From Escherichia coli (GTDB taxonomy: Bacteria; Pseudomonadota; Gammaproteobacteria; Enterobacterales; Enterobacteriaceae): a stretch of DNA of 64,000 nucleotides. The notes under the pieces were generated by a model. That model was not told the DNA's origin, did no database searches, and saw nothing but the letters and a program-made list of their open reading frames with translations. Positions within the stretch are counted from its first letter, which is position 1, and each line of letters opens with the position of its first letter. The stretch is taken from assembly GCF_050920415.1 (NCBI RefSeq), contig NZ_CP169309.1. One strand, 5' to 3'. This document shows, piece after piece, positions 1 through 64,000 of the stretch. The position numbers and the translations under genes were made by a program.

Positions 1-942
1 GGTTCGCTTGGCCTGCGGGCCGGTATTCAGCGCTATAACAACGGCGACAGCAGCGCCAATACAGGGAAATATATCGCTCTCGATCTCTCGCTACCACTGG
101 GCAACTGGTTTAGCGCAGGGATGACCCATCAAAACGGCTACACCATGGCAAACCTGTCAGCACGCAAACAGTTTGATGAAGGAACCATTCGCACTTTTGG
201 TGCCAATCTGTCACGAGCCATCTCCGGCGATACCGGTGATGACAAAACTCTCAGTGGTGGGGCGTATGCACAGTTCGACGCTCGTTACGCCAGCGGAACG
301 CTGAACGTCAATAGCGCGGCGGACGGCTACGTCAATACCAACTTAACTGCCAATGGCAGCGTTGGCTGGCAGGGTAAAAACATTGCTGCCAGCGGGCGGA
401 CTGATGGCAACGCCGGGGTGATATTCAATACCGGGCTGGAGGACGACGGTCAGATCAGCGCCAAAATCAACGGACGGATTTTCCCGCTTAACGGCAAGCG
501 CAACTACCTCCCGCTCTCTCCGTATGGGAGATATGAGGTGGAGTTGCAGAACAGCAAAAACTCACTCGACAGCTACGATATCGTCAGCGGCCGCAAAAGC
601 CATCTGACCCTCTATCCAGGCAATGTCGCCGTCATTGAGCCAGAGGTGAAGCAGATGGTTACCGTCTCCGGTCGTATCCGTGCAGAAGACGGCACAGTGC
701 TGGCTAACGCACGGATTAACAACCATATCGGCCGAACCCGAACCGATGAAAACGGCGAGTTTGTCATGGACGTGGATAAGAAATACCCCACTATCGATTT
801 TCGCTACAGTGGCAATAAAACCTGCGAAGTGGCACTGGAACTCAACCAGGCGCGCGGTGCCGTCTGGGTCGGTGATGTGGTCTGCAGCGGCCTCTCATCG
901 TGGGCGGCGGTGACGCAGACAGGAGAAGAGAATGAGAGTTAA
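1..942 (+). CDS. ecpC: Fimbrial usher, C-terminal fragment (5-prime end lies outside the window)
   Basis: Frame 1 is open from base 1 to the stop at 942; usher-like C-terminal sequence; followed by ecpD and ecpE in conserved order. Confidence 0.7.
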
Positions 943-2575
943 CCTACTGATAGCAATGATAATCTTTGCGCTATTCTGGCCAGCAACCGCGCTCAGAGCG
1001 GCAGTGAGCAAAACAACCTGGGCGGATGCACCGGCACGCGAGTTTGTGTTTGTCGAAAACAACTCAGACGACAACTTTTTCGTCACTCCTGGCGGGGCGC
1101 TGGATCCGCGCCTGACCGGTGCCAACCGCTGGACCGGTTTAAAATACACTGGCTCAGGAACCATCTATCAACAAAGCCTCGGCTACATTGATAACGGTTA
1201 CAACACCGGCCTTTATACCAACTGGAAGTTTGATATGTGGCTGGAAAATTCGCCGGTTTCATCTCCTTTAACTGGCTTGCGCTGCATCAACTGGTACACA
1301 GGGTGTAATATGACCACCAGTCTTATCCTGCCGCAAACCACCGACGCCAGTGGATTTTATGGCGCGACGGTGACCAGCGGCGGCTCGAAGTGGATGCACG
1401 GCATGTTGTCAGACGCGTTTTACCAGTATCTGCAACAAATGCCCGTTGGCAGCAGCTTTACGATGACCATCAATGCCTGCCAAACCTCAGTGAACTATGA
1501 CGCCAGCAGCGGCGCGCGCTGTAAGGATCAGGCCTCCGGCAACTGGTATGTTCGCAACGTCACCCATACGAAAGCAGCAAATTTGCGGTTGATAAATACC
1601 CACTCGCTGGCGGAGGTATTTATCAACAGCGACGGAGTACCGACTCTGGGCGAAGGGAACGCCGACTGCCGGACGCAAACCATCGGCAGCCGTTCAGGAT
1701 TAAGTTGTAAGATGGTTAACTATACCCTGCAAACAAACGGGCTCAGCAACACCTCAATCCATATATTCCCGGCGATCGCCAACTCGTCGTTAGCCTCGGC
1801 CGTCGGGGCGTACGATATGCAGTTCAGTCTGAATGGCAGTTCATGGAAACCGGTGAGCAATACCGCCTATTACTACACCTTCAACGAGATGAAGAGCGCA
1901 GACTCGATCTATGTTTTCTTCTCGAGCAACTTCTTTAAGCAGATGGTGAACCTGGGGATCAGCGATATCAACACCAAAGATCTATTCAACTTTCGCTTTC
2001 AGAACACCACATCACCGGAGTCTGGCTGGTATGAATTTTCTACCTCCAACACGCTGATTATCAAACCCCGTGATTTCAGCATCAGTATTATCTCCGATGA
2101 ATATACTCAGACACCGTCGCGAGAGGGATATGTCGGCAGCGGCGAACCGGCACTAGATTTCGGCTATATCGTAACCACCAGCGGTAAAACAGCTGCCGAC
2201 GAAGTGCTGATCAAGGTGACCGGACCCGCGCAGGTGATTGGCGGGCGCTCCTATTGTGTCTTCAGCTCCGATGACGGTAAGGCGAAAGTACCATTCCCGG
2301 CGATGCTTTCCTTTATTACCCGCAACGGAGCTACAAAAACCTACGATGCCGGGTGCGATGATAGCTGGCGGGATATGACCGATGCGCTGTGGCTAACCAC
2401 ACCGTGGACTGATATCTCTGGCGAAGTGGGGCAGATGGATAAGACCACTGTCAAATTTTCAATTCCAATGGATAACGCCATTTCGCTGCGTACGGTAGAT
2501 GATAACGGCTGGTTTGGCGAAGTCAGCGCTTCAGGAGAGATTCATGTTCAGGCGACGTGGCGTAACATTAACTAA
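932..2575 (+). CDS. ecpD: E. coli common pilus tip adhesin subunit
   Basis: 547 aa with N-terminal signal peptide; size and position match EcpD (YagW); start overlaps the usher stop. Confidence 0.75.
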
Positions 2576-3254
2576 GGCGCTGCTGACAGTGGTCTGTATG
2601 CTGGCGGCACCTTTGACACAGGCGATTTCGGTCGGCAATCTGACATTTTCGCTGCCGTCCGAGACTGACTTTGTCAGCAAACGTGTAGTGAATAACAACA
2701 AAAGCGCACGGATATACCGTATTGCCATCAGTGCCATCGATAGCCCAGGCAGCAGTGAATTGCGCACTCGACCGGTGGATGGTGAACTGCTTTTCGCTCC
2801 CCGCCAGCTGGCGTTGCAGGCTGGTGAGAGTGAGTATTTTAAATTTTACTATCATGGCCCCCAGGATAAACGCGAGCGCTACTACCGGGTCTCATTCCGC
2901 GAGGTCCCCACTCGCAACCAGACAAGACGTAGCCCAACCGGCGGCGAGGTCAGCACAGAGCCGGTGGTGGTGATGGATACCATTCTGGTAGTACGACCAC
3001 GTCAGGTTCAGTTTAAATGGTCCTTCGACCAGGTGACAGGAACGGTAAGTAACACCGGCAACACGTGGTTTAAGCTACTGATTAAACCAGGATGTGATTC
3101 GACCGAAGAGGAAGGCGACGCCTGGTACCTACGTCCAGGGGACGTGGTTCATCAGCCTGCGTTACGTCAACCGGGGAATCATTATCTGGTCTATAACGAC
3201 AAATTCATTAAGATTAGCGATTCCTGTCCGGCTAAGCCCCCTTCGGCGGACTAA
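2544..3254 (+). CDS. ecpE: Ecp pilus periplasmic chaperone
   Basis: Start taken at internal Met ([14 protein letters not shown]..., signal peptide), giving 236 aa as for YagV/EcpE; overlaps ecpD 3-prime end. Confidence 0.75.
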
Positions 3255-3567
3255 GACTTATCCATCGGACGAGGGAAGAATTCCACCTCAGAGACTCAAA
3301 TAATCGTTTAAATGATGTGGAAGCGATCGTCAATGTCACCTGTAATGATGGGCTTTCTCATATGTACACCATAGTGTTCAGGAGACACGGAAAGGTGCCA
3401 GGCAGCCTGCTAACGAGTGGTTTCTTCACGAATTAGTACGTAAAATCGGTAACGGCTGGAAATCATTCAATACTCACACTATCGAAAGTTCCCCAGCCAA
3501 CCGCGGTACGTTCTTACATACGAGGTACCGCTGTTCTCTTTACGATTTATAGCTGTACTGGTGAATT

Positions 3568-3897
3568 ATGAGCAATCTGAATCCATGCATGACGTGTGGT
3601 GCCTGTTGTGCATTTTTCCGCGTCTCTTTTTACTGGGCCGAAGCCGACGATGCTGGCGGTACCATTCCCGCCAGGCTCACTGAACAAATATCCCCTTTTC
3701 ACCGATGCATGAGCGGTACCAATCAGAAAAACCCCCGATGTATTGCCCTTGCAGGAACACCGGGCAAAAATGCCTGCTGCACGATATATAAAAATCGATC
3801 GTCCACGTGCAGAGAATTCGCCATGTCTGGTGAGAACGGAGTCGTCAATGAGGCTTGCAATCGTGCAAGAGCTAAATACGGGCTGACACCGTTATAA
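3568..3897 (+). CDS. ykgJ: Cys-rich YkgJ-family protein
   Basis: 109 aa, CxxCxxCC near the N-terminus; synteny ecpE-ykgJ-yagU-pao as in E. coli. Confidence 0.7.
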
Positions 3898-3920
3898 ATA
3901 TGCAATAATTAATTGCACTG

Positions 3921-3954
3921 CCCCGCCAGCTATAATCGCGGGGCTTCGTTTTTC
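3921..3954 (+). terminator. Rho-independent terminator downstream of ykgJ
   Basis: ccccgc...gcgggg stem followed by cttcgttttt. Confidence 0.5.
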
Positions 3955-4104
3955 AGGGATAACAAAACCCGAGACTTCTTCCATCTGCCAGCAACAATGC
4001 CTCTTCCTCTACAGTGTTCTCCGGATCTACAGCATCCTGAAGTAGCGCGATGTACTCACTGGCTATCTGCATCAGAAAGTTAAAAACAATGTTTTTAACC
4101 TATA

Positions 4105-4133
4105 AAAATGGCGCTGTATTTGCGCCATTTTTA
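4105..4133 (-). terminator. Hairpin terminator downstream of yagU (possibly bidirectional)
   Basis: aatggcgc / gcgccatt stem flanked by A-run and T-run. Confidence 0.45.
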
Positions 4134-4145
4134 TCATTCAATGCA

Positions 4146-4760
4146 TTATCTGTTTGAGCCTAAAGGGATCTCAGGGTCTGGCTCATGAGTAATTCTGTTT
4201 CGTAAATCTCTGCGAATAATTTCAATGGACCAGAACCAGACTAAATGTCCAAAAATTTCAGAAACATTCTCATACCACGGGAGATCAAACAGAGGTGGCG
4301 TCAGTCCCATGAGAGGGAATGAAATCATATGAACAAAAAGTTGGGCTAAAGCACCTGCCAGTAAGCCCTGCCAGAGTTTAATTTTTGGAAATACTTCAGC
4401 GACCACACAATAACCGACAGCAAACACTATCGAAAAGATAATGTGCGTAACACCAACCCAGTTAAAGACATGCCCGGCAAAGGTATAAACAGCCGCATTG
4501 GGATCTGTCAGCCCCAGCCAGTCTCGAAGAAAAATATACGGAGGATTGAGAAAATTACGGGAGCAATCAATTTGCCCAGCAGCCCTGATTAATGATTCCG
4601 GGCCACACGCTGCATTAAACATATCCACCGGGCTACGTGGCGGCAATGGAACTTCTGCCCCCCACTTCACAAATGCGGAAACAACGCCAGCAATCAGCCC
4701 AATGAATGCAGCAAGACCATAACGTCTGCGGTTCGGTGGAGTTTGTTCAAATATATTCAT
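4146..4760 (-). CDS. yagU: Inner-membrane protein, DUF1440 family
   Basis: 204 aa, several hydrophobic helices; size and synteny match YagU. Confidence 0.75.
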
Positions 4761-5165
4761 ATTTACCCTGTTTGTTTCATTATGTTGTACACCTCTTCAG
4801 GAGTATTCATAAAACAAGATAAATGTAAAGAACTGTATTGTTTTGTATAATGCAATGGTGACTAATCGCCAATTAATATAAGCACCATCATTTCTCCATA
4901 TTTTTATGTTAGAAGTGACAACGATTTGCAGGGTGATGCAGAGCTGACAATCACAGGTTTCCTTATCGGTTTTTGCATCGCACAACTAAAGCAATAAACT
5001 AGCTCCCGTCATCGGCGAATATGAATTAATTAGCCGGGCTCATAGCTGCATTCGCGTTTTAAGAATAATCCTCCTGCTCTCACCGACTATGCTTAACGTT
5101 TAAAAAAGCATCAACACTCTCGCAACGCACTCTTATTTTCCCCTTTAGAATACCGGAGGCCTGGT

Positions 5166-5855
5166 ATGAGCAACCAAGGCGAATACCCCGAAGATAATCG
5201 GGTTGGGAAGCACGAGCCGCACGATTTTAGTTTGACCCGCCGCGATCTGATTAAAGTGAGCGCCGCAACGGCGGCGACCGCCGTGGTTTATCCTCATTCT
5301 ACGCTTGCGGCAAGCGTTCCGGCAGCTACACCCGCGCCAGAGATAATGCCCCTGACACTTATGGTGAACGGCAAAACCGAGCAGCTTGAGGTGGATACCC
5401 GAACCACGCTACTGGACGCTTTGCGTGAAAATCTGCATCTGATCGGTACCAAGAAAGGTTGCGATCACGGACAGTGCGGAGCCTGTACCGTGCTGGTCAA
5501 TGGTCGCAGGCTTAATGCCTGCCTGACGCTGGCAGTCATGCATCAGGGGGCCGAGATCACCACCATTGAAGGCCTGGGTTCACCAGAGAATCTTCACCCC
5601 ATGCAGGCGGCCTTTATCAAGCATGATGGCTTCCAGTGCGGCTACTGCACCTCCGGGCAAATTTGCTCATCAGTAGCGGTGCTAAAAGAGATTCAGGACG
5701 GCATTCCCAGTCACGTCACGGTCGATTTGGTTTCCCCTCCAGAAAGAACTGCCGATGAGATCCGTGAACGTATGAGCGGCAACATCTGTCGCTGTGGTGC
5801 ATACGCTAACATCCTTGCCGCCATTGAAGATGCTGCGGGGGAGATAAAATCATGA
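5166..5855 (+). CDS. paoA: Periplasmic aldehyde oxidoreductase, 2Fe-2S subunit
   Basis: 229 aa, Tat-type signal ([14 protein letters not shown]), two Cys clusters typical of 2Fe-2S ferredoxin-like subunits. Confidence 0.9.
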
Positions 5856-6808
5856 AGGCGTTTACCTATGAACGTGTGAACACCCCTGCCGAGGCGGCAC
5901 TTAGCGCTCAGCGCGTACCCGGCGCAAAATTTATCGCTGGCGGGACCAATCTGCTGGACCTGATGAAGCTGGAAATTGAAACGCCAACCCACCTTATCGA
6001 TGTGAACGGGCTCGGGCTCGATAAGATTGAAGTGACCGACGCGGGTGGGCTGCGCATCGGCGCACTGGTACGGAACACCGACCTGGCGGCTCACGAGCGC
6101 GTGCGTCGTGATTACGCGGTACTCTCCCGCGCTCTGCTCGCTGGCGCGTCTGGTCAGTTACGTAATCAGGCAACCACCGCAGGTAATCTGCTCCAGCGCA
6201 CGCGCTGCCCCTATTTTTACGACACCAATCAGCCCTGCAATAAGCGCCTGCCCGGGAGCGGCTGCGCGGCACTTGAAGGCTTTAGCCGTCAGCACGCGGT
6301 GGTAGGCGTAAGCGAAGCCTGCATTGCCACCCATCCGAGCGATATGGCGGTCGCAATGCGGTTGCTGGATGCGGTGGTGGAAACCATCACGCCGGAGGGA
6401 AAAACTCGCAGTATCACACTGGCTGATTTTTATCACCCACCGGGGAAAACGCCGCACATTGAAACCGCCCTGCTTCCCGGTGAGCTTATCGTTGCGGTGA
6501 CGTTACCTCCGCCGCTCGGCGGAAAACATATCTACCGCAAGGTGCGCGATCGCGCCTCCTACGCCTTTGCCCTGGTATCGGTCGCGGCGATTATTCAGCC
6601 TGACGGCAGCGGGCGCGTCGCGCTGGGCGGAGTAGCACATAAGCCCTGGCGCATTGAGGCTGCGGATGCTCAGCTATCCCAGGGGGCGCAGGCCGTGTAT
6701 GACGCGCTGTTCGCCAGCGCCCATCCCACCGCTGAAAATACCTTTAAACTCCTGTTGGCGAAGCGAACGCTTGCCTCCGTACTGGCTGAAGCGAGGGCAC
6801 AGGCATGA
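5852..6808 (+). CDS. paoB: Aldehyde oxidoreductase FAD-binding subunit
   Basis: 318 aa, CO dehydrogenase/xanthine dehydrogenase FAD-subunit-like; 4-bp overlap with paoA. Confidence 0.9.
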
Positions 6809-9003
6809 AATTTGATAAACCCGCAGGGGAAAACCCGATCGATCAGCTGAAGGTTGTCGGTCGTCCCCATGACCGCATCGACGGACCGCTGAAAACTACC
6901 GGCACGGCACGCTACGCCTACGAATGGCATGAAGAAGCCCCCAACGCCGCCTATGGCTATATCGTCGGTTCCGCCATTGCCAAAGGGCGCCTCACCGCCC
7001 TTGATACGGACGCCGCGCAAAAAGCGCCGGGCGTACTGGCTGTCATTACCGCCAGTAACGCTGGGGCACTCGGCAAAGGCGACAAAAACACCGCCAGGCT
7101 GTTAGGCGGCCCCACTATTGAGCACTATCATCAGGCCATTGCGCTGGTAGTGGCCGAGACCTTCGAACAGGCGCGAGCGGCGGCCTCGCTGGTGCAGGCG
7201 CACTATCGCCGTAATAAAGGAGCTTACTCCCTGGCGGACGAGAAACAGGCCGTCAGTCAGCCGCCGGAAGACACGCCCGATAAAAACGTTGGTGACTTTG
7301 ACGGGGCTTTCACCTCCGCTGCGGTGAAAATTGATGCTACATACACGACCCCGGACCAGAGCCATATGGCGATGGAGCCGCATGCCTCGATGGCCGTCTG
7401 GGATGGAAATAAGCTTACCCTCTGGACCTCAAATCAGATGATTGACTGGTGCCGCACCGATCTGGCAAAAACGCTGAAAGTGCCCGTGGAGAATGTGCGT
7501 ATTATCTCCCCGTATATCGGCGGAGGGTTTGGCGGCAAGCTATTCCTGAGAAGCGATGCGCTGCTGGCGGCCCTCGCCGCCCGTGCGGTGAAACGTCCGG
7601 TTAAAGTGATGCTCCCCCGCCCCACTATTCCCAATAACACCACGCACCGCCCCGCCACCCTTCAGCACCTGCGTATCGGTGCCGACCAGAGCGGGAAAAT
7701 CACCGCTATCTCACATGAAAGCTGGTCCGGAAACCTGCCCGGCGGCACGCCGGAAACGGCGGTACAGCAAAGCGAATTACTCTACGCAGGGGCAAACCGT
7801 CATACCGGCCTGCGGCTCGCCGCGCTTGATTTGCCGGAAGGGAACGCCATGCGTGCGCCCGGCGAAGCCCCCGGTCTGATGGCGCTCGAAATCGCGATCG
7901 ACGAACTGGCGGAAAAAGCGGGCATCGATCCCGTCGAGTTTCGCATCCTGAATGACACTCAGGTTGACCCCGCCGACCCGACGCGCCGCTTCTCTCGCCG
8001 TCAGCTTATCGAGTGCTTGCGCACCGGAGCGGATAAATTTGGCTGGAAGCAGCGCAACGCCACACCCGGACAGGTGCGCGACGGGGAGTGGCTAGTCGGC
8101 CACGGTGTTGCGGCGGGCTTTCGCAATAATCTGCTGGAAAAATCGGGTGCTCGGGTTCACCTCGAACAAAATGGCACCGTTACCGTAGAAACGGACATGA
8201 CCGACATTGGCACCGGCAGCTACACCATTCTGGCCCAGACGGCAGCGGAAATGCTTGGCGTACCGCTGGAGCAGGTTGCGGTTCACCTCGGCGATTCCAG
8301 TTTCCCGGTTTCTGCGGGTTCTGGTGGACAATGGGGCGCGAATACCTCCACCTCCGGCGTTTACGCCGCCTGTGTGAAACTTCGCGAAATGATTGCCTCG
8401 GCGGTCGGGTTTGATCCTGAGCAGTCGCAGTTTGCCGACGGCAAGATTACCAACGGTACCCGAAGCGCCACGCTACATGAGGCCACCGCAGGCGGCAGAC
8501 TGACAGCGGAAGAGAGCATTGAGTTCGGCACTCTCAGCAAGGAGTACCAGCAATCGACCTTTGCCGGGCATTTTGTGGAGGTCGGCGTGCATAGCGCGAC
8601 GGGAGAAGTTCGGGTCCGGCGTATGCTCGCCGTGTGCGCAGCGGGGCGCATTCTGAATCCGAAAACTGCACGCAGCCAGGTCATTGGCGCGATGACTATG
8701 GGCATGGGCGCGGCACTGATGGAGGAGCTGGCGGTAGATGACCGTTTGGGCTACTTCGTTAATCACGATATGGCGGGGTATGAGGTGCCGGTTCATGCGG
8801 ATATCCCAAAACAGGAGGTGATTTTCCTGGATGATACCGACCCCATCTCCTCCCCGATGAAGGCCAAAGGTGTCGGTGAGCTGGGCCTGTGCGGCGTGAG
8901 CGCGGCTATCGCCAACGCGGTGTATAACGCCACCGGTATTCGGGTACGGGATTATCCCATCACTCTGGATAAGCTGCTCGATAAACTGCCGGATGTGGTT
9001 TAA
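6805..9003 (+). CDS. paoC: Aldehyde oxidoreductase molybdopterin-binding subunit
   Basis: 732 aa xanthine-dehydrogenase-family Mo subunit; overlaps paoB stop. Confidence 0.9.
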
Positions 9004-9012
9004 GGAGGAACA

Positions 9013-9969
9013 ATGTCATACTCGCTTTTTGACAAAGACGAGCACTGGCATAAGCCAGAGCAGGCGTTTCTCACCGATGACCACCGGACCATTCTGCGCT
9101 TCGCCGTAGAGGCGCTAATGTCCGGTAAAGGAGCGGTGCTGGTGACGCTGGTGGAGATACGCGGCGGCGCGGCGCGCCCGCTCGGAGCACAGATGGTGGT
9201 GCGCGAAGATGGTCGTTACTGCGGTTTTGTCTCTGGCGGCTGCGTGGAGGCCGCTGCCGCTTTTGAAGCGCTGGAGGTGATGGGCTCAGGCTGCGATCGC
9301 GAAATTCGCTATGGCGAAGGTTCGCCGTGGTTTGACATCGTTCTGCCCTGCGGCGGTGGGATCACGCTGACGCTCCATAAACTACGCTCGACACAGCCTC
9401 TGCTCGCCGTGCTGAACCGCCTGGAACAGAGAAAACCGGCGGGTCTGCGCTACGATCCGCAAGCTCAATCGCTGGTGTGCCTGCCCACGCAAACCCGAAC
9501 GGGCTGGAATCTCAATGGCTTTGAGATGGGGTTCAGGCCATGCGTCAGGCTGATGATTTACGGACGTTCTCTTGAGGCGCAGGCAACCGCGAGTCTTGCA
9601 GCAGCCACAGGCTATGACAGCCATATCTTCGATATTTTTCCGGCCTCAGCCAGCGCTCAGATCGATACCGATACGGCGGTCATTTTGCTGTGCCATGATC
9701 TCAACCGGGAGCTGCCAGTGTTGCAGGCCGCGCGAGAGGCAAAACCCTTTTATCTCGGCGCATTGGGCAGCTATCGAACCCACACGTTACGTCTGCAAAA
9801 GCTCCACGAGCTAGGATGGTCCAGGGAGGAGACAGCGCAAATCCGGGCACCCATCGGGATATTCCCCAAAGCCCGGGATGCGCATACTCTGGCACTCTCC
9901 GTGCTGGCAGAAGTCGCTTCTGTACGTCTCCATCAGGAGGAGGATTCATGCCTGCCCCCGTCGTCGTGA
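9013..9969 (+). CDS. paoD: Molybdenum cofactor insertion chaperone (XdhC-like)
   Basis: 318 aa XdhC/CoxI-like; last gene of the pao operon; AGGAG RBS upstream. Confidence 0.85.
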   Translation: MSYSLFDKDEHWHKPEQAFLTDDHRTILRFAVEALMSGKGAVLVTLVEIRGGAARPLGAQMVVREDGRYCGFVSGGCVEAAAAFEALEVMGSGCDREIRYGEGSPWFDIVLPCGGGITLTLHKLRSTQPLLAVLNRLEQRKPAGLRYDPQAQSLVCLPTQTRTGWNLNGFEMGFRPCVRLMIYGRSLEAQATASLAAATGYDSHIFDIFPASASAQIDTDTAVILLCHDLNRELPVLQAAREAKPFYLGALGSYRTHTLRLQKLHELGWSREETAQIRAPIGIFPKARDAHTLALSVLAEVASVRLHQEEDSCLPPSS

Positions 9970-10070
9970 TCCTTGCGGCCGGGCGTGGAGAGCGCTTTCT
10001 CGCCTCCGGGGGAAATACCATAAATTAAGAGAAAAATCTGCAGTAGCCGTTTTAGAAAATCACCTAAATC

Positions 10071-10104
10071 GTTTAAAAGAGCGCCCAACCCATAGTGGGC
10101 GCTC
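10071..10104 (-). terminator. Rho-independent terminator for the MFS transporter gene
   Basis: 9-bp stem gagcgccca / tgggcgctc followed on the minus strand by a T-run. Confidence 0.45.
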
Positions 10105-10147
10105 ATCGCCTTGTGTAACTTATTCAGCAACGCGCGCCCTCGCCGGA

Positions 10148-11341
10148 CTAAAGCGCACCGGCCTTCTGGCGTGCGGTAACAAAGGTCAGTACGCCAGCGC
10201 ATAGGAGCAGCACGCTACTCATGGCAAACGTACTCTGCCAGCCGAGGTGGTCAAACACGATGCCTCCTGCCGTCGATCCAAGGGCGATTGAAAGCTGAAT
10301 CACCGCGACCATTAGCCCGCCTCCGGCTTCCGCGTTGTCGGGCAACGTACGCGCAATCCATGTCCACCACCCGGTTGGCGCGGCGGTTGCCAGCATGCCC
10401 CAGAGGCCTAACAGCAGCGAGACCATCCAGACGTGATGCCCGGTAAGCATCAGGCTGATGGCAATGACGGCCATCAGTCCAGGTATAGCCATCAGCGTGG
10501 GGTAGAATTTCCTGTTGAGGAATGTCGAAACAACCAGCGTGCCGATAAAACCGGCTACTCCGATAATCAGCAAAATCAACGACAAGCCTGAGGAATCAAC
10601 CAGCGTCACGGTCTCCAGGAACGGGCGCACATAGGTGAATAGCGCAAACTGCCCCATGAAAAACAGGCCACAAGCTATCATGCCGACCACAACCATGCGG
10701 CGGCTAAATAAGCGGAATACCGTGCCAAATGACGTGTGGCTTTTATTCGCATCCATACTGGGCAGGCTGATGCACTGCCAGATAAAGGCGACAACCGCCA
10801 TGGGCACCAGGCACAAGAAAGCGCCTCGCCATCCGACCGTAGCCCCCAGATAGCTTCCCAGCGGTGCGGCCACGACCGTCGCCAGCGCATTACCGGCATT
10901 GAAAATCGCCAGCGCACGCGTGACCTGTTGCTGCGGCACCAGACGAATCGCCGTTGCCGCAGACATCGACCAGAATCCGCCAATCGCCACACCAATCATC
11001 GCGCGACCGATCATATACATCAGATAACTGGAAGCCAGCGCAATAATAAGCCCCGATACGGCCATCAGAACCGTCATTCCCAGCAGCAGGAATTTACGAT
11101 TCATCTTTCCTGCTAGCGTTGAAAGCGTCAGGCTGGTCAGAACCGCCAGTGCGCCGGAGATAGCAATCCCCTGCCCAGCCAACCCCTCCGTCACGCCTAA
11201 ATCGCGGGCAATCGGCGTGAGCAGGCTGACGGGCATAAATTCAGAAGCAATCAGCACAAACACGCACAGGGTCATGGCAAAAATACCGCCCCAGTATGCG
11301 CGCTGATGATGAGGTGATGGTGTTTGGTTTAGCGTCGACAT
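10148..11341 (-). CDS. MFS transporter (DHA1-like, 12 predicted TM helices)
   Basis: 397 aa, hydrophobic helices throughout, MFS-type loop motifs. Confidence 0.8.
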   Translation of the reverse strand: MSTLNQTPSPHHQRAYWGGIFAMTLCVFVLIASEFMPVSLLTPIARDLGVTEGLAGQGIAISGALAVLTSLTLSTLAGKMNRKFLLLGMTVLMAVSGLIIALASSYLMYMIGRAMIGVAIGGFWSMSAATAIRLVPQQQVTRALAIFNAGNALATVVAAPLGSYLGATVGWRGAFLCLVPMAVVAFIWQCISLPSMDANKSHTSFGTVFRLFSRRMVVVGMIACGLFFMGQFALFTYVRPFLETVTLVDSSGLSLILLIIGVAGFIGTLVVSTFLNRKFYPTLMAIPGLMAVIAISLMLTGHHVWMVSLLLGLWGMLATAAPTGWWTWIARTLPDNAEAGGGLMVAVIQLSIALGSTAGGIVFDHLGWQSTFAMSSVLLLCAGVLTFVTARQKAGAL

Positions 11342-11416
11342 AGTGAAATTTCACGAAGGCCAGGATAAAAGCCACCAGCCTATGGCCGGTGGCTTTGCAT
11401 CAATTCAGGAGAGGTT

Positions 11417-12553
11417 TTATTTCAGTTTGGTCTGGAAAAATTGTTCGAACTTCGCGAAAGGTATTTTTCCGGCCACGTTATCGTACAGGTCCACGTGATT
11501 TGCCCCAGGTACCACCACCAGCTCTTTATCTTTACTGCCAACCGCCTTGTAAGCATCTTCAGCAAAATAGCGTGAATGTGCTTTCTCACCGGTCACAATC
11601 AGCGTCGGAATGGTGATTTCACTGGCGTAACTCAACAGCGGCATATTCATAAATGACAGCGGCATCGTTGCCGTCCACGCCCCGGTAGAGTTAACGGAAC
11701 GTTCGTGGAAGCCGCGCGGCATGCGATAGTAGTCAAAGAACTCTTTCAGTACCGAATGAGGATTTGCCGGCAGCGTTTCTGGCAGAATGCGCTCGCCCGC
11801 ACTGACCTTGCCGTTGCTATCGACATTAATATCATGACCACCATGAGCGAACGTTCCGCTCTGCGCATCCTTCCAGCGCTGTTCATTCAGATATTGCAGA
11901 ACAGCACGACGGTCGGCGGTAGAATAACGGTCTTCGCCATCCCCCACACCATGGCCCATCGCCCGGCTCATGTCATACATCACGCTGGTAGCAACCGCTT
12001 TAACGCGGGTATCCATCGCCACGTCGTTCAGCGCCATGCCGCCCCAGCCACAAATACCGAGCAGCCCGATACGGTTGCGATCTACCTCTTTTTGCAGCCC
12101 TAAGAAATCCACCGCCGCGCTGAAATCTTCAGTGTTGATATCCGGTGAGGCGACGTTTCGCGGATAGCCGCCGCTTTCCCCGGTGTAAGAAGGATCGAAC
12201 GCCAGGGTAACAAACCCTCGTTCCGCCAGCGTCTGCGCATACAGGCCGCTGGATTGCTCTTTCACCGCGCCAAATGGCCCACTGACCGCAATCGCCGCCA
12301 GCTTGCGATCGCCACGGTCTTTAGGCAGGTAAAGATCGCCCACTAAGGTGATGCCATATCGGTTCGGGAACGAGACTTTACGGTGATCGACTTTCTGGCT
12401 CTCGGCGAACGTTTTATCCCATTTATCTGTCATGGACACAGGGGCATTAGGATTGGTTGAATCAGCATAACTCATTGTCGTGACTCCACTTAATGATGCG
12501 AAAAGCAGCATGGTCGGCATCGCGGTTTTTAGCGTTCGGGTGAAGGCTTTCAT
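11417..12553 (-). CDS. Secreted alpha/beta hydrolase with Cys nucleophile elbow (dienelactone-hydrolase-like)
   Basis: Signal peptide; GICGWGG elbow; start placed at internal ATG because the ORF-track start is a TTG; no clear RBS. Confidence 0.7.
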   Translation of the reverse strand: MKAFTRTLKTAMPTMLLFASLSGVTTMSYADSTNPNAPVSMTDKWDKTFAESQKVDHRKVSFPNRYGITLVGDLYLPKDRGDRKLAAIAVSGPFGAVKEQSSGLYAQTLAERGFVTLAFDPSYTGESGGYPRNVASPDINTEDFSAAVDFLGLQKEVDRNRIGLLGICGWGGMALNDVAMDTRVKAVATSVMYDMSRAMGHGVGDGEDRYSTADRRAVLQYLNEQRWKDAQSGTFAHGGHDINVDSNGKVSAGERILPETLPANPHSVLKEFFDYYRMPRGFHERSVNSTGAWTATMPLSFMNMPLLSYASEITIPTLIVTGEKAHSRYFAEDAYKAVGSKDKELVVVPGANHVDLYDNVAGKIPFAKFEQFFQTKLK

Positions 12554-12739
12554 AAAAATCCCCATAAAAAACAACAGAGAGATACAGGTTTCCGACGGAC
12601 AACACTGCGGTGCTTTACTTTGATGGGGTCATTATAGTGAGCAGAATTAGTGCTGATTAGGGGGCGATTAATGCTAAGATTAATACCATATTGTTATAAA
12701 TTAATGCGGAGATTGCCGGCATGAAGGGGGGATGTTTCA

Positions 12740-13624
12740 ATGGCGAAAAGGGAGAACTACAACGAGCTGTACCTGCTTATGCAGGTGGTGCGGGAAGGCA
12801 GCTTTACCGCAGCGGCTCAGCGGCTGGGTCTTGCTCAGTCAGGAGTCAGCCGTTCTGTTCGCGAGCTTGAAGAAAGGCTCGGCGTCCAGCTGCTAGTGCG
12901 CACCACGCGTAAACTGTCGCTGACGCAAGCAGGCGAGCAGCTCTACCAGAAGACGGCATCTGGATTTGAAATGTTAGATCTTGGGCTTGCCACACTGGCG
13001 CACTATCGAGAGACGCCCTCCGGCACGGTGCGTATCAATGCCAGCCAGCACGCGATTGATAAATGCCTGCTGCCAAAGCTGGCGGTATTTAAACAGCGAT
13101 ATCCTGATATCCGGCTTGAACTGATAAATGAGAGCCGGTTCGTCGATATCATCGAGGAAAGATTCGATGCTGGTGTCCGCCTGGGGCCTGAAGTCGGCCA
13201 GGGTATGGTCGCGGTACGCATCACGCCCGATATGGAGATGGCAATTGTGGGGACTCCGGAACATTTTCGTCGCTATGGTTTTCCGCAAACCCCGACTGAT
13301 TTAAAGGCACATCCCTGTATCGCCTATCAGTTTGCCGACGGCAGCGTATACCAGTGGGAACTCAATCAGGATGATAAAAAAATTACCCACCGGCCTGAAG
13401 GGCAATGGGCCCTATCCGACAGCTATATGGAAGCAGAAGCCGCACGGCTGGGCCTCGGATTGGCCTATGTTCCTGTTGAACTGGTTGCGGATGATTTAGA
13501 ACACGGTAAGCTTATCAGAGTGTTGCAGCGTTACAGCCTGCGAATGGAGGGATTGTTTCTCTATTACCCTCATCGCAACGTCTCCCCCGCTCTGCGGATG
13601 GTCATTGATACATTGAAAATCTGA
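12740..13624 (+). CDS. LysR-family transcriptional regulator
   Basis: N-terminal HTH (FTAAAQRLGLAQSGVSRSVRELEERLGVQLL), 294 aa; divergent from the hydrolase gene. Confidence 0.85.
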   Translation: MAKRENYNELYLLMQVVREGSFTAAAQRLGLAQSGVSRSVRELEERLGVQLLVRTTRKLSLTQAGEQLYQKTASGFEMLDLGLATLAHYRETPSGTVRINASQHAIDKCLLPKLAVFKQRYPDIRLELINESRFVDIIEERFDAGVRLGPEVGQGMVAVRITPDMEMAIVGTPEHFRRYGFPQTPTDLKAHPCIAYQFADGSVYQWELNQDDKKITHRPEGQWALSDSYMEAEAARLGLGLAYVPVELVADDLEHGKLIRVLQRYSLRMEGLFLYYPHRNVSPALRMVIDTLKI

Positions 13625-14333
13625 ACGTTAACAACGACCGACTCTTCACTGTGCAATATTGTGTCAGGTAGTCACTCTGCGTTCAATTCCAGGGGCCGCT
13701 TTGAGCGAGAAAGAGCGGACTTATCTGTACAAGGGGACTATCCAGCAATGGAGATCACCCATAAGAAAAAAGTACCAGGCTCCCTCGACAACCTTCATCC
13801 GGGAATTTAGCCTCAATCAACATTTTTATATCTGTCAGGTTACTTCATTATGAAAACCGATCAATATCGTTGTTTTTGTTGCAATAGTAGAATACGCGTA
13901 TTTATTCCTCCATTTCTATTAATAACGGCCATAAACTGTTCACTTCACTGATATTTAAAATATGCATCCTTTTCCTGTTTTTCAAGTTGTTCAGCGGCGT
14001 AAGAAAAAGTATTAATTATGAATTCGACGATTTAACCATTTCTGTCTGATTGGTAATCATCCGTGATTAATGCTGGTCTATTGATTACGCCAGCATTAAC
14101 CGCTTAGGGATGTATTCTTCCTGATCATATACCTCCCTCGAAAAGAGAGAAAATAAAACTGTGTCCAATATTACTCTACCACTCCAGACCGAAGCATCGG
14201 TAGAATTAGCAGAACGACTGGTACAATAGATTGGGATAGCGTCATTTGTCAGGTATTCCATTGCCTGACAAATGACAATTTTGAGTCAATAGACGTGCTT
14301 CTTGATCATGTCTTAAAAATTATACCATGAGCC

Positions 14334-14564
14334 TTATGAAGCATCATTTTTACTGACTGGTGTTAACTTTGCTATCATATAAACTCTGTTCTTAAAAAAC
14401 GCGCCCAGAATTTTATATGATTTCCCTTGTTTTTCTGCCTGTAAAGAAATTTCTTTTTCAGTGCTGTTAATGGTTGAACCGACGGCAGTAATCGTTTTGG
14501 CGACGCTACTGAATGATAATAAAGACAGTGTAACCACAACAATTAAAGAACAGATAGTATTCAC
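14334..14564 (-). CDS. Small secreted protein, possibly YhcN/BhsA (DUF1471) family
   Basis: GTG start 7 nt after an AGGAG RBS; signal peptide; C-terminal pattern resembling DUF1471; lies in AT-rich DNA. Confidence 0.4.
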   Translation of the reverse strand: MNTICSLIVVVTLSLLSFSSVAKTITAVGSTINSTEKEISLQAEKQGKSYKILGAFFKNRVYMIAKLTPVSKNDAS

Positions 14565-14775
14565 GTTAATTCTCCTGACAATTGAGAGGGTGAGTTTTAT
14601 ATACATAGGTATTAAACATGAGTCATATTTACTCCAAGAGAAAATACTCCTTCTGTAATTAAACCTTCATCTCCTTCGGGGTGAGAAATACATAATGCAT
14701 CTTACTATGAAAAACAGGTGGATATAAATTTTCCTCCCTACCTATTTAATAAAACGTGAATATAAAAGTTATTCT

Positions 14776-15498
14776 TCAGTTTGCAGATGCAGTAGGTCTG
14801 ATGGTAATTTCGGTTGTATCAACGCTTTCGGGAGATTCAATAATATGCCTTACAGCACGGGCAATATCCGCGGGTTGAAGTGCAACAGAACGGTAGGCGT
14901 CCATTGACTTCATGGTTTCCACATGGGTCATGGTTGAAGCCAGTTCACTTTCTACAACCCCAGGATTTACGCAGGTCACACGGATTTTCGAGCTTTCCTG
15001 CCGTAAGCCATCAGAAATAGCCCGTACTGCAAATTTTGATGCGCAATAGACTGCGCCTGTGGGCACAACAGAAAGGGCACCAATAGAACCAAGATTGATT
15101 ATCTGACCGGAACCCTGTGCGTCCATCACCGGAAGTACAGCGCCAATTCCCCAAAGTACGCCTTTGATATTCACGTCAATAGTGAGCTCCCATTCATTTT
15201 GTTTTCCTGCTGCAAGCGGTGAAAGCGGCATAACGCCCGCATTATTGATAAGAACATAAACTCGCCCCCAGCTATCCAGCGCTGCTTGCACGAAATCTGC
15301 CATGGACTGTCGGTCTGTGACATCCAACTCCCGCGCTTTAGCAATTCCTCCTGCGCGGCAGATTTCTTTTGCAATGGCTTCGATACGCTCAAGTCTGCGT
15401 GCTCCCAGTAAAACCTTTGCACCTGTCGTTCCCAGCTCTCTGGCAATACCTTCCCCAATACCACTTGATGCGCCGGTGATTAATATGACCTTATCCAT
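14776..15498 (-). CDS. Short-chain dehydrogenase/reductase (SDR)
   Basis: TGASSGIG cofactor motif and YxxxK catalytic motif; start at ATG preceded by GAAGGAG. Confidence 0.85.
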   Translation of the reverse strand: MDKVILITGASSGIGEGIARELGTTGAKVLLGARRLERIEAIAKEICRAGGIAKARELDVTDRQSMADFVQAALDSWGRVYVLINNAGVMPLSPLAAGKQNEWELTIDVNIKGVLWGIGAVLPVMDAQGSGQIINLGSIGALSVVPTGAVYCASKFAVRAISDGLRQESSKIRVTCVNPGVVESELASTMTHVETMKSMDAYRSVALQPADIARAVRHIIESPESVDTTEITIRPTASAN

Positions 15499-15596
15499 TA
15501 CGTTCTCCTTCAAATGTGTTCGGAGAGATAATAGAACTTTATGATTGGTTCCAGTATCCTGCTTTCAATGTACTCAATGGTTAGCGGCATTAAACA

Positions 15597-16496
15597 ATGA
15601 AAATCGATCTTAATCTTTTACCCATTTTTATCGCGGTAGCAGAAGAGAGTAATTTCAGTAAAGCCGCCGCACGACTGGGCGTTACCCGTTCAGCGGTCAG
15701 TCAGGGAATAAGACGTCTTGAAGATGCATTCGGGACAATGCTTGTAATGCGGACCACGCGCTCAGTTAATTTGACGGAAGCGGGAGAACGGCTGCATAAA
15801 TCGTTGTCATTACCTTTATCCGGTATTGAGGCAGCGTTCGAAGAGATGGTCTCTGACCATGTACCACGTGGACATCTCAGAATCGCGGTGACGTCGATAG
15901 CAGAAGAATTTCTTTCAGGTCCGCTAATCGCTTCGTTTGCAGCTGCCAATCCAGCCGTTACGCTTGATATTGTTGTCACGGATGAGGAATTCGATATCGT
16001 TACCGCAGGTTACGATGCTGGCGTAAGGCTCGGAGAGGTCATTGAAAAAGACATGATTGCTGTTCCCCTTACCGGTAAGCAGCGTGAAATGGTCGTTGCC
16101 TCTCCCTCCTATCTCGCAGCCAACAGCACACCTGTTCATCCGCGCGAACTTGTGAATCATAAGTGTATCGGCTGGCGTCAGTCCCCGGAGGTTGCGCCTT
16201 ATCGCTGGCCATTTGAAGAAAACGGTAGAGCTTTCGACCTTGCGATTGAACCGCAGATTACGACGAATGATCTGCGTCTGATGTTGAGGCTGGCTCTTGC
16301 CGGCGGAGGAATAACAATTGCCACTCAGGAAACGTTCAGGCCATATATTGAAAGCGGTAAGCTTGTATCGCTGCTTGATGACTTTCTTCCACAATTTCCG
16401 GGCTTCTATCTGTATTTCCCACAGCGTCGCAATATTGCACCAAAGCTCCGCGCCCTGATTGACCACGTCAAGGAATGGCGGCAGCAATTGGCTTAA
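15597..16496 (+). CDS. LysR-family transcriptional regulator
   Basis: HTH (FSKAAARLGVTRSAVSQGIRRLE), 299 aa; divergent from the SDR gene. Confidence 0.85.
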   Translation: MKIDLNLLPIFIAVAEESNFSKAAARLGVTRSAVSQGIRRLEDAFGTMLVMRTTRSVNLTEAGERLHKSLSLPLSGIEAAFEEMVSDHVPRGHLRIAVTSIAEEFLSGPLIASFAAANPAVTLDIVVTDEEFDIVTAGYDAGVRLGEVIEKDMIAVPLTGKQREMVVASPSYLAANSTPVHPRELVNHKCIGWRQSPEVAPYRWPFEENGRAFDLAIEPQITTNDLRLMLRLALAGGGITIATQETFRPYIESGKLVSLLDDFLPQFPGFYLYFPQRRNIAPKLRALIDHVKEWRQQLA

Positions 16497-16623
16497 ATGT
16501 CTGCACCTGCACTGCCTGATGTCAGAACAGTATTTTGAGAAATTGCCAGGGTTACAATGGCACAAATATGGCACAGGAGGAAAACGTGGTGTAATTGAAT
16601 ATGAGGTAACTACTTGATTTAAA

Positions 16624-16699
16624 TGGTGCCGATAATAGGAGTCGAACCTACGACCTTCGCATTACGAATGCGCTGCTCTACCAACTGAGCTATATCGGC
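16624..16699 (-). tRNA. thrW: tRNA-Thr, anticodon CGT
   Basis: 76-nt cloverleaf reading GCCGATATAGCTCAGTTGGTAGAGC...GGTTCGACTCC...CACCA on the minus strand; anticodon loop ..CGT..; upstream of proA as in E. coli. Confidence 0.9.
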
Positions 16700-16813
16700 C
16701 CTGAAAGGACATGTTCACGAGCGTGAATCACGGTGGACAAGGTTAAAACTAACCGGGCGATGCGTCAATGGCCTTGTGAATCAAATGGCTACTTTTGCAT
16801 CACCCGGTTTTAT

Positions 16814-18067
16814 TTATGCACGAATGGTGTAATCACCAATGCCGATCCACTTGTAGGTGGTCAGAGCTTCCAGCCCCATTGGGCCGCGCGCGTGGAGTTT
16901 TTGTGTGCTTACCGCAACTTCCGCCCCCAGACCAAACTGGCCGCCGTCGGTAAAACGCGTAGAGGCGTTAACGTAAACAGCGGAGGAATCCACTTCGTTG
17001 ACAAAACGCTGGGCATTACGCATATCGCGGGTCAGGATCGCATCGGAGTGTTGCGTACCGTGTTCACGAATATGGGCGATGGCATCGTCAAGATCGCTGA
17101 CGATTTTGACGTTCAAGTCTAATGACAGGAACTCATCGTCATACTCTTCGGCTTTAACAGCCACCACCTTCGCGGGACCTGCCTGCAACTGCGCCAGCGC
17201 AGTTGCGTCAGCGTGTAATGTCACGCCGCTTTCCGCCATTTGCTTGCTTAATGCGGGCAGGAAGCTATCTGCGATGTTTTTATTTACCAGCAACGTTTCT
17301 ACCGTATTACACGTGCTCGGGCGCTGAGTTTTCGCGTTGACAATCACTTTCAATGCTTCAGCGATCTCTGCACTTTCATCAACGTAAATATGGCATACGC
17401 CTATACCACCTGTGATTACCGGAATCGTCGACTGCTCGCGGCACAGTTTATGCAAACCAGCCCCGCCGCGTGGGATCAGCATGTCGATGTATTTATCCAT
17501 ACGCAGCATTTCACTGACCAGTGCACGGTCAGGATTATCAATCGCCTGCACGGCACCCGCCGGTAATCCGCAGGAATTCAGAGCATCCTGAATCACCGCT
17601 ACCGTTGCAGCATTAGTGCGGCAGGTTTCTTTACCGCCACGCAGAATCACCGCGTTACCGGTTTTCAGGCACAGTGAAGCAACATCAACCGTCACGTTCG
17701 GGCGCGCTTCATAAATCACGCCAATCACCCCCAGCGGCACGCGACGGCGTTCCAGGCGCAGGCCACTGTCCAGCACGCCACCATCAATCACCTGCCCCAC
17801 TGGATCGGCGAGGTTACACACCTGGCGCACATCATCGGCAATGCTTTTCAGCCGTGCGGGCGTCAGTGCCAGGCGGTCAAGCATCGCGTCACTAAGACCA
17901 TTGGCACGCGCGTCAGCAACATCCTGGGCGTTAGCATTGAGGATGCTTTCGCTTTGTGCTTCCAGTTCATCGGCGATTTTTTCCAGCACGCGATTTTTTT
18001 CGCGGCTGGAGAGTTGCGCTAATTTATACGAGGCTTGCTTCGCGGCAATGCCCATTTTTTCCAGCAT
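16814..18067 (-). CDS. proA: Gamma-glutamyl phosphate reductase
   Basis: 417 aa, recognisable ProA sequence. Confidence 0.95.
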
Positions 18068-18078
18068 CGGCCTGCTCC

Positions 18079-19182
18079 TTAACGGGTAATCATGTCATCA
18101 CGGTGAACGGCAACCGGGCCGTATTCATATCCCAGTATTGCATCAATTTCTTGCGAGTGGTGTCCGGCAATACGGCGTAATGCATCGCTGTTGTAACGAC
18201 TGACGCCGTGGGCGATATCGCGACCTTCGAGGTTGCAAATGCGAATGACTTCACCACGCGAGAAGTTGCCGGTTACGCTTTTAATGCCTTTCGGCAACAG
18301 GGAGCTGCCGCGTTCAAGAATGGCGGCGGTTGCCCCTTCATCTACCGTGATTTCACCCGCAGGTGGCGCACCAAAAATCCAGCGTTTACGGTTTTCAAGC
18401 GGAGTTGCCTGGGCATGGAACAGCGTACCGACGGAAATGCCTTCCATCACATCACCAATGACGCCCGGCTTGCTGCCCGCGGCAATAATGGTGTCGATAC
18501 CCGCGCGGCAAGCCACGTCAGCGGCCTGCAATTTGGTGCTCATGCCGCCGGTTCCAAGACCTGAAACGCTGTCACCGGCAATCGCGCGCAGAGCGTCATC
18601 AATGCCGTACACATCTTTAATCAGTTCTGCCTGCGGATTGCTACGCGGGTCAGCGGTATACAAACCTTTTTGATCGGTCAGCAACAACAGTTTATCGGCA
18701 CCGGCCAGAATCGCCGCCAGTGCCGAAAGGTTATCGTTATCGCCGACTTTAATCTCTGCAGTAGCGACAGCATCGTTCTCATTGATTACCGGAACGATGT
18801 TGTTATCGAGCAGTGCACGCAAGGTGTCGCGGGCGTTCAGGAAGCGTTCACGGTCTTCCATATCAGCACGAGTTAGCAGCATCTGCCCGACGTGAATACC
18901 ATAAATCGAAAACAGCTGTTCCCACAGTTGAATCAGTCGACTCTGCCCTACCGCCGCCAGAAGTTGTTTCGAGGCGATAGTCGCTGGCAGTTCCGGGTAA
19001 CCCAGGTGCTCACGTCCGGCGGCAATCGCCCCCGACGTCACAATTACAATCCGATGCCCGGCGGCATGTAGCTGCGCGCACTGGCGAACAAGTTCAACGA
19101 TATGGGCACGGTTCAGGCGGCGCGATCCGCCTGTTAGCACACTGGTGCCGAGTTTTACCACCAGCGTCTGGCTGTCACTCAT
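18079..19182 (-). CDS. proB: Glutamate 5-kinase
   Basis: Start at internal ATG ([19 protein letters not shown]...) gives the canonical 367 aa. Confidence 0.95.
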
Positions 19183-19370
19183 GATTCTCTGCCATTCAAT
19201 TTTAGGGAAAATGATATCAAACGAACGTTTTAGCAGGACTGTCGCCGGTTGCCAACCATCTGCAAGCAAAGCATGGCGTTTTGTTGCGCGGGATCAGCAA
19301 GCGTAGCGGCAGTTGTTTACGCTTTTATTACAGATTTAATAAATTACCACATTTTAAGAATATCATTAAT

Positions 19371-19392
19371 CTGTAATATATCTTTAACAATC
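19371..19392 (+). promoter_or_regulatory. Pho box (PhoB binding site) of the phoE promoter
   Basis: ctgtaatatatctttaacaatc about 80 bp upstream of the phoE start; direct CTGT..-type repeats. Confidence 0.45.
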
Positions 19393-19469
19393 TCAGGTTA
19401 AAAACTTTCCTGTTTTCAACGGGACACTCCCGCTGAATATTCGCGCGTTAATTAAAATCAGGAATGAAA

Positions 19470-20525
19470 ATGAAAAAGAGCACTCTGGCATTAGTGGTGA
19501 TGGGCATTGTGGCATCGGCATCCGTACAGGCCGCAGAAATATATAACAAAGACGGTAATAAACTGGATATCTATGGCAAAGTTAAAGCCATGCATTATAT
19601 GAGTGATAATGACAGTAAAGATGGCGACCAAAGTTATATCCGTTTTGGTTTTAAAGGCGAAACACAAATTAACGATCAACTGACCGGTTATGGTCGCTGG
19701 GAAGCCGAGTTTGCCGGAAATAAAGCAGAGAGTGATACTGCTCAGCAAAAAACGCGTCTTGCCTTTGCCGGGTTGAAATATAAAGATTTGGGTTCTTTCG
19801 ACTATGGTCGTAACCTGGGGGCGCTGTATGACGTGGAAGCATGGACCGATATGTTCCCGGAATTCGGCGGCGATTCCTCCGCGCAGACCGACAACTTTAT
19901 GACCAAACGCGCCAGCGGACTGGCAACGTATCGGAACACCGACTTCTTCGGCGTTATCGATGGTCTGAACTTAACCCTGCAATATCAAGGAAAAAACGAA
20001 AACCGCGACGTTAAAAAGCAAAACGGTGATGGCTTCGGCACGTCATTGACATATGACTTTGGCGGCAGCGATTTCGCCATTAGTGGGGCCTATACCAACT
20101 CCGATCGCACCAACGAGCAGAACCTGCAAAGCCGTGGCACGGGCAAGCGTGCAGAAGCATGGGCAACAGGCCTGAAATACGATGCCAATAATATTTACCT
20201 GGCAACTTTCTATTCTGAAACGCGTAAAATGACGCCAATCTCTGGCGGCTTTGCCAATAAGACGCAGAACTTTGAAGCAGTCGCTCAATACCAATTCGAC
20301 TTTGGCCTGCGTCCATCGCTGGGTTATGTCTTATCGAAAGGGAAAGATATTGAGGGCATCGGTGATGAGGATCTGGTCAATTATATTGATGTCGGTGCTA
20401 CATATTATTTCAACAAAAATATGTCAGCGTTTGTTGATTATAAAATCAACCAACTGGACAGCGATAACAAATTAAATATTAATAATGATGATATTGTCGC
20501 GGTTGGGATGACCTATCAGTTTTAA
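19470..20525 (+). CDS. phoE: Phosphate-starvation outer-membrane porin
   Basis: Signal peptide [21 protein letters not shown]; start at second ATG gives 351 aa. Confidence 0.95.
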
Positions 20526-20563
20526 TGGAGATTGCCGGATGCGGCGCATCCGGCACTTTTCAC

Positions 20564-21022
<459 letters not shown>

Positions 21023-22267
21023 TTAACACAATCGTTTTTCGATCCAGCTCGTGATTTCCTGAAGACCTTTGTCAAAATTCCGATACACCGGATTAAATGG
21101 AATCTCTAACAATTTACCATCAGCAGATGATGAGGTGATTAAGCGTGAGTCCTCTTCCGGGCTGAACGGATCGTTCTTCCAGTAGCCTGATAACATTGGC
21201 GTTGGGCAGCGACGGCCCAGCAATCCTTGCACTTTTAATGAATAACGATTCAGTTCCACACGCAACGCTTCATCGGAAGCATCATGCATCCCCAAACGAC
21301 TCGCCAGAACGTCAAGATACATTTCCGGCACCTGTTGCTGGCACTTAAAATCACTCAACAGGGTATGAACTACTGGACCAAGACAAGCAACCGCTTTCAG
21401 ACGCGGCGATTCAAGATATGCCAGACGCACAGCAACGTTAGCGCCAAAACGGAAACCAAAGGCCGCGACACGGGTGTGATCCACCCACGGGACGTTAGGC
21501 AGCGCCTTTAAGACGTGCTGATGCAACAGGCTGGAGTCCTGAGTGAGCTTCCATTTTGAAGAAAAGCCCACCGACGGCATATCAATAGTCAGCATCGCAA
21601 TGCCGCGCGGGGCAAAATAACGTTCATACAGACTGTAATAATCCGTCTGCATCGCATCCAGACCACCACACATTAATACCGTCGGGAACGGGCCATCGCC
21701 TTTCGGCATATGCAAAAAGCCGGTGATGGGCGCACCGCCTGGTACGGTAAACTCCATCTGCCGCATCGTGCCCGGCAGACGTTGGGCGGCCTCTTCATAG
21801 GCACGGTTTGACAAAGCCTGCGCTTGCTCGGCCAGGTCATCCCCTTTCAGATGAGGATAGGCGGCAATGTTGTACAACGTGGCCGCATGCAGCCAGTGAC
21901 GACCACTGAGTTGTGGATCTTCTTCCGCACAAGCTTTTTGTTGCCACACCATCGCCTGGGTGGCCCATTCATAAATCCAGTTGCCGCCGCGGTAGCCAAT
22001 CACCGTATCGTATAAATCATCGTCGGTACGTTCAGCATCGCTCATCACAATACGCGCCTGAACGTCGAGGATTTCACGTGGGTCAATGCCGCGCCAGATC
22101 CACATCAGACGGTTTATCATGCGATACCAGTGGGGGATGGTTTTACCATCAAGGGCCGACTGCACAGGCGGTTGTGCGCCGTGATTAAAGCGGCGGACTA
22201 GCGTCGAGGTTTCAGGATGTTTAAAGCGGGGTTTGAACAGGGTTTCGCTCAGGTTTGCCTGTGTCAT
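21023..22267 (-). CDS. frsA: Esterase FrsA
   Basis: 414 aa alpha/beta hydrolase; synteny crl-frsA-gpt. Confidence 0.9.
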
Positions 22268-22358
22268 GGATGCAGCCTCCAGAATACTTACTGGAAACTA
22301 TTGTAACCTGCCTGAAGTTAAAAAGAACAACGCCCGGCAGTGCCAGGCGTTGAAAAGA

Positions 22359-22817
22359 TTAGCGACCGGAGATTGGCGGGACGAATACGACGCCCATATC
22401 CCACGGTTGTTCAATCCAGGTATCTTGTGGGATATCAACAACATAATCATCAACCAGCGGACGACCTGCCGGTTTAGCGAAGATGGTGACAAAGTGCGCT
22501 TTTGGATACATTTCACGAATCGCAACCGCAGTACCGCCGGTATCCACCAGATCATCAATAACGATGAAGCCTTCGCCATCGCCTTCTGCGCGTTTCAGCA
22601 CTTTAAGCTCGCGCTGGTTGTCGTGATCGTAGCTGGAAATACAAACGGTATCGACATGACGAATACCCAGTTCACGCGCCAGTAACGCACCCGGTACCAG
22701 ACCGCCACGGCTTACGGCAATAATGCCTTTCCATTGTTCAGAAGGCATCAGTCGGCTTGCGAGTTTACGTGCATGGATCTGCAACATGTCCCAGGTGACG
22801 ATGTATTTTTCGCTCAT
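22359..22817 (-). CDS. gpt: Xanthine-guanine phosphoribosyltransferase
   Basis: 152 aa, PRPP-binding motif ([11 protein letters not shown]). Confidence 0.95.
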
Positions 22818-23077
22818 GTGAAGTGTCCCAGCCTGTTTATCTACGGCTTAAAAAGTGTTCGAGGGGAAAATAGGTTGCGCGAGATTATAGAGATCTGACG
22901 CACTAAAAACCAGTATTTCACATGAGTCCGCGTCTTTTTACGCACAGCCTCTCCCTGACGCGGGATAAAGTGGTATTCTCAAACATATCTCGCAAGCCTG
23001 TCTTGTGTTGACAACATTTTCTGCTAACCCTGTGACCTGCAATACTGTTTTGCGGGTGATCGACAAGGAGACTTAAC

Positions 23078-24535
23078 GTGTCTGAACTGTCTCAATTATC
23101 TCCACAGCCGCTGTGGGATATTTTTGCCAAAATCTGTTCTATTCCTCACCCGTCCTATCATGAAGAGCAACTCGCTGAATACATTGTTGGTTGGGCAAAA
23201 GAGAAAGGTTTCCATGTCGAACGCGATCAGGTGGGTAATATCCTGATTCGTAAACCTGCTACCGCAGGTATGGAAAATCGTAAACCAGTCGTCTTGCAGG
23301 CCCACCTCGATATGGTGCCGCAGAAAAATAACGATACCGTGCACGATTTCACTAAAGATCCTATCCAGCCTTATATTGATGGCGAATGGGTTAAAGCGCG
23401 CGGTACCACGCTGGGCGCGGATAACGGCATTGGTATGGCCTCTGCACTGGCGGTTCTGGCTGACGAAAACGTGGTTCACGGCCCGCTGGAAGTGCTGCTA
23501 ACCATGACCGAAGAAGCCGGTATGGACGGGGCGTTCGGCTTACAGAGCAACTGGTTGCAGGCTGACATTCTGATTAACACCGACTCCGAAGAAGAAGGTG
23601 AAATCTACATGGGTTGTGCTGGGGGGATCGACTTCACCTCCAACCTGCATTTAGATCGTGAAGCCGTTCCGGCTGGTTTTGAAACCTTCAAATTAACCTT
23701 AAAAGGTCTGAAAGGCGGTCACTCCGGCGGTGAAATCCACGTTGGCCTGGGTAACGCGAACAAACTGCTGGTGCGCTTCCTGGCGGGACATGCAGAAGAA
23801 CTGGACCTGCGTCTTATCGATTTCAACGGCGGCACACTGCGTAACGCCATCCCGCGTGAAGCCTTTGCGACCATTGCTGTCGCAGCTGATAAAGTCGACG
23901 CGCTGAAAACGCTGGTGAATACCTATCAGGACATCCTGAAAAACGAGCTGGCAGAGAAAGAGAAAAATCTGGCCTTGTTGCTGGACTCTGTTGCGAACGA
24001 TAAAGCTGCCCTGATTGCGAAATCTCGCGATACCTTTATTCGTCTGTTGAACGCCACCCCTAACGGTGTGATCCGCAACTCCGACGTAGCAAAAGGCGTG
24101 GTTGAAACCTCACTGAACGTCGGTGTCGTGACCATGACCGACAACAACGTAGAAATTCACTGCCTGATCCGTTCTCTGATCGACAGCGGTAAAGACTACG
24201 TGGTGAGCATGCTGGATTCGCTGGGTAAACTGGCAGGCGCGAAAACAGAAGCGAAAGGCGCATATCCTGGCTGGCAGCCGGACGCTAACTCCCCGGTGAT
24301 GCATCTGGTACGCGAAACCTATCAGCGTCTGTTCAACAAGACGCCGAACATCCAGATTATCCACGCGGGTCTGGAATGTGGTCTGTTTAAAAAGCCGTAT
24401 CCGGAAATGGACATGGTTTCTATCGGGCCAACCATTACCGGTCCACACTCTCCGGATGAGCAAGTTCACATCGAAAGCGTAGGCCATTACTGGACACTGC
24501 TGACTGAACTGCTGAAAGAAATTCCGGCGAAGTAA
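23078..24535 (+). CDS. pepD: Cytosol non-specific dipeptidase (aminoacyl-histidine dipeptidase)
   Basis: 485 aa, recognisable PepD sequence. Confidence 0.95.
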   Translation: MSELSQLSPQPLWDIFAKICSIPHPSYHEEQLAEYIVGWAKEKGFHVERDQVGNILIRKPATAGMENRKPVVLQAHLDMVPQKNNDTVHDFTKDPIQPYIDGEWVKARGTTLGADNGIGMASALAVLADENVVHGPLEVLLTMTEEAGMDGAFGLQSNWLQADILINTDSEEEGEIYMGCAGGIDFTSNLHLDREAVPAGFETFKLTLKGLKGGHSGGEIHVGLGNANKLLVRFLAGHAEELDLRLIDFNGGTLRNAIPREAFATIAVAADKVDALKTLVNTYQDILKNELAEKEKNLALLLDSVANDKAALIAKSRDTFIRLLNATPNGVIRNSDVAKGVVETSLNVGVVTMTDNNVEIHCLIRSLIDSGKDYVVSMLDSLGKLAGAKTEAKGAYPGWQPDANSPVMHLVRETYQRLFNKTPNIQIIHAGLECGLFKKPYPEMDMVSIGPTITGPHSPDEQVHIESVGHYWTLLTELLKEIPAK

Positions 24536-24545
24536 TTACAATAAT

Positions 24546-24575
24546 GTCCACGCCTGCGGGCGTGGACTACTGTTT
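24546..24575 (+). terminator. Rho-independent terminator of pepD
   Basis: 9-bp stem gtccacgcc / ggcgtggac with a 4-nt loop, then a T-containing tail. Confidence 0.55.
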
Positions 24576-24833
24576 GAAGCCAATGGCTATCTATATCGAA
24601 ATAACAAAACATTATGAAACTCATGAAAAGGTCGCATATTTATATAGCTGCGACCATATTTCATGGGGAGAATTTCTGATCACCAAAGAAAGTTTTGCGC
24701 TGGAATCCGTGAAAGAACTTAAGGGTGAAAAGCAGAATTTTTATATGTTCAGAGCCTGGGGCAAAGTCAGGAAAACATACTTAGCCACGGGAGAATTTCC
24801 CCTGGAAACATGTTACGCCGCTTAAAGTCAGAA

Positions 24834-25373
24834 TCATTTTTTCACGCGTTTTACATTTACCATTTTAGCATTACGCCTGCACCACATAGCAATGGCGGCA
24901 GCTACTAATGCCAGTTCCAGTAAAAAAGACCAGTGTAATAAAAAATTGAGCCACCACGGATGATGTACCGCTGTAATATGAAAGAATGCAAATGGCTGGT
25001 TAACGAAAGGCATCAACCACCAGATATCACCGACCAGCGTATCGAGTAATAAATGCGCGATACTATTCAGGCAAAACACCACGCCCAACCACGCCGGAAG
25101 TTTATTCTTCGCAATTGCGGCCCAGACTAATGTCGCCGCCAGCAGAGCAAACCATAATAATGGCCAATGAGACGGGTAAAGATGATGATGTCGTTGCCCG
25201 TTATCCACCAGATAACACCAGAAGAGATCAAAATCGGGTGCAACGGCCCCGACTAAGCCAATAACCATCGCCCACCGCGCATGACGAGAAATCAGCGGTA
25301 GGCGTTTCACTAAAGTACAAGTTATTAAATATCCAGCCGGAAGATGACCGATAAACATGACGAATCCTTTCAT
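24834..25373 (-). CDS. Integral membrane protein, possibly YdjM-like metal-dependent hydrolase
   Basis: 179 aa, several TM helices and His-rich segments; no K-12 counterpart at this position that I recall. Confidence 0.55.
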   Translation of the reverse strand: MKGFVMFIGHLPAGYLITCTLVKRLPLISRHARWAMVIGLVGAVAPDFDLFWCYLVDNGQRHHHLYPSHWPLLWFALLAATLVWAAIAKNKLPAWLGVVFCLNSIAHLLLDTLVGDIWWLMPFVNQPFAFFHITAVHHPWWLNFLLHWSFLLELALVAAAIAMWCRRNAKMVNVKRVKK

Positions 25374-25420
25374 TTTTGCCCGCCGCTTTCACGAAGAAAA
25401 CGGCGGGTGACATTCCTCAA

Positions 25421-26035
25421 TTACACAGCGATAAAAGCCATCCCTGTAAACGTCCGTCGCGGGTTGCCACGTTCAATCTGGTGATGGAACATTCGCCGCT
25501 GCGATTTCAGCGCCGCGCTATTTTCCTGTCGCTGTTGTTCCAGCTTCCAGGCAATCAGTAATCGCGCCAGCCGTTTGTTAGCATGCTGACTGCGCTCTGA
25601 CTGAACCTTCACCCTAATACCGGATGCCAGATGCGTGGCGCGCACAGCCGAGTCGGTTTTATTGACATGTTGACCGCCCGGCCCCGACGAACGCAGCGTC
25701 TCATAATGGATCGCATCGGATTGCTCCTGCTCATCTGCAGTAAAACGCCCAATGCCCAGAAACCAGTTTTTGCGCCCATGATGAGGGCGATACGGACTCG
25801 GACAAATCCACTGGATAGTGCCACACCAGCTTTCGCTTAGTGCCCATGCGTTGTCGCCATCAAGTGAAACCAGCGCCGAACGTAGTGTGTCAGAGTAGCG
25901 ACCCGTTTCTGTTTCCAGCACCGTTACCGCGACGTCTTGTCGGGCAGCTTCTTTAATCAGCCTGTCCAGTGCCTTTTTCACTGCGAGACAACATTCTTCC
26001 GGTCCCTGAGCTGAGGAGAGTTGTAGCAAGATCAT
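25421..26035 (-). CDS. prfH: Peptide chain release factor homolog PrfH (full length)
   Basis: GGQ motif ([16 protein letters not shown]); start at internal ATG (MILLQLSS...) gives about 204 aa; start overlaps the rtcB stop by 4 bp. Confidence 0.85.
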
Positions 26036-27171
26036 CCTTTTTTCCCTCCACTGTTTTTGAGCGTCAGCACCGGACGCAGTCGCGCGACAGGAATAATTAA
26101 ACCGGCCTGCACCAGACATTGCACCACACTTTCAGCCGATTTATAGGCTTGTGGCGCTTCTTCAAAGATGAGTTGTTTATCGCGACAAATTACCCGGCTG
26201 CCAAGTTCAGTACGTGAGAGCTGCGTCGCTGTGTATTTCGCTGCCAGACGCCCTTTACACTCGGTGCGCCCCCATTTACGCCCTGCCCCATGCGCCAGCG
26301 AGTGGAGCGTTTTTTCGTTCGCAACAGGCTTAACCAGCCAGGAGTAATCACCGCGTGAACCGGGAATAATCACCAGACCGTTGTCATCCGGCGTAGCCCC
26401 TTTACGGTGTAACCATCCTTGTTGATCGCCGATTCGACATGCGCTAACAAAGTTATGCGCCACATCCAGAACCGAATTTCCGTTGGCCTTAACTTGTTGC
26501 ATTATGCGCAAAGCGATCAGCTGGCGATTAATACGCGCAAACGCCAGCGCATCATCATGTTCCGCAATATAACTTAGCGCGTCGTCACTGCCTTCAGGCA
26601 AACCATGATGCGAAAACGAGGCAATATGCCGCTGTAAAATAGACTGCCCTAAACCACGCGAGCCGCTATGGACCAGCAGTTGCAGATGCTGCGCATCCAG
26701 ACCTGACAGTGCAAACAGTTCAGCGTCGATAATTTGATCAACTTGTTGCAGTTCTGCGAAGTGGTTTCCGCCACCGATAGAGCCAAGCGCGCAGCGCCAC
26801 GGATGCTGTGCAAACGCTGACGGCAGGTTTTCCTCCAGCCAGCTTTCTTCAGCAACGTCATCCAGCACAGATAATCGCTTTTCAAACTTATCGGCGTTGT
26901 ATTTACGCGCGAGAATATCTGTTTGCCATAGCGCCATGCCGCAGCCGATATCATTGCCGACCAGTGCCGGGTAAAAACGGCCTACGGAGAAGAACGCTGC
27001 GCCAATCGGATAGCCGCGTCCGGGGTGTAAATCTGGCATCCCTACTACGCGTTGCATGTCGGGTAAATTTGCCGTGATGTGTAATTGTTGGATCGCTGAA
27101 CTCTCGATCCACAGGTCATCAGATGCAATGGTAAATACCGCATCGGATAAGGGACGAATATATTTGCCCAT
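26032..27171 (-). CDS. rtcB: RtcB-family RNA ligase (RtcB2-type, partner of PrfH)
   Basis: 379 aa with RtcB-like His/Cys metal-ligand motifs; translationally coupled to prfH. Confidence 0.85.
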
Positions 27172-27184
27172 GTATCATTCCATT

Positions 27185-27312
27185 TATACTCGTCATACTT
27201 CAAGTTGCATGTACTGCGACTGCGTTCGTTCACCCCAGTCACTTACTTTAGTAAGCTCCTGGGGATTCACTCGCTTGTCGCCTTCCTGCAACTCGAATTA
27301 TTTAGAGTATAT
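27185..27312. repeat. ERIC / IRU element
   Basis: Contains the reverse complement of the ERIC core GTGAATCCCCAGGAGCTTAC..AAGTAAGTGACTGGGGTGAACG between rtcB and yafP. Confidence 0.8.
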
Positions 27313-27488
27313 AAATATAAAAATCAGGAAATGGCAGACGAATCCAGGGCAAGAAAAAAAGAATTAATCCTGGAAAGGTCTGCAAAGAGTCATTGATAAA
27401 GGATTTTTCATGATTTACCTCCTTGCAGTTTGTGGAATAAGAAAACGCGCACATATTAGGCGGGCGTTATTTTCATTGCAAGCTGGAT

Positions 27489-27941
27489 TTAGTGTTGCGG
27501 TTTATATCGCATATGAAAATTAGTAAACCACGCTCCCCGGCATTCAACGCGCTGCTGCTTAACTGTCTGAAAACCATAACGTTCAAAAAAGGGTTTTGCG
27601 GTTATGCTGGCGTCCACCGTAAGTTCGGATTCAGACTTAATCAAAGGTTTTAACAAAGCGCTGGCAACCCCACGGCGGGTATATTCAGGGTCAACAAATA
27701 ACATATCGATATAATGTTCAATGCGGGAAATAAAACCAACCGGTTGTGCATTAATCACAGCAACCCGCACTTGTGATTTCGCGAGTTTCTCTTTCCATCG
27801 ATGTTCATCAATCTGCGCCCAGGCGGCAATTTGTTGTGGTGAATAATGCTGACTGGCGGTCATCGTAACCGCTCTAATAAAAATAGCGCATAGTTGCTGA
27901 AAATCGCCAGGCTGATAGTCTCTTATTTGTATATTATTCAT
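27489..27941 (-). CDS. yafP: GNAT-family N-acetyltransferase
   Basis: 150 aa; start overlaps the dinB stop. Confidence 0.85.
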
Positions 27942-28993
27942 AATCCCAACACCAGTTGTCTTTCCATTTGCGGATCCAGCAACGTCACATGCAGCCCCAC
28001 CAGCCGCACACCGCGCCCGCCACGGCGTTCATCCCAGGTTTTACGCGCAGTGGCGATCAAGTCAGCTTTATTCAGCCGCGGCCAGACGTGTTCCTGAGTG
28101 GTTTGCTGAAAATCGTCGAACTTTAATTTCACCCCCTGGCGGGCAATCAGCAAATCAGGTTTTACCTTTGCCAGACGGCGTTCAAGTTCCGGATACAACC
28201 GCTCGATAATCGCTTCACATTCAGACCAATGATGAATATCTTCCGCCATCGTGCGTTCCACACCAACGGATTTTCGCAACCTTTCGCTGTTAACGTCGCG
28301 CTCGTCAATGCCCTGGCTACGCTCCCACAAAATGCGGCCAAATTTGCCAAAGCGTTTAAGCAACGTCACCAGATCACACTTTTGTACATCGCCACAGGTT
28401 CGTAGCCCCATCGCTTCCAGTTTTGCCGCCGAGACTTTGCCGACACCGGGAATTTTTGCCAGCGGTAAGGTTTGCAGAAATGCCGGAACTTCTGCCGGCG
28501 TAATCACAAACTGACCGTTGGGTTTATTCATGTCTGAGGCGATTTTGGCGAGAAACTTGACCGGCGCAACGCCCGCAGACGCCGTCAGTTGCAGCTCGTT
28601 GAAGATCGTCTGGCGGATTTCCTGAGCGATAAGGGTCGCAGAGCCGTGGCAATGTACGCTGTCGGTGACGTCGAGATAAGCTTCATCCAGCGACAACGGC
28701 TCAATACGCGATGTGTAGCGAGAGAAGATTTCGCGGATATGATTTGACGCTTCTTTGTAGGCGTCAAAGCGCCCTGGAAGCAAGGTGAGATGCGGACACA
28801 GTTTGAGCGCCATGCCGGTTGGCATTGCGCTACGCACGCCAAATTTACGCGCGGGATAATTGGCGGTGCTGATCACCCCCCGGCGTTCGCGGCTGCCGCC
28901 AATAGCAATAGGGATATCGCGCAGGGCGGGATTGTCGCGCATCTCCACCGCGGCGAAAAAGCAGTCCATATCCACATGAATGATTTTACGCAT
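27938..28993 (-). CDS. dinB: DNA polymerase IV
   Basis: 351 aa, Y-family polymerase N-terminus ([22 protein letters not shown]...). Confidence 0.95.
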
Positions 28994-29063
28994 TGCTCAC
29001 CTCTCAATACTGGTAAAGTATACAGTGATTTCAGAGTTTGAGAAATGCGTAAAGATTCAGCAT

Positions 29064-29987
29064 TTAACGCGTTCGCTGCGAAAGCACCTGCTGCTTATCC
29101 AGCTTTTTCACCAACGGCTGCACCACCTTATCCCCATGCTGACCAAAATATTGATACAACGTATCGGACGCGCTTTTGGTGAGCACCATAATCTCAATGC
29201 GCCGGTTACCCGCGCTTTGCGGATTTTTGGCATCCAGCAGCATCTGGTCCGCCATCGCGCTCACCTGCATTACTTTATCTTCCGGCATCCCGGCGTCTTC
29301 CAGCACCCGACGGGCCGAGAGCGCGCGGTCACCCGAAAGGTTCCAGTTGTTGTAGATATTGCTTTTATAGGCCATCGCATCGGTATGCCCGGTAATAATA
29401 ATTTTGTTATCGAGCGAGTCGAATACCGGCGCGAGCTCCACCAGCAGCGTTTTAAAGAACGGCATAATCTTCGCGCTGCCGCGTTCAAACATATTGCGGT
29501 TCTGGTCATCTTTAATCAGCACGCGTAATCCCTGCGGAACAATCTCCATCTCCAGATTGGCTTCCATATGCGCATCGCGGGCGATGGTGTTGATACTGGT
29601 CGCCAGCTCGCCAAGCTCAGTGGCGGACTTCTTCTTCAGTAGCGCCGTTTTCTCGTTGACGTCGCGGGCTTTTTTCTCCGTCTCTTCCGGCACCGCCACG
29701 GTGGCAGGTTTCAGCGGATGCGTCGGGCTGATTTTATTTAACGGCGATAGCCCGCCGCCGTTGAAAATCGACTGCCCGTGCAGCGCGGCGATAATGCTTT
29801 CACGCTCGGATTTACTGACGCTGTTGACAATCCACAGCGTCATAAACAGCGCCATCATTGCCAAAGTAAAGTCGGCGAACGCCACCTTCCACGCCCCGCC
29901 GTGATGCCCGGCATGATTCTTTTTGATCTGCCGCCGGACGATGGTGGTTTTTGCCCCTCGCTCGCGGCGGTTGCCCGTCTTCCTCAT
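29064..29987 (-). CDS. lafU: Lateral-flagellar stator protein, MotB-like (OmpA-type C-terminal domain)
   Basis: Single TM helix then peptidoglycan-binding domain; start at internal ATG just after the lafT stop; last gene of Flag-2 next to dinB. Confidence 0.8.
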   Translation of the reverse strand: MRKTGNRRERGAKTTIVRRQIKKNHAGHHGGAWKVAFADFTLAMMALFMTLWIVNSVSKSERESIIAALHGQSIFNGGGLSPLNKISPTHPLKPATVAVPEETEKKARDVNEKTALLKKKSATELGELATSINTIARDAHMEANLEMEIVPQGLRVLIKDDQNRNMFERGSAKIMPFFKTLLVELAPVFDSLDNKIIITGHTDAMAYKSNIYNNWNLSGDRALSARRVLEDAGMPEDKVMQVSAMADQMLLDAKNPQSAGNRRIEIMVLTKSASDTLYQYFGQHGDKVVQPLVKKLDKQQVLSQRTR

Positions 29988-29989
29988 GC

Positions 29990-30853
29990 TTATTCTTGCT
30001 CCAGCATCGCATTCACCCACGCGTCGAGGTTGGCGAAAGTCGGTTTTGACGCCAGATGCAGCAGCTTACGCCCGGCATCCACCGCCAGCAGCGTCGGTTT
30101 GCCGCCCGCCTGCGCCACCAGCACGGTACGCACGCACTCCAGCAGCGAATGTTCCGCCCGCGCCTGCTGTTCCATGGCGTTGGCGAGCGGGTCCATCAGG
30201 CAGTAGCAGATAAAGACGCCTAAAAACGTCCCCACCAGCGCCGCCGCCACTTTCAGGCCAATCAGGGCGATAGAGCCGTCAATCGACTGCATGGTGATGA
30301 TGATGCCGAGCACTGCCGCGCAAATGCCAAACCCCGGCATCGCTTCGGCGGTACGTTGCAATGAGCGCGACGGCGTGAGCAGCGACTCTTCGGCGGTGTC
30401 CAGCTCCTGATCGAGAATGCCTTCCAGTTCATGGGCGTCGATTTTGCCCATCGCCATCAGGCGAAAGTTATCGGCAATAAAAGTCACCAGCCGCTTCTGG
30501 GTTAATATCAGCGGGTATTTCTGGAAAATGGTGCTCTCTTCCGGCTGCTCGATATGCTGATCCAGCATACGCAGGCCGCCGTTTTGCACCATTTCGAGCA
30601 ACTCATACAGACACATTAAAAGCTGACGCTGAAACTCCGGCCCGAGCTGTTTTTTACTGATCACGCCTTTAATTTGATGGGCAATCTCTTTCAGCACATG
30701 TTTTGGGTTACCAATAATCATCGCCCCGAAACCCGCGCCTAAAATAATGATCATTTCCGCCGGTTGCCAGATAGCGACTAATTGTCCACCGGCTTCAAAA
30801 TATCCGCCAAATACGCAGCCGAGCACCACCAGTAAACCTAATATTTTTTGCAT
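29990..30853 (-). CDS. lafT: Lateral-flagellar stator protein, MotA-like
   Basis: 287 aa, four TM helices with a MotA-like cytoplasmic loop. Confidence 0.85.
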   Translation of the reverse strand: MQKILGLLVVLGCVFGGYFEAGGQLVAIWQPAEMIIILGAGFGAMIIGNPKHVLKEIAHQIKGVISKKQLGPEFQRQLLMCLYELLEMVQNGGLRMLDQHIEQPEESTIFQKYPLILTQKRLVTFIADNFRLMAMGKIDAHELEGILDQELDTAEESLLTPSRSLQRTAEAMPGFGICAAVLGIIITMQSIDGSIALIGLKVAAALVGTFLGVFICYCLMDPLANAMEQQARAEHSLLECVRTVLVAQAGGKPTLLAVDAGRKLLHLASKPTFANLDAWVNAMLEQE

Positions 30854-30865
30854 GATTTCTTCACT

Positions 30866-31582
30866 TTAATTCGGATAGACAAAATCACGAATTTTCTGCG
30901 CGATCTGTTTATTCAGTTGACAAATTCGGGCCTCGGTTAGCCCTAATACCAGCGCAATTTCTTTGAGATTCATCTCATGCTGGTAATACATGGCGAGGAT
31001 CAGTTGCTCTTTTTCACTTAATTGTGAAAGCGCCTGTTGCAGCATTTGCTGAGTAATAAACTGATCTTCCAGTTCCCTGCCAGCAAGCGGAATGCCAGGC
31101 CCTTCGCCGTTCAGCAGTTCGTCAAGGCTGGCGAGCGTTTCCGCTCCTTCCAGTTGCTGATATTCGAGATAATCTTCATGCGAAATCCCTTCCACAGCCA
31201 GTTCTGACCACTCCGGTTCGTGCCCCAGTTTCTTACGCGTTTCGCGTATCAGGTCTTTCATCTGATGATATTTCTGCCGCAGCTGGCGCGGTCGCCAGTC
31301 GAGAGCGCGCAGCTCATCCAGGATCGCACCGCGAATACGGTGCACAGCATAGCCCGCAAAACCTTCATCCGGCAGCCCGTAGCGGCGAATGGCGTTAAGC
31401 AGCCCCATTAACGCCGTTTGTTCCATATCCTGACGGTCAATAATGCAGTTACATTGCGGGGCAAGTTGCCGCACCACTTTACGCACCAACGGTAAATAGG
31501 CCTGCAAATAGTGGCTCTCCTGCTGCGCGGTTAATACCGGCGCGGCAGCAAATTCTTCTGACTCGAATACGTCCTGTAGCAT
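30866..31582 (-). CDS. lafS: Lateral-flagellar sigma factor (FliA / sigma-28 family)
   Basis: 238 aa with sigma-70 regions 2 and 4; C-terminal HTH (LKEIALVLGLTEARICQLNKQ). Confidence 0.8.
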   Translation of the reverse strand: MLQDVFESEEFAAAPVLTAQQESHYLQAYLPLVRKVVRQLAPQCNCIIDRQDMEQTALMGLLNAIRRYGLPDEGFAGYAVHRIRGAILDELRALDWRPRQLRQKYHQMKDLIRETRKKLGHEPEWSELAVEGISHEDYLEYQQLEGAETLASLDELLNGEGPGIPLAGRELEDQFITQQMLQQALSQLSEKEQLILAMYYQHEMNLKEIALVLGLTEARICQLNKQIAQKIRDFVYPN

Positions 31583-31601
31583 ATTTATATCCGCCTGGTG
31601 A

Positions 31602-32069
31602 TTACTGGAAGACCACTTTTTTCACCAGTAAATCCTTATACGGTGCGCTCATTTTGCGACGCTGAAGATCTTGCTTTAGCGCATCAGAAATCAGTTTGCG
31701 GATGGCAGATATTTTCATGCCACGCAAATCTTCAAATTTCATTTCCGTCAGGCATTCAACTGCAATACTTTGATACAGCGGTTCCTGATGTTTTATTTTT
31801 TCCGCCTCTTTGTCACTGGCGACCACCATGACTAACTCCGCCGACAAATAATGATCCGCGCCGTTGTTGTCATGCAGCGTGACAATGGTTTCCGGTAAGG
31901 TCACAAATACACTTTTGCTCTCATCCAGAGTTTCCACGGATTCCGTCTGCGCGGCGGCAGTCGGTTTTCCTTTTCCGGCATAGTGATGCCAGACTCCCCA
32001 TCCTGCTCCGGCACCTACCACTAACGCCAGCACGGCGCTGACCACGCCCGCCACCACGATTTTCTTCAT
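31602..32069 (-). CDS. lafF: FliL-like flagellar basal-body-associated protein
   Basis: 155 aa with N-terminal TM anchor; position between lafE and lafS. Confidence 0.7.
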   Translation of the reverse strand: MKKIVVAGVVSAVLALVVGAGAGWGVWHHYAGKGKPTAAAQTESVETLDESKSVFVTLPETIVTLHDNNGADHYLSAELVMVVASDKEAEKIKHQEPLYQSIAVECLTEMKFEDLRGMKISAIRKLISDALKQDLQRRKMSAPYKDLLVKKVVFQ

Positions 32070-32076
32070 CTTGCCT

Positions 32077-33141
32077 TTACACTTTGATTAAAACGGATTC
32101 GTTCTGTGGAAATTGAGGCGCATCGTCAAGAAGTAAGGCGGCACTCACCTCTTCCTGCTGATGGCCCGACTGTTGTTGCTGTTGCTGCGACTGCCCTTCG
32201 GAGGAGACCTGTACGTTCACCTCCATAAAATTTTGCGCCGTCAGATGCTGGCGGAGATCGTCGCTAAACTGCTGTAACGCGCGACAAACCTCGCTTTGGT
32301 TCGCGCCGAGGTGCACCGTCAGTTTGCCGTTGTCGAGTTGCACGGCGATCTCGAGCTTGCCAAGCGACGGCGGATCAAGACGTATCGTGGAGATCTGCTG
32401 TTGTTTGTTGAGCTGAAAGTGGATCTGATCTTTCAGAAGCGTCGTCAGCTTTTCGCCCAGTTCGTCCATCGAAAGCGTGGCTGGTTTGGCGACAATCTCC
32501 TGATGATCGCTGACCAGCTCCGGCGTCTTAACCTGCAACACGGCCCTCGCAATAACCGGCTCGCTGTCTGCTACTTTTTCCGTTTTACGCTCGACCTGCG
32601 GGCGCGCGGTCACGCGGTTTGGCTCAGGTTTCGGACGAGCGGGCTGTGCCGATACGCGCGGCTGCGTCGGCGCAATGGCATGTAAATCTTCACTGGCGTA
32701 AGTCGCCAGTCTGGCCTGCTGCTCCGGTTTCGCCTGTGGCAACTGGCCGACCAGCGCCTGCAACTGCGGCGGCAACGGCGTGGGCTCCTGCTGTTGCGTC
32801 GGGTATTGTGGCGCGTTTTGCGCCACCGCTTTCGTCAAGTGCTGGATAACCGGCGATGTTGCGACATTTCGCGGCTGCGGCGTGTCCTGATGCGGCGCGG
32901 CAGGTTGCGGAAGTAAGAGCGCCATTAGCGCCTGCATCGCCACCGGATCGTTCTCCTGCGGATGCGTCGCCTGTTGCTGGCTGGTTTTAGCGTTATGAAC
33001 GCGCTCTGCCACCGCGGCCACCGCCATTTTCGGCAGGGTAAACGCGGGCGCGTTTTCACCGCTCACCGACGGTAAAATATCCGCCTTCAACGACGCGGTT
33101 TCCGCAAGTGTTCCGAGCGTGGCAAGCAATGCCGGATTCAT
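32077..33141 (-). CDS. lafE: Hook-length control protein, FliK-like
   Basis: 354 aa, Pro/Gln-rich middle region and FliK-like C-terminal domain. Confidence 0.7.
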   Translation of the reverse strand: MNPALLATLGTLAETASLKADILPSVSGENAPAFTLPKMAVAAVAERVHNAKTSQQQATHPQENDPVAMQALMALLLPQPAAPHQDTPQPRNVATSPVIQHLTKAVAQNAPQYPTQQQEPTPLPPQLQALVGQLPQAKPEQQARLATYASEDLHAIAPTQPRVSAQPARPKPEPNRVTARPQVERKTEKVADSEPVIARAVLQVKTPELVSDHQEIVAKPATLSMDELGEKLTTLLKDQIHFQLNKQQQISTIRLDPPSLGKLEIAVQLDNGKLTVHLGANQSEVCRALQQFSDDLRQHLTAQNFMEVNVQVSSEGQSQQQQQQSGHQQEEVSAALLLDDAPQFPQNESVLIKV

Positions 33142-33449
33142 GACTTCTCCGATAATAAATTAACAATTGAGTAGGCCAGCACGCCTTCCTGATGGCGCTG
33201 ATGCTGTTCCATACGCGCCTTCAACACTTCTGCACGCTGCTCGCGCCGTTTAATCAGGGCATTAAACGCGCCGTACAATTGTGCTTTCACCGCACACAAC
33301 TGCGCCGCATCGGTTTCCGCCGCCGCGTAATCGTGAAACTGGCGCATCAATTGCTGATGCAGTGCCGGAAGGCGTCGCCAGCGTTGTTTATCCAGTGCCT
33401 CATTCATCGCCTCAACCAGCGCGAAAAGTTGCCTGCATTGTTTTTCCAT
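33138..33449 (-). CDS. lafD: Small helical protein, possibly FliT-like chaperone
   Basis: 103 aa helical; position between FliS-like and FliK-like genes; 4-bp overlap with lafE. Confidence 0.5.
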   Translation of the reverse strand: MEKQCRQLFALVEAMNEALDKQRWRRLPALHQQLMRQFHDYAAAETDAAQLCAVKAQLYGAFNALIKRREQRAEVLKARMEQHQRHQEGVLAYSIVNLLSEKS

Positions 33450-33453
33450 CGTC

Positions 33454-33846
33454 TTAACCCAGCTTGCCCGAAAGCCCTTCCCAGCCTTCGCGCAGGTTGC
33501 TTAAAATCAGCATCACTTCATCGATTTTCTCTGCCGACAGTTCGCCGCTGGCCTCATACAAGCGATACACACAGTGGTCATAGAGGCGTGAAAGGTTGAC
33601 CACCAGCTCGCCGCCGGTTTCAAATTCCAGCGAACTGGTGAGCGCATTGAGAATGTCGATGCATTTATTGATGCTCTGGGCTTTCTTCTCGAAACGCCGC
33701 CCTTCAATATGACTTTTGGCGCGTTCCAGCTCGTCCATCAGGCCAGAAAACAGCACCAGCACCAGTTCCAGAGGCGATGCCGCCGCTGTACGCGCCGCGA
33801 GATCGATCTCTTTATATTGCGAATAGCCATCCTGTACTTGGTACAT
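33454..33846 (-). CDS. lafC: Flagellin export chaperone FliS-like
   Basis: 130 aa, FliS-like sequence. Confidence 0.8.
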   Translation of the reverse strand: MYQVQDGYSQYKEIDLAARTAAASPLELVLVLFSGLMDELERAKSHIEGRRFEKKAQSINKCIDILNALTSSLEFETGGELVVNLSRLYDHCVYRLYEASGELSAEKIDEVMLILSNLREGWEGLSGKLG

Positions 33847-33868
33847 CTTTAGGGATATTCCTTCTGAG

Positions 33869-35185
33869 TTACGCGAATGCCGCCATGCTGGCTTTCATGG
33901 TGTACACCTCAACCAGCGTGTTGGTGTACTCCTCCAGATAACGGTCGTAGTTGGCGTTATAGGTATCGGTAAGCTGATCGCCTTCGTCCTGAATTTTGCT
34001 CATCTGATCGTCAATGTTCTGCTGGCGCAGGGTGATGATGCCGTTGCTGGAGTCCGTGTAGGTGTTAATCAGATCGTCCATCTGTGCCACCATGCTGTTG
34101 TCGCCAACGAAAATAGAGGTCAGACCGTCAGGATTTTTCGCCATTTCGTCGTTGAACTGGTCGGAGTCAATCTGTAAGTGGCCGTGAGAATCAAGCGTGA
34201 TGCCATAGTCAACAATCGACACCCCGTTGTAGCTGGCATGGGCGATATCATCGAGCTGGTTCGCCAGTGAGCTGAGTCCGGCATCACCCGCAAATACCCC
34301 GGCGCTGGTACTGTCATCACCGTGGGTGGTCAATGAATCAACCGTATCAATCAAGGTGTTATAGGCATCAACAAAGGTCTGTACTTTCTCCTGGCTGGCG
34401 CTGGAATCTTCGCTGATGTTAAAGGTAGTGAGATCGCTGTCAGAATCGCTGACTTCGGTAAAAGTCATGGTGACGCCGGGGATCACATCATCAAAGGTGT
34501 TGCTGCTATTGGTGATGGCGGGCCCCGTGGCACTGCCGAGATGAATAATCGCGTCCTGAGCGGAGGAAACATCCGTAGCAACGGGCGCGCTGGCGCTGTC
34601 GTTGCTGGCATCATGCCCCGTTACGCTCACCGAAAACGCGCTCTGCGCCCCGGTGCTATCCGAGGTGAGCATAATGGTGGTGGTGCCATCGGTTTTTACC
34701 AGTGCCGCTGAAACGCCGGGGTTATCGTCAGAGTCGTTAATCGCATTCACCAGCTCGCTGGCGTCGATAAAACCGTCGCCGTCACCGTTCTGATCCGCCG
34801 CCGCCAGGTCGATATCCATGGTGCTGTCGCCCATCGTCAGCTCGAAGGTGCCGGTAGCGGAAAAGGCGTCGTCGCCCATACTGAACGTGGTCTGCTGCCC
34901 CTGCGCCAGTTGCTCAACGAAAAATGAGTAGCTTCCCGCCTGTGCCTGCGAGTTAGCGGAAACGGTCGCTGAGTCATTATTGCTGGTGGCGGCAAATGTT
35001 ACCGGGCCGTCGGTATCGCTGTTCAGCGCATCGACGGCACTTTGAAAGTCGCTCAACGCCGAGCTGAGCGTATCCAGGCCGCTGCTTTCGGCATCCAGCT
35101 CCGTTTGCTTCTCCTGCAAATTTGCCGCCTGAGTGGCGACATCCGCATAAGCGATTTCCTGGGCAATAGTTCTTGGGTTAATCAT
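33869..35185 (-). CDS. lafB: Filament cap protein FliD-like (HAP2)
   Basis: 438 aa with FliD-type N- and C-terminal helical regions. Confidence 0.85.
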   Translation of the reverse strand: MINPRTIAQEIAYADVATQAANLQEKQTELDAESSGLDTLSSALSDFQSAVDALNSDTDGPVTFAATSNNDSATVSANSQAQAGSYSFFVEQLAQGQQTTFSMGDDAFSATGTFELTMGDSTMDIDLAAADQNGDGDGFIDASELVNAINDSDDNPGVSAALVKTDGTTTIMLTSDSTGAQSAFSVSVTGHDASNDSASAPVATDVSSAQDAIIHLGSATGPAITNSSNTFDDVIPGVTMTFTEVSDSDSDLTTFNISEDSSASQEKVQTFVDAYNTLIDTVDSLTTHGDDSTSAGVFAGDAGLSSLANQLDDIAHASYNGVSIVDYGITLDSHGHLQIDSDQFNDEMAKNPDGLTSIFVGDNSMVAQMDDLINTYTDSSNGIITLRQQNIDDQMSKIQDEGDQLTDTYNANYDRYLEEYTNTLVEVYTMKASMAAFA

Positions 35186-35216
35186 TGATGACTCCGGTTA
35201 ACGATGTCAGGTTATT

Positions 35217-35233
35217 GGCAAAAGGCGTGCCAA
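35217..35233 (-). promoter_or_regulatory. Sigma-54 (RpoN) promoter upstream of lafB
   Basis: Minus strand reads TTGGCACGCCTTTTGCC (TGGCAC-N5-TTGC); about 30 nt upstream of the lafB ATG, which has a GGAG RBS. Confidence 0.6.
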
Positions 35234-35367
35234 TATTTTTTATGTTAATAATCAATAATTTGAAAAATGGGCGGAAAGCGTGTTTCCGGTTCGGCGGAAA
35301 AGTGCCTGCCGCAAAAAGCACAACACCGCCCGCAGGCGGTATTGAGACTGATGACAAACGCAACACT

Positions 35368-35466
35368 GCCTGATGCGCTGCGCTTATCAGGCCTACAAGG
35401 TTTCTGCAATATATTGAATTTGCAATATTTTGTAGGCCGGATAAGGCGTTCACGCCGCATCCGGCA
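35368..35466. repeat. BIME: two inverted REP units between lafA and lafB
   Basis: gcctgatgcgctgcgcttatcaggcctac ... gtaggccggataaggcgttcacgccgcatccggca. Confidence 0.85.
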
Positions 35467-35474
35467 ATCCCGCA

Positions 35475-36389
35475 CTACTGCAGCAGGCTGGAAACCATGC
35501 TGGACATGCTGTTGGACTGTTTCAGCATGGTGATACCGGTCTGCATCAGCACCTGCTGTTTGGTCATGTTGGACGCTTCCGTCGCGTAGTCGGTATCCAT
35601 AATGTTGCCGATAGCGACTTCGGTGTTGTCCTGCATGCTGGTCAGGTTGTTGGCAGTGTCGTTCAGACGGTTAATAGACGCACCCAGCTTGGATTGGATC
35701 TGCGAAACATCATCCATCGCGGTAGAAATGCTGGTAATCATCTGGTTAGCTGAGCCAGACGCAGTCAGTTCAGTACCGCCAGACACGCCTGCGGTGCCCG
35801 TGGTGTCAGCCTGATCCGCACTAAAGGAGTTGCTGATAGCAGAAAGATCCGTCACCAGCGTGTTCAGTTGGCTTGAAATGTTCACGGTCATGGTATCGGA
35901 AGATTCCGCTCCCACCTGGAAAGTCACCGCGCTCTGGAACAGGCCGTCAGTACCGGTGTTGCTGGTGCCGGAAACACCGAACAGGTTGGTGCCGCCGTAA
36001 GTGGTGTTTTGCAGCATGTCAGACATCTGCTGGCCCAGTTCGTCGTATTCGTCCTGCATCGCCTGCAGGTCATCGTCGCTGTAGGTGCCGTTCGCTGCCT
36101 GAGTTGACAGGTCTTTCATACGACCCAGCACATCAGACATTTCGTCGAACATGCTGTCAGCGGTTTGCAGCATCGCCGTTGCATCATTAATGTTGCTCAG
36201 TGCCACCCCCATACCGCTGGACTGTGCAGTCAGACGGTTAGCAATCTGTTTGCCTGCGGCGTCATCGGCAGAAGAGTTAATCCGGTTACCTGTTGCCAGG
36301 CGTTCCATAGATGTAGACAAAGAAGAACTGCTTTTGCTGATTGCATTAACGGCGGCCATTGAGGCGTTATTGGTGTTAATAGATAACAT
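35475..36389 (-). CDS. lafA: Lateral flagellin
   Basis: Start at ATG preceded by AAGGAG; 304 aa; conserved flagellin N- and C-termini with Ser/Thr-rich centre; the 26 extra codons in the ORF track are upstream read-through. Confidence 0.9.
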   Translation of the reverse strand: MLSINTNNASMAAVNAISKSSSSLSTSMERLATGNRINSSADDAAGKQIANRLTAQSSGMGVALSNINDATAMLQTADSMFDEMSDVLGRMKDLSTQAANGTYSDDDLQAMQDEYDELGQQMSDMLQNTTYGGTNLFGVSGTSNTGTDGLFQSAVTFQVGAESSDTMTVNISSQLNTLVTDLSAISNSFSADQADTTGTAGVSGGTELTASGSANQMITSISTAMDDVSQIQSKLGASINRLNDTANNLTSMQDNTEVAIGNIMDTDYATEASNMTKQQVLMQTGITMLKQSNSMSSMVSSLLQ

Positions 36390-36874
36390 GATACTGCTCC
36401 TTGGGATTAATCGTTTTCGTTTCGATACCCTGTAAAAACGACACCTCAGGCGCAAACTTAAAATCACTATGAAAAAAATTTCGCCACGTATTATCCGATG
36501 CCACTTTTAGCTAAAAAAAGCAGAGGTTAAATTCAGATAAAAAGATTATTAGCAATATCTGCCACATGGCCAGGTATCAAAATATGTCTTTATCAATTGC
36601 TTGATATAGTTAAGATTGTCATCAATTAACGCGTTTTCTTCACAATGTACTGATGCCAAAATTTACATTGCGTTGCAAATAGTACACATTTGGCTATTGT
36701 ACCTGTCCTGTCATTTCGTTACATTCCCACGCCATATAGTGATTAAGAATAATCCTATTACCATAAAATATTAATTATCACGCAGAAAAATCATCTTCTC
36801 AGGGACGTATAAGACTGTGCTTTATGTAAAGCACTATCAGGAACCATTTATCCCTTGCTAAGGTAAACTCAACT

Positions 36875-37717
36875 ATGAGTATTATTATCAACAACTGGCG
36901 GATGGACCCGTCACTCAATGCCTTAATACATTGCGAAACGGGTGAAACACGTCGTCTCGGCGAATACCATTTTATTTTGCTGGAAACATTAGCAAAAAAT
37001 GCCGATGTGGTTTTATCGCGATCTTATTTATGTGCCGAAGTATGGAAGAACCGCATTGTCGGCGGTAACAGCCTGCCGACGGCGATCCATGCGTTGCGCG
37101 TTGCTATCGACGATGATGGCAAACAACAGAACATTATCAAAACCATCCCGAAAAAAGGTTACTTGTGCAATAAAGAGTATGTGTCTTTGCCGGAATCATC
37201 GCCTGCGGAAAAGCTGATGATTACCGACCAGGTACAGAAAACTGTGCCAGAAAAGATATCTTCGACAACACCGCCTTTACCTGGTAGAAAAAAATATAAA
37301 GAAATGATAGGGCTGGCGTTGAGCGCAGCTGTTATTTTTGTTGGCTCGACCGTGGGCTATTCACACTTGAAAAGTACACCTGACGCCCCGCAACTGGTAA
37401 AAGAGTCAATTAACAGTCCAAGAATAAAAATATTTCATTTAACTTCTGCTGGAGAAAATACTTCCGTACCGTTACTATCACAAACCCTCGCACCAGGAAA
37501 AGACAAACTCGATAATTTATTGTCAGCGCATAATATGACAATGACAACCTATTATAAATATGTTCGTAACCGACTGGAGAGTGATATTGTTCTGCGCAAC
37601 CAGTGCAATGGTAGCTGGCAATTAACCTTTAATGTGGAAGGCTGGCAGAACAGTGATATTAATAGCACGATGTATCAGAATTTAGAGAAGTTGTTAAATA
37701 CTGTGCAGAAGTGCTGA
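36875..37717 (+). CDS. lafZ: Membrane-anchored transcriptional regulator, ToxR/CadC-like winged helix plus TM and periplasmic domain
   Basis: N-terminal OmpR/PhoB-type winged-helix region, one TM helix (MIGLALSAAVIFVGSTVGY), AT-rich gene; divergent from lafA. Confidence 0.7.
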   Translation: MSIIINNWRMDPSLNALIHCETGETRRLGEYHFILLETLAKNADVVLSRSYLCAEVWKNRIVGGNSLPTAIHALRVAIDDDGKQQNIIKTIPKKGYLCNKEYVSLPESSPAEKLMITDQVQKTVPEKISSTTPPLPGRKKYKEMIGLALSAAVIFVGSTVGYSHLKSTPDAPQLVKESINSPRIKIFHLTSAGENTSVPLLSQTLAPGKDKLDNLLSAHNMTMTTYYKYVRNRLESDIVLRNQCNGSWQLTFNVEGWQNSDINSTMYQNLEKLLNTVQKC

Positions 37718-37730
37718 TGAATACGAATAT

Positions 37731-37769
37731 ATGCCGGATGCGACGCTAAACGCGTCTTATCCGGCCTAC
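37731..37769. repeat. REP element between convergent lafZ and lafW
   Basis: atgccggatgcgacgctaaacgcgtcttatccggcctac. Confidence 0.75.
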
Positions 37770-37775
37770 CGATAA

Positions 37776-38753
37776 TTACCCCAATAAATTCCTCACCGTC
37801 TGGCTGGAAATTCGCGCCTGACCGTTCACCGCCTGCAATAAAACCTGATAGTTATGATTGGCGCTGTCGAGCACACCGCCGAGATTTTCCGACGCCTGTA
37901 CCGCACTTTCTGTCTGCGGGAAGCGGGACATGCCGTCGATCAACTGGCGGGCCTTTTCCTGCTGCACAGCCATCTTCGCGCGCTGCTGATTAATGTTTTC
38001 TAACGTCTGAGAAATCCCCGCCCCGCCCTGTTGCAGGCTTTGAGCTAACCGCTCAGCCTCAGAGGGTTCGGCAAAGGTTTTTAGTGGCATAAACGCTGAT
38101 TTATCGCCATCGGTGCGCACGCTTAACGTGCGTTCAATGTCAGGCCACTGTTTTTCGGTGGTGGAGAAGCTGATGCCATCCGCTTGCTGATGCAGCTGCA
38201 CGCCTACGCGGCGCAGGGCGTTGGTCAGCCGTGTCTGGTACTGCCCGGCGTTATCATCCTCAGACAGCATCACCGCCGAAAGCTGGGTCTGCCGCCCGTC
38301 AGAAACGCTGAACATCCGCGTTCCCAGTGTGGGGTTGTTGACGAGATTCGCCAAATCCGGCGAGTGAAAGGTCACCCGCGCTTCCCCCTGCAACACCGGC
38401 TGCAACTGGCGGTCCACCGCGCCGCCGGAAAGTGCGGTGCGTTTGTCCAGCATCTGCGTGAGCGCCGTACTCTGCGCCTGCCCGCCCTTACGCAGGCTGT
38501 GACGATAATCGAGCAACTGCTGTTCCAGTTGCCCGAGATAGTGATCCGCCTGCTGCAAGGTGGTGAGCTGGTCGTTAAGCTGCACGCTGTAACGCTGCGG
38601 GCGAGTGGTAATCAGCGGCGAGGCCGGATATTCACTCGCCGTCGCCGGGAGCTTTTGCCGCACCGCCTGAGTGGGCGCAACGGTTGACGACGATACCGCA
38701 GCGCTATGCGCACCGCCGGTGGCGAGTGATGAAGATGTAAGTCCGACCTGCAT
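37776..38753 (-). CDS. lafW: Flag-2 protein of unknown function, LafW position
   Basis: 325 aa, Ser/Ala/Gln-rich; immediately downstream of lfgL in the same orientation; symbol assigned by synteny only. Confidence 0.5.
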   Translation of the reverse strand: MQVGLTSSSLATGGAHSAAVSSSTVAPTQAVRQKLPATASEYPASPLITTRPQRYSVQLNDQLTTLQQADHYLGQLEQQLLDYRHSLRKGGQAQSTALTQMLDKRTALSGGAVDRQLQPVLQGEARVTFHSPDLANLVNNPTLGTRMFSVSDGRQTQLSAVMLSEDDNAGQYQTRLTNALRRVGVQLHQQADGISFSTTEKQWPDIERTLSVRTDGDKSAFMPLKTFAEPSEAERLAQSLQQGGAGISQTLENINQQRAKMAVQQEKARQLIDGMSRFPQTESAVQASENLGGVLDSANHNYQVLLQAVNGQARISSQTVRNLLG

Positions 38754-38769
38754 ACTGTTCCTGAAAGAG

Positions 38770-39597
38770 TTAGAGAACGCTGAATAAATTCAACTCACTC
38801 ACTTTCGAGTAAGTCTTGAGGGTAGCTTCCATTGCCACTTCCAGTCCGGTAAAGGTGATCGACGCAGGGCCGTAATCGAGATCCTGCAATGAACCAATCA
38901 ACTCATCATTAGAGGTAGAGATATCGGTCTGCGCATCGCTCAGCATCGACATGGTGTTTTGTGTCTCGCCGAGCGACGCAATCGAGGCGTTGAGGTCGTC
39001 CGAGGCGGTGTCCACCACATTAACGGCGTTTTGAATATCGCTTTGTACCTGCGGATCTGCCGGGTCAACGTTAGGGTCTTGCAACTCCTGAGAGAGCGAA
39101 TTGAGCGTGTTGAGCACATCTAAATTACTTCCGAAGAAATCGCTCACCGCCACGTTGGTATCCACTTCAACGCCGTTCGACACCGTCGTCTGGCGATGGT
39201 CGCTGTTACCCTGATAGCTGTAGCTATCGGTCACGCCATCACCGTCATCGTCCAACGCCACAATCGGCGGCTGATCGTTGATGGTGCCGCCAAAGACGTA
39301 ATGCCCGTCTTCATCCTGATAGTTGAGCGCCGCCAGCAGGCTGTTGTTGACGCCATCGAGAATCGACTCCTGCTGGCTTAACCCCGCCGACGCAGAGTCA
39401 ATATTGCTTTGATACTGCTCAATCGCCGACTGCTGGCGGTTCAACTGAGTGATGCGTGTGGCGGCGATAGGATCATCCGATGGCTGCAAAATTTCCTTGC
39501 CGGTTGCCATCTGCTCGACCACGTGCGCCAGTTCGCCAGAAAGATTATTAAAACTTTGCGTCATCGAGACGTAGGTTTGTTGAGTGGTTACTCGCAT
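38770..39597 (-). CDS. lfgL: Hook-filament junction protein FlgL-like (HAP3)
   Basis: Start at internal ATG (MRVTTQQTYVSMTQS...) matching FlgL N-termini. Confidence 0.8.
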   Translation of the reverse strand: MRVTTQQTYVSMTQSFNNLSGELAHVVEQMATGKEILQPSDDPIAATRITQLNRQQSAIEQYQSNIDSASAGLSQQESILDGVNNSLLAALNYQDEDGHYVFGGTINDQPPIVALDDDGDGVTDSYSYQGNSDHRQTTVSNGVEVDTNVAVSDFFGSNLDVLNTLNSLSQELQDPNVDPADPQVQSDIQNAVNVVDTASDDLNASIASLGETQNTMSMLSDAQTDISTSNDELIGSLQDLDYGPASITFTGLEVAMEATLKTYSKVSELNLFSVL

Positions 39598-39611
39598 TTT
39601 CGCGCTCCCGC

Positions 39612-40988
39612 TTAGCTGCACATTTCCAGCACCGAATCGAAAATCTCGGCCCCGGCGGAAATGACTTTCAGATTGGCTTCATAAATTTGTTGATAGGTGA
39701 TCAGGTTCACCGCCTCTTCGTCCATGCTGACGCCGCTGACGCTGCTCTGCTGGTTTTGCGCCTCAGAATAGACATTGGACGCAGCGGTCACTTCGGTCTG
39801 GTTTTGCTGAGTGTAAATGCCGATATTGCTGATGATTGACGAGCACGCTTGCCCGACCGTCACGCTGCCGAGGTTGCCTATCTCCAACGGCTCAGTGGAG
39901 ATGTTGATCAGCGCCTGCAGGTTGTCGCTGTTGCCGCTTTCATCCGGCGAACTGGAGAACGCCAGTTCATCGGCGGTGATATCCGGGTTAACGGTCAGCG
40001 GGCCATCGGCATTACTGGCATCGTAAATAAACAGCGGCTCGCCGGGGTTACCGTTGAGATCGTAGCCCTGCGCCAGCTGGTTGTTGACCGCATCGGCAAA
40101 CTGCGACGCCATGCTGTTGATGGTGTCGGTCAGCGGCGTCAGCACGTCGTTTTGATAATCAAAAAGTGCGCCTAATGAACCGCCGGTGTCGGTGGTCATG
40201 GTCGAGGTCGTTCCGGCAAAGGTCAGTGTCATCGTTGGCGTGCCATCGGCGTTGGTTTCCAGCGCAATGGTCGAGCTTTGCTGCCCGCTCACCAGCGGCT
40301 GACCGTTTTGCAGGGTGACGTTGTAGTTGCCCTGGTCGTCGATATTGACCTGCACATCCATCATCCCGCTGAGTTCTTCCACCATCTGGTCGCGGGCATC
40401 GTACAGCGCAGAGGCGTTATCGCCGTTGGCTTCGGCCTGGGCGATTTGCTGGTTATAGCTGGCGATGCCGCTGGTGAGGGTGTTAATTTGCGACACCATC
40501 GCCTGCTGCTGGCTGATGATTTCCGTGCTTTGCGAGTCGATGTAATCGAGCGTGTTATCGATACGCAACGACAGCGCCCCGGCTTCGCTGATCACCTGCT
40601 CGCGCAGGGCAGAATCATCGGGGCTGGTGGTCGCTTCGTTGAGGGCCGCGAAAAAGTTATCGAACCCGCCGCTCAGGCTGCTGTTATCGTCGCTCAATAC
40701 CGCTTCCAGTTGCGTGAGATACCCTTGCTGGGTGTTGTAATAGCCGTAATCGCTGGCGGCATACCACACCTGATTCACCTGATACTGGTTGGAGACGCGA
40801 CGAATGCTGTCGACCTGCACACCGTTTCCGGCGCTGTTCGGCGAACCGCCGCTGGCACCGATGGTGCTGATCTCCGCCACCTGGCGGGTGTAGCCCGTGG
40901 TCATGGCGTTAGCGGTGTTTTGCGCCGTGACGTTCAGCTCCACCTGCGCCGTTGATGCGCCGCTGTAGCCGATGTTAATCATGTCCAT
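39612..40988 (-). CDS. lfgK: Hook-associated protein FlgK-like (HAP1)
   Basis: 458 aa, FlgK-type N-terminus (..TAQNTANAMTTGYTRQ..). Confidence 0.85.
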   Translation of the reverse strand: MDMINIGYSGASTAQVELNVTAQNTANAMTTGYTRQVAEISTIGASGGSPNSAGNGVQVDSIRRVSNQYQVNQVWYAASDYGYYNTQQGYLTQLEAVLSDDNSSLSGGFDNFFAALNEATTSPDDSALREQVISEAGALSLRIDNTLDYIDSQSTEIISQQQAMVSQINTLTSGIASYNQQIAQAEANGDNASALYDARDQMVEELSGMMDVQVNIDDQGNYNVTLQNGQPLVSGQQSSTIALETNADGTPTMTLTFAGTTSTMTTDTGGSLGALFDYQNDVLTPLTDTINSMASQFADAVNNQLAQGYDLNGNPGEPLFIYDASNADGPLTVNPDITADELAFSSSPDESGNSDNLQALINISTEPLEIGNLGSVTVGQACSSIISNIGIYTQQNQTEVTAASNVYSEAQNQQSSVSGVSMDEEAVNLITYQQIYEANLKVISAGAEIFDSVLEMCS

Positions 40989-41051
40989 GTTGGATCCTTA
41001 CCGGTAAATCGTGCCGGATAAAAGCGGCGTGAAGTTGGGGATTCTTAAGTG

Positions 41052-41195
41052 GGAGGGGGTGCGCGCATTGCCCCCTCACCCTAACCCTCTCCCTGAGGGA
41101 GAGGGGACCGATCGAGCACGGTATTGAACAGGGTGCCGGTTTTCTCCCTCTCCCTGTGGGAGAGGGCCGGGGTGAGGGCATCAGCGCGCACCTCC
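41052..41195. repeat. MITE-like composite palindromic repeat, copy A
   Basis: Inverted GC-rich ends (ggtgcgcgc...gcgcgcacc), arms ccctcaccc/gggtgaggg, two internal hairpins ccctctccc-tga-gggagaggg and ctctccc-tgt-gggagag; matches copies B and C. Confidence 0.7.
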
Positions 41196-41197
41196 CC

Positions 41198-41497
41198 TCA
41201 CCTATGCTTCGGCGACAACTGCTTCACAATCATCGCCGCAATCCCTATCCCGTGCTGCTGCGCCAGGGCGTTACACAACTCATCGTCATAAAATCCCTGC
41301 ATCATGCGCACCGAATCGCTGTTAAATGGGTTATCTTTCGAATCAAACAACTCGTTGGTTTTTCGCATCTCTTTGAGCATGTTGCGTAAAAAAATCGCCT
41401 CAAACTGTTCGGCGGCCTGCTTAATATCATTGGCCTGAACCTTCGGCCCCATTAACGCATCGCTGCCGTCAATCCCGCCGCTGGCGTTGACTTTCAT
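41198..41497 (-). CDS. lfgJ: FlgJ-like rod-assembly protein, rod-binding domain only
   Basis: 99 aa resembling the FlgJ N-terminal domain; no muramidase domain. Confidence 0.7.
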   Translation of the reverse strand: MKVNASGGIDGSDALMGPKVQANDIKQAAEQFEAIFLRNMLKEMRKTNELFDSKDNPFNSDSVRMMQGFYDDELCNALAQQHGIGIAAMIVKQLSPKHR

Positions 41498-42612
41498 CAG
41501 ATCACCTCCAGGTCGGCATCCAGCGCGCCCGCTTCATGCAGCGCCTGCAAAATCGACATAATGTCGTCCGGCGTTGCGCCTAAACTGTTCAGCGCATTGA
41601 CCAACGTTTTCAGGCTGCTCGATTCCGGCAAACTCACCACGCCCGGACGGGCATGATTCACCGCGATATTGCTCTGCGGCGTCACCGCCGTGCGCCCGCC
41701 AGCAAAGGCATTCGGCTGGCTGACGTTGCTGGTTTCGTTAATTGAGACGGTCAGGCTGCCGTGCGACACCGCCGCCGCGTGCAGCGCGATGCCATCGCCC
41801 ATCACCACCGTACCGGTACGCGAGTTAAACACCACGCGGGCGCGGATTTTCTCCGCCTGTACCTGCACATCATCCAGTTGCGACATAAACGCCACCCGCG
41901 CGCCGGGGCTGGTGGGCGCACGCACGGTGACGTTGGTGGAACTCTGCGCCGTGGCAATGCCGCCAAACGAGGCGTTGATCGCCGCCGCAATGTTGTTGGC
42001 GTCTTTAAACGACGGACGTTTCAGGTTAAGCGTGATGGTGTCGCCCATCTGAAAATCGCTGGGAATTTCGCGCTCCACCGTCGCGCCATTGGGGATTAAT
42101 CCGGCGGTCGGCGTATTAACCGTTACGCTCGAGCCGCTGGCCCCGGTGGCGTTCATCCCGCCCACCACCACGCTGCCCTGCGCCAGGGCATACACTTCGC
42201 CATCTGCGCCGTGCAACTGGGTCAGCAGCAAGGTGCCGCCGCGAATACTTTTGGCATCGCCAATCGACGAGACGGTGACATCAATGGTCTGCCCGCGCGA
42301 GTACATCGGCGGCAACGTGGCACTCACCGCCACCGCGGCGACGTTTTTCACCTTCGGGTCGATTTTATTTGGCAACTGCACGCCAAACTGGCGCAGCATA
42401 TTGGTGATGGTCTGGTTGGTGAATTTGACCTGGTTTTTATCGCCCGTACCGTCGAGGCCGACCACCAGGCTGTAGCCGACCAGTTGGTTTTCACGCACGC
42501 CCTGTACGTTGACCAGCGACTCCAGCGATTGCGCCAGCGCCACGCCGGGTAGCGCCAGGGTTACGGCTACCATCACCGTTTTTATCCAGTTTTGCATTGC
42601 ACTCTCCGGCAT
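41497..42612 (-). CDS. lfgI: Flagellar P-ring protein FlgI-like
   Basis: 371 aa, signal peptide, conserved [11 protein letters not shown] motif. Confidence 0.9.
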
Positions 42613-43277
42613 TAAATCGGGAACAGAGGATGGTTAAACAGCCGGGTCAGCCAGCCTGCGGCGTTGGCGTCACTTAACGCGCCACGTCCGGCATAGGAGA
42701 TACGGGCATCGGCGATCCGCTGGGAAGAAACCGAGTTGTCATTCTGGATATCGTCGGCGCGCACCAGGCCGCTTAAGCGGATGTACTCATCGCCCTGATT
42801 GAGGGTGAGCCATTTCTCGCCGCGAATTTCCAGGATGCCGTTGGGCTGCACCGCATGAACGGAAACGGTGATCTCCCCGCGCAGGCTGTTCTGCTGCTGG
42901 GAGGTGGCGCTGCCGTCAAAGTCGCGGTTGGCGTCGATGGAGCCGGAAAGGTTATTTTTGGTGTGACCAAATACCGTTGGCGCGGTAATATCGACGCTGT
43001 TGCTTTTGCCAAAGTTGGTTTTCGCCTGTTTGCTCGACTGGGTGGATTCTTCGAGGATCACTGTCAGAATATCGCCCACGCGGTAAGCCCGCCGATCGGC
43101 GGTTAGCGACCAGTTGTAGCCCGTTTCAAACAAGCCCCCGGCACGCCCGTCTGCCGGAGGCGGCGCTTCGGTTTTCGGTGGCGCAAAGTATGCGTCGTCT
43201 TTTTTGACCAGAATGGCCTGCGATTCACACCCGCTAAGCAGGGGAAGCAGCGCCACCAGCCAGAGATAATTTTTCAC
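42612..43277 (-). CDS. lfgH: Flagellar L-ring lipoprotein FlgH-like
   Basis: 221 aa, lipoprotein signal (LLSGC). Confidence 0.9.
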
Positions 43278-43326
43278 GTTCTGCCTGTTTAGTGTTGCAG
43301 GCCACGGGGGTGGCCGGTTGTTTGGT

Positions 43327-43473
43327 GGGTGCGGAGCTGTTTGTTCCCCCTCACCCTAACCCTCTCCCTCAAGGGAGAGGGGACTGACCTGTGCGCGTTG
43401 TTACATTGTGCACCGCTTTTCTCCCTCTCCCTGTGGGAGAGGGCCGGGGTGAGGGCATCAGGCCGCACCGCCC
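43327..43473. repeat. MITE-like composite palindromic repeat, copy B
   Basis: Same architecture and near-identical core as copy A; lies between lfgH and lfgG. Confidence 0.7.
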
Positions 43474-43481
43474 TTAACGCC

Positions 43482-44267
43482 TTACAGCGTCTGACTGATG
43501 TACTGCAACATATCGTCCGCCGCCGAAACCATTTTGGCGTTCATCTCGTACGCGCGTTGCACCGTAATCATCGCCACCATTTCGTTGACGATATCCACGT
43601 TCGAGCCTTCGAGCGCATTGTCCTGCAAGGTGCCAAGCCCATCTTCGCCCGGTACGCCTTCGGTCGGCTGACCGCTGGCGGCGGTTTCCAGATAGAGGTT
43701 GTCGCCCTCGGCGGAAAGCCCCGCCGGGTTGGCGAAGTTCACCAGCGTCAGTTGCCCTAACTCGGTCACGTCGCTGTCGCCGGGTAAGATAGCCGTCACC
43801 GTACCGTCCTCACCAAACGCAACATTCGTCGCCCCCGCCGGAACGTCGATTTCCGGCTGCAATGGCAAGCCCTGCGAGTTGGTTAGCACGCCGTCGGCAT
43901 TCACCTGCAAATTGCCGTCGCGGGTATAGGCGATATCGCCGTTGGCCTTTTGCACCTGCAAAAACCCCTGCCCCATAATGGCGACATTCATCGCGTTGTC
44001 GGTGGTTTCGACGTTGCCTTCGGTAAAGGTTTTCTGAGTGCCGACAATGCGCACGCCGCTACCGAATTGCAGCCCGGTCGGCATGATGTTGTTCTGGTCG
44101 AGCATCGCGCCCGGCGCTTCCTGGGTCTGGTAGAACAGATCCTGAAACATCACCCGGTCGCGCTTGAAGCCGGTGGTGTTAACGTTGGCGATGTTGTTGG
44201 CAATCGCGCTCATTTCAGCATCCTGCGCCGAGAGGCCGGTTTTGCTGATCCATAATGCTGCGTTCAT
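43482..44267 (-). CDS. lfgG: Distal rod protein FlgG-like
   Basis: 261 aa, FlgG N-terminus (MNAALWISKTGLSAQ...). Confidence 0.9.
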   Translation of the reverse strand: MNAALWISKTGLSAQDAEMSAIANNIANVNTTGFKRDRVMFQDLFYQTQEAPGAMLDQNNIMPTGLQFGSGVRIVGTQKTFTEGNVETTDNAMNVAIMGQGFLQVQKANGDIAYTRDGNLQVNADGVLTNSQGLPLQPEIDVPAGATNVAFGEDGTVTAILPGDSDVTELGQLTLVNFANPAGLSAEGDNLYLETAASGQPTEGVPGEDGLGTLQDNALEGSNVDIVNEMVAMITVQRAYEMNAKMVSAADDMLQYISQTL

Positions 44268-44293
44268 GGTGCTTTATTCCCTGATGTCTGTTA

Positions 44294-45031
44294 TCACGAG
44301 CCGCGCAATAAGCGGTTGCCCGCGTCGCTGATATCTTCGGCAGTTTTCATCATCTTGATCTGCGCTTCAAACTGGCGATTCATGGCGATGGACGACATCA
44401 TTTCGCTCACCGCCGAGACGTTGCTGCCTTCGAGAAAACCGCCGCTGACTTTGATGTTTTCATCGCGCTGGGCCGGAATGCCGTCGCTAGTCACCAGCAT
44501 CCCTTCAGGATTTTTCGCCAGGTTAGCGACAGGGATATCCACCAGCTTCAGGCGGTCGATATCCATCGTGGCGGTCACGTCGCCGTCATCGGGCGTCACC
44601 GAGAGCGTGCCGTCGCTGCCAAAAGAGGCGATGGCGTTCGGCGGCAGAATGATCGGGCCGTTATCCCCCAGCACCAGATTGCCGTCGATGGTCAGTTGCC
44701 CCTGATCGTTCTGCTGAATATTGCCGTTGCGGGTATAGACTTCGTTGCCGTTTTTATCCTGCACCGCAATGTAACCCGCCCCCTGAATCGCCACGTCCAG
44801 CGGGCGTTCGGTTTTCTCCGCCACACCCGTGCTGTCGTTCACGCCGCTGGCCCCTTCCTGCGCCATATAGCGCGTGTCGAAGCCGCCACCTTTCACCTTG
44901 TCGTTGGTCGCCATCGCCATATCGGCGCGAAAACCGTTGGTGTTGACGTTCGCCAGGTTGTTGGCGCTAATCTGCTGCTCATACAACGTCTGCGAAGCCC
45001 CGCTCAGGGCGGTATAAATCAGGCGATCCAT
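44294..45031 (-). CDS. lfgF: Proximal rod protein FlgF-like
   Basis: 245 aa with rod-protein N- and C-terminal motifs. Confidence 0.85.
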   Translation of the reverse strand: MDRLIYTALSGASQTLYEQQISANNLANVNTNGFRADMAMATNDKVKGGGFDTRYMAQEGASGVNDSTGVAEKTERPLDVAIQGAGYIAVQDKNGNEVYTRNGNIQQNDQGQLTIDGNLVLGDNGPIILPPNAIASFGSDGTLSVTPDDGDVTATMDIDRLKLVDIPVANLAKNPEGMLVTSDGIPAQRDENIKVSGGFLEGSNVSAVSEMMSSIAMNRQFEAQIKMMKTAEDISDAGNRLLRGS

Positions 45032-46233
45032 TACATTGCCTGGAACAGCGCGTCATCGAGCTGCGTGCTGGTGGCGATAACTTTGGTGTTGGCCTGATAG
45101 TTACGCTGGGCGGTCATCAGGTTAACCAGTTCGCTGGTGATATCGACGTTAGAGCTCTCAAGCGCTCCCGACGTGAGCGTGCCGCAGGTGCCGGAGCCGG
45201 GAACACCAATCAGTGGCGTGCCGGATTCCCCGGTTTGTACCCACGCGGTGCCGCTTACGGCTTGTAGGCCATCATCGTTAGGGAACGTCGCCAGCACTAC
45301 CTGCCCCTGCAACATGCGCTCGCCGTTGCTGTAGGTGGCGTAAACTTTGCCGTCGTCATCGACCTGCACACCGTTCTGAGTGGCAGAGGCGTAGCCATCG
45401 GCGGCGTTGGTGGTAACCGAGAAGTCAGAGCCGTATTGCGTACAGGTGGAGTAATCGACGGTCAAATCGATGGGCGCGGCGGCGTCGGTCTGAAACTCAA
45501 TGGTCTGCGGGGTGGTGGGCGAAGTCAGTTTTCCGGTATTCGGGTCGAAGGTTAAGGTCGTCGCCGGAACACCGGTCTGCTGCTGACCGTCGAAGGTGTA
45601 CTGCACTTCCCAGGTGTTATCGCTGGTTTTGGTGAAGTACTGGCATACCGAGTGTTCGTTACCTAATGAGTCATACACCGTGGTGGTGTAACTGTCGGTG
45701 TACGAACTGCTGTTGGTCGGATCGAACGGCACGGTAGTGCGGTCGATAGCGTCGTCGCTGGCATCGAGGTTGGCGGTAAAGGTCAGGCTGCTGCTGGCCT
45801 GCGCCGGGATATTGCCGGTTTTGATCTGGATATCCGTCACCGTACCGGTTTGCAAAGTGCCGCTGTCATCGACCGGATAGCCCTGCAAATAAGCGCCCGA
45901 GGCGTTGACGATATAGCCGTCTTTGTCCGTTTCAAACGATCCGGCGCGGGTATAAGAGATGTTGCCCGCGCTGTCGCACATCACAAAAAAGCCGTCGTCG
46001 TTAATCGCCAGATCCAGCGCATTACCGGTGGAGACCAGCGAACCGCCGCGCGAAATACTTTGCGCGGTGCCCGCCACGCTGACGCCCATTGCCTGGCTTC
46101 CGGCATACATGGCTGAAAACTGGGTAGTCATCGACTTATACCCCACCGTTCCGGCGTTAGCGATGTTGTTACTGATCCCGTCCAGCTGTTCGTTAACGGC
46201 ATTCAGCCCCGTTGCGGCAATTTCATAACTCAT
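45031..46233 (-). CDS. lfgE: Hook protein FlgE-like
   Basis: 400 aa with FlgE-type termini. Confidence 0.9.
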   Translation of the reverse strand: MSYEIAATGLNAVNEQLDGISNNIANAGTVGYKSMTTQFSAMYAGSQAMGVSVAGTAQSISRGGSLVSTGNALDLAINDDGFFVMCDSAGNISYTRAGSFETDKDGYIVNASGAYLQGYPVDDSGTLQTGTVTDIQIKTGNIPAQASSSLTFTANLDASDDAIDRTTVPFDPTNSSSYTDSYTTTVYDSLGNEHSVCQYFTKTSDNTWEVQYTFDGQQQTGVPATTLTFDPNTGKLTSPTTPQTIEFQTDAAAPIDLTVDYSTCTQYGSDFSVTTNAADGYASATQNGVQVDDDGKVYATYSNGERMLQGQVVLATFPNDDGLQAVSGTAWVQTGESGTPLIGVPGSGTCGTLTSGALESSNVDITSELVNLMTAQRNYQANTKVIATSTQLDDALFQAM

Positions 46234-46256
46234 TGTTTCTTCCTGTTAATTGATTC

Positions 46257-46970
46257 TTACGCCACATCACTGTCGGCATCGGGTACGCCAAACTGGCTAA
46301 TCATGGTGAACGGCACTTCGCCCACACCTGCAACGTTGAGCACCGGAGAGCTGCCGTCGAGCGGGATACGTACATCCTCCACTTCGCCGGAGACTTCAAT
46401 CGGTACCTCTTCTTCCCCGGTGTTGGTCACCACCGAAACGTCGTAATCACCCGGCGGGATGCCGTAATCCGCCGGATTAATCGAGAAATCAACCTGGCCT
46501 GGTCCAACCGACGAACTCCCTTCCGGGATCAGCGAGACGGTGTAGTCATCGCCCGCGGCATCGGTAAAGTGGAGTTCGGCGGTGGTACAGGCGTCGTCCA
46601 GTGTGGCGCGACCGTTAATGGTCTGGTCACTCACCTGCAAGGCGGTGGTCTGCACCATAATGTCGTCGCCCACCAGGTTGCCGAGCGCCATCACCTGAAT
46701 GTTGCTCATCAGCACCGCGTTGGTATTGGCCTGCACGCTCATCTCTTCCATCATCGCCACCTGCGCCATCGACGAAAGCTGGTCGATATATTCGGTGGCA
46801 TCGGTCGGGTCGGTCGGGTCCTGGTTTTGGATCTCGGCGACAAACAGCGTCAGAAAGGTATCAACGGGCGAGCTATCGCTGCTGCTTGTCGTGTCGCTGG
46901 CCGCCACAGTGTTGCTTTCCGCCGTGGCGGTCGGCTGCGGTGATTGCGCATTCAGCGCCAGGGTATTCAT
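46257..46970 (-). CDS. lfgD: Hook capping protein FlgD-like
   Basis: 237 aa FlgD-like. Confidence 0.8.
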   Translation of the reverse strand: MNTLALNAQSPQPTATAESNTVAASDTTSSSDSSPVDTFLTLFVAEIQNQDPTDPTDATEYIDQLSSMAQVAMMEEMSVQANTNAVLMSNIQVMALGNLVGDDIMVQTTALQVSDQTINGRATLDDACTTAELHFTDAAGDDYTVSLIPEGSSSVGPGQVDFSINPADYGIPPGDYDVSVVTNTGEEEVPIEVSGEVEDVRIPLDGSSPVLNVAGVGEVPFTMISQFGVPDADSDVA

Positions 46971-47401
46971 CAGGCTTCTCCCAGTTTCAGCAGGCTTTGC
47001 TGCATACTTTTCACGTTGTTGAGCACATCGACGTTAGTTTCAAAATCGCGCGAAGCCGACATCATGTCCGCCATCTGTTCCACCACGTTGACATCGGGAT
47101 ACCAGACATCACCGTTGGCATCCGCCAGCGGCGAATGCGGTTCATAGCGTTTCACCGCCCCGCCGGTTTGCAGCACGTCCTGCACCTGCACGCTGGCACC
47201 GTCAATGGCATGGCGATGCGTTCCCGCCAGCAAGCTGTGGTGATAGACCGCCGCAAACACCGGGCTGCGCGCTTTATACGCCTGCGCCTCGCTGCCAGCG
47301 GGCGCATTGGCATTTGCCAGGTTACTGGCAACGGTATTCAGACGTAGCGTTTGCGCCGTCATCGCCGAGCCGGAAATCTGATAGATATCAGTAAATGACA
47401 T
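46970..47401 (-). CDS. lfgC: Rod protein FlgC-like
   Basis: 143 aa, FlgC N-terminus (..ISGSAMTAQ..RLN..ASNLANANAP..). Confidence 0.9.
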   Translation of the reverse strand: MSFTDIYQISGSAMTAQTLRLNTVASNLANANAPAGSEAQAYKARSPVFAAVYHHSLLAGTHRHAIDGASVQVQDVLQTGGAVKRYEPHSPLADANGDVWYPDVNVVEQMADMMSASRDFETNVDVLNNVKSMQQSLLKLGEA

Positions 47402-47403
47402 GC

Positions 47404-47739
47404 TTATTTCCCTTCAATGGCCTCTCTGATGCCGCTGATTTGCAGATTCAGAAAGGTCAGACTGCTTTGATAATCCATACTATTTTGTGAAAACCGCGCC
47501 TGTTCGCTGTTCAGTTCCACGGTGTTACCATCTTCCGATGGCTGCATCGGTACGCGATACTGGACATCCACCGCCGCGTTATTTGCCCGTTGCATCTCCC
47601 TGGCAAAATCAATATCTTTAGCCTTGAAATTTGGCGTATCGACATTCGCCAGATTCGCAGTCAGTAGCTCGGTCCTCTCAAGACGTAACTTCACTGCCTG
47701 CGGATGTACTCCCAATGCTTGTTGAAAACTGATCCCCAT
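47404..47739 (-). CDS. lfgB: Rod protein FlgB-like
   Basis: Start at internal ATG with GGAG RBS, aligning with canonical FlgB N-termini; the longer ORF-track start would sit on the promoter. Confidence 0.85.
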   Translation of the reverse strand: MGISFQQALGVHPQAVKLRLERTELLTANLANVDTPNFKAKDIDFAREMQRANNAAVDVQYRVPMQPSEDGNTVELNSEQARFSQNSMDYQSSLTFLNLQISGIREAIEGK

Positions 47740-47776
47740 TTCTTGCGCCACTCCCGCTTCAATCCGCATACGCTAA

Positions 47777-47792
47777 GCAATCGCTGTGCCAA
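47777..47792 (-). promoter_or_regulatory. Sigma-54 (RpoN) promoter of the lfgB-L operon
   Basis: Minus strand reads TTGGCACAGCGATTGCT (TGGCAC-N5-TTGC) about 40 nt upstream of the lfgB start. Confidence 0.6.
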
Positions 47793-47820
47793 TTTTTAAG
47801 TGACTGATGAGAAAGGGTTT

Positions 47821-48558
47821 ATGAGGTTTCAATTTTGCAGGCGGAAGTTGTATTTCCTCCTGGCGCTGGCCTTACCGGGCTACGCCGCCGTCCATCCCGT
47901 GCAACATAGCGCGCGGGAACAAATCAACGCCCAGGTGCTGAATGCCGCGAGCCAGCAGATTGAATCGCTGGCGCAACAGCGGCAGTGGCATGACTATCGC
48001 TACACCTTTAAGGTCTACATTCCCTCGCAGATTGCGACCGCCGCGCCCTGCGCTACGGCCCCCGGCGTCACGCTGACGTCGCCTGCGGAAATCGCTCTCA
48101 ACCGGATGAACTTCACCGTCAGTTGCCCGCAAAGCTGGCAGATGAACGTTGCGGTGCGCCCGGATGTTCTGGTGCCGGTGGTGATGGCGAAGTCACTGGT
48201 TGCCCGCGATACGCCGCTCACGGCAAATGATGTGGAGCTGAAGCCCTACAACGTCAGCGCCCAGCGGCGGGATGTGCTGATGGATCTCAATGAAGCGATT
48301 GGTTTAAGCAGCAAACATGCCCTGCAACCAGGCAGGCCGCTTACCAAAGAAGAACTGGTTTCGCCAGTGCTGATCGAGCGCGATCAGCCGGTGATGATTG
48401 TTTACCAGAGCGCGGGGATCACCGCCTCGATGCCCGGCGTGGCGCTGAAAAATGGTCGCAAAGGGGAAATGGTGAAAGTACGTAACGCCAGCAGCCAGCG
48501 GGTCATTAGCGCGATGGTGGCCGAAAGCGGCGTGGTGACAACGGTAAGCGCGGAGTAA
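47821..48558 (+). CDS. lfgA: P-ring assembly chaperone FlgA-like
   Basis: Signal peptide and SAF-type C-terminal domain; divergent from lfgB; start at second ATG. Confidence 0.75.
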   Translation: MRFQFCRRKLYFLLALALPGYAAVHPVQHSAREQINAQVLNAASQQIESLAQQRQWHDYRYTFKVYIPSQIATAAPCATAPGVTLTSPAEIALNRMNFTVSCPQSWQMNVAVRPDVLVPVVMAKSLVARDTPLTANDVELKPYNVSAQRRDVLMDLNEAIGLSSKHALQPGRPLTKEELVSPVLIERDQPVMIVYQSAGITASMPGVALKNGRKGEMVKVRNASSQRVISAMVAESGVVTTVSAE

Positions 48559-48746
48559 TTTGCTTCGATACCGCGTAGCATATGTATGACTATCTCCCAA
48601 TATTATGACTTTCTGACAAATTTCATCGTGTCTTTTGGATAATTATTGAGCACTCAATCACTACTGTTTAAATATCCAGATGGTAACTATTTCATCTGGG
48701 TCAAATGAGTGATACTGTATCACCAATAAGACCTATGGGGGATGCT

Positions 48747-50171
48747 ATGTCTGAATTTGAATTACTCGTGAAAGATCTTCTTTTAAAATCAGAAGAAGAC
48801 GAGAAAAAGCGACAAGAAAAAGATCGAGAATTAATTTCAAAGGTCCTTGAAATCTATGATCAAAAATATGTTGCAGAACTCTTACGAAAACTAGGAAAAA
48901 ATGAATGGAGCAGAGAAACACTTAACCGTTGGATAAATGGTAAGTGCAATCCTAAGCAATTAACTTCTGCGGAGGAAACTTTACTCCGCAAGATGCTTCC
49001 AGAACCTCCTGAACATCATCCTAACTACACATTTCGTTTTATTGATTTATTCGCAGGGATTGGTGGTATTCGTAAAGGTTTCGAAAACATTGGTGGACAG
49101 TGTGTTTTTACCAGCGAATGGAATAAAGAAGCGGTAAGAACCTACAAAGCTAATTGGTTTAATGATGAACTAAATCATAAATTTAATCTTGATATACGAG
49201 AAGTCACTTTAAGTGATAGAGATGATGTTTCCGAAGTAGAAGCCTATAATCATATAGACAAAAATATTCCAGATCATGATGTCCTTCTGGCCGGTTTTCC
49301 ATGTCAGCCCTTTAGTCTGGCTGGGGTAAGCAAGAAAAACTCTCTGGGGCGTGCACATGGTTTTGAATGTGAGGCACAAGGAACACTATTTTTTGATGTC
49401 GCTCGGATTATTAAATCAAAAAAACCAGCTATTTTTGTGCTTGAGAATGTGAAAAACCTTAAAAGTCATGATAAAGGTAAGACTTTTAAAGTCATCATGG
49501 AAACACTCGATGAATTAGGATATGAAGTCGCCGATGCTGGTGTTACTGGCTCAGATGATCCCAAAATTATAGATGGAAAACATTTTTTACCCCAACATCG
49601 TGAGCGTATAGTGTTGGTAGGATTTCGTAGAGATCTGAATATTCACAAGGATTTCACGTTACGAAACATTAACCGCTTTTACCCTCAAAACAGGCCAACA
49701 TTTGGTGAATTATTAGATCATGATGTTGACGATAAATATATTTTGACTCCAAGGTTATGGGAATATCTTTACAATTATGCAAAAAAACATGCAGCAAAAG
49801 GCAATGGGTTTGGTTTTGGTTTAGTGGATCCTAAAAATCCAGATAGTATCGCAAGGACTCTGTCTGCTCGTTATCATAAAGATGGCTCTGAAATATTGAT
49901 TGATCGTGGCTGGGATAAGGCTGTCGGTGAAATTGACTTTAGTAATCCAGCGAATCAAGAGCATCGTCCAAGAAGACTGACACCTCACGAATGTGCCAGG
50001 CTAATGGGTTTTGAAAAACCAGGGGGAAGACCTTTTAGAATACCTGTATCGGATACACAAGCCTATAGACAATTTGGGAACTCAGTTGTTGTTCCAGTAT
50101 TTGAAGCTGTAGCAAGATTACTAGAACCATATATACAAAAGGCAGTCAATATGCATATTATTAACGATTAA
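48747..50171 (+). CDS. DNA cytosine-5 methyltransferase, EcoRII/Dcm family (CCWGG specificity predicted)
   Basis: Motifs [30 protein letters not shown]; near-colinear with the M.EcoRII/Dcm sequence as I recall it; GGGGA RBS before the ATG; AT-rich relative to flanks. Confidence 0.9.
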
Positions 50172-50194
50172 TAATAATTAATTTTCACTATTGT

Positions 50195-50217
50195 GAGGCC
50201 TTTTTATTAAAGGCCTC
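50195..50217. terminator. Bidirectional hairpin terminator between the convergent M and R genes
   Basis: gaggccttt-ttatt-aaaggcctc flanked by A/T runs. Confidence 0.5.
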
Positions 50218-50257
50218 TAAATATATAATCATGAGTTTTTACAAGTATGTTTTTATA

Positions 50258-51463
50258 TTATACAAAATCTTCATAAAGCGTTATTAACTGTGTAATAAAA
50301 CCATCTAATGTTAATATTTCCTCCCTGATTTCCTCCGGGTATTTTTTATGAAGAGGGGAAGGTACAACCAAGGTGACACCTTCAGCTCTCATTTCGTTAA
50401 ATTGAGCAACAGAGACACCCTCTTGCAAGGTAAACAAATATATCTTGTTGATTTTATTTGCTTCATTAAGCGCCTGTCGCCACCGATCCTTACATGTTGT
50501 TTTTACAGCAAGCATACGGAGTTTTTCTCTTGGAAAGTGATCATCATGGTAAGCTGCCGCTGATGGGAAAAGAAAATCGGGTTTCTTTTTTCCTTCAGTA
50601 ATACATTGAGTAGCAAAATGATGCAGTCCATGCTCAATAAAAATTTGCTCAAGATGTAGCTCCAGTGATTTCCCGGCTCGAGATTTTCTTCTATTACTAA
50701 CAGAGTTAGCCATAGCTATAAAATCATCTACAGAACCAAATCCTTGACGGATGATGTCCAGTACGTGAATTTCTTCAACCATTAGAAAGAGATCATATTC
50801 AATACGGCGGCGTTCTAAAAGTTGGTCATCTGGACTGGTTACGCCTGTTGGGTAATAACCTGCCGCATATTGGATAATATCTAAGCCAGAAGGAAAACTA
50901 TGTTTCCAGCTTTCCGGAATAACATATTCCTTTTGAGAGATTTTTGGCCTTGATGCGAGTACACCAAGTATTTCACTGGCAGGCCCAAACATTAAAGTTC
51001 CTGGAATGATCTCCCCAACAGCTGATTCCAGTACATCCTCTTCTTCTGGGCTTACACAAACCCATACATCAACACTTTTGCTGTCTCTCCCAGGCTCATG
51101 TTCAAACGCAAGCACAGACAAAGCACCTGTATTTTCCGGATCTTGTAGGGGACTGCCAGCCCCCCACCGAGTGATACGTTTTTCATTTCTTGTTTGCCCG
51201 AAATACTTATTATTGTAGTAAATAGCGCGAACCTCACTGTCTACACATTCATGAGAGGAATAAGTTGCGCGCAATAAAACCGAAGGATTTTTTTCTGACG
51301 TATGATCTATAGATGGGAAAAGTTCACCGACGATACCGGAAGGGATATATACCCCCACTTGATGCCCTCCTGTTGCACCAGTGTCGTTTGCTGAAAGACG
51401 TTTGATATAGAGATAATTGTTACCACCGACCTTATCAAGCAGCCAATCTTGTAATCCTGACAT
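50258..51463 (-). CDS. Type IIE restriction endonuclease, EcoRII family
   Basis: 401 aa; long conserved blocks matching R.EcoRII as I recall it (YIKRLSANDTGATGGHQVG, RNEKRITRWG, SPLQDPENTGAL, SVSNRRKSRAGKSLELHLE, KPDFLFPS, LRMLAVKTTCKDRWRQ); convergent with the methyltransferase. Confidence 0.85.
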   Translation of the reverse strand: MSGLQDWLLDKVGGNNYLYIKRLSANDTGATGGHQVGVYIPSGIVGELFPSIDHTSEKNPSVLLRATYSSHECVDSEVRAIYYNNKYFGQTRNEKRITRWGAGSPLQDPENTGALSVLAFEHEPGRDSKSVDVWVCVSPEEEDVLESAVGEIIPGTLMFGPASEILGVLASRPKISQKEYVIPESWKHSFPSGLDIIQYAAGYYPTGVTSPDDQLLERRRIEYDLFLMVEEIHVLDIIRQGFGSVDDFIAMANSVSNRRKSRAGKSLELHLEQIFIEHGLHHFATQCITEGKKKPDFLFPSAAAYHDDHFPREKLRMLAVKTTCKDRWRQALNEANKINKIYLFTLQEGVSVAQFNEMRAEGVTLVVPSPLHKKYPEEIREEILTLDGFITQLITLYEDFV

Positions 51464-51633
51464 AAGACATCCTTATTTTTGCATAGTATCCGATTCAGAT
51501 TTTTCCACATATCCATCAGAACGACCAGAACCAACATATCTGAACAAAAAGTAAATATGCGATAACGATTAAAGTTTTGCCGCCTGTTAACCGCTTTACC
51601 GGAGTAACCACCCAATACCGAGACGAGGTTGCG

Positions 51634-51912
51634 ATGAAAATCACCCCGACGATGCCAGGCAATCGCCCGACAGCCACAACGGCAGGCTCCAGCCAGCCGC
51701 GTAAAAGTACGGCGACCACCACCACGACGCTGAGTGCCGACGACATTACCCAGGCGGGATTGCAGTCTGCCCAGCAAACGCTGAACGACCAGCAAGAGAG
51801 CGATATCGACAGCGATAAAGTGGCGCAAATGCAGGCGATGCTGGCGTCCGGCAGCCTGCAAGTGGACACCGAACAGTTAGCCAGCGACATGCTGAGTTTT
51901 TTCCAGAACTAA
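51634..51912 (+). CDS. lfgM: Anti-sigma-28 factor FlgM-like
   Basis: Start at internal ATG with GAGG RBS; about 92 aa, Thr/Ser-rich N-terminus, C-terminal sigma-binding-like helix. Confidence 0.7.
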   Translation: MKITPTMPGNRPTATTAGSSQPRKSTATTTTTLSADDITQAGLQSAQQTLNDQQESDIDSDKVAQMQAMLASGSLQVDTEQLASDMLSFFQN

Positions 51913-51924
51913 GAGGCCGATGAA

Positions 51925-52353
51925 GTGAGTATCCGGTTACAACAGGTGAAGGCGTTGTTGCAGGGCATTCGTGACGATGACGCGCTGTACGATTCCCTGC
52001 GCGAACTTCTCCAGCGTCAGCGGATCTGCATGATTCGCCGCGCCAGTGAAGAGTTGCTGGCGGTAAACGACGAGATAACGCAGCACTATGAGCAGTTGCA
52101 TGGACATAGCCATCAGCGCCATAGCCTGCTGAAAATGCTCGGTGTTAGCGTCAATCGTGACGGTCTGGCGCAGGTGTTTGCCTGGCTTCCGGCGGTACAA
52201 AAAGCGGCAGCACAACAGTTGTGGCAACGCCTGGAGCAAAAAACGGAACGCTGCAAAGCCTATAACGATAAAAACGGCGAGCTGTTGATTCGTCAGTATG
52301 AATTTATTCAGTCTTTTTTAGGCAGCGAAGCGGATTTTCTGTATCAGGAATAA
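51925..52353 (+). CDS. lfgN: Flagellar export chaperone FlgN-like
   Basis: GTG start 8 nt after AAGAGG; 142 aa helical; follows lfgM. Confidence 0.65.
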   Translation: MSIRLQQVKALLQGIRDDDALYDSLRELLQRQRICMIRRASEELLAVNDEITQHYEQLHGHSHQRHSLLKMLGVSVNRDGLAQVFAWLPAVQKAAAQQLWQRLEQKTERCKAYNDKNGELLIRQYEFIQSFLGSEADFLYQE

Positions 52354-52430
52354 CGCGAATACCTTCCCCATAGCGGAAACGGATTTTCCGCCTGATTTCC
52401 AATCCTTTGTTTTTGATTAAAAAAATTCCC

Positions 52431-52445
52431 GGCACGCTTATTGCA
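52431..52445 (+). promoter_or_regulatory. Sigma-54-type promoter upstream of the 309-aa hypothetical gene
   Basis: GGCACGCTTATTGCA (GG-N10-GC spacing, TTGCA -12 element) about 35 nt before the ATG at 52480. Confidence 0.45.
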
Positions 52446-52479
52446 CATCCTGCACAGCATTAAAGACTGGAAGCCACCT

Positions 52480-53409
52480 ATGAGTTTTATTGAATGTTAC
52501 GAACCGGAATATGCGCGCAATTTTATGGCGCAATATCCCGATTCGCCTTTATACGTCCGCAAGGTGTGGAAGAATGAGATTCGCCAGAGCCTGGCATTGA
52601 CCGATATTGCCAGTTGCAAAGCAGTGCTCAACAATGCCAGGGCCTTTGAATTACAGCTTACCTATCGCCCTGTGGAAGAAAATGCCGCAGCGCTATCTGC
52701 GCGCGATGCGATAGTAAACCAGATAATTTTGAGCACCCTCACGCTCCCGGATTTAACCCCAGAGCTTTCACTGTATGCCGTCGGGATTTTGCTCTCCCGC
52801 GCCAGTAAAATGCCGGGCAGAGACGGCGACACTCTCGCCCGGCTGACAGCACTGCCGCAGGCGCTGGCCGATCACGCACAAAAAGGCACGTTACAGGCAC
52901 AGTTCGCACAGCTACCGCCTGTGCCACAGCTGGCGCGCCAACTGGTGACGCTGCTCGGGAGTTTTGCGTTTGACTGGTCGATTCTGCCGAAAAGCCCGCG
53001 CAAAGCCTCACTGCCGTTGCAGGTTACCTTGCTGACGCTGCACGACGCCAACAGCGAAGCCCTGTTGCAGCAGCAGCTTCAGACACAGTGGCAAACTACC
53101 TGGCAACAGCATTTTGCCACCGCGCCGTGGATGATGCGTAACTGGCTAATTTACCGGGTTTATCACGATGTGATTGGCCAGGCAGACGGGGCGGATTATT
53201 TCCCGCTGGTGTGCGATTTTTACCTCATCCGCACGTTAATCAGTTTATGGACGCTGGATGATTCACCGCTGCGGCAGGAGGATATTTTCGCCCTCTTCGC
53301 GGTGTTTGAACGCTGGCGAACCAGTGAAAATGCCGTGCTGATTCGCCAGCAAATTCAGTCATTATGTGCCGCCGACCCGCTGCTTTCAGCGTTTTCGTTG
53401 CTGACGTGA
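52480..53409 (+). CDS. Hypothetical protein, no recognisable domain; apparent sigma-54 regulon member within Flag-2
   Basis: 309 aa from the first ATG downstream of the promoter; typical GC content; the ORF-track start at 52441 is a TTG inside the promoter. Confidence 0.6.
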   Translation: MSFIECYEPEYARNFMAQYPDSPLYVRKVWKNEIRQSLALTDIASCKAVLNNARAFELQLTYRPVEENAAALSARDAIVNQIILSTLTLPDLTPELSLYAVGILLSRASKMPGRDGDTLARLTALPQALADHAQKGTLQAQFAQLPPVPQLARQLVTLLGSFAFDWSILPKSPRKASLPLQVTLLTLHDANSEALLQQQLQTQWQTTWQQHFATAPWMMRNWLIYRVYHDVIGQADGADYFPLVCDFYLIRTLISLWTLDDSPLRQEDIFALFAVFERWRTSENAVLIRQQIQSLCAADPLLSAFSLLT

Positions 53410-53416
53410 GTCGCTC

Positions 53417-53553
53417 TGTGCGCGCTTTGCCCTCACCCCGGCCCTCTCCCACAGGGAGAGGGAGAAACCCTGCGCCCAATTCAGCACCGCGCTCGATCGG
53501 TCCCCTCGCCCCTTCGGGGAGAGGGTTAGGGTGAGGGACATCAGCGCGCGCAT
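53417..53553. repeat. MITE-like composite palindromic repeat, copy C (inverted relative to A and B)
   Basis: Reverse complement of the copy A/B core: ccctcaccccggccctctcccacagggagaggg ... ggggagagggttagggtgaggg with gcgcgc ends. Confidence 0.7.
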
Positions 53554-53596
53554 TCAGCACCTCCATCACATTCACCCACTAACTCACCCAAACACC

Positions 53597-56041
53597 ATGC
53601 CAACACCAAGCATCATCAAAACACTCGCCACCCACCGCGAAAAACCGTTCGTCAGCGTCGTCACGCCAACATGGAACCGCGGCGCATTCCTCCCGTACCT
53701 GCTCTATATGTACCGCTATCAGGACTACCCGGCAGACCGCCGCGAACTGGTCATCCTTGACGACTCGCCGCAAAGCCATCAACACATCATCGACCGCCTG
53801 ACCAATGGCACGCCGGAAGCCTTTAACATCCGCTACATCCATCACCCGGAAAAACTGCCGCTGGGAAAAAAACGCAATATGCTCAACGAACTGGCGAGCG
53901 GCGAATATATCCTCTGCATGGATGACGACGACTACTACCCGGCAGATAAAATCTCTTACACCATCGCCATGATGCAAAAACACCGGGCGCTGATCTCCGG
54001 TTCCGACCAGATCCCCATCTGGTACAGCCATATCAACCGCATCTTTCAAAGCCGCAGCTTTGGCCCGCGTAACATCCTCAACGGCACCTTTTGTTATCAC
54101 CGTAACTACCTGAAAAAGCACCGTTACAATGACGATTGCAATTTAGGCGAAGAGAAAAGTTTCACCGACAATTTCAGCGTAAACCCGCTGCAACTGCCCG
54201 GCGAGCGCACGATTTTGTGTATTTCGCATAGCCACAACACCTTTGATAAAGACTTTATTCTCGGGGCCAGCACGCCAGTAAACGCGGCGCTTACGGATAT
54301 CGTCACCGATCCGCTGCTCCGCAATGCTTATCTGAGTCTGCATAACGCCACGCATCACCAGGGGATCAACCATCAGGCGATCTATCAGATCGTTCTGCTG
54401 AATCTGGATAAACGCCCGGATCGTTTACGGCAGATCCGTGAAGAGCTGGCATTGCTGCATATTCCGCCTGAAAAAATTACCCGCCTTGCCGCCTGTGAAG
54501 ATGAAAACGGTCAACGGGGCCGCCGCCTGTCGCACTTGCAGGCGCTACGCCTGGCGCAACAGCACGGCTGGCAAAACTATCTGCTGCTGGAAGATGACGC
54601 GGTTATTCTCAAGCAGGAGAAACATATTCAGGTGCTGAACACGCTGCTGGCGAGCCTGGCGAAAATTCCCTGGCAGGTGATGATCCTCGGAGGCGAAATT
54701 TCGCAAGGAACAATGCTAAAAAGCCTGCCGGGGCTGGTGCACGCGCAGGACTGCCGCAAAGTGTGCGCTTATCTGGTGAACAGCCGGTACTACCCACAAC
54801 TGGCGCAGCAGATGAGTAACGATGAGCACTCGCTGGAAGACGGCTGGCAGCCACTGCTGCGTGCCGACAAATGGCTGGCCTGTTACCCGAGCCTTAGTTA
54901 TCAGCGACCGGGCTTTAGCGATATCGAGAAAAAAGCGACTGATAACATTAACCACTACTTCAATAAGTTACCCGTAGCCACCAAGCCATCTACATTACCT
55001 ATCGCCGACACCATCGGCTTTTTAATGGAAACCTCATTCCACTACGCGCTCTATCGCCCAATCATCACCGCTCTACAGGCGCAGGGGCAGAGCTGCACGC
55101 TGGTGATCAACGACCGCGTGTTTAAACCGTTTCTGGATGAAATGCTGGAGACGCTAAAAACCATCGACGATCCGCAGCTCAAAGGTATGCGCTTGTCTGA
55201 GATGCAGGCACACGGTCAGCGGGTGAAATGCCTGGTCAGCCCCTACCACACGCCCGCGCTCAATGGCCTGGCAGCGGTGAACATCCGCGCTATGTACGGC
55301 TTAGCCAAAGAAACGTGGAACCACGCCGACTGGAACCGTTTTTATCAGCGCATTTTGTGTTATAGCCACTACAGTCAGCAGGCGCTGGCGCATTTCGGCA
55401 GCGCAAAAGTGGTCGGCAATCCACGCTTCGACGCCTGGCATAACGGCACGTTCGACCGTGCGTTGCCGGAAAATATCCAACCAGATTACCGTAAACCTAC
55501 GGTGCTCTACGCCCCAACATTTGGCGCATTAAGCTCCCTGCCCCACTGGGCAGAAAAATTGGGCCGCTTAAGCGGTGATGTGAACCTGATTTGCAAACTG
55601 CACCACGGTACCTGCTCGCGCCCGGAAGAAGCCGCATCGCTGACCCTGGCACGCAGGCATTTAAAGCAGAGCACCGACTCCGCCCGTCACACGCTGGCGA
55701 TGCTGGCAAAAGCCGATTACGTGCTCACCGATAACAGCGGCTTTATTTTCGATGCTATCCACGTTGATAAGCGGGTGATCCTGCTCGACTTTCCGGGCAT
55801 GACGGAACTGCTCGACGGTGAGAAAAGTTATTCCACACCGGAGAGCGCCGACCAGCGAATCCGCGAAATATTACCGGTGGCTCATGATATGGCTGAGCTG
55901 CGTTACTTATTGTCAGAGGCGTTTGACTGGGGGGCGGTACAGGCGCGGCTTACGGAGATTCGCCATCACTATTGTGACGCGTTTATGGATGGCAAGGCGG
56001 GAGAACGGGCGGCGATGGTGGTTGTGGAGGCATTGGGGTAA
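53597..56041 (+). CDS. Three-domain glycosyltransferase: GT2-like N-terminus, GT25-like middle, TagF-like CDP-glycerol glycerophosphotransferase C-terminus
   Basis: About 815 aa; N-terminus VSVVTPTWNR and DDD motif; middle LNLDKRPDRL..LLLEDDAV; C-terminus PTVLYAPTFG and YVLTDNSGFIFDA; ORF-track start at 53531 lies inside repeat C. Confidence 0.8.
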   Translation: MPTPSIIKTLATHREKPFVSVVTPTWNRGAFLPYLLYMYRYQDYPADRRELVILDDSPQSHQHIIDRLTNGTPEAFNIRYIHHPEKLPLGKKRNMLNELASGEYILCMDDDDYYPADKISYTIAMMQKHRALISGSDQIPIWYSHINRIFQSRSFGPRNILNGTFCYHRNYLKKHRYNDDCNLGEEKSFTDNFSVNPLQLPGERTILCISHSHNTFDKDFILGASTPVNAALTDIVTDPLLRNAYLSLHNATHHQGINHQAIYQIVLLNLDKRPDRLRQIREELALLHIPPEKITRLAACEDENGQRGRRLSHLQALRLAQQHGWQNYLLLEDDAVILKQEKHIQVLNTLLASLAKIPWQVMILGGEISQGTMLKSLPGLVHAQDCRKVCAYLVNSRYYPQLAQQMSNDEHSLEDGWQPLLRADKWLACYPSLSYQRPGFSDIEKKATDNINHYFNKLPVATKPSTLPIADTIGFLMETSFHYALYRPIITALQAQGQSCTLVINDRVFKPFLDEMLETLKTIDDPQLKGMRLSEMQAHGQRVKCLVSPYHTPALNGLAAVNIRAMYGLAKETWNHADWNRFYQRILCYSHYSQQALAHFGSAKVVGNPRFDAWHNGTFDRALPENIQPDYRKPTVLYAPTFGALSSLPHWAEKLGRLSGDVNLICKLHHGTCSRPEEAASLTLARRHLKQSTDSARHTLAMLAKADYVLTDNSGFIFDAIHVDKRVILLDFPGMTELLDGEKSYSTPESADQRIREILPVAHDMAELRYLLSEAFDWGAVQARLTEIRHHYCDAFMDGKAGERAAMVVVEALG

Positions 56042-56052
56042 ACCGCAGAAGT

Positions 56053-56150
<98 letters not shown>

Positions 56151-56367
56151 CGAACAGCGCACTTATCTACCCTTCGATTTTAAATACATCTCTTTATGGC
56201 TGGTGAATCGGTAAAGTCGTAGATTGTGGGGGAGCGATCTTTATGAATTCTGAAAAAACCCTGAATCTTGCTAAACATATTGCTTATCATAAATATAGGT
56301 TACACACTATAAAAATTACTGCGTAATTTAACATCTTGCCTAAAAATGATAGAGCGTAAACGATAAT

Positions 56368-57189
56368 ATGACTTCTGATAAAAAAGTAACTTCCGGTACG
56401 ACAAGCCAGAAACAAAACAACATTGTCACTCAAAAAATATCACGCCAGAAGGAATTGTTTCTATTATTTTGGGTTGATGAGTCCGATGATAGCCGACGTT
56501 CTATTTTTGAAGAAGCATGTCTGACGCGTTATTTCAATATCCTTTATTCCCCCGAGTATAAAAAAGAAACACAGATAGTTTATCATTTATCAATTAACAC
56601 ATTTAATCAAATCAAAGAAATATTAGAAATCTTTATAAACAAGAATGGAGGTAAAACTAAAGCAAAGGTTAAAGAAGTCAGTTTATTCTCACATGGGGGG
56701 CCAATTCATGGTCCTACAACCTCAAACTCTATAAATACACCTTCCGTGCCTAAATACCCACAACAAATGGACATATCCGGAGGATGGGATTCAATTGATT
56801 TTAACTGGTCAAACAATGCTATGTTTGTTATGTATGGTTGTCGCACTAGTTATGCAAGTGATGATTCAGGACAAGGTTTTGCCAGTAAATTATCCCTATT
56901 AGATAATTTTAAGGACGTGAATGTCTGGGGTCAAACAGAAAGTACTTATCCATCTTATTTCCCAGATATCAGGACAACGTCGATTATGAGGTCAATAAAT
57001 ATAGGTTGGTCTTTTTCACCAACATATATGGTTGCCAATTCTGAAGGTCAAGGATGGGATGCATTATTCCCGGATAATCGAAATCCATTAAAAGCTCTCC
57101 CTATGCAGTGTTATAATAATGGGACATTGATTTTAACCTGCGATCAAAGCAATTTTAATGATCACCGGAAGAATAAATCAAATGATTAG
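56368..57189 (+). CDS. Hypothetical protein in AT-rich DNA, no assignable domain (candidate toxin/effector of a two-gene cassette)
   Basis: 273 aa single long ORF in strongly AT-rich DNA; no signal peptide; possible His...Cys pair (FSHGGPIHG ... MYGCRTS); weak RBS. Confidence 0.55.
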   Translation: MTSDKKVTSGTTSQKQNNIVTQKISRQKELFLLFWVDESDDSRRSIFEEACLTRYFNILYSPEYKKETQIVYHLSINTFNQIKEILEIFINKNGGKTKAKVKEVSLFSHGGPIHGPTTSNSINTPSVPKYPQQMDISGGWDSIDFNWSNNAMFVMYGCRTSYASDDSGQGFASKLSLLDNFKDVNVWGQTESTYPSYFPDIRTTSIMRSINIGWSFSPTYMVANSEGQGWDALFPDNRNPLKALPMQCYNNGTLILTCDQSNFNDHRKNKSND

Positions 57190-57721
57190 CATTGTATTGA
57201 GAAGCTTTATTTTATTATTCATAATAATAGTGTATCCGGATTATAATAAAAACCCACCTGCCTTTGAAGTATATGGGGAAAATGACATACTTAAGGATAT
57301 GGTTATTAATATGAAAACTTATAGATACCATAGTAAGGAAAACTCTTCCCCCACAGCTATAGTGCAAACCATCCTTTTTAAAGGAAATATACAGCAAGTT
57401 TTTGAAAGCAATGACATGGGTGGTGCGAGCTTCTTTTTTTCTTATAATAATAAGGTTGAAACGCTGGTAACAGACGCTTTCTTTTTAAATAAAAAATTAG
57501 ACAAACTGCATGATGCAAATATTTTTGAGGTTATAAAGCATAAGGAAAACATCGTTATTAGATATTACAAGTGCAAAATTGAATATATGCAAAGAGAAAA
57601 ATTTATCGAAATAGAGATATCAACAAACAAAAATAGTTATTTTAACAAGAATGGAATAAAACAAAAAGATACAAATAAATATAACACATATTTCTTCAAT
57701 TACTTTGAGTCTCAAAAATAA
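57182..57721 (+). CDS. Hypothetical protein with N-terminal hydrophobic anchor, AT-rich (candidate immunity/partner protein)
   Basis: ATG overlaps the stop of the upstream gene (ATGATTAG); N-terminal SIVLRSFILLFIIIVY hydrophobic segment; Asn/Lys/Tyr-rich; alternative start at 57158. Confidence 0.5.
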   Translation: MISIVLRSFILLFIIIVYPDYNKNPPAFEVYGENDILKDMVINMKTYRYHSKENSSPTAIVQTILFKGNIQQVFESNDMGGASFFFSYNNKVETLVTDAFFLNKKLDKLHDANIFEVIKHKENIVIRYYKCKIEYMQREKFIEIEISTNKNSYFNKNGIKQKDTNKYNTYFFNYFESQK

Positions 57722-57724
57722 ATT

Positions 57725-58129
57725 TTATTTTGTCATGCGCGCCCTCCTAATCACCTCAATAATCCCCGTCGTCGACACCGACGGCGTGCGGGGGAAATAG
57801 ACCACCTCACAAATATACGCGAAGCTATCAAACTTCCCTGCCCAGTCATCGCCCATCACCAAAACATCCGCACTGTACCCCCGCAGATATTCCGCTTTCT
57901 GCGCCAGCGATTCCTCGAGAAATACGCCATCCACGCACGCCAGCCCGGCGATAATCGCCATGCGGTCATCCTGAGGGTAAACCGGTGCCCTGCCCTTTTT
58001 GGCAATATTTAAGGCGTCGGACGACACGCCAACCAGCAGCCGTTCGCCCAGCGTGCGGGCGCGTTGTAAAAGGCGCAGATGACCGACATGAAACACATCG
58101 AAGGTGCCGAAGGTGATGACCGTTTTCAT
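57725..58129 (-). CDS. Cytidylyltransferase, TagD-like (glycerol-3-phosphate cytidylyltransferase family)
   Basis: N-terminal FGTFDVFHVGH nucleotidyltransferase motif; about 134 aa; ATG 2 nt after the lfiJ stop with a GGAG RBS inside the lfiJ 3-prime end. Confidence 0.8.
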   Translation of the reverse strand: MKTVITFGTFDVFHVGHLRLLQRARTLGERLLVGVSSDALNIAKKGRAPVYPQDDRMAIIAGLACVDGVFLEESLAQKAEYLRGYSADVLVMGDDWAGKFDSFAYICEVVYFPRTPSVSTTGIIEVIRRARMTK

Positions 58130-58131
58130 GG

Positions 58132-58566
58132 CTACTCCGCTAATTTGTGCCGTAGCCAGCACTGAACGGCGATGTCATCCACCGCTTTTTGCGCTTTCGC
58201 CGTGGCACTTTCTTGCTGCTCGCGGCGTTTGTCATCCAGCGTCAGGGCCACCACTTTCTCTTCGCATGCCGCCGCCGTCAGGTTTTTCTGCATTCGCGTA
58301 GCCTTGATGTTAGCCAGCGTTTTTTCCTGCTCCTGCCAGGCGATCACTTTGCGCAAGGTGCCTTTGTAGCCGCTGACGTTTTTCAGCGATTCCACCGACG
58401 CCGCCGCGCCCGCAGATGTTTTCTCCACCAGGTAGCCTAACGCTTTGATATTGTTGTCATAGCCCGCGCAAATCTGTTTTTGCTTTGCCAGCTCGACGGT
58501 TTTGTCTTTGACCGATTTATCCCGCAGGCGCTGCAATTGCGCGAGGGTGTCGATGATTTGTCGCAT
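58132..58566 (-). CDS. lfiJ: FliJ-like flagellar export protein
   Basis: 144 aa coiled-coil protein immediately downstream of the FliI-like ATPase. Confidence 0.65.
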   Translation of the reverse strand: MRQIIDTLAQLQRLRDKSVKDKTVELAKQKQICAGYDNNIKALGYLVEKTSAGAAASVESLKNVSGYKGTLRKVIAWQEQEKTLANIKATRMQKNLTAAACEEKVVALTLDDKRREQQESATAKAQKAVDDIAVQCWLRHKLAE

Positions 58567-58568
58567 AG

Positions 58569-59906
58569 TTACTGTTCTGCCTTTTTGGCACCAGGAAAGA
58601 GGATTTGCAGGCGGCTTTGTACCAGTTCGAGGGAGGCGGGTTCGCGCATCTCCTGGCGTAAAAATCGCTCGATGGCCGGGAACATTTTCACCGCTTTGTC
58701 GACGCTGGCATCCGCGCCTGCCACGTAGCCACCGAGTGGGATCAGCGGTTTGATCTCCATATAGGCGGCGTAGTTTTGCTTTAACGCGCGAGCGGATTGC
58801 TGATGTTCCGGGCGGGTGACCTGGTTCATGCAGCGGCTGATCGACTGGCCGATATCGATGGCCGGATAGTGCCCCGCTTCCGCCAGTTTGCGGGTTAATA
58901 CGATATGCCCGTCCAGCACCGCGCGGGCGCAGTCGACGATGGGATCTTGCTGGTCGTCGCCTTCCGCCAGCACGGTGTAGATGGCAGTCATCGATCCCGC
59001 GCTTTCGCTGTTGCCTGCGCTTTCGACCAGTTTGGGGATCATGCCGAATGCCGACGGCGGATAGCCTTTGGTAGCGGGCGGTTCGCCAAGAGAGAGCGCA
59101 ATTTCACGCTGCGCCATCGCATAGCGGGTCAGGGAATCCACCAGCAGCAAAACGTGATGCCCGCGGTCGCGAAACCAGGCGGCGATGGAGTGACACAGTT
59201 CGGTGGCTTTCAGGCGCATCAGCGGCGATTCATCGGCGGGCGCGACGACGACGATAGACTTCGCCAGCCCGTCCGCGCCCAAGGAATGGTCGATAAACTC
59301 TTTCACTTCGCGCCCGCGTTCTCCTATCAGCCCAACCACCACAATATCGGCTTTAGTCTGGCGGGTGATCATCCCCAGCAGCACGCTTTTCCCGACGCCG
59401 CTACCCGCCATTAGCCCGACGCGCTGGCCTTTGCCGATGGTCAGCAGACCGTTGATCGCTTTCACACCCACGTCTAAGGGTTCGTCCACCGAACGGCGGG
59501 TTAAGGGATTGACCGAGGGCGGCAACGGCGGCAGAAGGTCGTTGCCGTTCAGGCGGCCTTTACCATCCAGCGGTTCGCCGAGGCCATTCACCACGCGGCC
59601 TAACCAGCTTTCGCCTATCAGGATGTCGTGGGCTTTTTCTTCCGGGAAGACACGCGCCCCCGCCATCAGGCCGACCGGCTGTTTAAACGGCATTAAATAG
59701 GTGATGTCACGATTAAAGCCCACGGCCTGCGCGTCAATTAGCGTGTGATTAGCGCTTTCGATGCGGCACAACTGCCCGGTCATTAATGGGCAGCCGACGC
59801 TCTCCAGCAGAATGCCGTTCAGGCGCACCAGCCGTCCGGCGACGCGAGCCAGCGGGATCGACTCCAGCGAACGCAGGGCGTTATCGAAAGCAGAAAAATC
59901 ACTCAC
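58569..59906 (-). CDS. lfiI: Flagellum-specific ATPase FliI-like
   Basis: 445 aa with Walker A GSGVGKS and Walker B. Confidence 0.9.
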   Translation of the reverse strand: MSDFSAFDNALRSLESIPLARVAGRLVRLNGILLESVGCPLMTGQLCRIESANHTLIDAQAVGFNRDITYLMPFKQPVGLMAGARVFPEEKAHDILIGESWLGRVVNGLGEPLDGKGRLNGNDLLPPLPPSVNPLTRRSVDEPLDVGVKAINGLLTIGKGQRVGLMAGSGVGKSVLLGMITRQTKADIVVVGLIGERGREVKEFIDHSLGADGLAKSIVVVAPADESPLMRLKATELCHSIAAWFRDRGHHVLLLVDSLTRYAMAQREIALSLGEPPATKGYPPSAFGMIPKLVESAGNSESAGSMTAIYTVLAEGDDQQDPIVDCARAVLDGHIVLTRKLAEAGHYPAIDIGQSISRCMNQVTRPEHQQSARALKQNYAAYMEIKPLIPLGGYVAGADASVDKAVKMFPAIERFLRQEMREPASLELVQSRLQILFPGAKKAEQ

Positions 59907-60609
59907 TCTGCGTCTCCGGCGTCAGCGTCTCTTGCAGTGCGGTCATGCATTGTTCAAGGCGATGCTCGCAGCCGATGTCCAGTTCTGATTTATCGGTGAT
60001 CACCCGGCATTCCCCCGGCGGCAAATCCGGCGAAGGCGTCAGCCCCCATTCGCTGACCTTTTCCGGCACCGCGTCGCGCAGGCGGTTAAACTCTTCCGTG
60101 CTCAGCATCACTTGCAGGGTTTCCGGCATCGCCGGGAAGGCCGCCAGCGCCTCTTCCACCAGCGCCAGTAACTGCGTCGGTTGCAGCGCCAGTTCGCAGC
60201 GGATCACCTGGCGGGTGACTTTCTCCACCAGTTGCAGCAAATCTTCCCGCTGTTTACGTTCGATATGGGCGAGGAAGTCGTTCACTTTTCCAGTGATGGC
60301 TTCCAGCGGCTGCGCTGCCTCAACAAACTGCTTGCGCCCTTCCTGCTGCCCGGCGAGGCTGCCTTCGGTGTAGCCCTGACGTCGCCCCTCGGCAAAACCT
60401 TGCTGATGACCTTCGCTAAAGCCCTGCTCCTGACCCTCGGTCATGCCCTGAGCAAACCCTTTTTGCAGTCCTTCCTGAAAACCATCCATCAACTGGCGCT
60501 GGTAATCGGCGGCGCTAATGCTGGCAGTGAGCGGTTCTCCGGTCACCGCACGCTGACGCGGCGGGAAACGGTGCAGGCGATAGCGCCCGCGCAGTGTTTC
60601 AATGGTCAT
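59899..60609 (-). CDS. lfiH: FliH-like export apparatus protein
   Basis: 236 aa with Glu/Gln-rich repeats typical of FliH; overlaps the lfiI start. Confidence 0.7.
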   Translation of the reverse strand: MTIETLRGRYRLHRFPPRQRAVTGEPLTASISAADYQRQLMDGFQEGLQKGFAQGMTEGQEQGFSEGHQQGFAEGRRQGYTEGSLAGQQEGRKQFVEAAQPLEAITGKVNDFLAHIERKQREDLLQLVEKVTRQVIRCELALQPTQLLALVEEALAAFPAMPETLQVMLSTEEFNRLRDAVPEKVSEWGLTPSPDLPPGECRVITDKSELDIGCEHRLEQCMTALQETLTPETQSE

Positions 60610-60612
60610 GGG

Positions 60613-61623
60613 TTACTCCGCCGTCTGTTCCGCAAAGAGCTGTAGCTGAAGTTCGCCCGCCTCTTCCAGTTCACGGGCGATACCCATGATTTCGCGGCGG
60701 ATCTGTTCGATACGGCTGACCGGCACCGGCCCCAGGCGCGCGGTAATTGCTTCCAGTTGCTGCACCTGACGTTTTGGCATCACCGCGTAAATGGAGCGAC
60801 GCAGCAGAGCTTCGGTGCCTTTCAGCGCCACCGCCCAGTCTTCCATTGGCACTTCGTCGAGCAGGCGACGGCGCACCTCTTCGTTCTGGCGGCTGAGAAT
60901 AAAGAAGTCGTACATCTCATCCTGGAGCTGCTCCAGCACGTCTTCGTCGCGCTCGCGCATCTGGTCGAGGATCACCTGCTGGTTTCCCTGGAAGCGGTTG
61001 ACAATATCCGCCGCCTGTTTGATGCCCTTCACCTTCGAGCCATGCTCTGAAAGCACCGACAGGCCGCGTTCGATCAGACGATCCAGTTCATCCACCACAT
61101 CGCGGTTGACGTCGTTGAGTTTTGCTACCCGGTAAAGAATTTCGTTTTGCACCGATTCGTTGAGATAAGAGAGCACCGCCGCCGAGATTTCCGGCGTCAG
61201 AAACGCGAGGAACACCGCCTGCAATTGCAGATGTTCTTCGGAGATCAGCATCGCCAGCTGGCGCGGTTCCACCCATTGCAGGCGCGCCATCCGCGAGCGG
61301 ATCTCATCGCCGTAGATGCCGTTGATCACGCTGCTGGCGATCTCGGTGCCCAACGCCTTGTTAAGAATGCCCTGCAACATGGAGCGCGACGCACCGTTGA
61401 TCCCGCTCTGTTCGCGGAACTCATCAAAGAAGTTATTGATCACCTTGCGCGCCATGCTGGTTTTGACGCCGGAAAGCCGCGCCATGTTTTCGCTCAGGCG
61501 CACTACTTCTTCGCGGCTGAGTTTTTGCATCACCGTTGCCGCTGCTTCTTCGCCCAGACACAGTAGCAGGATCGCCGCCTGTTCGAGGTAGCTGTTGCTC
61601 TTATTTATTGTCAATTCGCTCAT
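60613..61623 (-). CDS. lfiG: Rotor/switch protein FliG-like
   Basis: FliG-like sequence; start placed at internal ATG (MSELTINKSNSYLEQAAILLL...), overlapping the lfiF 3-prime end; start uncertain. Confidence 0.8.
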   Translation of the reverse strand: MSELTINKSNSYLEQAAILLLCLGEEAAATVMQKLSREEVVRLSENMARLSGVKTSMARKVINNFFDEFREQSGINGASRSMLQGILNKALGTEIASSVINGIYGDEIRSRMARLQWVEPRQLAMLISEEHLQLQAVFLAFLTPEISAAVLSYLNESVQNEILYRVAKLNDVNRDVVDELDRLIERGLSVLSEHGSKVKGIKQAADIVNRFQGNQQVILDQMRERDEDVLEQLQDEMYDFFILSRQNEEVRRRLLDEVPMEDWAVALKGTEALLRRSIYAVMPKRQVQQLEAITARLGPVPVSRIEQIRREIMGIARELEEAGELQLQLFAEQTAE

Positions 61624-63247
61624 TGCTGGTAATCCATTGTCTGAGAACTTCGGCAACGCGATCGGTGTCGCTCATGGCCAGTTTTTGCAGGAACTCGAGT
61701 TTCACTTCGAGGCCAGAACTCTGGGACGGCAGGCTGTCATCGCCAGGCAGCGACGGCAGGTCGACATTTTTACGCTCCTCTTCCGGCACGGCGATCCACG
61801 GTTCGCTGATGGCTTCCGGTTCTGGTGTGATAACCGGCGCACGTACCGCCGTCAGTCGTTTCATCAGCGGGCGCACCACAAAGAACAGCAGCAACAGGGC
61901 CAGCAGGCCGCAGCCAATCAGCCGCACCCACGCCAGTACGCTGTCATCTTTCCACAGTGGAATAACCGGTTCGACAGGCACCGCCTGCGGCACAAAGTTG
62001 AGCAGTGATAAGGTGAGATTGTCACCACGCTGGGCGTCGATTCCGGCGGCATTGTTCAGCAACGCGGTCAGTTGCGTGGTTTGCTCCGGCTTCCAGTTTT
62101 TCAGCGCCGGGGCGTTTTGATTGAGCACCACCGCCACGTTGAGGCGTTTCACCGCAAAGCCGGGATGCTGAATATGCTGGACGCTGCGGTCGTAAGAGTA
62201 GTCGCGCTTACTTTCGCTGTGTTTGGAAAGCGCTTCCGGCGAGCGGTTTTCTTCCGCACCGTTGGTCATCTGATTCGCTGCAATCGGCGGACGGTTACTG
62301 AGCGAACCGGGCACGCCCATCGCCACCTGATTGGTGTCGCTGTCCAGCACGCTCTCTTCGCGGTTGATTTTCGGCGCGTCACCGTAGTGTTCCTGGGTTT
62401 CGTCGATGGTGCTGAGGTCGAGATCCGGCATCACGCTGACGCGGTAATTCCCGCTGCCAACCAGCGAATCCAGTACGTTCGCCACGCTGGCACGGGTTTT
62501 GTCCTGAATGTCTTTGAGGATCTGATCGCGTTTACGGGTCGCGGCAGAAACCGCCTCGCCCGCGCCAATGCCGTCGGTCAGCAGATTTCCCGCCTGATCG
62601 ACGACGCTGACTTTGCTGGCCTGTAGCCCTGGAATACTGCCGGACACCAGATGCACAATGGCGTTCACCTGGTCCATATTCAGTTTCGCGCCGTAATGCA
62701 AGCGCACCACCACCGAGGCACTGTTTTGCGGCTCATCGCTGACCACAAACGAGCTTTCTTCGTTAAGCGCCAGATGCACCCGCGCGCTCTCCACCGCGTC
62801 CAGCGACATGATGCTCTGCGCCAGCTCCCCTTCGAGACTGCGTTTATAGCGCACGTTCTGCATGAACTGACTGCTGCCGAGCACTTCGTCTTTGTCCATC
62901 AGCTCGTAGCCGCTGGGCAATATCGCCTGCACGCCTTTGGCGGCAAGGGTCATGCGCGTTTTCGACAGTTCGTCTTCCGGCACCAGTATCTGCCCGCTTT
63001 GCGGGTCGATGCGGTAGGTGAGCTTTTCGCCGTCCAGCACGGTGACAATCTGCGACACGGGCAGATTTTCCTGGCGTCCGTAGAGCGAGACGTAGCCGCG
63101 ATTCCCCGTCCACAGCACGCTAACGATAATCGCCGTTGCCGCAACGGCAAGCCCCACTCCCGCCATCAACGCCCAGCGTTTGTTATCTGCGAGACGCAGT
63201 CGAAACGCCGGAAACGCCTGGGTTAACTTCTTTATTTGTGCATTCAT
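61601..63247 (-). CDS. lfiF: MS-ring protein FliF-like
   Basis: 548 aa with N- and C-terminal TM helices and a periplasmic ring domain. Confidence 0.85.
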   Translation of the reverse strand: MNAQIKKLTQAFPAFRLRLADNKRWALMAGVGLAVAATAIIVSVLWTGNRGYVSLYGRQENLPVSQIVTVLDGEKLTYRIDPQSGQILVPEDELSKTRMTLAAKGVQAILPSGYELMDKDEVLGSSQFMQNVRYKRSLEGELAQSIMSLDAVESARVHLALNEESSFVVSDEPQNSASVVVRLHYGAKLNMDQVNAIVHLVSGSIPGLQASKVSVVDQAGNLLTDGIGAGEAVSAATRKRDQILKDIQDKTRASVANVLDSLVGSGNYRVSVMPDLDLSTIDETQEHYGDAPKINREESVLDSDTNQVAMGVPGSLSNRPPIAANQMTNGAEENRSPEALSKHSESKRDYSYDRSVQHIQHPGFAVKRLNVAVVLNQNAPALKNWKPEQTTQLTALLNNAAGIDAQRGDNLTLSLLNFVPQAVPVEPVIPLWKDDSVLAWVRLIGCGLLALLLLFFVVRPLMKRLTAVRAPVITPEPEAISEPWIAVPEEERKNVDLPSLPGDDSLPSQSSGLEVKLEFLQKLAMSDTDRVAEVLRQWITSNERIDNK

Positions 63248-63251
63248 AGGG

Positions 63252-63593
63252 TTAGATCGACATACTCATCAGATCGTTAAATCCGGTGGCGATTTTGTTG
63301 CGCACCTGCACCAGCGCGGAGAAAGAAAGCGACGCCTGCTGGCTGGCGATCATCGCCCCGGCGAGGTCATCACTTTTGCCCGTGTCGACAGCCGTTTGCT
63401 GCTGCTCCGCCACCTGCTGGAACTGGTCAACGTGACCGAGCGCGCCGGACATAATGCGATTAAACGACACGTCCGGGTCGGTGGAACTGAAGGTCATGGC
63501 GGGTAGCACTGGCGCCTGGGCGTTGGCCTGCATCCGCTGCACGTCCTGCATAATTTGCGCCTGCATGGTGCTGTTGATTGTGGTAATGCTCAT
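63252..63593 (-). CDS. lfiE: Hook-basal body protein FliE-like
   Basis: 113 aa FliE-like; upstream of lfiF. Confidence 0.75.
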   Translation of the reverse strand: MSITTINSTMQAQIMQDVQRMQANAQAPVLPAMTFSSTDPDVSFNRIMSGALGHVDQFQQVAEQQQTAVDTGKSDDLAGAMIASQQASLSFSALVQVRNKIATGFNDLMSMSI

Positions 63594-63607
63594 TTTTAAC
63601 TTCCGGG

Positions 63608-64000
63608 TCAGGAGAAAACTTCGATACCGTGCTTGCGCATGGAGGCCAGTCGATAGCGCAGGGCGCGCGGGGTAATGCCTAACAAGTCGGCGATTTTGCT
63701 GCGGTTGCCCTGATATTTACGCATCAGGTCGGCGATATATTGATACTGCGCGCTTCGTCCGTGCTGGCCTAAATCACCGGTTTCGGCAATGTGGACGGCG
63801 GGCTGAACAGGCCATTGCAGATCGCTGTGGTCTGCAATATCGGTGTCCGGCAGGCCTAATGCATCCGGGTAAATTACGCCGTCGCGATTTAAAATCATTC
63901 CCCGCTGAATGGCGTTTTCCAGTTGACGCACGTTACCGGGCCAGCGGTAATTAAGCAGCGCGCGGCGGGTGGATTCGGACAGGGTGATATTTTTCACCAG
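63608..64000 (-). CDS. lafK: Sigma-54-dependent transcriptional activator, 3-prime fragment (5-prime end outside the window)
   Basis: C-terminal AAA+ signature (PGNVRQLENAIQRGMIL) and Fis-type HTH (KIADLLGITPRALRYRLASMRK); open to the window edge. Confidence 0.75.
   Translation of the reverse strand: MVKNITLSESTRRALLNYRWPGNVRQLENAIQRGMILNRDGVIYPDALGLPDTDIADHSDLQWPVQPAVHIAETGDLGQHGRSAQYQYIADLMRKYQGNRSKIADLLGITPRALRYRLASMRKHGIEVFS

Follow-up and report, generated by a model that had tools for sequence, protein, structure and literature searches.

Gene content of the locus

The stretch of DNA analyzed (the window) comprises 64,000 nucleotides of contig NZ_CP169309.1 from Escherichia coli assembly GCF_050920415.1, and all coordinates refer to it. 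The rtcB2 and prfH genes are located on the minus strand, with rtcB2 directly upstream of prfH, and two more genes lie between prfH and pepD. The genes and the elements associated with them are:

24546..24567, 9-bp, G+C-rich, terminator-like hairpin after pepD, common to fuller variants of the locus
24583..24825, plus strand, 80-aa orphan gene, homolog of a putative immunity protein associated with a polymorphic-toxin C-terminal domain
24834..25358, minus strand, YdjM-family gene (PF04307), putative inner-membrane metal-dependent hydrolase of 174 aa (PGAP annotation and Pfam)
25379..25407, 12-bp hairpin between prfH and the YdjM-family gene, with no U-run on either strand
25421..26035, minus strand, prfH, release-factor homolog H, 204 aa, with the GGQ motif at residues 120-122
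25945..26971, 1,027-bp segment deleted in K-12 (from BLAST against K-12 and the junction sequences)
26032-26035, minus strand, ATGA overlap of the rtcB2 stop and prfH start codons (from the sequence and the open reading frame coordinates)
26032..27171, minus strand, rtcB2, RNA ligase of the RtcB2 subfamily, 379 aa (open reading frame)

The prfH gene starts with the ATG at 26035 and ends at 25421; the longest open reading frame at this place (232 aa, from 26119) was rejected as the gene. In the case of the YdjM-family gene, the longest open reading frame codes for 179 aa (24834..25373), the length given in a preliminary description of this DNA. The most likely start is, however, the second ATG (25358), because all homologs begin with MFIGHLPAGYL and an AAAGGA Shine-Dalgarno sequence precedes that codon. 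The product remains a membrane protein, as originally described, but is more likely 174 aa long. The small gene likely spans 24583..24825, and its homologs in E. albertii and Salmonella are 80 aa. An annotation of this gene as 93 aa starts at 24544, inside the pepD terminator hairpin.

Integrity of rtcB2 and prfH

The window RtcB2 matched NCBIfam profiles PRK09588 (639 bits, cut-off 407; positions 1-378 of 379) and TIGR03073 (621 bits, cut-off 272; full length), as well as the Pfam RtcB family. PrfH matched the TIGR03072 equivalog profile (324 bits, cut-off 167) over positions 1-200 of 200. These end-to-end matches bear out the preliminary description of both genes as full length, and the 4-bp overlap by which it described them as coupled is the ATGA at 26032-26035. 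That description had named a frameshift, or truncation relative to functional homologs, as evidence that would speak against it; no frameshifts or internal stops were found in rtcB2 and prfH, and the profiles were covered from end to end.

Residues required for catalysis could be recognized in both proteins. The GMP-accepting histidine of EcRtcB2, H294, is kept in the motif HGAGR, and motifs GNDIGCG, GGGNHF, and HSGSRGLG align with the metal and GMP motifs of RtcB proteins of solved structure. In PrfH, Q122 is kept in the motif GPGGQHV. Both H294 and Q122 have been subjected to mutation (PMC9304027). Release-factor domain 1 is absent from PrfH, whose 204 residues align only to residues ~115-310 of RF2. 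PrfH is ~97% identical over 202 aa to chain 8 of PDB entry 7SA4, which is the PrfH of E. coli ATCC 25922 on a damaged ribosome, and RtcB2 is 96% identical to RtcB2 of Nissle 1917. Compared to the proteins that have been tested, six PrfH residues and the last two are different, as is ~4% of RtcB2.

Comparison of the window allele with other alleles, at dS of ~0.15-0.25, yielded dN/dS of 0.06-0.15 for rtcB2 and prfH (0.11-0.15 for rtcB2 alone), indicative of purifying selection. PADLOC and PHROGs searches with the proteins of all four genes (rtcB2, prfH, the YdjM-family gene, and the 80-aa gene) returned no match.

The K-12 deletion and the distribution of the operon

Alignment with the K-12 ykfJ and prfH loci, proposed in the preliminary description, placed the K-12 deletion at window positions 25945-26971, in agreement with the earlier view of these loci as truncated remnants. 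The deleted segment is flanked by imperfect 7-bp direct repeats, TGTCGGG (25938-25944) and TGCCGGG (26965-26971), and a single 1,027-bp deletion between the repeats would account for the loss of both activities in K-12. The deletion has been noted before (PMC1586002, 2006; PMC9304027, 2022). Of 5,426 complete E. coli genomes, 2,674 (~49%) contain the segment missing from K-12. The intact state of the pair is thus ordinary in E. coli, and this main finding is already known. The window allele is divergent, with ~94-95% DNA identity to most E. coli.

The closest characterized system is that of ATCC 25922. Both genes occur there in identical order, the stop codon of one overlapping the start codon of the other, and the chromosomal spot between yafP/dinB and pepD is the same. 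The window RtcB2 is ~96% identical to the common E. coli allele, and PrfH is ~97% identical to the ATCC 25922 protein. Unlike the ATCC 25922 system, the window contains an ERIC element upstream and two extra genes downstream, and the last two PrfH residues are changed. The rtcBA operon (RtcB1/RtcA) likewise codes for an RtcB-family ligase joining 3'-phosphate and 5'-OH RNA ends through a His-GMP mechanism. RtcB1 and RtcB2 are, however, 28% identical and have mutually exclusive substrates (PMC9304027). In addition, rtcBA is controlled by the RtcR and sigma-54 activator system, whereas the window operon is preceded by a putative sigma-70-like promoter and a leader open reading frame.

A conserved leader upstream of rtcB2

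The region upstream of rtcB2 (27481-27172) lies outside the coordinates of the preliminary description. It contains the following elements:

27453..27481, minus strand, promoter-like site: TTGCAA (27481-27476), 17-nt spacer, TAATAT (27458-27453), then the GC-rich GTGCGCG
27424-27417, minus strand, strong leader Shine-Dalgarno sequence AAGGAGGT, preceding the leader open reading frame
27364..27411, minus strand, leader open reading frame of 15 codons, MKNPLSMTLCRPFQD
27327..27383, minus strand, helix P2 and segment X (from the predicted fold); X is the anti-Shine-Dalgarno sequence CCATTTCC at 27334-27327
27185..27311, ERIC (IRU) repeat, an imperfect palindrome between the leader and the rtcB2 ribosome-binding site
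27169..27181, minus strand, rtcB2 ribosome-binding site GGAATGA (27181-27175) and start codon, partner of segment X

Every operon sampled, to RtcB2 identities as low as 52%, was preceded by the leader; these operons came from Escherichia, Citrobacter, Superficieibacter, Phytobacter, Franconibacter, Intestinirhabdus, Leminorella, and metagenomic relatives. From conservation across genera only, we infer that TTGCAA/TAATAT is the promoter of the leader; a scan of the intergenic regions for consensus promoters and terminators gave nothing useful, and the promoter-like site scored 8/12, below the threshold.

The leader open reading frame is open through to its stop in all 23 tabulated sequences. 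Of 21 aligned sequences, 19 have a leader open reading frame of 15 codons, and the two most distant have one of 13. The spacing between the Shine-Dalgarno sequence and the ATG is 6 nt (15 sequences measured). No stop interrupts frame 0 in the 15 sequences checked, while frame 1 contains stops in 14 of them. The first eight codons vary freely, with frame, length, and Shine-Dalgarno spacing kept.

In helix P2, GCAGAC (27383-27378) and TCCAGG (27374-27369) pair with CCTGGA (27348-27343) and GTCTGC (27339-27334). Overall, 95% of P2 pair counts were paired, most of the helix being prescribed by the search pattern with which extra leader examples were collected; pair 58:119 is AU in 14 sequences, GU in three, and GC in four. 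An A or U variant of the rtcB2 ribosome-binding site is matched by the complementary base in segment X in 21 of 21 sequences, and cognate duplexes of X with the ribosome-binding site average -7.5 kcal/mol, versus -5.8 kcal/mol for combinations that are not observed. The X:RBS helix is predicted to sequester the rtcB2 ribosome-binding site, and covariation, which in the leader rests on two base pairs, supports this sequestration directly.

Further pairings were considered. Alternative pairing P1, between the Shine-Dalgarno region and the 3' part of the leader open reading frame, shares GCAG with P2, and an extended P3 competes with P2. Pairings P5 (the leader Shine-Dalgarno sequence with X) and P3b (UUGCCC with GGGCAA) were rejected, as both are broken in Leminorella with no compensation. 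An intrinsic terminator was also rejected: 10 nt separate P2 from the U-run, which falls in the loop of the X:RBS hairpin, and no stem is conserved among the bases between them.

The repeat at 27185..27311 we take to be an ERIC element, by its likeness to ERIC primer sequences. At rtcB2, the element is absent from Nissle 1917 and present in K-12; it is multi-copy, at a median of six places per E. coli genome. The only match from an Rfam search was a sub-threshold one, of the ERIC element to V_AS5. The window allele also carries a G-to-A change in the rtcB2 ribosome-binding site, at 27175. Either the insertion or the base change could alter expression of the window operon.

Possible function of the leader

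Expression of the operon is probably governed by the conserved leader. The leader and its RNA switch are apparently undescribed, a literature search for a leader or uORF of prfH or rtcB2, or for the leader peptide sequence, having returned nothing relevant, and they may control the operon. In the model we propose, a transcript from the leader's own promoter would contain a short translated open reading frame, and its alternative helices would keep the rtcB2 ribosome-binding site covered. The pairing would shift, and this site would become accessible, when a ribosome is held at the beginning of the leader open reading frame. Specifically, damaged ribosomes held at the leader start codon would occupy the Shine-Dalgarno-proximal segment, allowing P2 to form, and P2 formation would free the rtcB2 ribosome-binding site for the remaining intact ribosomes. 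This direction was proposed because of the results of constrained folding and because E3-cleaved ribosomes are reported to stall at start codons (PMC13166195). In the folding calculations, the unpaired probability of the binding site increased from ~0.3 to ~0.45 with a parked ribosome, a small effect, and no effect was seen in the ERIC-bearing window allele.

In control of the ermC type, and in leader control of ARE-ABCF genes, a short leader open reading frame is followed by segments that pair as 1:2 and 3:4 or as 2:3, segment 4 being the downstream ribosome-binding site. The rtcB2 leader resembles such ribosome-sensing switches: in both cases, a leader open reading frame has its own Shine-Dalgarno sequence and the regulated genes repair or protect the ribosome, and alternative segment pairings are predicted for the rtcB2 leader as well. 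Unlike in the ermC type, segment 1 of the rtcB2 leader corresponds to the Shine-Dalgarno and start region and not to the interior of the open reading frame; the model also involves neither an arrest peptide nor a drug, and takes a damaged ribosome at the start codon as the signal.

It is possible, though we would put it below even chances, that the sequence upstream of rtcB2 does not sense ribosomes, and is either a promoter with a structured 5' UTR that sets constant low translation or a gene for a micro-protein. Sequestration of the ribosome-binding site is the only part of the switch that covariation supports directly, and a parked ribosome is predicted to have a small effect, which agrees with such a simple arrangement. 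Constant low translation would, however, leave unaccounted for a leader open reading frame whose frame, length, and Shine-Dalgarno spacing are preserved despite free change in its first eight codons. Moreover, the 3' half of this open reading frame is one arm of P2 and also overlaps the alternative pairing with the Shine-Dalgarno region, the standard layout of a translation-sensing attenuator. A micro-protein function is disfavored because, outside the RNA arms, the leader peptide shows no sequence conservation. The complete proposal, that the rtcB2-prfH operon carries its own sensor of ribosome damage made of the leader open reading frame and a three-helix RNA switch, is tentative, and we regard it as somewhat unlikely in this full form.

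The YdjM-family and 80-aa genes

In K-12 and Nissle 1917, window positions 24539-25413 are replaced by 46 bp, and the extra genes between pepD and prfH indeed have no K-12 counterparts, as had been suspected from the sequence. The last two PrfH residues are AV rather than EG because the junction of the 875-bp module falls there.

The YdjM-family protein matched PF04307 with 35.8 bits (cut-off 29). We found 376 homologs, with PF04307 in nearly all of 120 among the matches listed. Residues H5, D42, D44, D52, H58, H59, H64, H102, D106, H142, and E148 are invariant in 26 homologs, and these conserved histidines and acidic residues form a putative metal site. An AlphaFold model (pLDDT 88) consists of six helices; a Foldseek search of the PDB with this model returned no match. 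The gene has dN/dS of 0.07-0.21. K-12 YdjM is an SOS-regulated inner-membrane protein whose gene has a LexA box. The window protein belongs to the same Pfam family, is likewise a helical membrane protein with conserved histidines and aspartates, and its gene adjoins the SOS gene dinB; it is, however, a distant paralog by its profile score, with no upstream LexA box. No such box (CTGT-N8-ACAG, up to one mismatch) was found between prfH and the YdjM-family gene or upstream of rtcB2, and the only one nearby is that of dinB (29010-29025).

The possible small open reading frame of the preliminary description proved to be a real gene, with 80-aa homologs and dN/dS of 0.12-0.20. In Salmonella, its homolog is found 10 bp downstream of either an Rhs toxin or an orphan Rhs C-terminal fragment. 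The Salmonella Rhs C-terminal domain measures 141 aa. On a metagenome contig, a homolog follows, 2 bp later, a non-Rhs 578-aa protein with the same C-terminal domain, 52% identical between the two proteins. This toxin domain had no Pfam family and no structural match, and the 80-aa protein, a 171-aa protein, and the toxin domain had no match among Pfam, NCBIfam, and PDB sequences. No homolog of the toxin was found in the window, nor, at the DNA level, in E. coli genomes. The window gene is thus called an orphan, and is putatively of the immunity type. Like orphan immunity genes of Rhs and CDI systems, it is a small gene with homologs immediately 3' of a toxin domain on varied delivery scaffolds, while the toxin itself is missing; unlike them, it sits outside any rhs or cdi locus.

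The possibility that the YdjM-family hydrolase and the 80-aa protein act together with RtcB2-PrfH, in a four-gene island directed against interbacterial toxins, was considered; their roles might then be, for instance, an action on toxin entry for the membrane hydrolase and toxin neutralization for the small protein. The four genes lie side by side. The YdjM-like gene shares the strand of prfH and begins 62 bp after it with no terminator-like U-run between, making co-transcription possible. The small protein is of an immunity-type family, and the operon and an immunity gene alike protect against rival bacteria. Against these points stands the distribution of the genes. The YdjM-like gene occurs at the same spot in Klebsiella aerogenes, in a locus without rtcB2-prfH, and unlinked to the operon in Halopseudomonas. 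Among 12 species loci with the operon, it is present in four and missing in eight, and the small gene is missing in nine. In E. coli, the two extra genes are found in ~6% of genomes, and ~88% of the genomes that keep the segment missing from K-12 are without both. In addition, the two-gene operon is experimentally sufficient (PMC9304027). A joint function of the four genes is therefore improbable. From synteny, we rejected the YdjM-like gene as a conserved third gene of the operon; it is better described as a sporadic syntenic neighbor. In the explanation we favor, it is an old, often lost neighbor in the dinB-pepD interval, and neither extra gene belongs to the repair machine. Genes have been lost stepwise from the gap between pepD and prfH, a small variable spot in which an orphan immunity-type gene lies beside an anti-toxin repair operon.

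Discussion

We are highly confident in the overall explanation, in which the window carries a complete, already characterized RtcB2-PrfH pair together with neighbor genes and a leader that probably controls it. The function of RtcB2-PrfH in the rescue and repair of ribosomes cut by toxins of the colicin E3 type has been described (PMC9304027, PMC9223846, PMC13166195), and 16S rRNA cleaved in the decoding center is ligated by ATCC 25922 RtcB2 (PMC9304027, PMC13166195). By its ~97% identity to 7SA4 chain 8, the window PrfH is expected to hydrolyze peptidyl-tRNA on ribosomes with cleaved 16S rRNA, and by its near-identity to proteins characterized elsewhere, the window RtcB2 is expected to ligate the cleaved rRNA. 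PrfH, devoid of domain 1, would recognize a stalled 70S ribosome having cleaved 16S rRNA and, through its GGQ motif, would hydrolyze the peptidyl-tRNA, so that the ribosome could be taken apart. RtcB2 would then rejoin the 2',3'-cyclic phosphate or 3'-phosphate end of the 16S rRNA to the 5'-OH end through a His294-GMP intermediate. The ATGA overlap would allow joint translation of the two genes.

A rival view, in which both open reading frames are complete while the operon itself is silent or degenerating in this lineage, as a cryptic remnant that will end up like that of K-12, is very improbable. In its favor, loss is frequent: the segment is gone from about half of E. coli genomes, and there are several partial deletions of independent origin as well as an IS5 insertion. 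The rtcB2/prfH junction is altered in E. albertii (405 and 166 aa), and the window allele has an ERIC insertion in its 5' region and weakened ribosome-binding-site pairing. On the other side, the dN/dS values of both genes argue against decay, the catalytic residues are intact, the leader, promoter-like site, and coupling are all conserved, and ERIC-bearing alleles whose genes are intact occur in several Escherichia lineages.

The RtcB2-PrfH pair is in itself nothing new, being a published ribosome rescue-and-repair system that is intact here, a state shared with about half of E. coli. The literature we found does not cover how the operon is turned on, and the leader provides a concrete model, of which the ERIC insertion and the ribosome-binding-site change would be natural variants. 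If the model is true, the cell would gauge damage to its own decoding center with a decoy open reading frame.

Integrity of the rtcB2-prfH Pair and Its Truncation in K-12

The window is E. coli chromosomal DNA. The examined region, which is identical in the window and in E. coli strain MFDS1022581 (NZ_CP169399.1), has the gene order crl-frsA-gpt-pepD, next a small ORF on the plus strand, and then, on the minus strand, a YdjM-family gene, prfH, rtcB2, yafP, and dinB; an intact lateral-flagella (Flag-2) cluster lies beyond dinB. The rtcB2-prfH pair consists of:

26032..27171, minus strand: rtcB2, 379 aa
26035 (ATG) to 25421, minus strand: prfH, 204 aa
26032-26035, minus strand: ATGA overlap of the rtcB2 stop and the prfH start

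The full-length prfH and RtcB-family ligase genes and their 4-bp overlap, as reported in the preliminary description, were confirmed. When compared with NCBI curated models, RtcB2 scored 639 bits on PRK09588 (positions 1-378 of 379) and 621 bits on TIGR03073, and PrfH scored 324 bits on TIGR03072 (positions 1-200 of 200); the matches are end-to-end and the scores far over the cut-offs. Over 202 residues, PrfH shares ~97% identity with the E. coli PrfH chain in PDB 7SA4; RtcB2 shares 96% with its Nissle 1917 counterpart and has retained the motifs known from solved RtcB ligases. Both RtcB2 H294 and PrfH Q122, residues whose mutation kills each activity (PMC9304027), are present, and dN/dS of the pair versus other alleles is 0.06-0.15. 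Given the full-length profiles, the kept residues, and these dN/dS values, the frameshifts or truncation that would have argued against an intact pair do not apply.

EcPrfH was cloned from strain ATCC 25922, and its cryo-EM structure on a damaged ribosome was solved; PrfH releases the peptide from 70S ribosomes carrying a decoding-center cut in 16S rRNA, and RtcB2 re-ligates this cut (PMC9304027). Protection from colicin E3 is operon-dependent in ATCC 25922, with none in a K-12 derivative (PMC9223846). The repair has been reconstituted, and E3-cleaved ribosomes accumulate at the start codon (PMC13166195). These reports support the proposed role in the rescue of ribosomes with damaged 16S rRNA, which the window proteins would be expected to share. 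Since the system is already known and common, the finding of the pair is in itself of low interest.

The K-12 sequence matches window positions 25429-25944 and 26965-27600, and the two alignments share 7 bases where they meet. Together with the junction sequence (...GACGTCTTGCCGGGTAAAAAC...), this maps the truncation of the K-12 loci, also claimed earlier, to a loss of 1,027 bp between TGTCGGG (25938-25944) and TGCCGGG (26965-26971). The deletion, already published (PMC1586002, PMC9304027), strips prfH of ~30 codons at its N-terminal end and rtcB2 of ~310 at its C-terminal end; the remnants are mutually out of frame, and both are pseudogenes in RefSeq. The 1,020 bases missing from K-12 were found, at a coverage of at least 80%, in 2,674 of 5,426 complete E. 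coli genomes, and the intact state is thus ordinary in this species. The window allele is divergent: most others are ~94-95% identical to it at the DNA level, and no more than two genomes reach at least 99%. The genes called in E. albertii (locus L010, 5839-7588) encode a 405-aa RtcB and a 166-aa PrfH, versus 379 and 204 aa here; the rtcB2/prfH junction is altered, and this copy of the pair may be damaged.

Several observations concern the neighborhood. Genes dinB (27938-28993) and yafP (27489-27941) share an ATGA overlap (27938-27941), without the yafN-yafO toxin-antitoxin pair found between them in K-12; Nissle 1917 likewise lacks this pair. The Flag-2 cluster extends from 29064 to beyond 48660 (lafU, motA, a FliA-like sigma factor gene, lafA, flgA-L, and others), its sole remnant in K-12 being the lafU pseudogene. 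Positions 1-16700 hold a lambdoid prophage integrated at tRNA-Thr, adjoining proA; among its genes are those for lysis, for two DNA methyltransferases, and for a KAP-family NTPase. Across 23078-27171, dS versus common E. coli alleles is high (0.15-0.25 for pepD, prfH, and rtcB2; the yardstick, pepD dS versus E. albertii, is 0.30), pointing to a divergent lineage or to import of the segment.

Extra Genes between pepD and prfH

The extra genes have no K-12 counterpart, as was suspected: in place of an 875-bp module (24539-25413), Nissle 1917 and K-12 carry 46 bp with a terminator hairpin. The module, whose junction turns the last two PrfH residues from EG into AV, was found in 325-329 of the 5,426 genomes, every time as a single chromosomal copy. 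A 12-bp G+C-rich hairpin at 25379-25407, between prfH and the YdjM-family gene, lacks a U-run on both strands and is not a canonical terminator.

The membrane protein belongs to the YdjM family (PF04307, 35.8 bits against a cut-off of 29 bits). Its homologues all begin with MFIGHLPAGYL, and the second ATG of the gene is preceded by an AAAGGA Shine-Dalgarno sequence; its product is therefore most likely 174 aa (24834..25358), the same as in the PGAP annotation, and not 179 aa as first described. Eleven His/Asp/Glu residues are invariant in 26 homologues, and a six-helix bundle is confidently predicted (pLDDT 88), for which no solved structural relative was found; nor was a LexA box found 5' of the gene. 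The gene occupies the same dinB/yafP-pepD slot in Klebsiella aerogenes, where rtcB2-prfH is missing, lies alongside the operon in Superficieibacter, is located elsewhere in Halopseudomonas, and is present in 4 of 12 species loci with the operon. We read it as an old neighbor lost by most E. coli, and not as a partner of the pair.

Homologues of the small ORF, found in Escherichia and Salmonella only, are 80 aa long, which places its start at 24583; the start of the annotated 93-aa form would fall within the pepD hairpin. A dN/dS of 0.12-0.20 versus distant alleles argues that this ORF, earlier called possible, is a real gene. The Salmonella homologue (60% identical) lies 10 bp 3' of the stop codon for a full-length Rhs toxin; in other cases, it follows an orphan version of that toxin's C-terminal fragment. 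The Salmonella Rhs C-terminal domain recurs (52% identity) at the end of a 578-aa non-Rhs protein encoded on a metagenome contig; there, an 81-aa homologue of the small ORF comes 2 bp further on. A toxin tip shared by different scaffolds and followed by the same small gene is the signature of a putative toxin-immunity pair. The toxin domain has no Pfam family, PDB sequence match, or fold match. Since the toxin part is absent from the window and, at blastn sensitivity, from the 5,426 E. coli genomes, the 80-aa gene is here an orphan putative immunity-type gene.

In E. albertii and some E. coli, the fuller pepD-prfH gap contains an additional 171-aa ORF between pepD and the 80-aa gene (4450-4965 in compared loci L010 and L011, and 4458-4973 in L012-L014); it is predicted to have two membrane helices and matched no family. 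In E. albertii, this ORF has an 11-bp direct repeat, TCAAGGATGAA, on its two sides; the window lineage could have lost the ORF through this repeat.

A Conserved Leader Upstream of rtcB2

The yafP-rtcB2 spacer, outside the interval of the preliminary description, was aligned across Escherichia and Superficieibacter. One block is nearly invariant, in contrast to the adjacent genes, where synonymous sites are saturated (dS ~1.7). The following elements were recognized:

27172-27488, minus strand: whole leader
27481-27476, minus strand: promoter-like -35, TTGCAA
27458-27453, minus strand: promoter-like -10, TAATAT (17-nt spacer)
27424-27417, minus strand: strong Shine-Dalgarno sequence, AAGGAGGT
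27411..27364, minus strand: leader ORF, 15 codons, MKNPLSMTLCRPFQD
27383-27378 and 27374-27369, minus strand: helix P2 5' arms, GCAGAC and TCCAGG (last ORF codons)
27348-27343 and 27339-27334, minus strand: helix P2 3' arms, CCTGGA and GTCTGC
27334-27327, minus strand: segment X, CCATTTCC, complementary to the rtcB2 RBS
27181-27175, minus strand: rtcB2 RBS, GGAATGA

A protein-anchored scan of species genomes yielded 12 loci in 8 genera. A DNA-pattern scan of metagenomes yielded 43 stretches, 35 with the leader layout and 8 chance matches; an RtcB2 homologue (identity down to 52%) was detectable after the leader in 28 of the 35, the other 7 ending too near the leader to tell, and after none of the chance matches. 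In Leminorella, the operon sits in a different neighborhood and the leader is retained, which argues that the leader belongs to the operon.

The leader ORF has 15 codons (13 in the two most distant cases). The Shine-Dalgarno-to-ATG spacing is 6 nt in 15 of 15 sequences measured, and frame 0 is stop-free, while frame 1 contains stops in 14 of 15. Because the first eight codons vary freely, the leader peptide is not conserved as a sequence. The only triplets seen at codon 11 (27378-27380; codon 9 in the two 13-codon forms) are AGA and AGG, which among Arg codons are the rarest in enterobacteria; since A/G variation at this site is synonymous and also compensated in P2, a codon effect could not be told apart from RNA pairing. 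Directly after the -10-like hexamer, a GC-rich GTGCGCG (27446-27452) is kept across genera and resembles the discriminator of stringently controlled translation-gene promoters. In Intestinirhabdus alba, ~168 nt are inserted in the P2 loop, between two intact arms; the PrfH match at this locus is limited to 123 aa. The four core RtcB2-PrfH papers do not mention a promoter, leader, or regulation of the operon, searches of the accessible literature found none, and nothing is annotated at the leader in the curated K-12 record.

Proposed Switch

In P2 and X:RBS, 95% of cells are standard pairs in 21 sequences, compared with 17-45% when partners are slid, although the metagenome search pattern itself fixed most of P2 and covariation comprises two positions only. 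At pair 58:119, 14 sequences have A-U, 3 have G-U, and 4 have G-C; the fourth RBS base is A or U, with the complementary U or A opposite in X, beside a one-base bulge, in 21 of 21. Observed X/RBS combinations, the window allele excepted, form duplexes of -7.0 to -9.8 kcal/mol (mean -7.5), whereas never-observed combinations average -5.8 kcal/mol.

A third pairing, P1, of CUGCAAAG beside the leader Shine-Dalgarno sequence with CUUUGCAG in the ORF, overlaps the arm of P2. When free RNA is folded to minimum energy, P1 is present, and the P2 3' arm and X pair with the entire rtcB2 start region. When a ribosome footprint was imposed at the leader start or codon 5, P2 formed, and the unpaired probability of the rtcB2 site rose in 9 of 10 sequences (in Nissle, from 0.31 to 0.45-0.48); a footprint on codons 8-15 gave no such rise. 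The rise is small, and the ERIC-bearing window allele (see below) does not show it.

The window allele carries a 127-bp palindromic repeat, which we take to be an ERIC/IRU element, at 27185-27311, between the U-rich loop and the rtcB2 RBS. The element is present in K-12 and some Escherichia, absent in Nissle 1917 and CFSAN061770, and only partial in E. albertii and Escherichia sp. E1V33. A G-to-A change at 27175 (RBS GGAATGA instead of GGAATGG) weakens the X:RBS duplex from ~-7.5 to -5.1 kcal/mol. Either change could loosen rtcB2 control.

The leader is likely to be a functional cis-regulatory element that hides the rtcB2 RBS. Its topology is that of ermC-type attenuation, the sensing segment here lying at the start codon: E3-cleaved ribosomes arrested at the leader start codon would allow P2 to form, which would free the rtcB2 RBS. 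Such logic fits the reported arrest of E3-cleaved ribosomes at start codons (PMC13166195); as a model, the start-codon-sensing, ermC-like switch is tentative and somewhat doubtful. Beyond a known repair system, the locus offers leads, not results: an orphan immunity-type gene, a sporadic YdjM-family neighbor, and, above all, a possible leader switch.

Follow-up and report, generated by a model that had tools for sequence, protein, structure and literature searches.

A small open reading frame downstream of pepD in Escherichia coli is a conserved gene and a probable orphan immunity gene of an uncurated protein family

Background

Directly downstream of pepD in Escherichia coli, an ATG-initiated frame runs towards a convergent membrane-protein gene, and the question raised by this locus is whether the frame is a gene at all and, if it is, what its product might do at such a place. 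A preliminary description of the locus had left it as either a small protein gene or a non-coding spacer. We followed up the frame in a stretch of 64,000 nucleotides of E. coli DNA (contig NZ_CP169309.1 of assembly GCF_050920415.1), hereafter called the window, and compared it with other loci, which carry L numbers below. The features around the frame are as follows.

23078-24535, plus strand: pepD, the annotated gene 5' of the small ORF
24583-24825, plus strand: the small ORF of the ORF listing, 80 codons plus a TAA stop (24823-24825), 243 nt
24834-25373, minus strand: a YdjM-family membrane protein (Pfam PF04307, E 7e-9), named 'metal-dependent hydrolase' by PGAP

The gene order of the window is crl-frsA-gpt (minus), pepD (plus), the small ORF, the YdjM-family gene (minus), prfH and an RtcB-family ligase gene (minus), and yafP with dinB (minus); strain MFDS1022581 is 100% identical across the region searched. 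The neighbouring pair rtcB2-prfH protects E. coli against colicin E3 (PMC9223846, PMC9304027). For polymorphic toxins and their immunity proteins an operational definition is available in the criteria of Zhang et al. 2012, restated in PMC12994826.

Results and discussion

The small ORF is a protein-coding gene

The ATG frame at 24583-24825 lies where the preliminary description had put it, between pepD and the convergent membrane-protein gene now assigned to the YdjM family. Its other observations also stood: the DNA is AT-rich (GC 39% and GC3 41% for the ORF, against 52% GC for the window), the upstream sequence CTGTTTGAAGCCAATG holds no usable Shine-Dalgarno sequence, and nothing significant was found for the ORF in Pfam, NCBIfam, PADLOC or PHROGs. 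AT-richness, the missing ribosome binding site and the lack of a curated family match are also what speaks for a chance ORF, lying in a spacer or in the 3' UTR of pepD or of the YdjM-like gene and giving no protein product. However, an ATG-initiated ORF of at least 80 codons appeared in just 108 of 20,000 shuffles (0.5%) of the 298-nt intergenic segment, and the small ORF is thus more than chance. A protein search returned 22 homologues, among them 80-amino-acid (aa) forms in Escherichia albertii and other E. coli; the Salmonella enterica homologue (P0020) is of equal length and 60% identical over 80 aa (E 3.5e-21), and members in other phyla retain 31-34% identity.

Of 5,426 complete E. coli genomes, 328 carry the DNA of the ORF, each as a single copy and each at the pepD locus. 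Conservation of the frame, the check that had been proposed for it, was confirmed in 327 of these 328 carriers, the lone exception being cut by IS1, and the frame is intact as well in E. albertii, Escherichia whittamii, other Escherichia and Salmonella. When the window allele was compared with divergent Escherichia alleles (dS 0.35-0.79), pairwise Nei-Gojobori estimates of dN/dS were 0.08-0.17; against Salmonella homologues they were 0.09-0.30. These values speak for strong purifying selection. An RNA-gene reading of the region was dropped, as an Rfam scan of 24300-25100 gave a sub-threshold snoRNA match and no family match. Because the frame is conserved, dN/dS is low and the product has a confidently predicted fold (AlphaFold2 pLDDT 96, see below), the first of the two options left by the preliminary description is right and the spacer is rejected: the small ORF is a genuine protein-coding gene. 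The chance-ORF reading is effectively refuted by this pattern of conservation, and we regard it as the most improbable of all those considered here.

In the exceptional carrier, E. coli isolate 648 (L029, 1162-2097), the IS1 element cuts the small ORF after about 60% of its length, and the hydrolase, prfH and rtcB genes were lost through the same insertion.

Start codon and expression signals

Two further features lie between pepD and the small ORF.

24544-24582, plus strand: an in-frame upstream extension of 13 codons, giving the PGAP model 24544-24825 (93 aa, WP_000106439.1, hypothetical protein)
24546-24567, no strand assigned: a G+C-rich 9-bp hairpin (GTCCACGCC-TGCG-GGCGTGGAC) 3' of pepD, from a terminator scan and RNA folding

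The ATG at 24544 stands 8 nt past the pepD stop codon and overlaps the stem of the hairpin. It is not conserved: E. coli SCPM-O-B-8794 (L022) has an in-frame TGA two codons ahead of the ATG of the 80-aa form, which begins MAIY, the upstream ATG of E. whittamii is another one, and all homologues outside this group of E. coli (E. albertii, Salmonella and distant bacteria) start at MAIY. For these reasons the conserved protein is the 80-aa form, and 24544 is probably not the native start; translation from there through re-initiation after pepD is a conceivable alternative. The start at 24583, which the preliminary description had marked, is therefore the conserved one rather than that of PGAP.

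Signals for expression are scarce. The hairpin is terminator-like on both strands, is kept in all Escherichia loci compared and ends 15 nt upstream of the ATG at 24583; for the 71-nt stretch that contains it, RNA folding gave -23.8 kcal/mol (z = -3.7). A scan of 24300-25600 turned up no sigma-70-like promoter, and a search of the window no LexA box (CTGT-N8-ACAG). With no Shine-Dalgarno sequence, no promoter-like site and a strong hairpin this close, expression of the small ORF in the window is doubtful as judged from its sequence. In Salmonella (L005) an AAGGAG Shine-Dalgarno sequence precedes the TTG start of the homologue by 7 nt. RNA folding further places the AUG at 24583 inside a small 4-bp hairpin, in which AGCC (24578-24581) pairs with GGCU (24585-24588); this predicted structure is weak and could further lower initiation.

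An uncurated family with a predicted beta4-alpha-beta fold

Among 1.84 billion representative proteins, a search with a profile collected 60 clusters, nearly all of 77-84 aa and matched from end to end, with the consensus MAIYIxIxKxxE..V.Y.F....G...I.K..G.......RA..K......G.FP..TCWAS. The cluster representatives that were aligned have about 78-82 aa. The near-invariant residues of the family (M1, A2, K9, E12, Y19, G29 and P73) are all kept in the window copy. None of 57 family members matched Pfam at E <= 0.01.

The AlphaFold2 model obtained from the family alignment (pLDDT 96.2, pTM 0.84) predicts four beta-strands followed by a helix and one last strand, and it is without DNA-binding features. 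A GNAT acetyltransferase fold, sought as a complete GNAT domain together with a strong structural match, was not found for the small ORF. Sequence searches of the PDB gave nothing convincing, the best profile match being a 23-residue stretch of carbonic anhydrase and the rest, including Lpg2149 (E 0.05), being weaker.

Family members stand next to one toxin domain

Outside Escherichia, family members lie directly 3' of one all-alpha toxin domain in eight loci, which come from seven genera and four phyla (Proteobacteria, Bacillota, Bacteroidota and Cyanobacteria). The loci from Salmonella and from two metagenome-assembled genomes are arranged as follows.

Salmonella L005: a homologue 60% identical to the small ORF, 10 nt after the gene of an Rhs protein of 1,683 aa, upstream of which a DUF4123 protein is encoded
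Salmonella L004, L006 and L007: the toxin domain as an orphan rhs fragment of 167 aa, with the 80-aa gene after it
Salmonella Toulon L034: a toxin domain of 65% identity, with a family member, after VgrG, DUF2169 and PAAR-like genes
Thiotrichaceae L024 (metagenome-assembled): a family member overlapping the stop codon of the gene of a 371-aa protein
Cyclobacteriaceae L023 (metagenome-assembled): a family member overlapping the stop codon of the gene of a 383-aa protein with a PT-TG pre-toxin domain (PF14449)

In the Rhs protein of L005, a ...DPVGL...VDPLGL demarcation is followed by a C-terminal toxin domain (CT, 5559-5987 of L005) of about 140 aa, and the modules of L004, L006 and L007 sit in arrays of other orphan modules of rhs-CT plus a small gene. 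The family members of L023 and L024 are 31-34% identical to the window ORF (tblastn), and the last ~130 residues of the proteins encoded upstream of them are homologous to the Salmonella CT, the motifs TGARE, HTG, R[IV]KxHxF, RFDxDxEI, WxRLxxG, DIxLLNHExFESKFE and Y[RK]T[AS]H being common to all three.

As an independent sample of this linkage, four loci were picked by homology of the toxin alone, from Xenorhabdus (L030), Paenibacillus (L031), Nostoc (L032) and Ralstonia (L033). In all four the next gene encodes 79-84 aa and matches the family profile (hmmsearch E 1e-20 to 1e-34). When the window ORF itself was compared by phmmer with genes downstream of the toxin, E values ranged from 7e-30 to 4.5e-5; the Xenorhabdus gene matched the family profile only.

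Homologues of the toxin domain number at least 369, and many of these are short ORFs or gene fragments. They include proteins named Rhs in their source (Salmonella, Xenorhabdus), PT-TG proteins, a Paenibacillus protein that its source calls 'WXG100 family type VII secretion target', proteins of other Bacillota and a Ralstonia protein. Invariant residues of the domain are K65, H67, H74, H112, E113, E116 and E120. Since the domain occurs in fusions with Rhs, PT-TG and the WXG100 type VII secretion family, the toxin is expected to be exported. Neither toxin nor immunity-protein sequence motifs occur in the supplements of PMC12994826, a survey of T6SS effectors of Salmonella that describes the 'STox' groups.

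Two of these loci deserve a remark of their own. At L034 (3206-4330) the deposited call of the Toulon toxin (109 aa) looks truncated, the frame being open for some 370 codons upstream; it begins just after the PAAR-like gene, which suggests a longer cargo effector associated with VgrG/PAAR. At L032 (3001-3670) Nostoc has a stand-alone toxin domain of about 122 aa, without a delivery domain, and then the family member of 79 aa. Other cyanobacteria have the same stand-alone toxin proteins of about 122 aa, and the two-gene layout is probable there too.

Set beside the definition of Zhang et al., the homologues are consistently found next to one toxin domain across several taxa, the partner toxin rides on varied delivery modules (an Rhs core with DUF4123, PT-TG PF14449, VgrG/DUF2169/PAAR-like and WXG100-named), and the window ORF is significantly homologous to the toxin-adjacent proteins. 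The window copy departs from the definition in what lies directly upstream, which is pepD with its hairpin instead of a cognate toxin. Judged by gene neighbourhoods, the pattern of linkage in this family is the signature of a polymorphic-toxin immunity protein.

The copy in the window is a probable orphan

No toxin domain was detected by tblastn in the 64-kb window. When Salmonella DNA of the CT and its immunity gene was compared by blastn with the complete E. coli genomes, the toxin part was matched in none of 5,426, MFDS1022581 included, and the immunity part alone was matched, at the pepD locus, in 310 of the 5,426; this search worked at the DNA level (blastn, distant mode), detects about 65-70% identity or more, and could miss a diverged toxin. 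Because pepD and the hairpin lie upstream and the window holds no toxin, we class the window copy as a probable orphan immunity gene, one with no toxin partner detectable at the DNA level. Other family members are orphans as well: that of L016 stands beside a SUKH_6-like gene on a mobile element, and that of L014 follows a gene for a radical-SAM-like enzyme, as read from its CxxxCxxC motif.

In E. albertii and a few E. coli (L008-L013) an extra gene lies between the pepD hairpin and the small ORF.

5450-5965 of L008 and 5458-5973 of L011: gene of a 171-aa protein with two transmembrane (TM) segments, without a family match

This gene was considered as the missing toxin and ruled out, because its product is a membrane protein with two TM segments and no relation to the Rhs CT. 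The window lacks the 171-aa gene; L020, L021 and L022 lack it as well, so that a deletion of the toxin at this site is unsupported. The 171-aa gene may be a further gene of the immunity type, or else an insertion.

A variable segment between pepD and prfH

The small ORF belongs to a segment that is variable within E. coli.

24539-25400, no strand assigned: variable segment of about 860 bp with the hairpin, the small ORF and the YdjM-like gene, present in ~6% of complete E. coli genomes

The hydrolase gene is inherited together with the ORF (in 327 and 328 of the 5,426 complete E. coli genomes, respectively). In most E. coli genomes homology ends 3 nt past the pepD stop codon, and in strains like ATCC 8739 the alignment has about 60 bp of unrelated sequence in place of the segment. 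Because E. albertii and E. whittamii carry the same segment, it probably goes back to the ancestor of Escherichia, most E. coli (94%) having lost it since. The low GC of the ORF (39%) fits horizontally acquired DNA.

Several details of the surrounding DNA were noted in passing. The replacement sequence of ATCC 8739 (L003, 4037-4100) contains a REP-like inverted repeat, GCCGGATGGCG...CGCCTTCCGGC, and is followed by a prfH pseudogene; further on, this interval holds an IS1 element along with truncated remnants of yafO and rtcB, a picture of repeated erosion. Near its 3' end (24834-24865) the YdjM-like gene of the window has a 7-nt insertion compared with other carriers, so that the protein ends in ...MVNVKRVKK rather than ...MVNA and the convergent stop codons are only 8 nt apart. 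The DNA of the YdjM-like gene is ~94.6% identical to that of most carriers and the adjoining small ORF 97.5-98.8%; this step in identity hints at a recombination breakpoint between the two. At 27489-28993 of the window yafP comes directly after dinB, the two overlapping by 4 nt; other E. coli (L002, L003) have the toxin-antitoxin pair yafN-yafO between these genes, which this strain lacks.

Interpretation and alternative explanations

The explanation that we consider probable, and to which we give good confidence, is that the small ORF is an orphan immunity gene: it would encode a small cytoplasmic beta4-alpha-beta protein of an uncurated family, paired with an uncharacterised all-alpha toxin domain, and would protect the cell against toxin delivered by a competitor. 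In the toxin producers the immunity gene lies directly 3' of the toxin-encoding end, and its product would bind the toxin domain in the cytoplasm and block it, by analogy with the immunity proteins of Rhs, CDI and T6SS toxins. The orphan copy of E. coli may guard against toxin from a competitor, for example a Salmonella in which the toxin is linked to Rhs or VgrG. Since immunity proteins as a rule act on their own toxin allele, cross-protection is uncertain at ~59% identity to the Salmonella immunity proteins. Translation would most likely start at 24583. Transcription would come from pepD by read-through across the hairpin, a proposal taken from the anatomy of the locus, because only 15 nt separate hairpin and start and leave no room for a promoter; dependence on read-through means, therefore, that expression is probably low.

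The same anatomy speaks for a decaying relic, that is, a former immunity gene no longer expressed or useful that has had too little time to be disrupted. The ORF has neither Shine-Dalgarno sequence nor promoter and stands just behind a strong hairpin, 94% of E. coli have lost the whole segment, and frameshifted or IS1-truncated alleles occur (P0005 and P0018 among them). Polymorphism among the E. coli carriers points the same way, with 11 nonsynonymous and 5 synonymous changes (pN/pS ~0.7), the alleles of the window and L002 differing by 6 nonsynonymous and 0 synonymous changes; it suggests that recent constraint in E. coli is relaxed, or that selection is perhaps diversifying, the sample being too small to tell which. 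Yet the frame is intact in all carriers except the one interrupted by IS1, all family-invariant residues are retained, and the low dN/dS of 0.08-0.17 extends to the comparison of the window with L022, both of them toxin-less, which therefore indicates long-term purifying selection while the gene was already an orphan here. Taken together, we hold decay to be unlikely, while giving it more weight than any other rival of the orphan immunity gene.

The ORF and the hydrolase gene share a single segment of ~860 bp in the same 327-328 genomes and adjoin rtcB2-prfH with its protective effect against colicin E3. This co-inheritance could instead mean that the small protein acts with the YdjM-like hydrolase and/or the ribosome-repairing pair RtcB2-PrfH and not as a toxin immunity factor. 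In the loci examined outside Escherichia, however, the toxin domain is the neighbour and never YdjM, RtcB or PrfH; the ORF is convergent with the hydrolase gene rather than co-operonic; and the words hydrolase, pepD and ydjM are absent from the text of the rtcB-prfH papers PMC9223846 and PMC1586002. A partnership of this kind seems very unlikely to us. The juxtaposition with rtcB2-prfH is nevertheless suggestive of an anti-toxin islet. In its most far-reaching form, the pepD-dinB interval would be a small islet of defences against the toxins of competitors, made up of an expressed orphan immunity protein, directed at a widespread and structurally novel all-alpha toxin, and of RtcB2-PrfH, which repairs ribosomes damaged by colicin E3, together with the YdjM-like protein and the 171-aa two-TM protein of E. 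albertii, and the toxin/immunity pair would represent a new polymorphic toxin family; this is speculative, and we think it somewhat less probable still than decay of the gene.

Comparison with known systems

The putative orphan immunity gene resembles the RhsI and T6SS immunity proteins, such as TriTu with Salmonella Rhs1-TreTu (PDB 7zhm) and the RhsI of Rhs-CT/RhsI pairs (PMC3150448), in that the protein is likewise small and predicted to be cytoplasmic, that its homologues follow the toxin-encoding end of rhs or other delivery genes at a distance of 0-60 nt, and that toxin domain and small gene move jointly between main and orphan rhs modules and between delivery scaffolds. As with orphan cdiI/rhsI genes (PMC3150448) and the orphan rhs modules of Salmonella (PMC3967940), an immunity homologue is kept without its toxin on a low-GC, strain-variable chromosomal segment. 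Like the genes of poly-immunity loci, other family members adjoin unrelated immunity-type genes (SUKH_6 in L016, Tis1_ImmP in L033). The window ORF differs from orphan and poly-immunity loci in being a single gene and not an array, and, unlike orphan immunity loci, it occupies a conserved housekeeping junction, pepD/prfH, in E. coli, E. albertii and E. whittamii, outside T6SS, rhs and CDI loci.

The two-gene layout of a ~122-aa toxin and a 79-aa family member in Nostoc, and probably in other cyanobacteria, is reminiscent of type II toxin-antitoxin systems. Unlike type II antitoxins, however, the family has the toxin gene first, its predicted fold is without DNA-binding features, and the fusions of the toxin point to export.

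Conclusions

Orphan immunity genes are a well-known phenomenon and the concept is left unchanged by our findings; as a likely member of this ordinary kind, the small ORF stands out by belonging to an uncurated family. What changes is that a 'hypothetical protein' present in hundreds of E. coli genomes now comes with a testable prediction, namely that it would protect against one toxin domain delivered by Rhs- or T6SS-type systems, and that its likely start codon is corrected, giving 80 aa and not the 93 aa of PGAP. The practical impact is modest. For the family, the analysis brings forward a widespread pair of toxin and putative immunity protein that none of the libraries searched (Pfam, NCBIfam, PADLOC and PHROGs) contains and that stands without a solved structural relative, and one of whose halves E. 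coli may have kept as a guard against its competitors.

Follow-up and report, generated by a model that had tools for sequence, protein, structure and literature searches.

Genes and promoter of the dinB operon

The window, by which we mean the whole 64,000-nt stretch of DNA analyzed here, corresponds to positions 4025522 to 4089521 of the chromosome of Escherichia coli MFDS1022581 (NZ_CP169399.1), with 100% identity checked over window positions 27300 to 29100. It carries intact dinB and yafP genes on the same strand (Table 1), and the coordinates of both genes in the RefSeq record coincide with those of the open reading frames (ORFs) in the window. The gene identities proposed in the initial annotation were upheld by two NCBIfam equivalogs, both above cutoff. 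DinB matched NF002677 (DNA polymerase IV) at 547.4 bits against a cutoff of 256 over residues 1 to 345, and YafP matched NF007338 (YafP-type GNAT, the PRK09831 equivalog) at 324.4 bits against a cutoff of 146 over residues 1 to 150 of 150. Identity to the K-12 proteins was 99.7% for DinB and 96% for YafP.

Table 1 Features of the window, with positions counted from its first nucleotide
Feature	Position	Strand	Basis
dinB, DNA polymerase IV, 351 aa, operon gene 1	27938 to 28993	minus	ORF, NCBIfam, RefSeq annotation
yafP, GNAT-family N-acetyltransferase, 150 aa, operon gene 2 and last	27489 to 27941	minus	ORF, NCBIfam, RefSeq annotation
Junction ATTATGA, dinB stop TGA over yafP start ATG	27938 to 27944	minus	sequence, K-12 alignment
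LexA (SOS) box CTGTATACTTTACCAG, upstream of dinB	29010 to 29025	minus	pattern match CTG-N10-CAG
Promoter-like site TTCTCA, 16-nt spacer, TATACT; overlaps LexA box	29017 to 29044	minus	consensus scan, consensus match only
Lambdoid prophage end	1 to 16699
Integrase	15491 to 16609
tRNA-Thr	16624 to 16699
Two genes between pepD and prfH	24544 to 25358
rtcB-family RNA ligase (379 aa) and prfH	25421 to 27171
Flag-2 (lateral flagella) cluster	29064 to 64000
Restriction-modification segment	48849 to 51565
DNA cytosine methyltransferase	48849 to 50273	plus
Type II restriction endonuclease	50360 to 51565	minus

The reading frame of dinB ends TTG GGA TTA TGA, and yafP begins ATG AAT AAT from the A that precedes this TGA. 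Both the ORF list and the raw sequence place the ATGA at 27938 to 27941 in the end of dinB and the start of yafP alike, and the junction sequence, GGGATTATGAATAAT, contains the ATGA overlap of the two-gene operon form. The claim that dinB directly abuts yafP with an overlap of 4 bp was therefore confirmed by ORFs, sequence, and RefSeq coordinates.

The K-12 operon has four genes and shares with the window its flanking genes, the LexA box, lafU upstream, and the rtcB/prfH region and pepD downstream. Alignment of the window with K-12 revealed a single clean gap of 759 bp between dinB and yafP. The K-12 segment missing from the window consists of a 51-nt dinB-yafN spacer, yafN, yafO, and a 9-nt yafO-yafP spacer. 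Searches of the entire 64-kb window with K-12 YafN and YafO (tblastn, E ≤ 1) gave no match, while control loci gave both, in agreement with the initial statement that no yafN or yafO frames lie between the two genes. The window likewise held no YafN-YafO type II module, defined as YafO_toxin (PF13957) after a PhdYeFM-type antitoxin gene. For the rest of the chromosome, we searched complete genomes with a chimeric query made of the strain's rare restriction-modification segment and K-12 yafNO. This query matched one place on the MFDS1022581 chromosome and two in other strains, which argues that this chromosome has no megablast-detectable, K-12-like copy of yafNO elsewhere; the search covers the chromosome and reaches nucleotide identities of ~85% or more.

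Within the 70 nt upstream of dinB, 68 positions are as in K-12 and 2 differ, one of them just 3′ of the LexA box core. We take this box to be the dinB SOS box from what is established for K-12 dinB, and its sequence pattern predicts a LexA-regulated promoter preceding the gene. A simple scan of the minus strand downstream of yafP found no intrinsic terminator-like site. The LexA-controlled promoter would drive dinB, with yafP directly next, and since the gene boundary leaves no space for a promoter, the 4-bp overlap is most naturally read as one SOS-induced transcript of dinB and yafP with coupled yafP translation. YafP would most likely come from ribosomes that terminate at the dinB stop codon and reinitiate there, since the yafP ATG shares ATGA with that codon. 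With the yafN-yafO cassette absent, SOS induction would give Pol IV and YafP but no YafO mRNA interferase. The suggestion that the content of the SOS transcript is altered holds: yafNO is absent and the LexA box is kept.

Distribution of the two-gene arrangement

How common is this arrangement? Of 5,426 complete E. coli genomes, 5,416 (99.8%) have the dinB-yafP region and 2,847 (52%) have K-12-type yafNO, so that ~47% of complete genomes are without yafNO. A 201-bp junction query was contiguous at full coverage in at least 1,784 genomes; this figure is a lower bound, as the query matched only 4,347 genomes because megablast loses short diverged matches, and the yafNO count is the preferred estimate. 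The two-gene and K-12 forms have about the same frequency. The former is therefore an ordinary and well-documented polymorphism, nothing peculiar to the MFDS1022581 genome, and the K-12 norm implied by the initial annotation was not upheld. For annotation, K-12 is not the reference state of the dinB operon; in roughly half of E. coli, the SOS response would bring up Pol IV and YafP but not the YafO toxin.

Comparison of the junction across Escherichia, as the initial annotation had proposed, gave one core, GGGATTATGAA, in all 10 two-gene alleles sampled, including those of the window and of Escherichia sp. MOD1-EC7003. The identical contiguous junction in at least 1,784 complete genomes, together with its presence in 10 of 10 alleles read base by base, refutes the reading that it is an assembly or sequencing artifact, to which we give virtually no chance.

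Both the two-gene arrangement and how often it occurs are already known, as are its junction and a deletion model for its origin. Gutierrez et al. (2011, NAR 39:4192; PMC3105422) found only dinB and yafP in 40% of sequenced E. coli and in 50% of the ECOR collection, with the two genes "always fused together" through a 4-nt ATGA overlap. They explained this by recombination of two ATGA sequences within the four-gene operon, inferred at least three independent losses of yafNO (in groups B1, B2, and D), and reported the four-gene form in E. fergusonii. Their YafP experiments were performed in strain CFT073, which was chosen for its two-gene arrangement. A 2023 survey (PMC10790755) found a low prevalence of YafO in phylogroups B1, C, and G and in ST131 and ST73. 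The arrangement in the window thus has little discovery value, having been in print in 2011, with the absence of YafO from particular lineages described again in 2023.

The operon of the window is the same as the two-gene operon of CFT073 in gene content, ATGA overlap, SOS-type dinB promoter region, and junction sequence. There is no structural difference between the window and operons of the CFT073 type; the window allele is unusually diverged at synonymous sites. We conclude that the window carries the SOS-regulated dinB operon in its two-gene form, as in CFT073.

Other taxa contain several forms of the operon. The two-gene form with the ATGA overlap was also present in E. marmotae (junction GGGGTTATGAA) and in Escherichia sp. 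MOD1-EC7003, the four-gene form in E. whittamii, and a three-gene form, dinB-yafN-yafP, in Escherichia sp. E1V33. A three-gene form that keeps yafN and is without yafO was also seen in E. coli MEI003 (hit H125). A contig scan with YafP gave five loci, with E. fergusonii, E. albertii, and E. ruysiae not among them; the operon state of E. fergusonii is taken from Gutierrez et al. 2011 (PMC3105422). One further locus (L036) comes from a broken, low-quality assembly and contributed nothing to the comparison.

Outside Escherichia, dinB is directly followed by a gene for a YafP-family acetyltransferase, with no toxin-antitoxin pair, in Citrobacter amalonaticus, Klebsiella aerogenes, Raoultella, Kluyvera ascorbata, and locus L037. 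The YafP proteins of the four named taxa are 56 to 58% identical to that of K-12 and ~59% identical to that of the window. Synteny is kept in the cassette-free taxa through pepD-gpt-frsA, which lies downstream of dinB-yafP in the same four, or through rtcB-prfH. We read adjacency of dinB and yafP without the cassette as the deep state in the family. The junctions differ, however: C. amalonaticus, K. aerogenes, Raoultella, and Kluyvera ascorbata have a TAA stop and a spacer of 2 to 5 nt where the window has the ATGA overlap, and with L037 included the cassette-free genera have a dinB TAA stop 1 to 5 nt before the yafP ATG. A YafP homologue was also seen in Yokenella.

The four-gene operon is not confined to Escherichia. 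Pseudocitrobacter, a genus assigned from cluster names, has dinB-yafN-yafO-yafP at the syntenic place (L028, 2097 to 4358), with nqrM upstream and pepD downstream, and a further locus (L038, 1 to 482) has yafO immediately upstream of yafP. The Pseudocitrobacter proteins are 83.5% (YafN) and 84.8% (YafO) identical to those of K-12, and synonymous divergence between them is saturated. The left boundary of the cassette is as in Escherichia, with the dinB TGA followed by TGTATAC; no 7-bp repeat flanks the Pseudocitrobacter cassette. In Klebsiella variicola (L031 to L033), YafN-YafO homologues (YafO ~69% identical) lie away from dinB in varying contexts, adjoining DUF4365, DUF3644, or SMC/AAA_23 genes.

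Origin of the two-gene form

The initial annotation left open whether the junction represents an ancestral state or a precise loss. In the explanation that we consider probable overall, the window carries a two-gene SOS operon derived from a four-gene ancestor by precise deletion. The Escherichia two-gene form would most likely have arisen when the 759 bp that separate two short direct repeats were lost; the repeats are copies of ATTATGA, located where dinB ends and where yafP starts. Descent would then have kept the two-gene state, which was probably exchanged among lineages through homologous recombination as well. ATTATGA stands on both sides of the 759-bp segment in K-12 and in a single copy in the window, and if the four-gene form lost the DNA from one ATTATGA to the other, the result would be exactly the Escherichia two-gene junction. 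In E. coli the microhomology measures 7 bp and not 4, which refines the published deletion model. Two-gene Escherichia alleles also share their TGA stop with the four-gene forms of both Escherichia and Pseudocitrobacter.

The repeat itself is within chance expectation. When the two boundary zones were shuffled with their composition preserved, some 7-mer was common to both in 27% of shuffles, so the repeat permits deletion and does not prove it. On the same ground, we dropped ATTATGA as a target-site-duplication signature of insertion, as evidence either way; that idea is weakened further by two additional ATTATG copies in the dinB-yafN spacer and by the Pseudocitrobacter cassette being without the repeat.

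Either state also occurs on nearly identical flanks. No difference separates the two-gene DA33135 allele from the four-gene ST95-32 allele in the final 363 nt of dinB or the initial 216 nt of yafP. The A3 allele, again with two genes, departs from that of ST95-32 at only 2+3 positions, none of them in the 900 nt upstream of the junction. Such flanks fit de novo precise deletion better than import from a donor diverged by 2 to 7%. The three-gene form of E1V33 also counts for deletion: in this locus (L003, 3676 to 3969), a deletion runs from yafO codon 9 to the yafP start at a TTAT microhomology. On the basis of the junction type and the near-identical flanks, we side with the published deletion model.

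Several observations count against deletion. Cassette-free adjacency of dinB and yafP prevails across genera, so that parsimony alone requires no four-gene Escherichia ancestor, and the cassette is less diverged than its surroundings. We compared synonymous divergence (dS) among four-gene loci (L001, L004, L006, and L017 to L022). In 8 of 9 Escherichia pairs, dS of both yafN and yafO was lower than that of dinB, a pattern that fits spread after the flanks diverged, and the cassette was ~2 to 8 times less diverged. Between K-12 and E. whittamii, for instance, dS was 0.29 for dinB, 0.088 for yafN, 0.037 for yafO, and 0.17 for yafP. The exception was the pair of K-12 and SWHEFF_58, in which yafN dS lay above that of both flanks. 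In each of the 4 pairs tested for third-position differences, the cassette had significantly fewer than the flanks (Fisher P from 9e-10 to 0.05). Either the cassette moved between lineages more recently than the divergence of its flanks, or the dinB and yafP haplotypes are unusually old.

One potential explanation for these data is that the window represents an ancestral site that was never occupied, with yafNO inserted later and spread through part of Escherichia by recombination. It is consistent with the cassette-free dinB-yafP of C. amalonaticus, K. aerogenes, Raoultella, Kluyvera ascorbata, L037, and E. marmotae, with the range of yafO dS (0.02 to 0.07) against that of dinB (0.09 to 0.33) within Escherichia, and with the divergence of the window dinB, at 5 to 7%, from every four-gene allele sampled. 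The variable, island-like contexts of YafO-family cassettes in K. variicola are consistent with a mobile cassette family as well. However, the Escherichia junction, with its TGA stop and ATGA overlap, is unlike that of the cassette-free genera, with TAA and a spacer, and equals the predicted deletion product of the four-gene form. Pseudocitrobacter has the same cassette with the same left boundary, and because two genera share it there with saturated synonymous divergence, the cassette is old at the dinB-yafP site. Either state, moreover, is found on near-identical flanks. To our knowledge, no insertion mechanism has been described for a cassette without a recombinase. We therefore regard a never-occupied site as unlikely, and secondary loss of yafNO as the more likely history. 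Of the two options of the initial annotation, precise loss is favored within Escherichia; at the level of the family, direct adjacency without a toxin-antitoxin pair is widespread.

The low divergence of the cassette nevertheless keeps alive, at low probability, the reading that some two-gene alleles never held the present cassette. It is conceivable, although we doubt it, that yafNO is a selfish element and that recombination spread it across Escherichia species at a time when the alleles of dinB and yafP had already diverged. The present cassette would in that case never have occupied the sites of deeply diverged two-gene alleles such as that of the window, and the published view, which takes the four-gene operon to be ancestral in Escherichia, would be reversed.

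Whichever way the form arose, how did this allele come to be in MFDS1022581? The window dinB differs from the other sampled alleles, including those of other Escherichia species, at 55 to 75 of 1,056 nt (5 to 7%), with 2020CK-00188 as the exception. Nearly all of this divergence is synonymous (dS ~0.25 to 0.35, dN ~0.001 to 0.008), with almost no amino acid change. Only one of 5,424 matching records exceeded 95.4% identity to the dinB-yafP segment, and identity of the window to K-12 fell from 96.9% at pepD-gpt to 94.0% across dinB-lafU. The only close relative of the window dinB is that of E. coli 2020CK-00188, with 21 differences that all fall within nt 298 to 684, a block that suggests a recombination mosaic. 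Each of these observations would fit homologous replacement of dinB-yafP from a divergent Escherichia donor, by which the strain would have gained a ready-made two-gene allele with no deletion of its own. E. whittamii, E1V33, MOD1-EC7003, and E. marmotae were all equally or more distant, however, and none of them fits as the donor. We regard such an import as a real possibility that nonetheless falls short of probable. It concerns the route of the allele into the strain and not the nature of the allele, and it is compatible with our preferred explanation of a precise deletion from a four-gene ancestor.

Neighboring features of the window

The first part of the window is the end of a lambdoid prophage with lysis genes, a Q antiterminator, methyltransferases, a KAP NTPase, and an integrase; it abuts a tRNA-Thr gene that adjoins proA. 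Two genes lie between pepD and prfH, where K-12 has no room for them. One encodes a 93-aa hypothetical protein with no NCBIfam match, and the other encodes a YdjM-family membrane-bound metal-dependent hydrolase; E. marmotae has the hydrolase too.

Both the rtcB-prfH region and the Flag-2 cluster are intact in the window and remain only as remnants in K-12. The genes for the RtcB-family RNA ligase and for release factor H (prfH) overlap by 4 bp in the window, and both are truncated pseudogenes in K-12. The Flag-2 cluster is complete, running from lafU/motA through lafA, flg, and fli to a sigma-54 activator, and at its place K-12 has only a truncated lafU and a flhA fragment. Inside the cluster, between flgA and flgM, lie the cytosine methyltransferase and restriction endonuclease genes. 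This restriction-modification segment was present at full length in only 28 of 5,426 complete genomes, and its closest copy beyond its own record, at 99.8%, was in strain N96 from a Tibetan pig.

Follow-up and report, generated by a model that had tools for sequence, protein, structure and literature searches.

A dinB-linked Flag-2 flagellar locus in Escherichia coli with open core genes, an EcoRII/Dcm cargo cassette and an in-frame deletion in lfgL

Based on gene order, Pfam and NCBIfam matches, chromosomal position, distribution and the literature, positions 29064-64000 of the Escherichia coli sequence analysed here (NZ_CP169309.1; a stretch of 64,000 nucleotides, hereafter the window) are almost certainly the dinB-proximal ~35 kb of the known Flag-2 locus, which specifies a second, lateral-type flagellum; a preliminary description had proposed a Flag-2-type cluster beside dinB, and each of these lines upholds it. 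We propose that this locus is governed by a LafK/LafS regulatory scheme, that it carries an EcoRII/Dcm restriction-modification (R-M) cassette as cargo and that its lfgL gene bears a lesion; taken jointly, this explanation is given a probability of about 0.8. The locus, its site, the K-12 remnant, the variable regions and the EcoRII/Dcm cargo have all been published previously.

The window runs in the order lafU-T-S-F-E-D-C-B-A, lafZ, lafW, lfgL-K-J-I-H-G-F-E-D-C-B, lfgA, lfgM-N, lfiJ-I-H-G-F-E and the 3' 390 nt of lafK, so that it covers clusters 3 and 2, together with lfiE-J and the 3' 129 codons of lafK from cluster 1. The flagellar genes named in the preliminary description were found in place, and the 31 complete core ORFs are all open, with no stops or frameshifts; its inventory nevertheless omitted ~8.7 kb of non-core sequence in 29064-64000, namely the EcoRII/Dcm cassette and a flagellin-modification island. 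The core features are as follows.

29064..29987, minus strand: lafU, MotB-like stator, 307 aa (Pfam MotB_plug and OmpA; NCBIfam LafU equivalog)
29990..30853, minus strand: lafT, MotA-like stator, 287 aa (Pfam MotA_N, MotA_ExbB)
30866..31582, minus strand: lafS, FliA-type sigma-28 factor, 238 aa (Pfam Sigma70 regions 2 and 4)
31602-32069, minus strand: lafF, FliL-like (Pfam FliL)
32077-33141, minus strand: lafE, FliK-like hook-length control (Pfam Flg_hook)
33138-33449, minus strand: lafD, FliT-like (homologue annotated FliT in strain 2020CK-00188)
33454-33846, minus strand: lafC, FliS (Pfam FliS)
33869-35185, minus strand: lafB, FliD cap (Pfam FliD_N, FliD_C)
35475..36389, minus strand: lafA, lateral flagellin, 304 aa (Pfam Flagellin_N, Flagellin_C; annotated 'lateral flagellin LafA')
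36875..37717, plus strand: lafZ, ToxR/CadC-like membrane-bound regulator, 280 aa (Pfam Trans_reg_C)
37776..38753, minus strand: lafW, Flag-2-specific protein, 325 aa, putative hook-associated (core-gene naming as in PMC6993521)
38770..39597, minus strand: lfgL, FlgL/HAP3 hook-filament junction protein, 275 aa against the usual 309 (102-bp in-frame deletion)
39612..47739, minus strand: lfgK, J, I, H, G, F, E, D, C, B (hook-associated protein, rod, rings, hook, hook cap), all open (Pfam, each gene)
47821..48558, plus strand: lfgA, P-ring chaperone, 245 aa (Pfam ChapFlgA)
51634-51912, plus strand: lfgM, anti-sigma-28 (Pfam FlgM)
51925-52353, plus strand: lfgN, chaperone (Pfam FlgN)
58132..63593, minus strand: lfiJ, I, H, G, F, E (export ATPase complex, rotor/switch FliG, MS ring, FliE; Pfam, each gene)
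63608..64000, minus strand: lafK 3' part, sigma-54-dependent activator, truncated at the window end (Pfam AAA_lid_14 and HTH_8)

Clusters 3 (lafWZABCDEFSTU) and 2 (lfgNMABCDEFGHIJKL) hold 25 of 25 genes, open and in canonical order, with an in-frame deletion in lfgL. Throughout the core, including these two clusters, every ORF except LafD and LafW matched its expected family, with Pfam E-values spanning 1e-4 (FlgB rod motif) to 1e-133 (FlgI). LafU reaches 571 bits against the NCBIfam LafU equivalog (cutoff 383), and the lafS of a sister genome is annotated as a member of the FliA/WhiG family. The Pfam search gave no match for LafD; LafW matched nothing in Pfam, NCBIfam or PADLOC, is counted among the core Flag-2 genes (PMC6993521) and is separated from lafZ by a cargo-free gap of 58 bp. 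LafZ combines an N-terminal winged helix (residues 25-97) with a single transmembrane/hydrophobic segment (144-162) and a C-terminal domain, its best NCBIfam match being CadC; the earlier reading of this gene as a ToxR-like regulator is borne out by this ToxR/CadC-like architecture.

The first description of Flag-2 is reportedly that of Ren et al. 2005, for strain 042. In the window the locus adjoins dinB, as had been claimed: lafU ends at 29064 and dinB occupies 27938-28993, leaving a gap of 71 nt. Flag-2 lies at the same site in 1,274-1,280 of 5,426 complete E. coli genomes (~23%). K-12 MG1655 retains just the lfhA' and lafU' pseudogenes between yafL/rayT and dinB, in agreement with the proposed reduction to remnants beside dinB; since these stubs align to window positions 27938-29835 and to the distal lfhA of the sister genome, the K-12 deletion can be put at ~39.7 kb. 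This sister genome, MFDS1022581, is 99.98% identical to the window, with 7 substitutions in the range of the locus and a 61.6-kb prophage that the window lacks. Beyond the point corresponding to the window end it continues with full lafK, lfiM, lfiN, lfiP, lfiQ, lfiR, lfhB and lfhA, followed by hicAB-yafL; the genes from lafK to lfhA are Pfam-confirmed and none is flagged as a pseudogene. The export-gate and C-ring genes predicted to lie past the window end are thus present there in the sister genome, which is not the window's own sequence. The window copy shares ~94% nucleotide identity with most E. coli copies from other lineages, and its gene lengths equal those of a second lineage throughout, lfgL excepted. 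Horizontal import of Flag-2, suspected from the ~94% identity, was rejected: the flanking core genes proA-dinB are likewise ~95% identical, so that the divergence is that of the host lineage itself.

A three-cluster architecture has been reported for strain 042 and across Enterobacterales (PMC6993521), and the comparison with 042 suggested in the preliminary description shows the same architecture and gene order. The published E. coli Flag-2 (De Maayer et al. 2020, PMC6993521) occupies the same site, with lafU on the dinB side and lfhA on the yafL side, and shares with the present copy the three clusters, the gene order, lafK, lafW, lafZ and lafV, as well as a variable region 1 placed between lfiJ and lfgN (GT2, TagD, LafV). 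In contrast, the window copy has a private 34-codon lfgL deletion and no lafW-lafZ cargo, and its lfgC is intact whereas that of 042 is frameshifted (PMC4637896). Flag-2 resembles the laf systems of Vibrio parahaemolyticus and Aeromonas hydrophila in being a second flagellar system that is encoded separately, uses LafK as its sigma-54 activator, has a sigma-28/anti-sigma pair and a MotAB-type stator of its own and lacks chemotaxis genes. Unlike them, it has a LafK of 328 aa without the N-terminal receiver-like domain, no motY is seen in the window, and LafZ, LafW and the modification island are enterobacterial features. The Flag-1 system of E. coli and Salmonella provides one-to-one counterparts (flgA-N, fliD-T, fliE-J, fliK, fliL, fliA, motAB); however, Flag-1 is spread over three or more loci and driven by FlhDC, whereas Flag-2 is gathered in one locus, is driven by sigma-54/LafK and has a short flagellin (304 aa) without outer domains.

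The preliminary description held that all genes appear intact; this is correct insofar as the 31 core genes contain no stops or frameshifts, but lfgL has lost 102 bp (34 codons) in frame, with the junction at a 6-bp microhomology, CCGCCA (39330-39335). The missing segment is present in the lfgL of all 1,274 E. coli genomes that have the gene, and the contiguous deletion junction is absent among the best junction matches in E. coli genomes. Both sister assemblies, MFDS1022581 and an independent 5.8-kb contig with the same lafW allele, have full-length lfgL, and the segment is kept, nearly invariant, in all 120 nearest protein clusters. Because no other of about 1,270 E. coli loci has this allele, the deletion looks like a recent, strain-private lesion rather than a tolerated variant. 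That the gap is instead a sequencing or assembly artefact, the real gene having 309 codons, appears quite improbable. The shortened LfgL is indeed unrecorded among 153 billion gene positions (275-aa ATG and 283-aa GTG starts), and a full lfgL is found both in the closest genome, otherwise 99.98% identical, and in the independent assembly that shares the lafW allele. However, the loss is clean and in frame and lies between two copies of CCGCCA, a hallmark of replication slippage or illegitimate recombination; the deletion flanks are not long repeats of the kind that assemblers collapse, and the substitutions and the missing prophage are other, real differences between window and sister.

Several structural comparisons bear on the consequence of this lesion. 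In the AlphaFold model the deleted segment (residues 90-123) is a helix-loop-helix with a pLDDT of about 90, made up of the end of helix 43-98 followed by helix 104-125; within domain D1, helix ND1a thus loses its end, the NGT loop disappears and very little of ND1b is left. LfgL can be aligned over its full length with the Salmonella FlgL of junction structure 9go6, its best PDB match being 3pwx (E = 8e-32), whose deposited title names a putative flagellar hook-associated protein, and the segment aligns with a conserved block of the former and with the solved chain of the latter. The Pfam Flagellin_N match (profile length 139) shrinks from profile positions 1-136 and 56 bits in the intact sister LfgL to profile positions 1-85 and 34.6 bits in the window, where Flagellin_N and Flagellin_C are both still matched; the complete N-terminal flagellin-type helical region of FlgL/HAP3 proteins (D0, ND1a and ND1b) is no longer present. 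Loss of LfgL function is therefore the predicted effect, and a rather probable one: the hook-filament junction would most probably be unable to assemble, and filament attachment is probably lost because ND1b, a conserved helix of D1, is almost entirely gone.

Since the deletion is in frame, the shortened LfgL could still fold and work. Flag-2 would then be fully intact and potentially functional, forming lateral-type flagella upon a surface or viscosity signal, as might be argued from the 31 complete core genes free of stops and frameshifts, from an lfgC that is intact here and not in strain 042, and from a deletion whose length is divisible by three and which spares both terminal D0/D1 regions (Flagellin_N, Flagellin_C). 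We nonetheless consider this unlikely: the 34 lost residues are nearly invariant in the 120 related clusters, with no natural LfgL lacking them; they form a confidently modelled D1 helix and, in solved junction structures, align with a conserved part of FlgL; and the allele is unique among the E. coli loci. It is very improbable that the 34-residue deletion is real and the protein still assembled, which would make it a natural junction protein without ND1b; if true, either ND1b is dispensable or the Flag-2 junction is built differently from that of Salmonella.

The system-specific regulators recognized by Pfam are the sigma-54 activator LafK, the sigma-28 factor LafS, the anti-sigma LfgM and the membrane regulator LafZ. 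The LafK of the sister genome (328 aa) has its Sigma54_activat domain from residue 6 and no receiver domain. The control elements assigned in the window are listed below.

35186..35474, minus strand: lafA-lafB intergenic control region (REP/BIME element, terminator, sigma-54-type promoter)
35431-35389, minus strand: Rfam ES036 match, in the REP/BIME element of the lafA-lafB gap
35344-35321, minus strand: strong intrinsic terminator after lafA
35232-35217, minus strand: sigma-54-type promoter TGGCACGCCTTTTGCC, directly upstream of lafB, one mismatch
36435..36461, minus strand: candidate sigma-28 (LafS) promoter of lafA, TTAAGTTT-N11-GTCGTTTT
47776..47791, minus strand: sigma-54 promoter TGGCACAGCGATTGCT of the lfgB operon, perfect consensus, ~37 nt upstream of the lfgB ATG
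51570-51597, plus strand: candidate sigma-28 promoter of lfgM, TAAAGTTT-N12-ACCGCTTT
52430-52445, plus strand: sigma-54-type site CGGCACGCTTATTGCA, directly upstream of lafV, one mismatch

The lfgB site (TGGCAC-N5-TTGC) is the sole zero-mismatch sigma-54 site in the 64 kb window, which contains 11 sites with at most one mismatch against 3.6 expected; the lfgB, lafB and lafV sites are correctly oriented, and all three are conserved in a second lineage (L005). In the sister genome, the stretch between lafK and lfiM yielded no sigma-54 site. The Flag-1 sigma-28 consensus of E. coli (TAAAGTTT-N11-GCCGATAA) gave no convincing site upstream of lafA, and the TAAAGTTT-type motif has two matches only in the window, upstream of lafA and of lfgM. 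This motif, with its relaxed -10 element, was derived after both sites had been seen, and at least two matches occurred in 7 of 100 shuffled sequences; its assignment as the lafA/lfgM sigma-28 promoter is suggestive. Two annotations in the lafA-lafB gap were rejected. The annotated 91-codon ORF has no Pfam or NCBIfam family and really consists of the REP element, the terminator and the sigma-54 promoter, while the Rfam ES036 'sRNA' is not a specific sRNA, its match being the motif at the centre of a repeat element flanked by REP sequences; a literature search with the Rfam name CssrF gave unrelated papers.

A cascade in which LafK/sigma-54 acts before LafS/sigma-28 is known from Vibrio, and the genes present, the promoter motifs and the well-studied laf systems of Vibrio and Aeromonas together lead us to infer the same scheme here, which we regard as likely. 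The receiver-less LafK would switch on the structural operons at the sigma-54 promoters of lfgB, lafB and the lafV-glycosyltransferase genes, the lafB operon also supplying LafS. LfgM would restrain LafS until the hook-basal body is complete, and freed LafS would then transcribe lafA and lfgMN. LafT and LafU would form the stator, and the flagellin would be modified by LafV together with the GT2 and TagD-like enzymes; given a promoter-like site at 52430-52445, lafV and GT2 may be direct LafK/sigma-54 targets. If expressed, the present copy would be expected to build hook-basal bodies and export LafA, filaments not being formed.

The non-core sequence falls into two blocks, one between lfgA and lfgM and the other between lfgN and lfiJ.

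48564..51565, unstranded: EcoRII/Dcm cargo cassette, 3,002 bp, between lfgA and lfgM (GC 37-41%)
48747-50171, plus strand: C5 cytosine methyltransferase, 474 aa (Pfam DNA_methylase; PADLOC MTase_II)
50258-51463, minus strand: EcoRII-family endonuclease (Pfam EcoRII-N, EcoRII-C; PADLOC REase_II)
52430..58129, unstranded: variable region 1 (flagellin modification), with five modification or unknown genes at 52480-58129
52480-53409, plus strand: lafV, FliB-like lysine methylase
53597-56041, plus strand: GT2 glycosyltransferase, 814 aa
56368-57189 and 57182-57721, plus strand: two low-GC ORFs, no family
57725-58129, minus strand: TagD-like glycerol-3-phosphate cytidylyltransferase

The cassette, delimited by alignment to a cassette-free locus, pairs an endonuclease carrying both EcoRII domains (EcoRII-N, 1e-59; EcoRII-C, 8e-71) with a C5 methyltransferase (DNA_methylase, 4e-79; DNA_meth_N, 2e-26), the combination that defines an EcoRII-family type II system. 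As in EcoRII/Dcm systems, the endonuclease gene is convergent with that of the 474-aa methyltransferase, which has a Dcm-type N-terminal domain; here, however, the cassette is chromosomal, lies inside a flagellar locus and has diverged too far from K-12 dcm for a megablast match. Recognition and protection of CCWGG would be expected from family membership. The cassette occupies the same site in 28 of 1,278 loci, ending 4 bp upstream of the -35 element of the candidate lfgM promoter, and such cargo has been reported in 21 Escherichia strains (PMC6993521). Inserted between lfgA and the lfgM promoter, it is interpreted as selfish or defence cargo that does not belong to the flagellum. GT2, TagD and LafV have been described in variable region 1 (PMC6993521); the low-GC ORFs at 56368-57721 had no match in PADLOC, Pfam or NCBIfam.

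E. coli ST131 strain EC958, whose Flag-2 is intact, produced no LafA and was not motile in laboratory conditions (PMC4637896), so the locus studied here may be silent whatever the state of lfgL. It is possible, if doubtful, that Flag-2 is a silent relic nearing loss, or is kept for secretion or adhesion, in which case the state of lfgL would be irrelevant. Besides the silence of EC958, this would fit with the deletion of Flag-2 in about three quarters of E. coli, with the cargo that the locus gathers (R-M cassette, repeat elements) and with the possible secretion role raised in a published comparative study. Against it, the 31 core ORFs are open at roughly 94% identity, their lengths are conserved except for lfgL, and the promoter motifs are conserved as well; such open ORFs and conserved motifs argue for continuing purifying selection until very recently.

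Under the explanation preferred here, a Flag-2 locus under LafK/LafS control with R-M cargo and an lfgL lesion, the annotation of the lafA-lafB gap can be corrected, its 91-codon 'hypothetical protein' being a REP element, a terminator and a promoter, and a concrete map of predicted sigma-54 and sigma-28 promoters becomes available for the E. coli Flag-2. The lfgL lesion is young and strain-private, affects a locus already missing from three quarters of E. coli and is consistent with ongoing decay; sister strains with an intact lfgL are the right material for the question of Flag-2 expression.

Based on ORF listing, translation and family searches, the stretch from 29064 to the window end is an unbroken run of open frames forming most of the Flag-2 locus, a second, lateral-type flagellar locus beside dinB. 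On the lafU side, the frames match the Pfam families MotB/MotA, sigma-70-family factor, FliL, FliK, FliS, FliD and flagellin; in the middle, an OmpR/ToxR-type winged helix, followed by FlgL, K, J, I, H, G, F, E, D, C, B, A, M and N; and distally, FliJ, I, H, G, F and E together with the AAA-lid and Fis-type HTH of a sigma-54 activator. With the NCBIfam LafU equivalog, whose cutoff is 383 bits, LafU reaches 571. LafZ is built like ToxR/CadC, with a winged helix (residues 25-97) and one transmembrane segment (144-162). Neither LafD nor LafW matches a family in Pfam or NCBIfam; both occupy canonical positions and are annotated in a related genome as FliT and hook-associated protein, respectively. 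Given these open frames, family matches and positions, the gene list and coordinates of the preliminary description are correct. Its assignment of the cluster to Flag-2 and its likening to strain 042 also hold, the same DNA being found in many E. coli and the architecture being that described in strain 042 and in 592 genomes of the Enterobacterales (PMC6993521). Detailed accounts of the locus already exist, and the call was correct but unsurprising; within this range, the description captured the flagellar genes but missed the cargo (a restriction-modification cassette and variable region 1) and a deletion in lfgL.

Locus DNA is present at >=80% coverage in 1,274 of 5,426 complete E. coli genomes, and further counts are similar. 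K-12 MG1655, as had been proposed, retains just remnants beside dinB, namely two pseudogenes, lfhA' and lafU', which lie between rayT/yafL and dinB. These stubs align with window 27938-29835 and with the distal part of lfhA of the sister genome, the E. coli MFDS1022581 chromosome (NZ_CP169399.1), with a 15-bp overlap; the K-12 deletion thus removed about 39.7 kb. The export-gate and C-ring genes predicted past the window end were seen in the sister genome, which continues with a 328-aa LafK, LfiM, LfiN, LfiP, LfiQ, LfiR, LfhB and LfhA, all with the expected Pfam domains, then hicAB and yafL. On this far side, hicAB takes the place of K-12 dinJ-yafQ and rayT. On the near side, yafP directly follows dinB (window 27489-28993), the yafN-yafO toxin-antitoxin pair that lies between them in K-12 being absent.

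Window 16601-64000 is 99.98% identical to the MFDS1022581 chromosome, which belongs to a sister strain and is not itself the source, and the locus range differs by seven substitutions and one 102-bp gap. Two of the substitutions change amino acids: at 38326, LafW residue 143 is Leu in the window and Pro in the sister genome; at 54990, glycosyltransferase residue 465 is Ser and Tyr, respectively. A third, at 52446, lies one base past the predicted sigma-54 site upstream of lafV. Window 1-16641 matches about 61.6 kb further upstream, so MFDS1022581 has a prophage, absent from the window, inserted at the tRNA-Thr that neighbours proA. This prophage is lambdoid (~61.6 kb; integrase, Q antiterminator and lysis genes); its attachment site, at window 16600-16700, is empty in the window genome.

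Flag-2 of the window is only ~94% identical to most of the copies in E. coli, and the proA-dinB core genes (window 16814-29000) are only ~95% identical to almost all of the ~5,400 complete E. coli genomes. Because the flanks are as divergent as the locus, Flag-2 looks vertically inherited; the host's own lineage within Escherichia may be divergent, or the proA-dinB segment may be a recombinant import. Besides the sister genome, one record only reaches 99% over proA-dinB; across window 1-16700, which holds the ecp and pao genes, many genomes show 97-99% identity. The proA-dinB interval also holds intact prfH (release factor H) and its rtcB-family partner (25421-27171), which are the pseudogenes ykfJ and prfH in K-12, and an ERIC-type repeat (27227-27270) that both ERIC PCR primer sequences fit with 1-2 mismatches.

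The cargo occupies two places.

Cargo of the Flag-2 locus
48564-51565: cassette insert of 3,002 bp replacing 5 bp, from alignment to a cassette-free locus
Between lfgN and lfiJ, variable region 1 (flagellin modification): LafV, FliB-like lysine methylase (weak NCBIfam match, 43.8 bits; lysine-N-methylase in a relative's annotation)
Variable region 1: 814-aa protein with an N-terminal GT2 domain
Variable region 1: TagD-like glycerol-3-phosphate cytidylyltransferase (Pfam/NCBIfam matches)
56368-57721, variable region 1: two overlapping ORFs of 273 and 179 aa (GC 35% and 28%)

The cassette codes for a C5 cytosine methyltransferase together with an endonuclease of the EcoRII family (Pfam, PADLOC; GC 37-41%), CCWGG being the presumed target. 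It widens the lfgA-lfgM spacing to 3,075 bp versus 80 bp, stopping 4 bp short of the TAAAGTTT element that precedes lfgM. It occupies the same site in 28 of 1,278 Flag-2-bearing genomes and has already been reported in 21 Escherichia strains; the LafV, GT2 and TagD families are likewise those published for variable region 1 (PMC6993521). LafA may accordingly carry lysine methylation and a glycan containing glycerol phosphate. Searches of Pfam, NCBIfam and PADLOC gave no convincing match for the two ORFs at 56368-57721, and in a related strain their place is taken by wholly different cargo, namely ISAs1 transposases, a GNAT fragment and a peptidoglycan-binding protein.

A single perfect sigma-54 consensus, TGGCACAGCGATTGCT (47776-47791), occurs in the 64-kb window, correctly oriented and 37 nt upstream of lfgB. 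Sites with one mismatch immediately precede lafB (35217-35232) and lafV (52430-52445); all three sites are conserved in a second lineage. With at most one mismatch, 11 sites were observed in the window versus 3.6 expected. Only lafA and lfgM are preceded by a TAAAGTTT-type motif paired with a CG-T-rich -10 element (36435-36461 and 51570-51597, respectively); this motif, derived post hoc, fits sigma-28 control. Since LafK of the sister genome begins directly with its sigma-54 interaction domain, regulation probably operates on the expression of lafK. The most likely cascade would be LafK/sigma-54 first, then LafS/sigma-28. This predicted order matches that established for Vibrio parahaemolyticus. 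In the ST131 strain EC958, neither LafA nor Flag-2 motility was detected (PMC4637896).

After lafA come, in order, a REP-type element, a terminator with a 10-bp stem and the lafB sigma-54 site. A 91-aa hypothetical protein annotated by RefSeq at 35178-35453 (WP_237710166.1 in the sister genome) overlies this REP/BIME-type repeat, intrinsic terminator and promoter, and is therefore probably a false gene call. The REP-type element also explains the match to the Rfam ES036 "sRNA" model, which falls on the centre of the repeat; the family seems to represent a piece of a repeat element and not a dedicated sRNA. Another repeat is present in three copies.

GC-rich palindromic repeat of ~125 bp (copies 84-88% alike; arms CCCTCTCCC...GGGAGAGGG)
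41071-41196: lfgK-lfgJ gap, lfg operon
43346-43473: lfgH-lfgG gap, lfg operon
53418-53537: upstream of the glycosyltransferase gene

The extra short megablast matches (median 31 places per genome) probably derive from this repeat, whose copies could serve to stabilise RNA, or as attenuators, within operons.

The preliminary description held all genes to be intact. The frames are indeed open from 29064 to the window end, but the hook-filament junction gene lfgL lacks 102 bp in frame.

38770-39597, minus strand: lfgL (FlgL/HAP3), 275 versus 309 aa

The missing segment ends in two CCGCCA copies. A 201-bp probe over it is complete in all 1,274 E. coli genomes with lfgL, and a 301-bp probe across the window junction splits into two pieces ~100 bp further apart in each of the 30 best-ranked genomes. 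The 309-codon lfgL is also found in an independent short-read assembly sharing the window's lafW allele. An exact-protein look-up returned no record of the shortened LfgL, and the segment is present in every one of the 120 closest protein clusters, which come from Escherichia and Citrobacter at 85-98% identity, and is almost invariant among them (RDDLLEAANGTNTA..SL.SLGQDI). An artefact of assembly is an unlikely source of the 102-bp gap. The strain-private lfgL lesion is the sole unreported item here, uncertain in its reality and of modest interest.

The segment aligns with a conserved block of Salmonella FlgL (junction structure 9go6) and with the solved chain 3pwx, and its loss shortens the Pfam Flagellin_N match from positions 1-136 in the intact sister protein to 1-85. 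In the AlphaFold model of intact LfgL (pLDDT ~90 over residues 81-120), residues 43-98 and 104-125 form the two long N-terminal D1 helices. The loss of residues 90-123 thus shortens the first helix by its final nine residues and eliminates the loop together with 20 of the second helix's 22 residues. Given what is established for flagellin-family D1 domains and flgL mutants, we predict, with a probability of roughly two in three, that no junction can form with the delta-34 LfgL, that hooks would lack filaments and that flagellin would be exported but not polymerised.

Follow-up and report, generated by a model that had tools for sequence, protein, structure and literature searches.

Conservation points to three sigma-54 promoters and a candidate LafK enhancer in the Flag-2 lateral flagellar locus of Escherichia coli

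In the lateral flagellar systems of Vibrio parahaemolyticus and Aeromonas hydrophila, LafK acts with sigma-54 to activate the class II genes, including fliA_L; loss of lafK lowers the activity of PflgB_L from 970 to 20 Miller units (PMC5013049, PMC4481668). As cited in these reports, A. hydrophila genes belong to class I (fliM_L, lafK; sigma-70), class II (flgB_L; LafK) or class III (lafA; sigma-28) (PMC5013049, PMC4481668). In V. parahaemolyticus, RpoN motifs have been predicted at flgB2 and lafB; counting against such control, the lafB promoter was not shifted by purified RpoN in an EMSA (PMC9817140). LafK is listed among the sigma-54 activators that carry no signal domain (PMC3162934). The second, lateral-type flagellar system of E. 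coli, Flag-2, is common in other Enterobacterales as well, where its regulation is essentially unstudied.

The 64,000-nt stretch analysed here (the window) is an E. coli Flag-2 locus, most of which is found in 1105 of 5426 complete E. coli genomes, about a fifth. Two predicted operons lie on the minus strand: lafB-C-D-E-F-S-T-U (29064 to 35185), comprising fliD, fliS, fliK, fliL and motAB homologues together with the sigma-28 gene lafS, and lfgB-C-D-E-F-G-H-I-J (41198 to 47739), made up of rod, hook and ring genes. The sigma-54-dependent activator that the initial annotation had placed at the window edge proved to be LafK. The 3' part of lafK occupies positions 63608 to 64000 (minus strand), the remainder lying past the window end; the 328-aa product combines a Sigma54_activat domain (E = 2e-64) and the GAFTGA motif with HTH_8, a C-terminal Fis-type HTH. 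These domains, and a gene position just upstream of fliE_L (lfiE), are those of a LafK-type activator; among solved structures, the FlrC AAA+ domain is the nearest to it. With its AAA+ domain beginning at residue 6, LafK has no sensor domain, so that LafK activity is presumably set by the amount of protein made; the receiver-like N-terminal domain of the Vibrio type is not present in Enterobacterales LafK. Orthologues measure 325 to 348 aa among the best 120 matches listed, almost all of which are Enterobacterales-like in length and domain set.

Three sigma-54 motif matches had been noted in this locus, namely near-consensus TGGCAC-N5-TTGC elements before lafB and lfgB and a GGCACG-N4-TTGCA element before a gene for a 309-aa protein, designated lafV below. 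All three are indeed there. The P_lafB element, TGGCACGCCTTTTGCC, spans positions 35217 to 35232 on the minus strand (core match TGGCACGCCTTTTGC, 35218 to 35232); the lafB ATG follows 32 nt on, at 35185, and transcription is predicted to start near 35206. The P_lfgB element, TGGCACAGCGATTGCT, lies at 47776 to 47791 on the same strand (core match TGGCACAGCGATTGC, 47777 to 47791), with the lfgB ATG 37 nt away at 47739; the predicted start site, near 47765, excludes an ATG at 47769 as the lfgB start. On the plus strand, the P_lafV element, CGGCACGCTTATTGCA, extends from 52430 to 52445 (core match GGCACGCTTATTGCA, 52431 to 52445), 35 nt from the ATG at 52480, with a predicted start site near 52456. 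Every site has GG at -24 and GC at -12, exactly 10 nt apart, the first letter of the lafV -24 element being C, not T. Every site is also co-oriented with its gene, and the spacing between them would suit a 5' UTR.

By itself, the number of matches is weak evidence: the exact TGGCAC-N5-TTGC pattern is above expectation (two occurrences versus 0.29 expected; at least two in 4 of 100 shuffles), whereas tolerance of up to two mismatches yields no enrichment (73 observed versus 85.5 expected). When scored with a weight matrix that we built to approximate the published sigma-54 consensus, the sites take the first three ranks (17.6, 16.5 and 15.2) over both strands of 76 kb (the window plus an extension), and among the top matches they alone lie between genes and point towards a start codon 32 to 37 nt downstream.

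The three elements were then compared across the Flag-2 loci of other Enterobacterales, 80 in all, a promoter being called at a matrix score of at least 13 within 200 nt upstream of the gene (background 0.024 per 200 nt). Strong -24/-12 elements stand before lfgB in 77 of 77 loci, lafB in 51 of 51 and the lafV orthologues in 16 of 18; in contrast, for each of 12 other Flag-2 gene classes such an element occurs in only 0 to 2 loci. Alignment of orthologous promoters shows the GG and GC to be invariant and the spacer variable, the elements being kept at orthologous positions in about 80 species amid diverged flanks. As far as sequence comparison goes, this conservation is decisive evidence that the predicted sigma-54 promoters are real, and it supports the proposed sigma-54 control of lafB, lfgB and lafV. 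It is highly likely, in our judgement, that they represent the middle-class (class II) promoters of E. coli Flag-2, driven by sigma-54 and LafK. RpoN ChIP-seq supplements for Yersinia pseudotuberculosis contain no flagellar entries.

Each promoter is accompanied by an upstream palindrome, GCGGAAA-N5-TTTCCGC, separated from the -24 GG by 41 to 54 nt that include an IHF-like site. At P_lafB, the palindrome covers positions 35271 to 35289 (core GGAA-N7-TTCC at 35273 to 35287, 41 nt from the GG); an additional TTTCCGCC half-site (35293 to 35300, minus strand) is found 8 nt upstream of it, and an exact IHF consensus, AATCAATAATTTG (35250 to 35262, plus strand), separates it from the -24 element. 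The P_lfgB palindrome (47841 to 47859; core 47843 to 47857), 52 nt from the GG, falls within codons 8 to 13 of the divergent lfgA gene. The weak IHF-like site of this promoter (47797 to 47809, minus strand) has two mismatches here and one or none at the same position in 47 of 77 loci. P_lafV carries the version GCGGAAA-CGGAT-TTTCCGC (52373 to 52391), again 41 nt from the GG, along with an extra TTCC half-site (52364-52367) and an IHF-like site with a single mismatch (52400 to 52412, minus strand).

An exact GGAA-N7-TTCC core is present in 50 of 51 lafB, 67 of 77 lfgB and 15 of 16 lafV promoters, where 0.02 would be expected per 130 nt. Its distance from the -24 GG is 41 to 44 nt for lafB, 52 to 54 nt for lfgB and either 41 to 42 or 50 to 52 nt for lafV; the two main spacings, 41 to 44 and 52 to 54 nt, thus differ by roughly one helical turn (10 to 13 nt across genera). 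Hardly any half-site letter varies and the 5-nt centre is random; a further ttcc half-site beyond the palindrome occurs in half or more of the promoters of lafB and lafV. Only five exact copies of the palindrome exist in 76 kb, three of them at the three promoters, and 134 of the 136 palindrome-promoter composites in the 80 loci map to the lfgB, lafB and lafV classes. An exact IHF consensus occurs between palindrome and -24 element in 16 of 51 lafB, 2 of 77 lfgB and 9 of 16 lafV promoters (0.003 expected). The lfgB palindrome sits in lfgA coding sequence, and so its conservation could partly reflect coding; its constant lfgA reading frame (77 of 77) was not counted as evidence, since frame is kept by every homologous element that lies within a coding region. 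The TTTCCGCC half-site is enriched window-wide, including inside genes (13 versus 3.6 expected), and was therefore discarded as a diagnostic motif in favour of the full dyad. In eight Erwiniaceae-type loci, an orphan palindrome lies directly 3' of the lfgG stop codon with no sigma-54 partner. Outside Enterobacterales, the palindrome, IHF site and -24/-12 layout recurs at flgB_L (with a -12 element reading TTGT, not TTGC) and fliD_L of Vibrio campbellii, the sequence coming from a PLSDB entry in which a chromosome is mislabelled as a plasmid.

Judging from co-occurrence and by analogy with NtrC-type dyad sites, the palindrome is probably the docking site of LafK. The literature searched contains neither GCGGAAA-N5-TTTCCGC nor anything relevant on a LafK binding site. 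We consider it likely that this sequence constitutes a previously undescribed LafK enhancer, kept from Vibrio to Enterobacterales at 41 to 44 or 52 to 54 nt from the -24 GG with an IHF bend in between. According to the model suggested by these elements, RNA polymerase with sigma-54 (RpoN) would bind the -24 GG and -12 GC, being incapable of opening the DNA alone; LafK would dock through its Fis-type HTH on the palindrome, whose centre is some 50-60 bp upstream from the -24 element, and bending at the IHF-like site would bring it into contact with polymerase to form the open complex. LafK and sigma-54 would thereby switch on lfgBCDEFGHIJ (rod, hook, rings), lafBCDEFSTU (filament cap, chaperones, hook-length control, stator and lafS) and lafV, probably with a GT2 glycosyltransferase gene for flagellin modification. 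LafS would then read sigma-28-type promoters at lafA (flagellin), lfgK-L and lfgM-N. Neither lafK nor the lfiM operon has a sigma-54 or sigma-28 motif, which suggests that they form an earlier, LafK-independent class.

Whether this circuit operates in the present strain is a separate matter. The elements might be conserved relics in a silent locus, lafK, for example, never being expressed or the locus being silenced; for some E. coli strains, Flag-2 has been termed non-functional (PMC4481668). The locus has taken up an EcoRII/Dcm pair, BIMEs and boxC-like repeats, and lfgL has a 34-codon in-frame deletion relative to the nearest genome. Nevertheless, all Flag-2 genes are annotated as intact in a near-identical genome, free of pseudogene flags, and here every promoter, candidate enhancer and IHF element is intact; in Yersinia enterocolitica, expression of Flag-2 has been observed (cited in PMC11420993). 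We consider silence unlikely; it would in any case concern the activity of the elements, not their identity.

A less probable reading, to which we give little weight, accepts the sigma-54 promoters and has the palindrome bound by a host factor or by LafZ, a ToxR/CadC-like protein encoded beside lafA, with LafK acting from solution or elsewhere. LafZ is in fact a second Flag-2-specific regulator, with a winged helix (Trans_reg_C domain). Fis-type HTH dimers of NtrC-family activators typically recognise dyads with a 5-nt centre, while direct repeats are the usual targets of OmpR/ToxR-type winged helices. The strict coupling of the palindrome to sigma-54 promoters and its retention in Vibrio, with which LafK is the regulator in common, likewise speak for LafK, as does the HTH_8 DNA-binding domain, kept in all LafK orthologues among the matches listed, even though some sigma-54 activators, FlgR and FleT among them, are recorded as needing no enhancer (PMC3162934).

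That the palindromes work as RNA hairpins, terminating or stabilising upstream transcripts, appears very improbable. A simple scan does call the lafB palindrome terminator-like (a 6-bp stem followed by CCCATTTTTC), and the orphan copies behind lfgG would suit such a role. However, the half-site letters themselves are conserved, not just their complementarity, with no compensatory changes seen; each promoter class keeps its spacing to the -24 element constant; the lfgB palindrome is antisense within lfgA, with no co-directional upstream gene to terminate; and a strong lafA terminator already stands upstream of the lafB copy. As for the three motif matches being due to chance, the modest excess of exact matches, attained by 4% of shuffles, and the lack of two-mismatch enrichment would have allowed it, but the comparative data (orthologous conservation amid diverging flanks, absence from other gene classes and coupling to the palindrome) have already refuted it, leaving it next to no credence.

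The gene that had been listed as unknown gained a conserved predicted sigma-54 promoter and lost its anonymity: lafV (52480 to 53409, plus strand) encodes a distant FliB-like protein of 309 aa, a putative lateral-flagellin lysine N-methylase, of the kind catalogued in Flag-2 variable region 1, where FliB-like LafV genes occur in 342 of 592 strains (PMC6993521). Residues 31-281 align with positions 107-364 of NCBIfam NF038110 (E = 2e-11), a partial coverage scoring 43.8 bits, below the equivalog cut-off of 85, and LafV has no Pfam match. In this comparison with FliB, the flagellin lysine N-methylase of Salmonella, the first ~100 positions of the profile find no counterpart in LafV; the lafV ORF is extendable upstream by 13 codons only. 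A gene for a GT2 glycosyltransferase of 814 aa (53597 to 56041, plus strand) follows lafV in 18 of 18 loci and is probably co-transcribed with it; in the window, 187 nt with a boxC-like repeat pair lie between the two genes.

Late genes present a different picture. As had been proposed, lafA has no sigma-54 element, either in the window or in 63 other loci, and appears to be under separate, sigma-28-type control. A predicted LafS motif, TTAAGTTT-N11-GTCGTTT, is positioned upstream of lafA at 36436 to 36461 (minus strand; kept in 51 of 62 loci), and related motifs precede lfgK (41022 to 41048, minus strand; 64 of 77) and lfgM (51569 to 51596, plus strand; 16 of 24). Their consensus, TTAA[GAT]-N14-16-[GAT][CT]CG[CT]T, is found in 0 to 2 loci for other gene classes and emerged only from alignment of orthologous upstream regions; a search with the standard E. 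coli FliA pattern TAAA-N15-GCCGATAA (up to two mismatches) returned nothing convincing before the three genes. Unlike the FliA -10 element, GCCGATAA, the Flag-2 version reads GTCGTTT or GCCGCTT. Together with lafK in the locus and lafS inside the predicted sigma-54-driven lafB operon, these motifs fit the Vibrio-like cascade envisaged in the initial annotation. The BIME said to separate lafA from the lafB promoter is also confirmed: this REP pair with central motif (35365 to 35472, 108 nt, matching Rfam ES036 as well) lies just after the lafA stop codon, and 5425 of 5426 E. coli genomes each have it at no fewer than 40 places. A predicted intrinsic lafA terminator (35321 to 35344, minus strand; 10-bp stem and T run) lies between it and the lafB enhancer candidate.

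The analysis thus yields three concrete promoters, each with its predicted start site, a directly testable candidate for the LafK binding sequence, a proposed sigma-28-type late-promoter consensus for Flag-2 and a link between flagellin-modification genes and the flagellar programme. If the palindrome is the LafK enhancer, that of lfgB is written into signal-peptide codons of the divergent lfgA gene, and the composite motif defines the LafK regulon from sequence: only three operons within the Flag-2 locus, one of them lafV with the glycosyltransferase gene. With this motif, LafK targets could then be sought beyond the flagellar locus.

The arrangement resembles classical IHF-assisted sigma-54 promoters (pspA with PspF, glnHp2 and nifH with NtrC or NifA), which have the same dyad activator site, IHF bend and -24/-12 element; PspF, like LafK, has no sensor domain (PMC3162934). 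In contrast to classical enhancers, usually 80-150 bp away, Flag-2 promoters have only one dyad, supplemented at lafB and lafV by one further half-site and centred about 50-60 bp from the -24 element. Among candidate lateral comparisons, the best 120 LafK homologues listed, almost all Enterobacterales-like, were unusable for Vibrio, an Aeromonas caviae match corresponded to polar flgB, and a V. breoganii plasmid carried a different system lacking these motifs. The V. campbellii LafK homologue has 440 aa and, unlike Enterobacterales LafK, a degenerate receiver-like N-terminal domain (sub-threshold Response_reg match). With A. hydrophila, the correspondence appears to extend to a LafK-independent class I, which would fit the lack of sigma-54 and sigma-28 motifs upstream of Flag-2 lafK and lfiM. 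The regulatory scheme was already known from Vibrio; the finding is sound and mostly ordinary, and the known picture of lateral flagellar regulation is left unchanged. Gene families and logic are those of the V. parahaemolyticus system, with its late genes under sigma-28: both have a known or predicted sigma-54 promoter before flgB_L/lfgB and fliD_L/lafB, a sigma-28 gene within the fliD_L/lafB operon and a fliM_L/lfiM operon devoid of a sigma-54 element. The two differ at lafA, for which an RpoN site has been predicted and binding reported in V. parahaemolyticus (PMC9817140), and in the additional LafK-type promoter that E. coli Flag-2 appears to devote to lafV and the glycosyltransferase gene.

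The stretch carries a Flag-2 lateral-type flagellar locus, bounded by dinB and yafL. Sequence alignment with the chromosome of E. coli strain MFDS1022581 revealed 8 mismatches over the 41 kb aligned, the sole further difference being 102 bp inside lfgL; in the annotation of this near-identical genome every Flag-2 gene is intact. The Flag-2 system of some E. coli strains has been called non-functional (PMC4481668). The gene order is lafU-T-S-F-E-D-C-B, lafA, lafZ, lafW, lfgL to lfgB and lfgA, then an inserted EcoRII-type restriction enzyme and Dcm methylase, lfgM-N, variable region 1, lfiJ to lfiE and lafK, with lfiM-N-P-Q-R and lfhB-A lying past the window end. Variable region 1 comprises a 309-aa gene (here lafV), an 814-aa GT2 glycosyltransferase, two hypothetical genes and a cytidylyltransferase.

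At 39327-39335 in lfgL (38770-39597), an in-frame stretch of 102 bp (34 codons) found in the otherwise near-identical genome NZ_CP169399.1 is missing from the window; the two alignment blocks share a 9-nt overlap, which suggests that slippage at a 9-bp direct repeat deleted or inserted the stretch. The insertion at 48747-51463, with its Dcm-type cytosine methylase and EcoRII-type restriction enzyme, separates lfgA from lfgMN; it has been reported from 21 Escherichia strains (PMC6993521) and is missing from the nearly identical locus of Pseudocitrobacter vendiensis (L003). Flag-2 proteins of the latter share 96-100% identity with their E. coli counterparts here (LfgH 99%; LfgB, LafB and LafA 100%; LafV and the glycosyltransferase 97%), far above expectation for different genera, suggesting that the locus was recently transferred horizontally or that the genome is misassigned. 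A boxC-like repeat pair, CCCTCACCCCGGCCCTCTCCCACAGGGAGAGGGAG ... GGGAGAGGGTTAGGGTGAGGG, occurs in three copies, at 41040-41200 (lfgJ-lfgK gap), 43330-43470 (lfgG-lfgH gap) and 53430-53545 (lafV-glycosyltransferase gap). In locus L002, a BIME occupies the lafK-lfiM intergenic region (2340-2430), and lfhA is immediately followed, at the locus edge, by a HicA/HicB toxin-antitoxin pair (8939-9566).

Three sigma-54 promoter motifs reported in the initial annotation are indeed present, at 35218-35232 (-), 47777-47791 (-) and 52431-52445 (+). The start codons of lafB, lfgB and the 309-aa gene follow 32, 37 and 35 nt downstream, respectively. Pattern counts by themselves are not convincing: exact TGGCAC-N5-TTGC is found twice versus 0.29 expected, a count equalled by 4% of shuffles, and shows no excess over expectation when two mismatches are allowed. 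We scanned both strands of 76 kb, the window and its extension, with a sigma-54 weight matrix that is our own approximation of the published consensus. The three sites rank 1, 2 and 3; the next-ranked matches within the Flag-2 locus are all intragenic, and the scan returned no comparable site 5' of lafA, lfgK, lfgM, lfgA, lafK or lfiM.

Using LfgH as query, we fetched 80 Flag-2 loci, one genome per species, from Escherichia, Citrobacter, Enterobacter, Kluyvera, Yersinia, Pantoea, Erwinia, Rosenbergiella, Tatumella, Serratia, Budviciaceae and others, and scored sigma-54 elements with a matrix score of at least 13 lying no more than 200 nt upstream of a gene. Such an element precedes lfgB in 77/77 loci, lafB in 51/51 and orthologues of the 309-aa gene in 16/18, against a background of 0.024 per 200 nt. 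Twelve other gene classes (lafA, lfgK, lfgM, lfgN, lfgA, lafW, lafZ, glycosyltransferase, lfgC, lfgJ, lfiJ and lafC) have it in this interval in 0 to 2 loci each. The GG and GC are invariant, unlike the letters of the spacer and the spacing to the start codon. This is the expected footprint of a functional -24/-12 promoter, and a chance origin of the three sites is ruled out by their conservation across the 80 loci together with their absence from the other classes. Altogether, the original observation is confirmed, and its interpretation, that the three promoters would be under RpoN/LafK-type control, is supported at the sequence level. Two Enterobacter loci (L020 and L023) have no sigma-54 promoter at lafV, and the gap to lfgN is 27-30 nt; lafV is presumably read there from the late lfgM promoter, a promoter turnover that places lafV and the glycosyltransferase in the late lfgMN unit.

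Alignment of the upstream regions of the loci on the -24 GG revealed a dyad with the consensus aaGCGGAAa-N5-tTTCCgc. Its exact core, GGAA-N7-TTCC, is found at 50/51 lafB, 67/77 lfgB and 15/16 lafV promoters (expected, 0.02 per 130 nt), separated from the -24 GG by 41-44 nt at lafB, 52-54 nt at lfgB and either 41-42 or 50-52 nt at lafV. The window copies, at 35273-35287 (lafB), 47843-47857 (lfgB) and 52375-52389 (lafV), have gaps of 41, 52 and 41 nt, which sets the promoter classes roughly one helical turn apart. Only five exact cores occur in the window and extension, three of them at the promoters; among 136 palindrome-promoter composites in approximately 1.6 Mb of loci (both strands), 134 lie at the three gene classes. 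A third half-site, TTCC, is frequent 7-8 nt further upstream in lafB and lafV promoters. Between palindrome and -24 element, the IHF consensus WATCAANNNNTTR recurs at fixed positions far more often than expected: it is matched exactly at 16/51 lafB, 2/77 lfgB and 9/16 lafV promoters (0.003 expected), and with at most one mismatch at 26/51, 47/77 and 16/16 (0.056 expected). The exact match of the lafB promoter lies at 35250-35262 in the window.

The lfgB palindrome falls inside codons 8-13 of the divergent lfgA, in the signal-peptide region. Since the LfgA N-terminus otherwise diverges beyond alignment in most loci, the protein does not readily explain the nucleotide conservation there. The half-site letters are invariant, not just complementary, which points to a protein-binding site over an RNA stem. 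NtrC-family HTH dimers recognise dyads with a 5-nt centre. LafK (328 aa) has a sigma-54 interaction domain from residue 6, GAFTGA and Walker motifs and a C-terminal Fis-type HTH_8 domain; Enterobacterales orthologues (325-348 aa) share these domains. The nearest relative of LafK with a solved structure is the FlrC AAA+ domain. Francke et al. place LafK with PspF and HrpR/S among the activators that have no signal domain (PMC3162934).

In eight Erwiniaceae-type loci (L037, L048, L049, L058, L074, L075, L079 and L082), the lfgG stop codon is followed after 5-20 nt by an orphan copy of the palindrome, GGCGGAAG-N5-CTTCCGCC (at about 9900-9980). This copy has no sigma-54 partner up to 120 nt away and may be either an additional LafK site or an RNA hairpin. 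A near-perfect palindrome, GCCGGAACGTCGATTTCCGGC, inside lfgG of the window (43840-43854) has no promoter partner; it is common to only 8 closely related loci and is thus probably a coding coincidence. A sigma-54-like match inside lafS, TGGCATTCCGCTTGCT (31082-31097 (-); score 14.3), 229 nt upstream of the motA homologue lafT, lacks a palindrome; the comparison loci seldom extend to that point.

The 309-aa gene had been described as unknown. FliB-like LafV genes have been reported in variable region 1 of 342/592 Flag-2 loci (PMC6993521). The product has no Pfam match; its alignment to the NCBIfam model of FliB, flagellin lysine N-methylase, covers the C-terminal two thirds of that model (E = 2e-11; 43.8 bits versus a cut-off of 85). 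On these grounds we call the gene lafV and regard it, from sequence, as a distant, N-terminally shorter FliB relative. The GT2 glycosyltransferase follows lafV in 18/18 loci, at 24-103 nt in 14 loci and 116-194 nt in the four Escherichia/Pseudocitrobacter loci. The 187-nt gap of the window (53410-53596) holds the inserted boxC-like repeat pair and no convincing intrinsic terminator; the two genes are likely co-transcribed.

Separate late control of lafA, surmised earlier, gains support from a sigma-28-like motif upstream. The motif, TTAA(G/A/T)-N14-16-(G/A/T)(C/T)CG(C/T)T, is conserved 5' of lafA (51/62 loci), lfgK (64/77) and lfgM (16/24), and occurs in 0-2 loci in nine other gene classes (background, 0.017 per 200 nt). 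With a -10 element GTCGTTT or GCCGCTT it resembles a sigma-28 promoter; the window copies lie at 36436-36461, 41022-41048 and 51569-51596. The gene for a FliA/WhiG-family sigma factor, lafS, sits within the lafB operon. As proposed, a BIME separates lafA from the lafB promoter; together with a strong terminator at 35321-35344 it insulates the gene from that promoter. The central part of the BIME scores above the gathering threshold for Rfam ES036 (CssrF sRNA; 35389-35431 (-)), a match that is probably repeat-derived and not a distinct sRNA gene. RefSeq places a 91-aa hypothetical protein (WP_237710166.1; 35178-35453 (-)) across the BIME, lafA terminator, palindrome and lafB promoter; this is very likely a spurious ORF call.

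This cascade layout agrees with the hierarchy reported for the lateral flagella of Vibrio parahaemolyticus and Aeromonas hydrophila. There, LafK and sigma-54 are reported to drive class II genes including fliA_L, PflgB_L activity to collapse in a lafK mutant, and the fliM_L operon to be independent of LafK (PMC5013049, PMC4481668). The palindrome-promoter layout, too, recurs outside the Enterobacterales. On chromosome 2 of Vibrio campbellii (a record filed as a plasmid in PLSDB), GGAA-N7-TTCC lies 42 nt before TGGCATGCATCTTGTT at flgB_L, along with a perfect IHF consensus, and 54 nt before GGCACACATCTTGC at fliD_L. The LafK homologue of this species (L086, 26432-27745) is 440 aa long; its N-terminal domain is receiver-like but degenerate (Response_reg, 22 bits, below cut-off) and has no counterpart in enterobacterial LafK. 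As LafK is the regulator common to both lineages, we assign the palindrome to LafK, which would bind it as a candidate enhancer. This regulatory logic has precedents in Vibrio and Aeromonas, to which the E. coli promoters add new members of the same kind; the only potentially new part is the candidate LafK enhancer.
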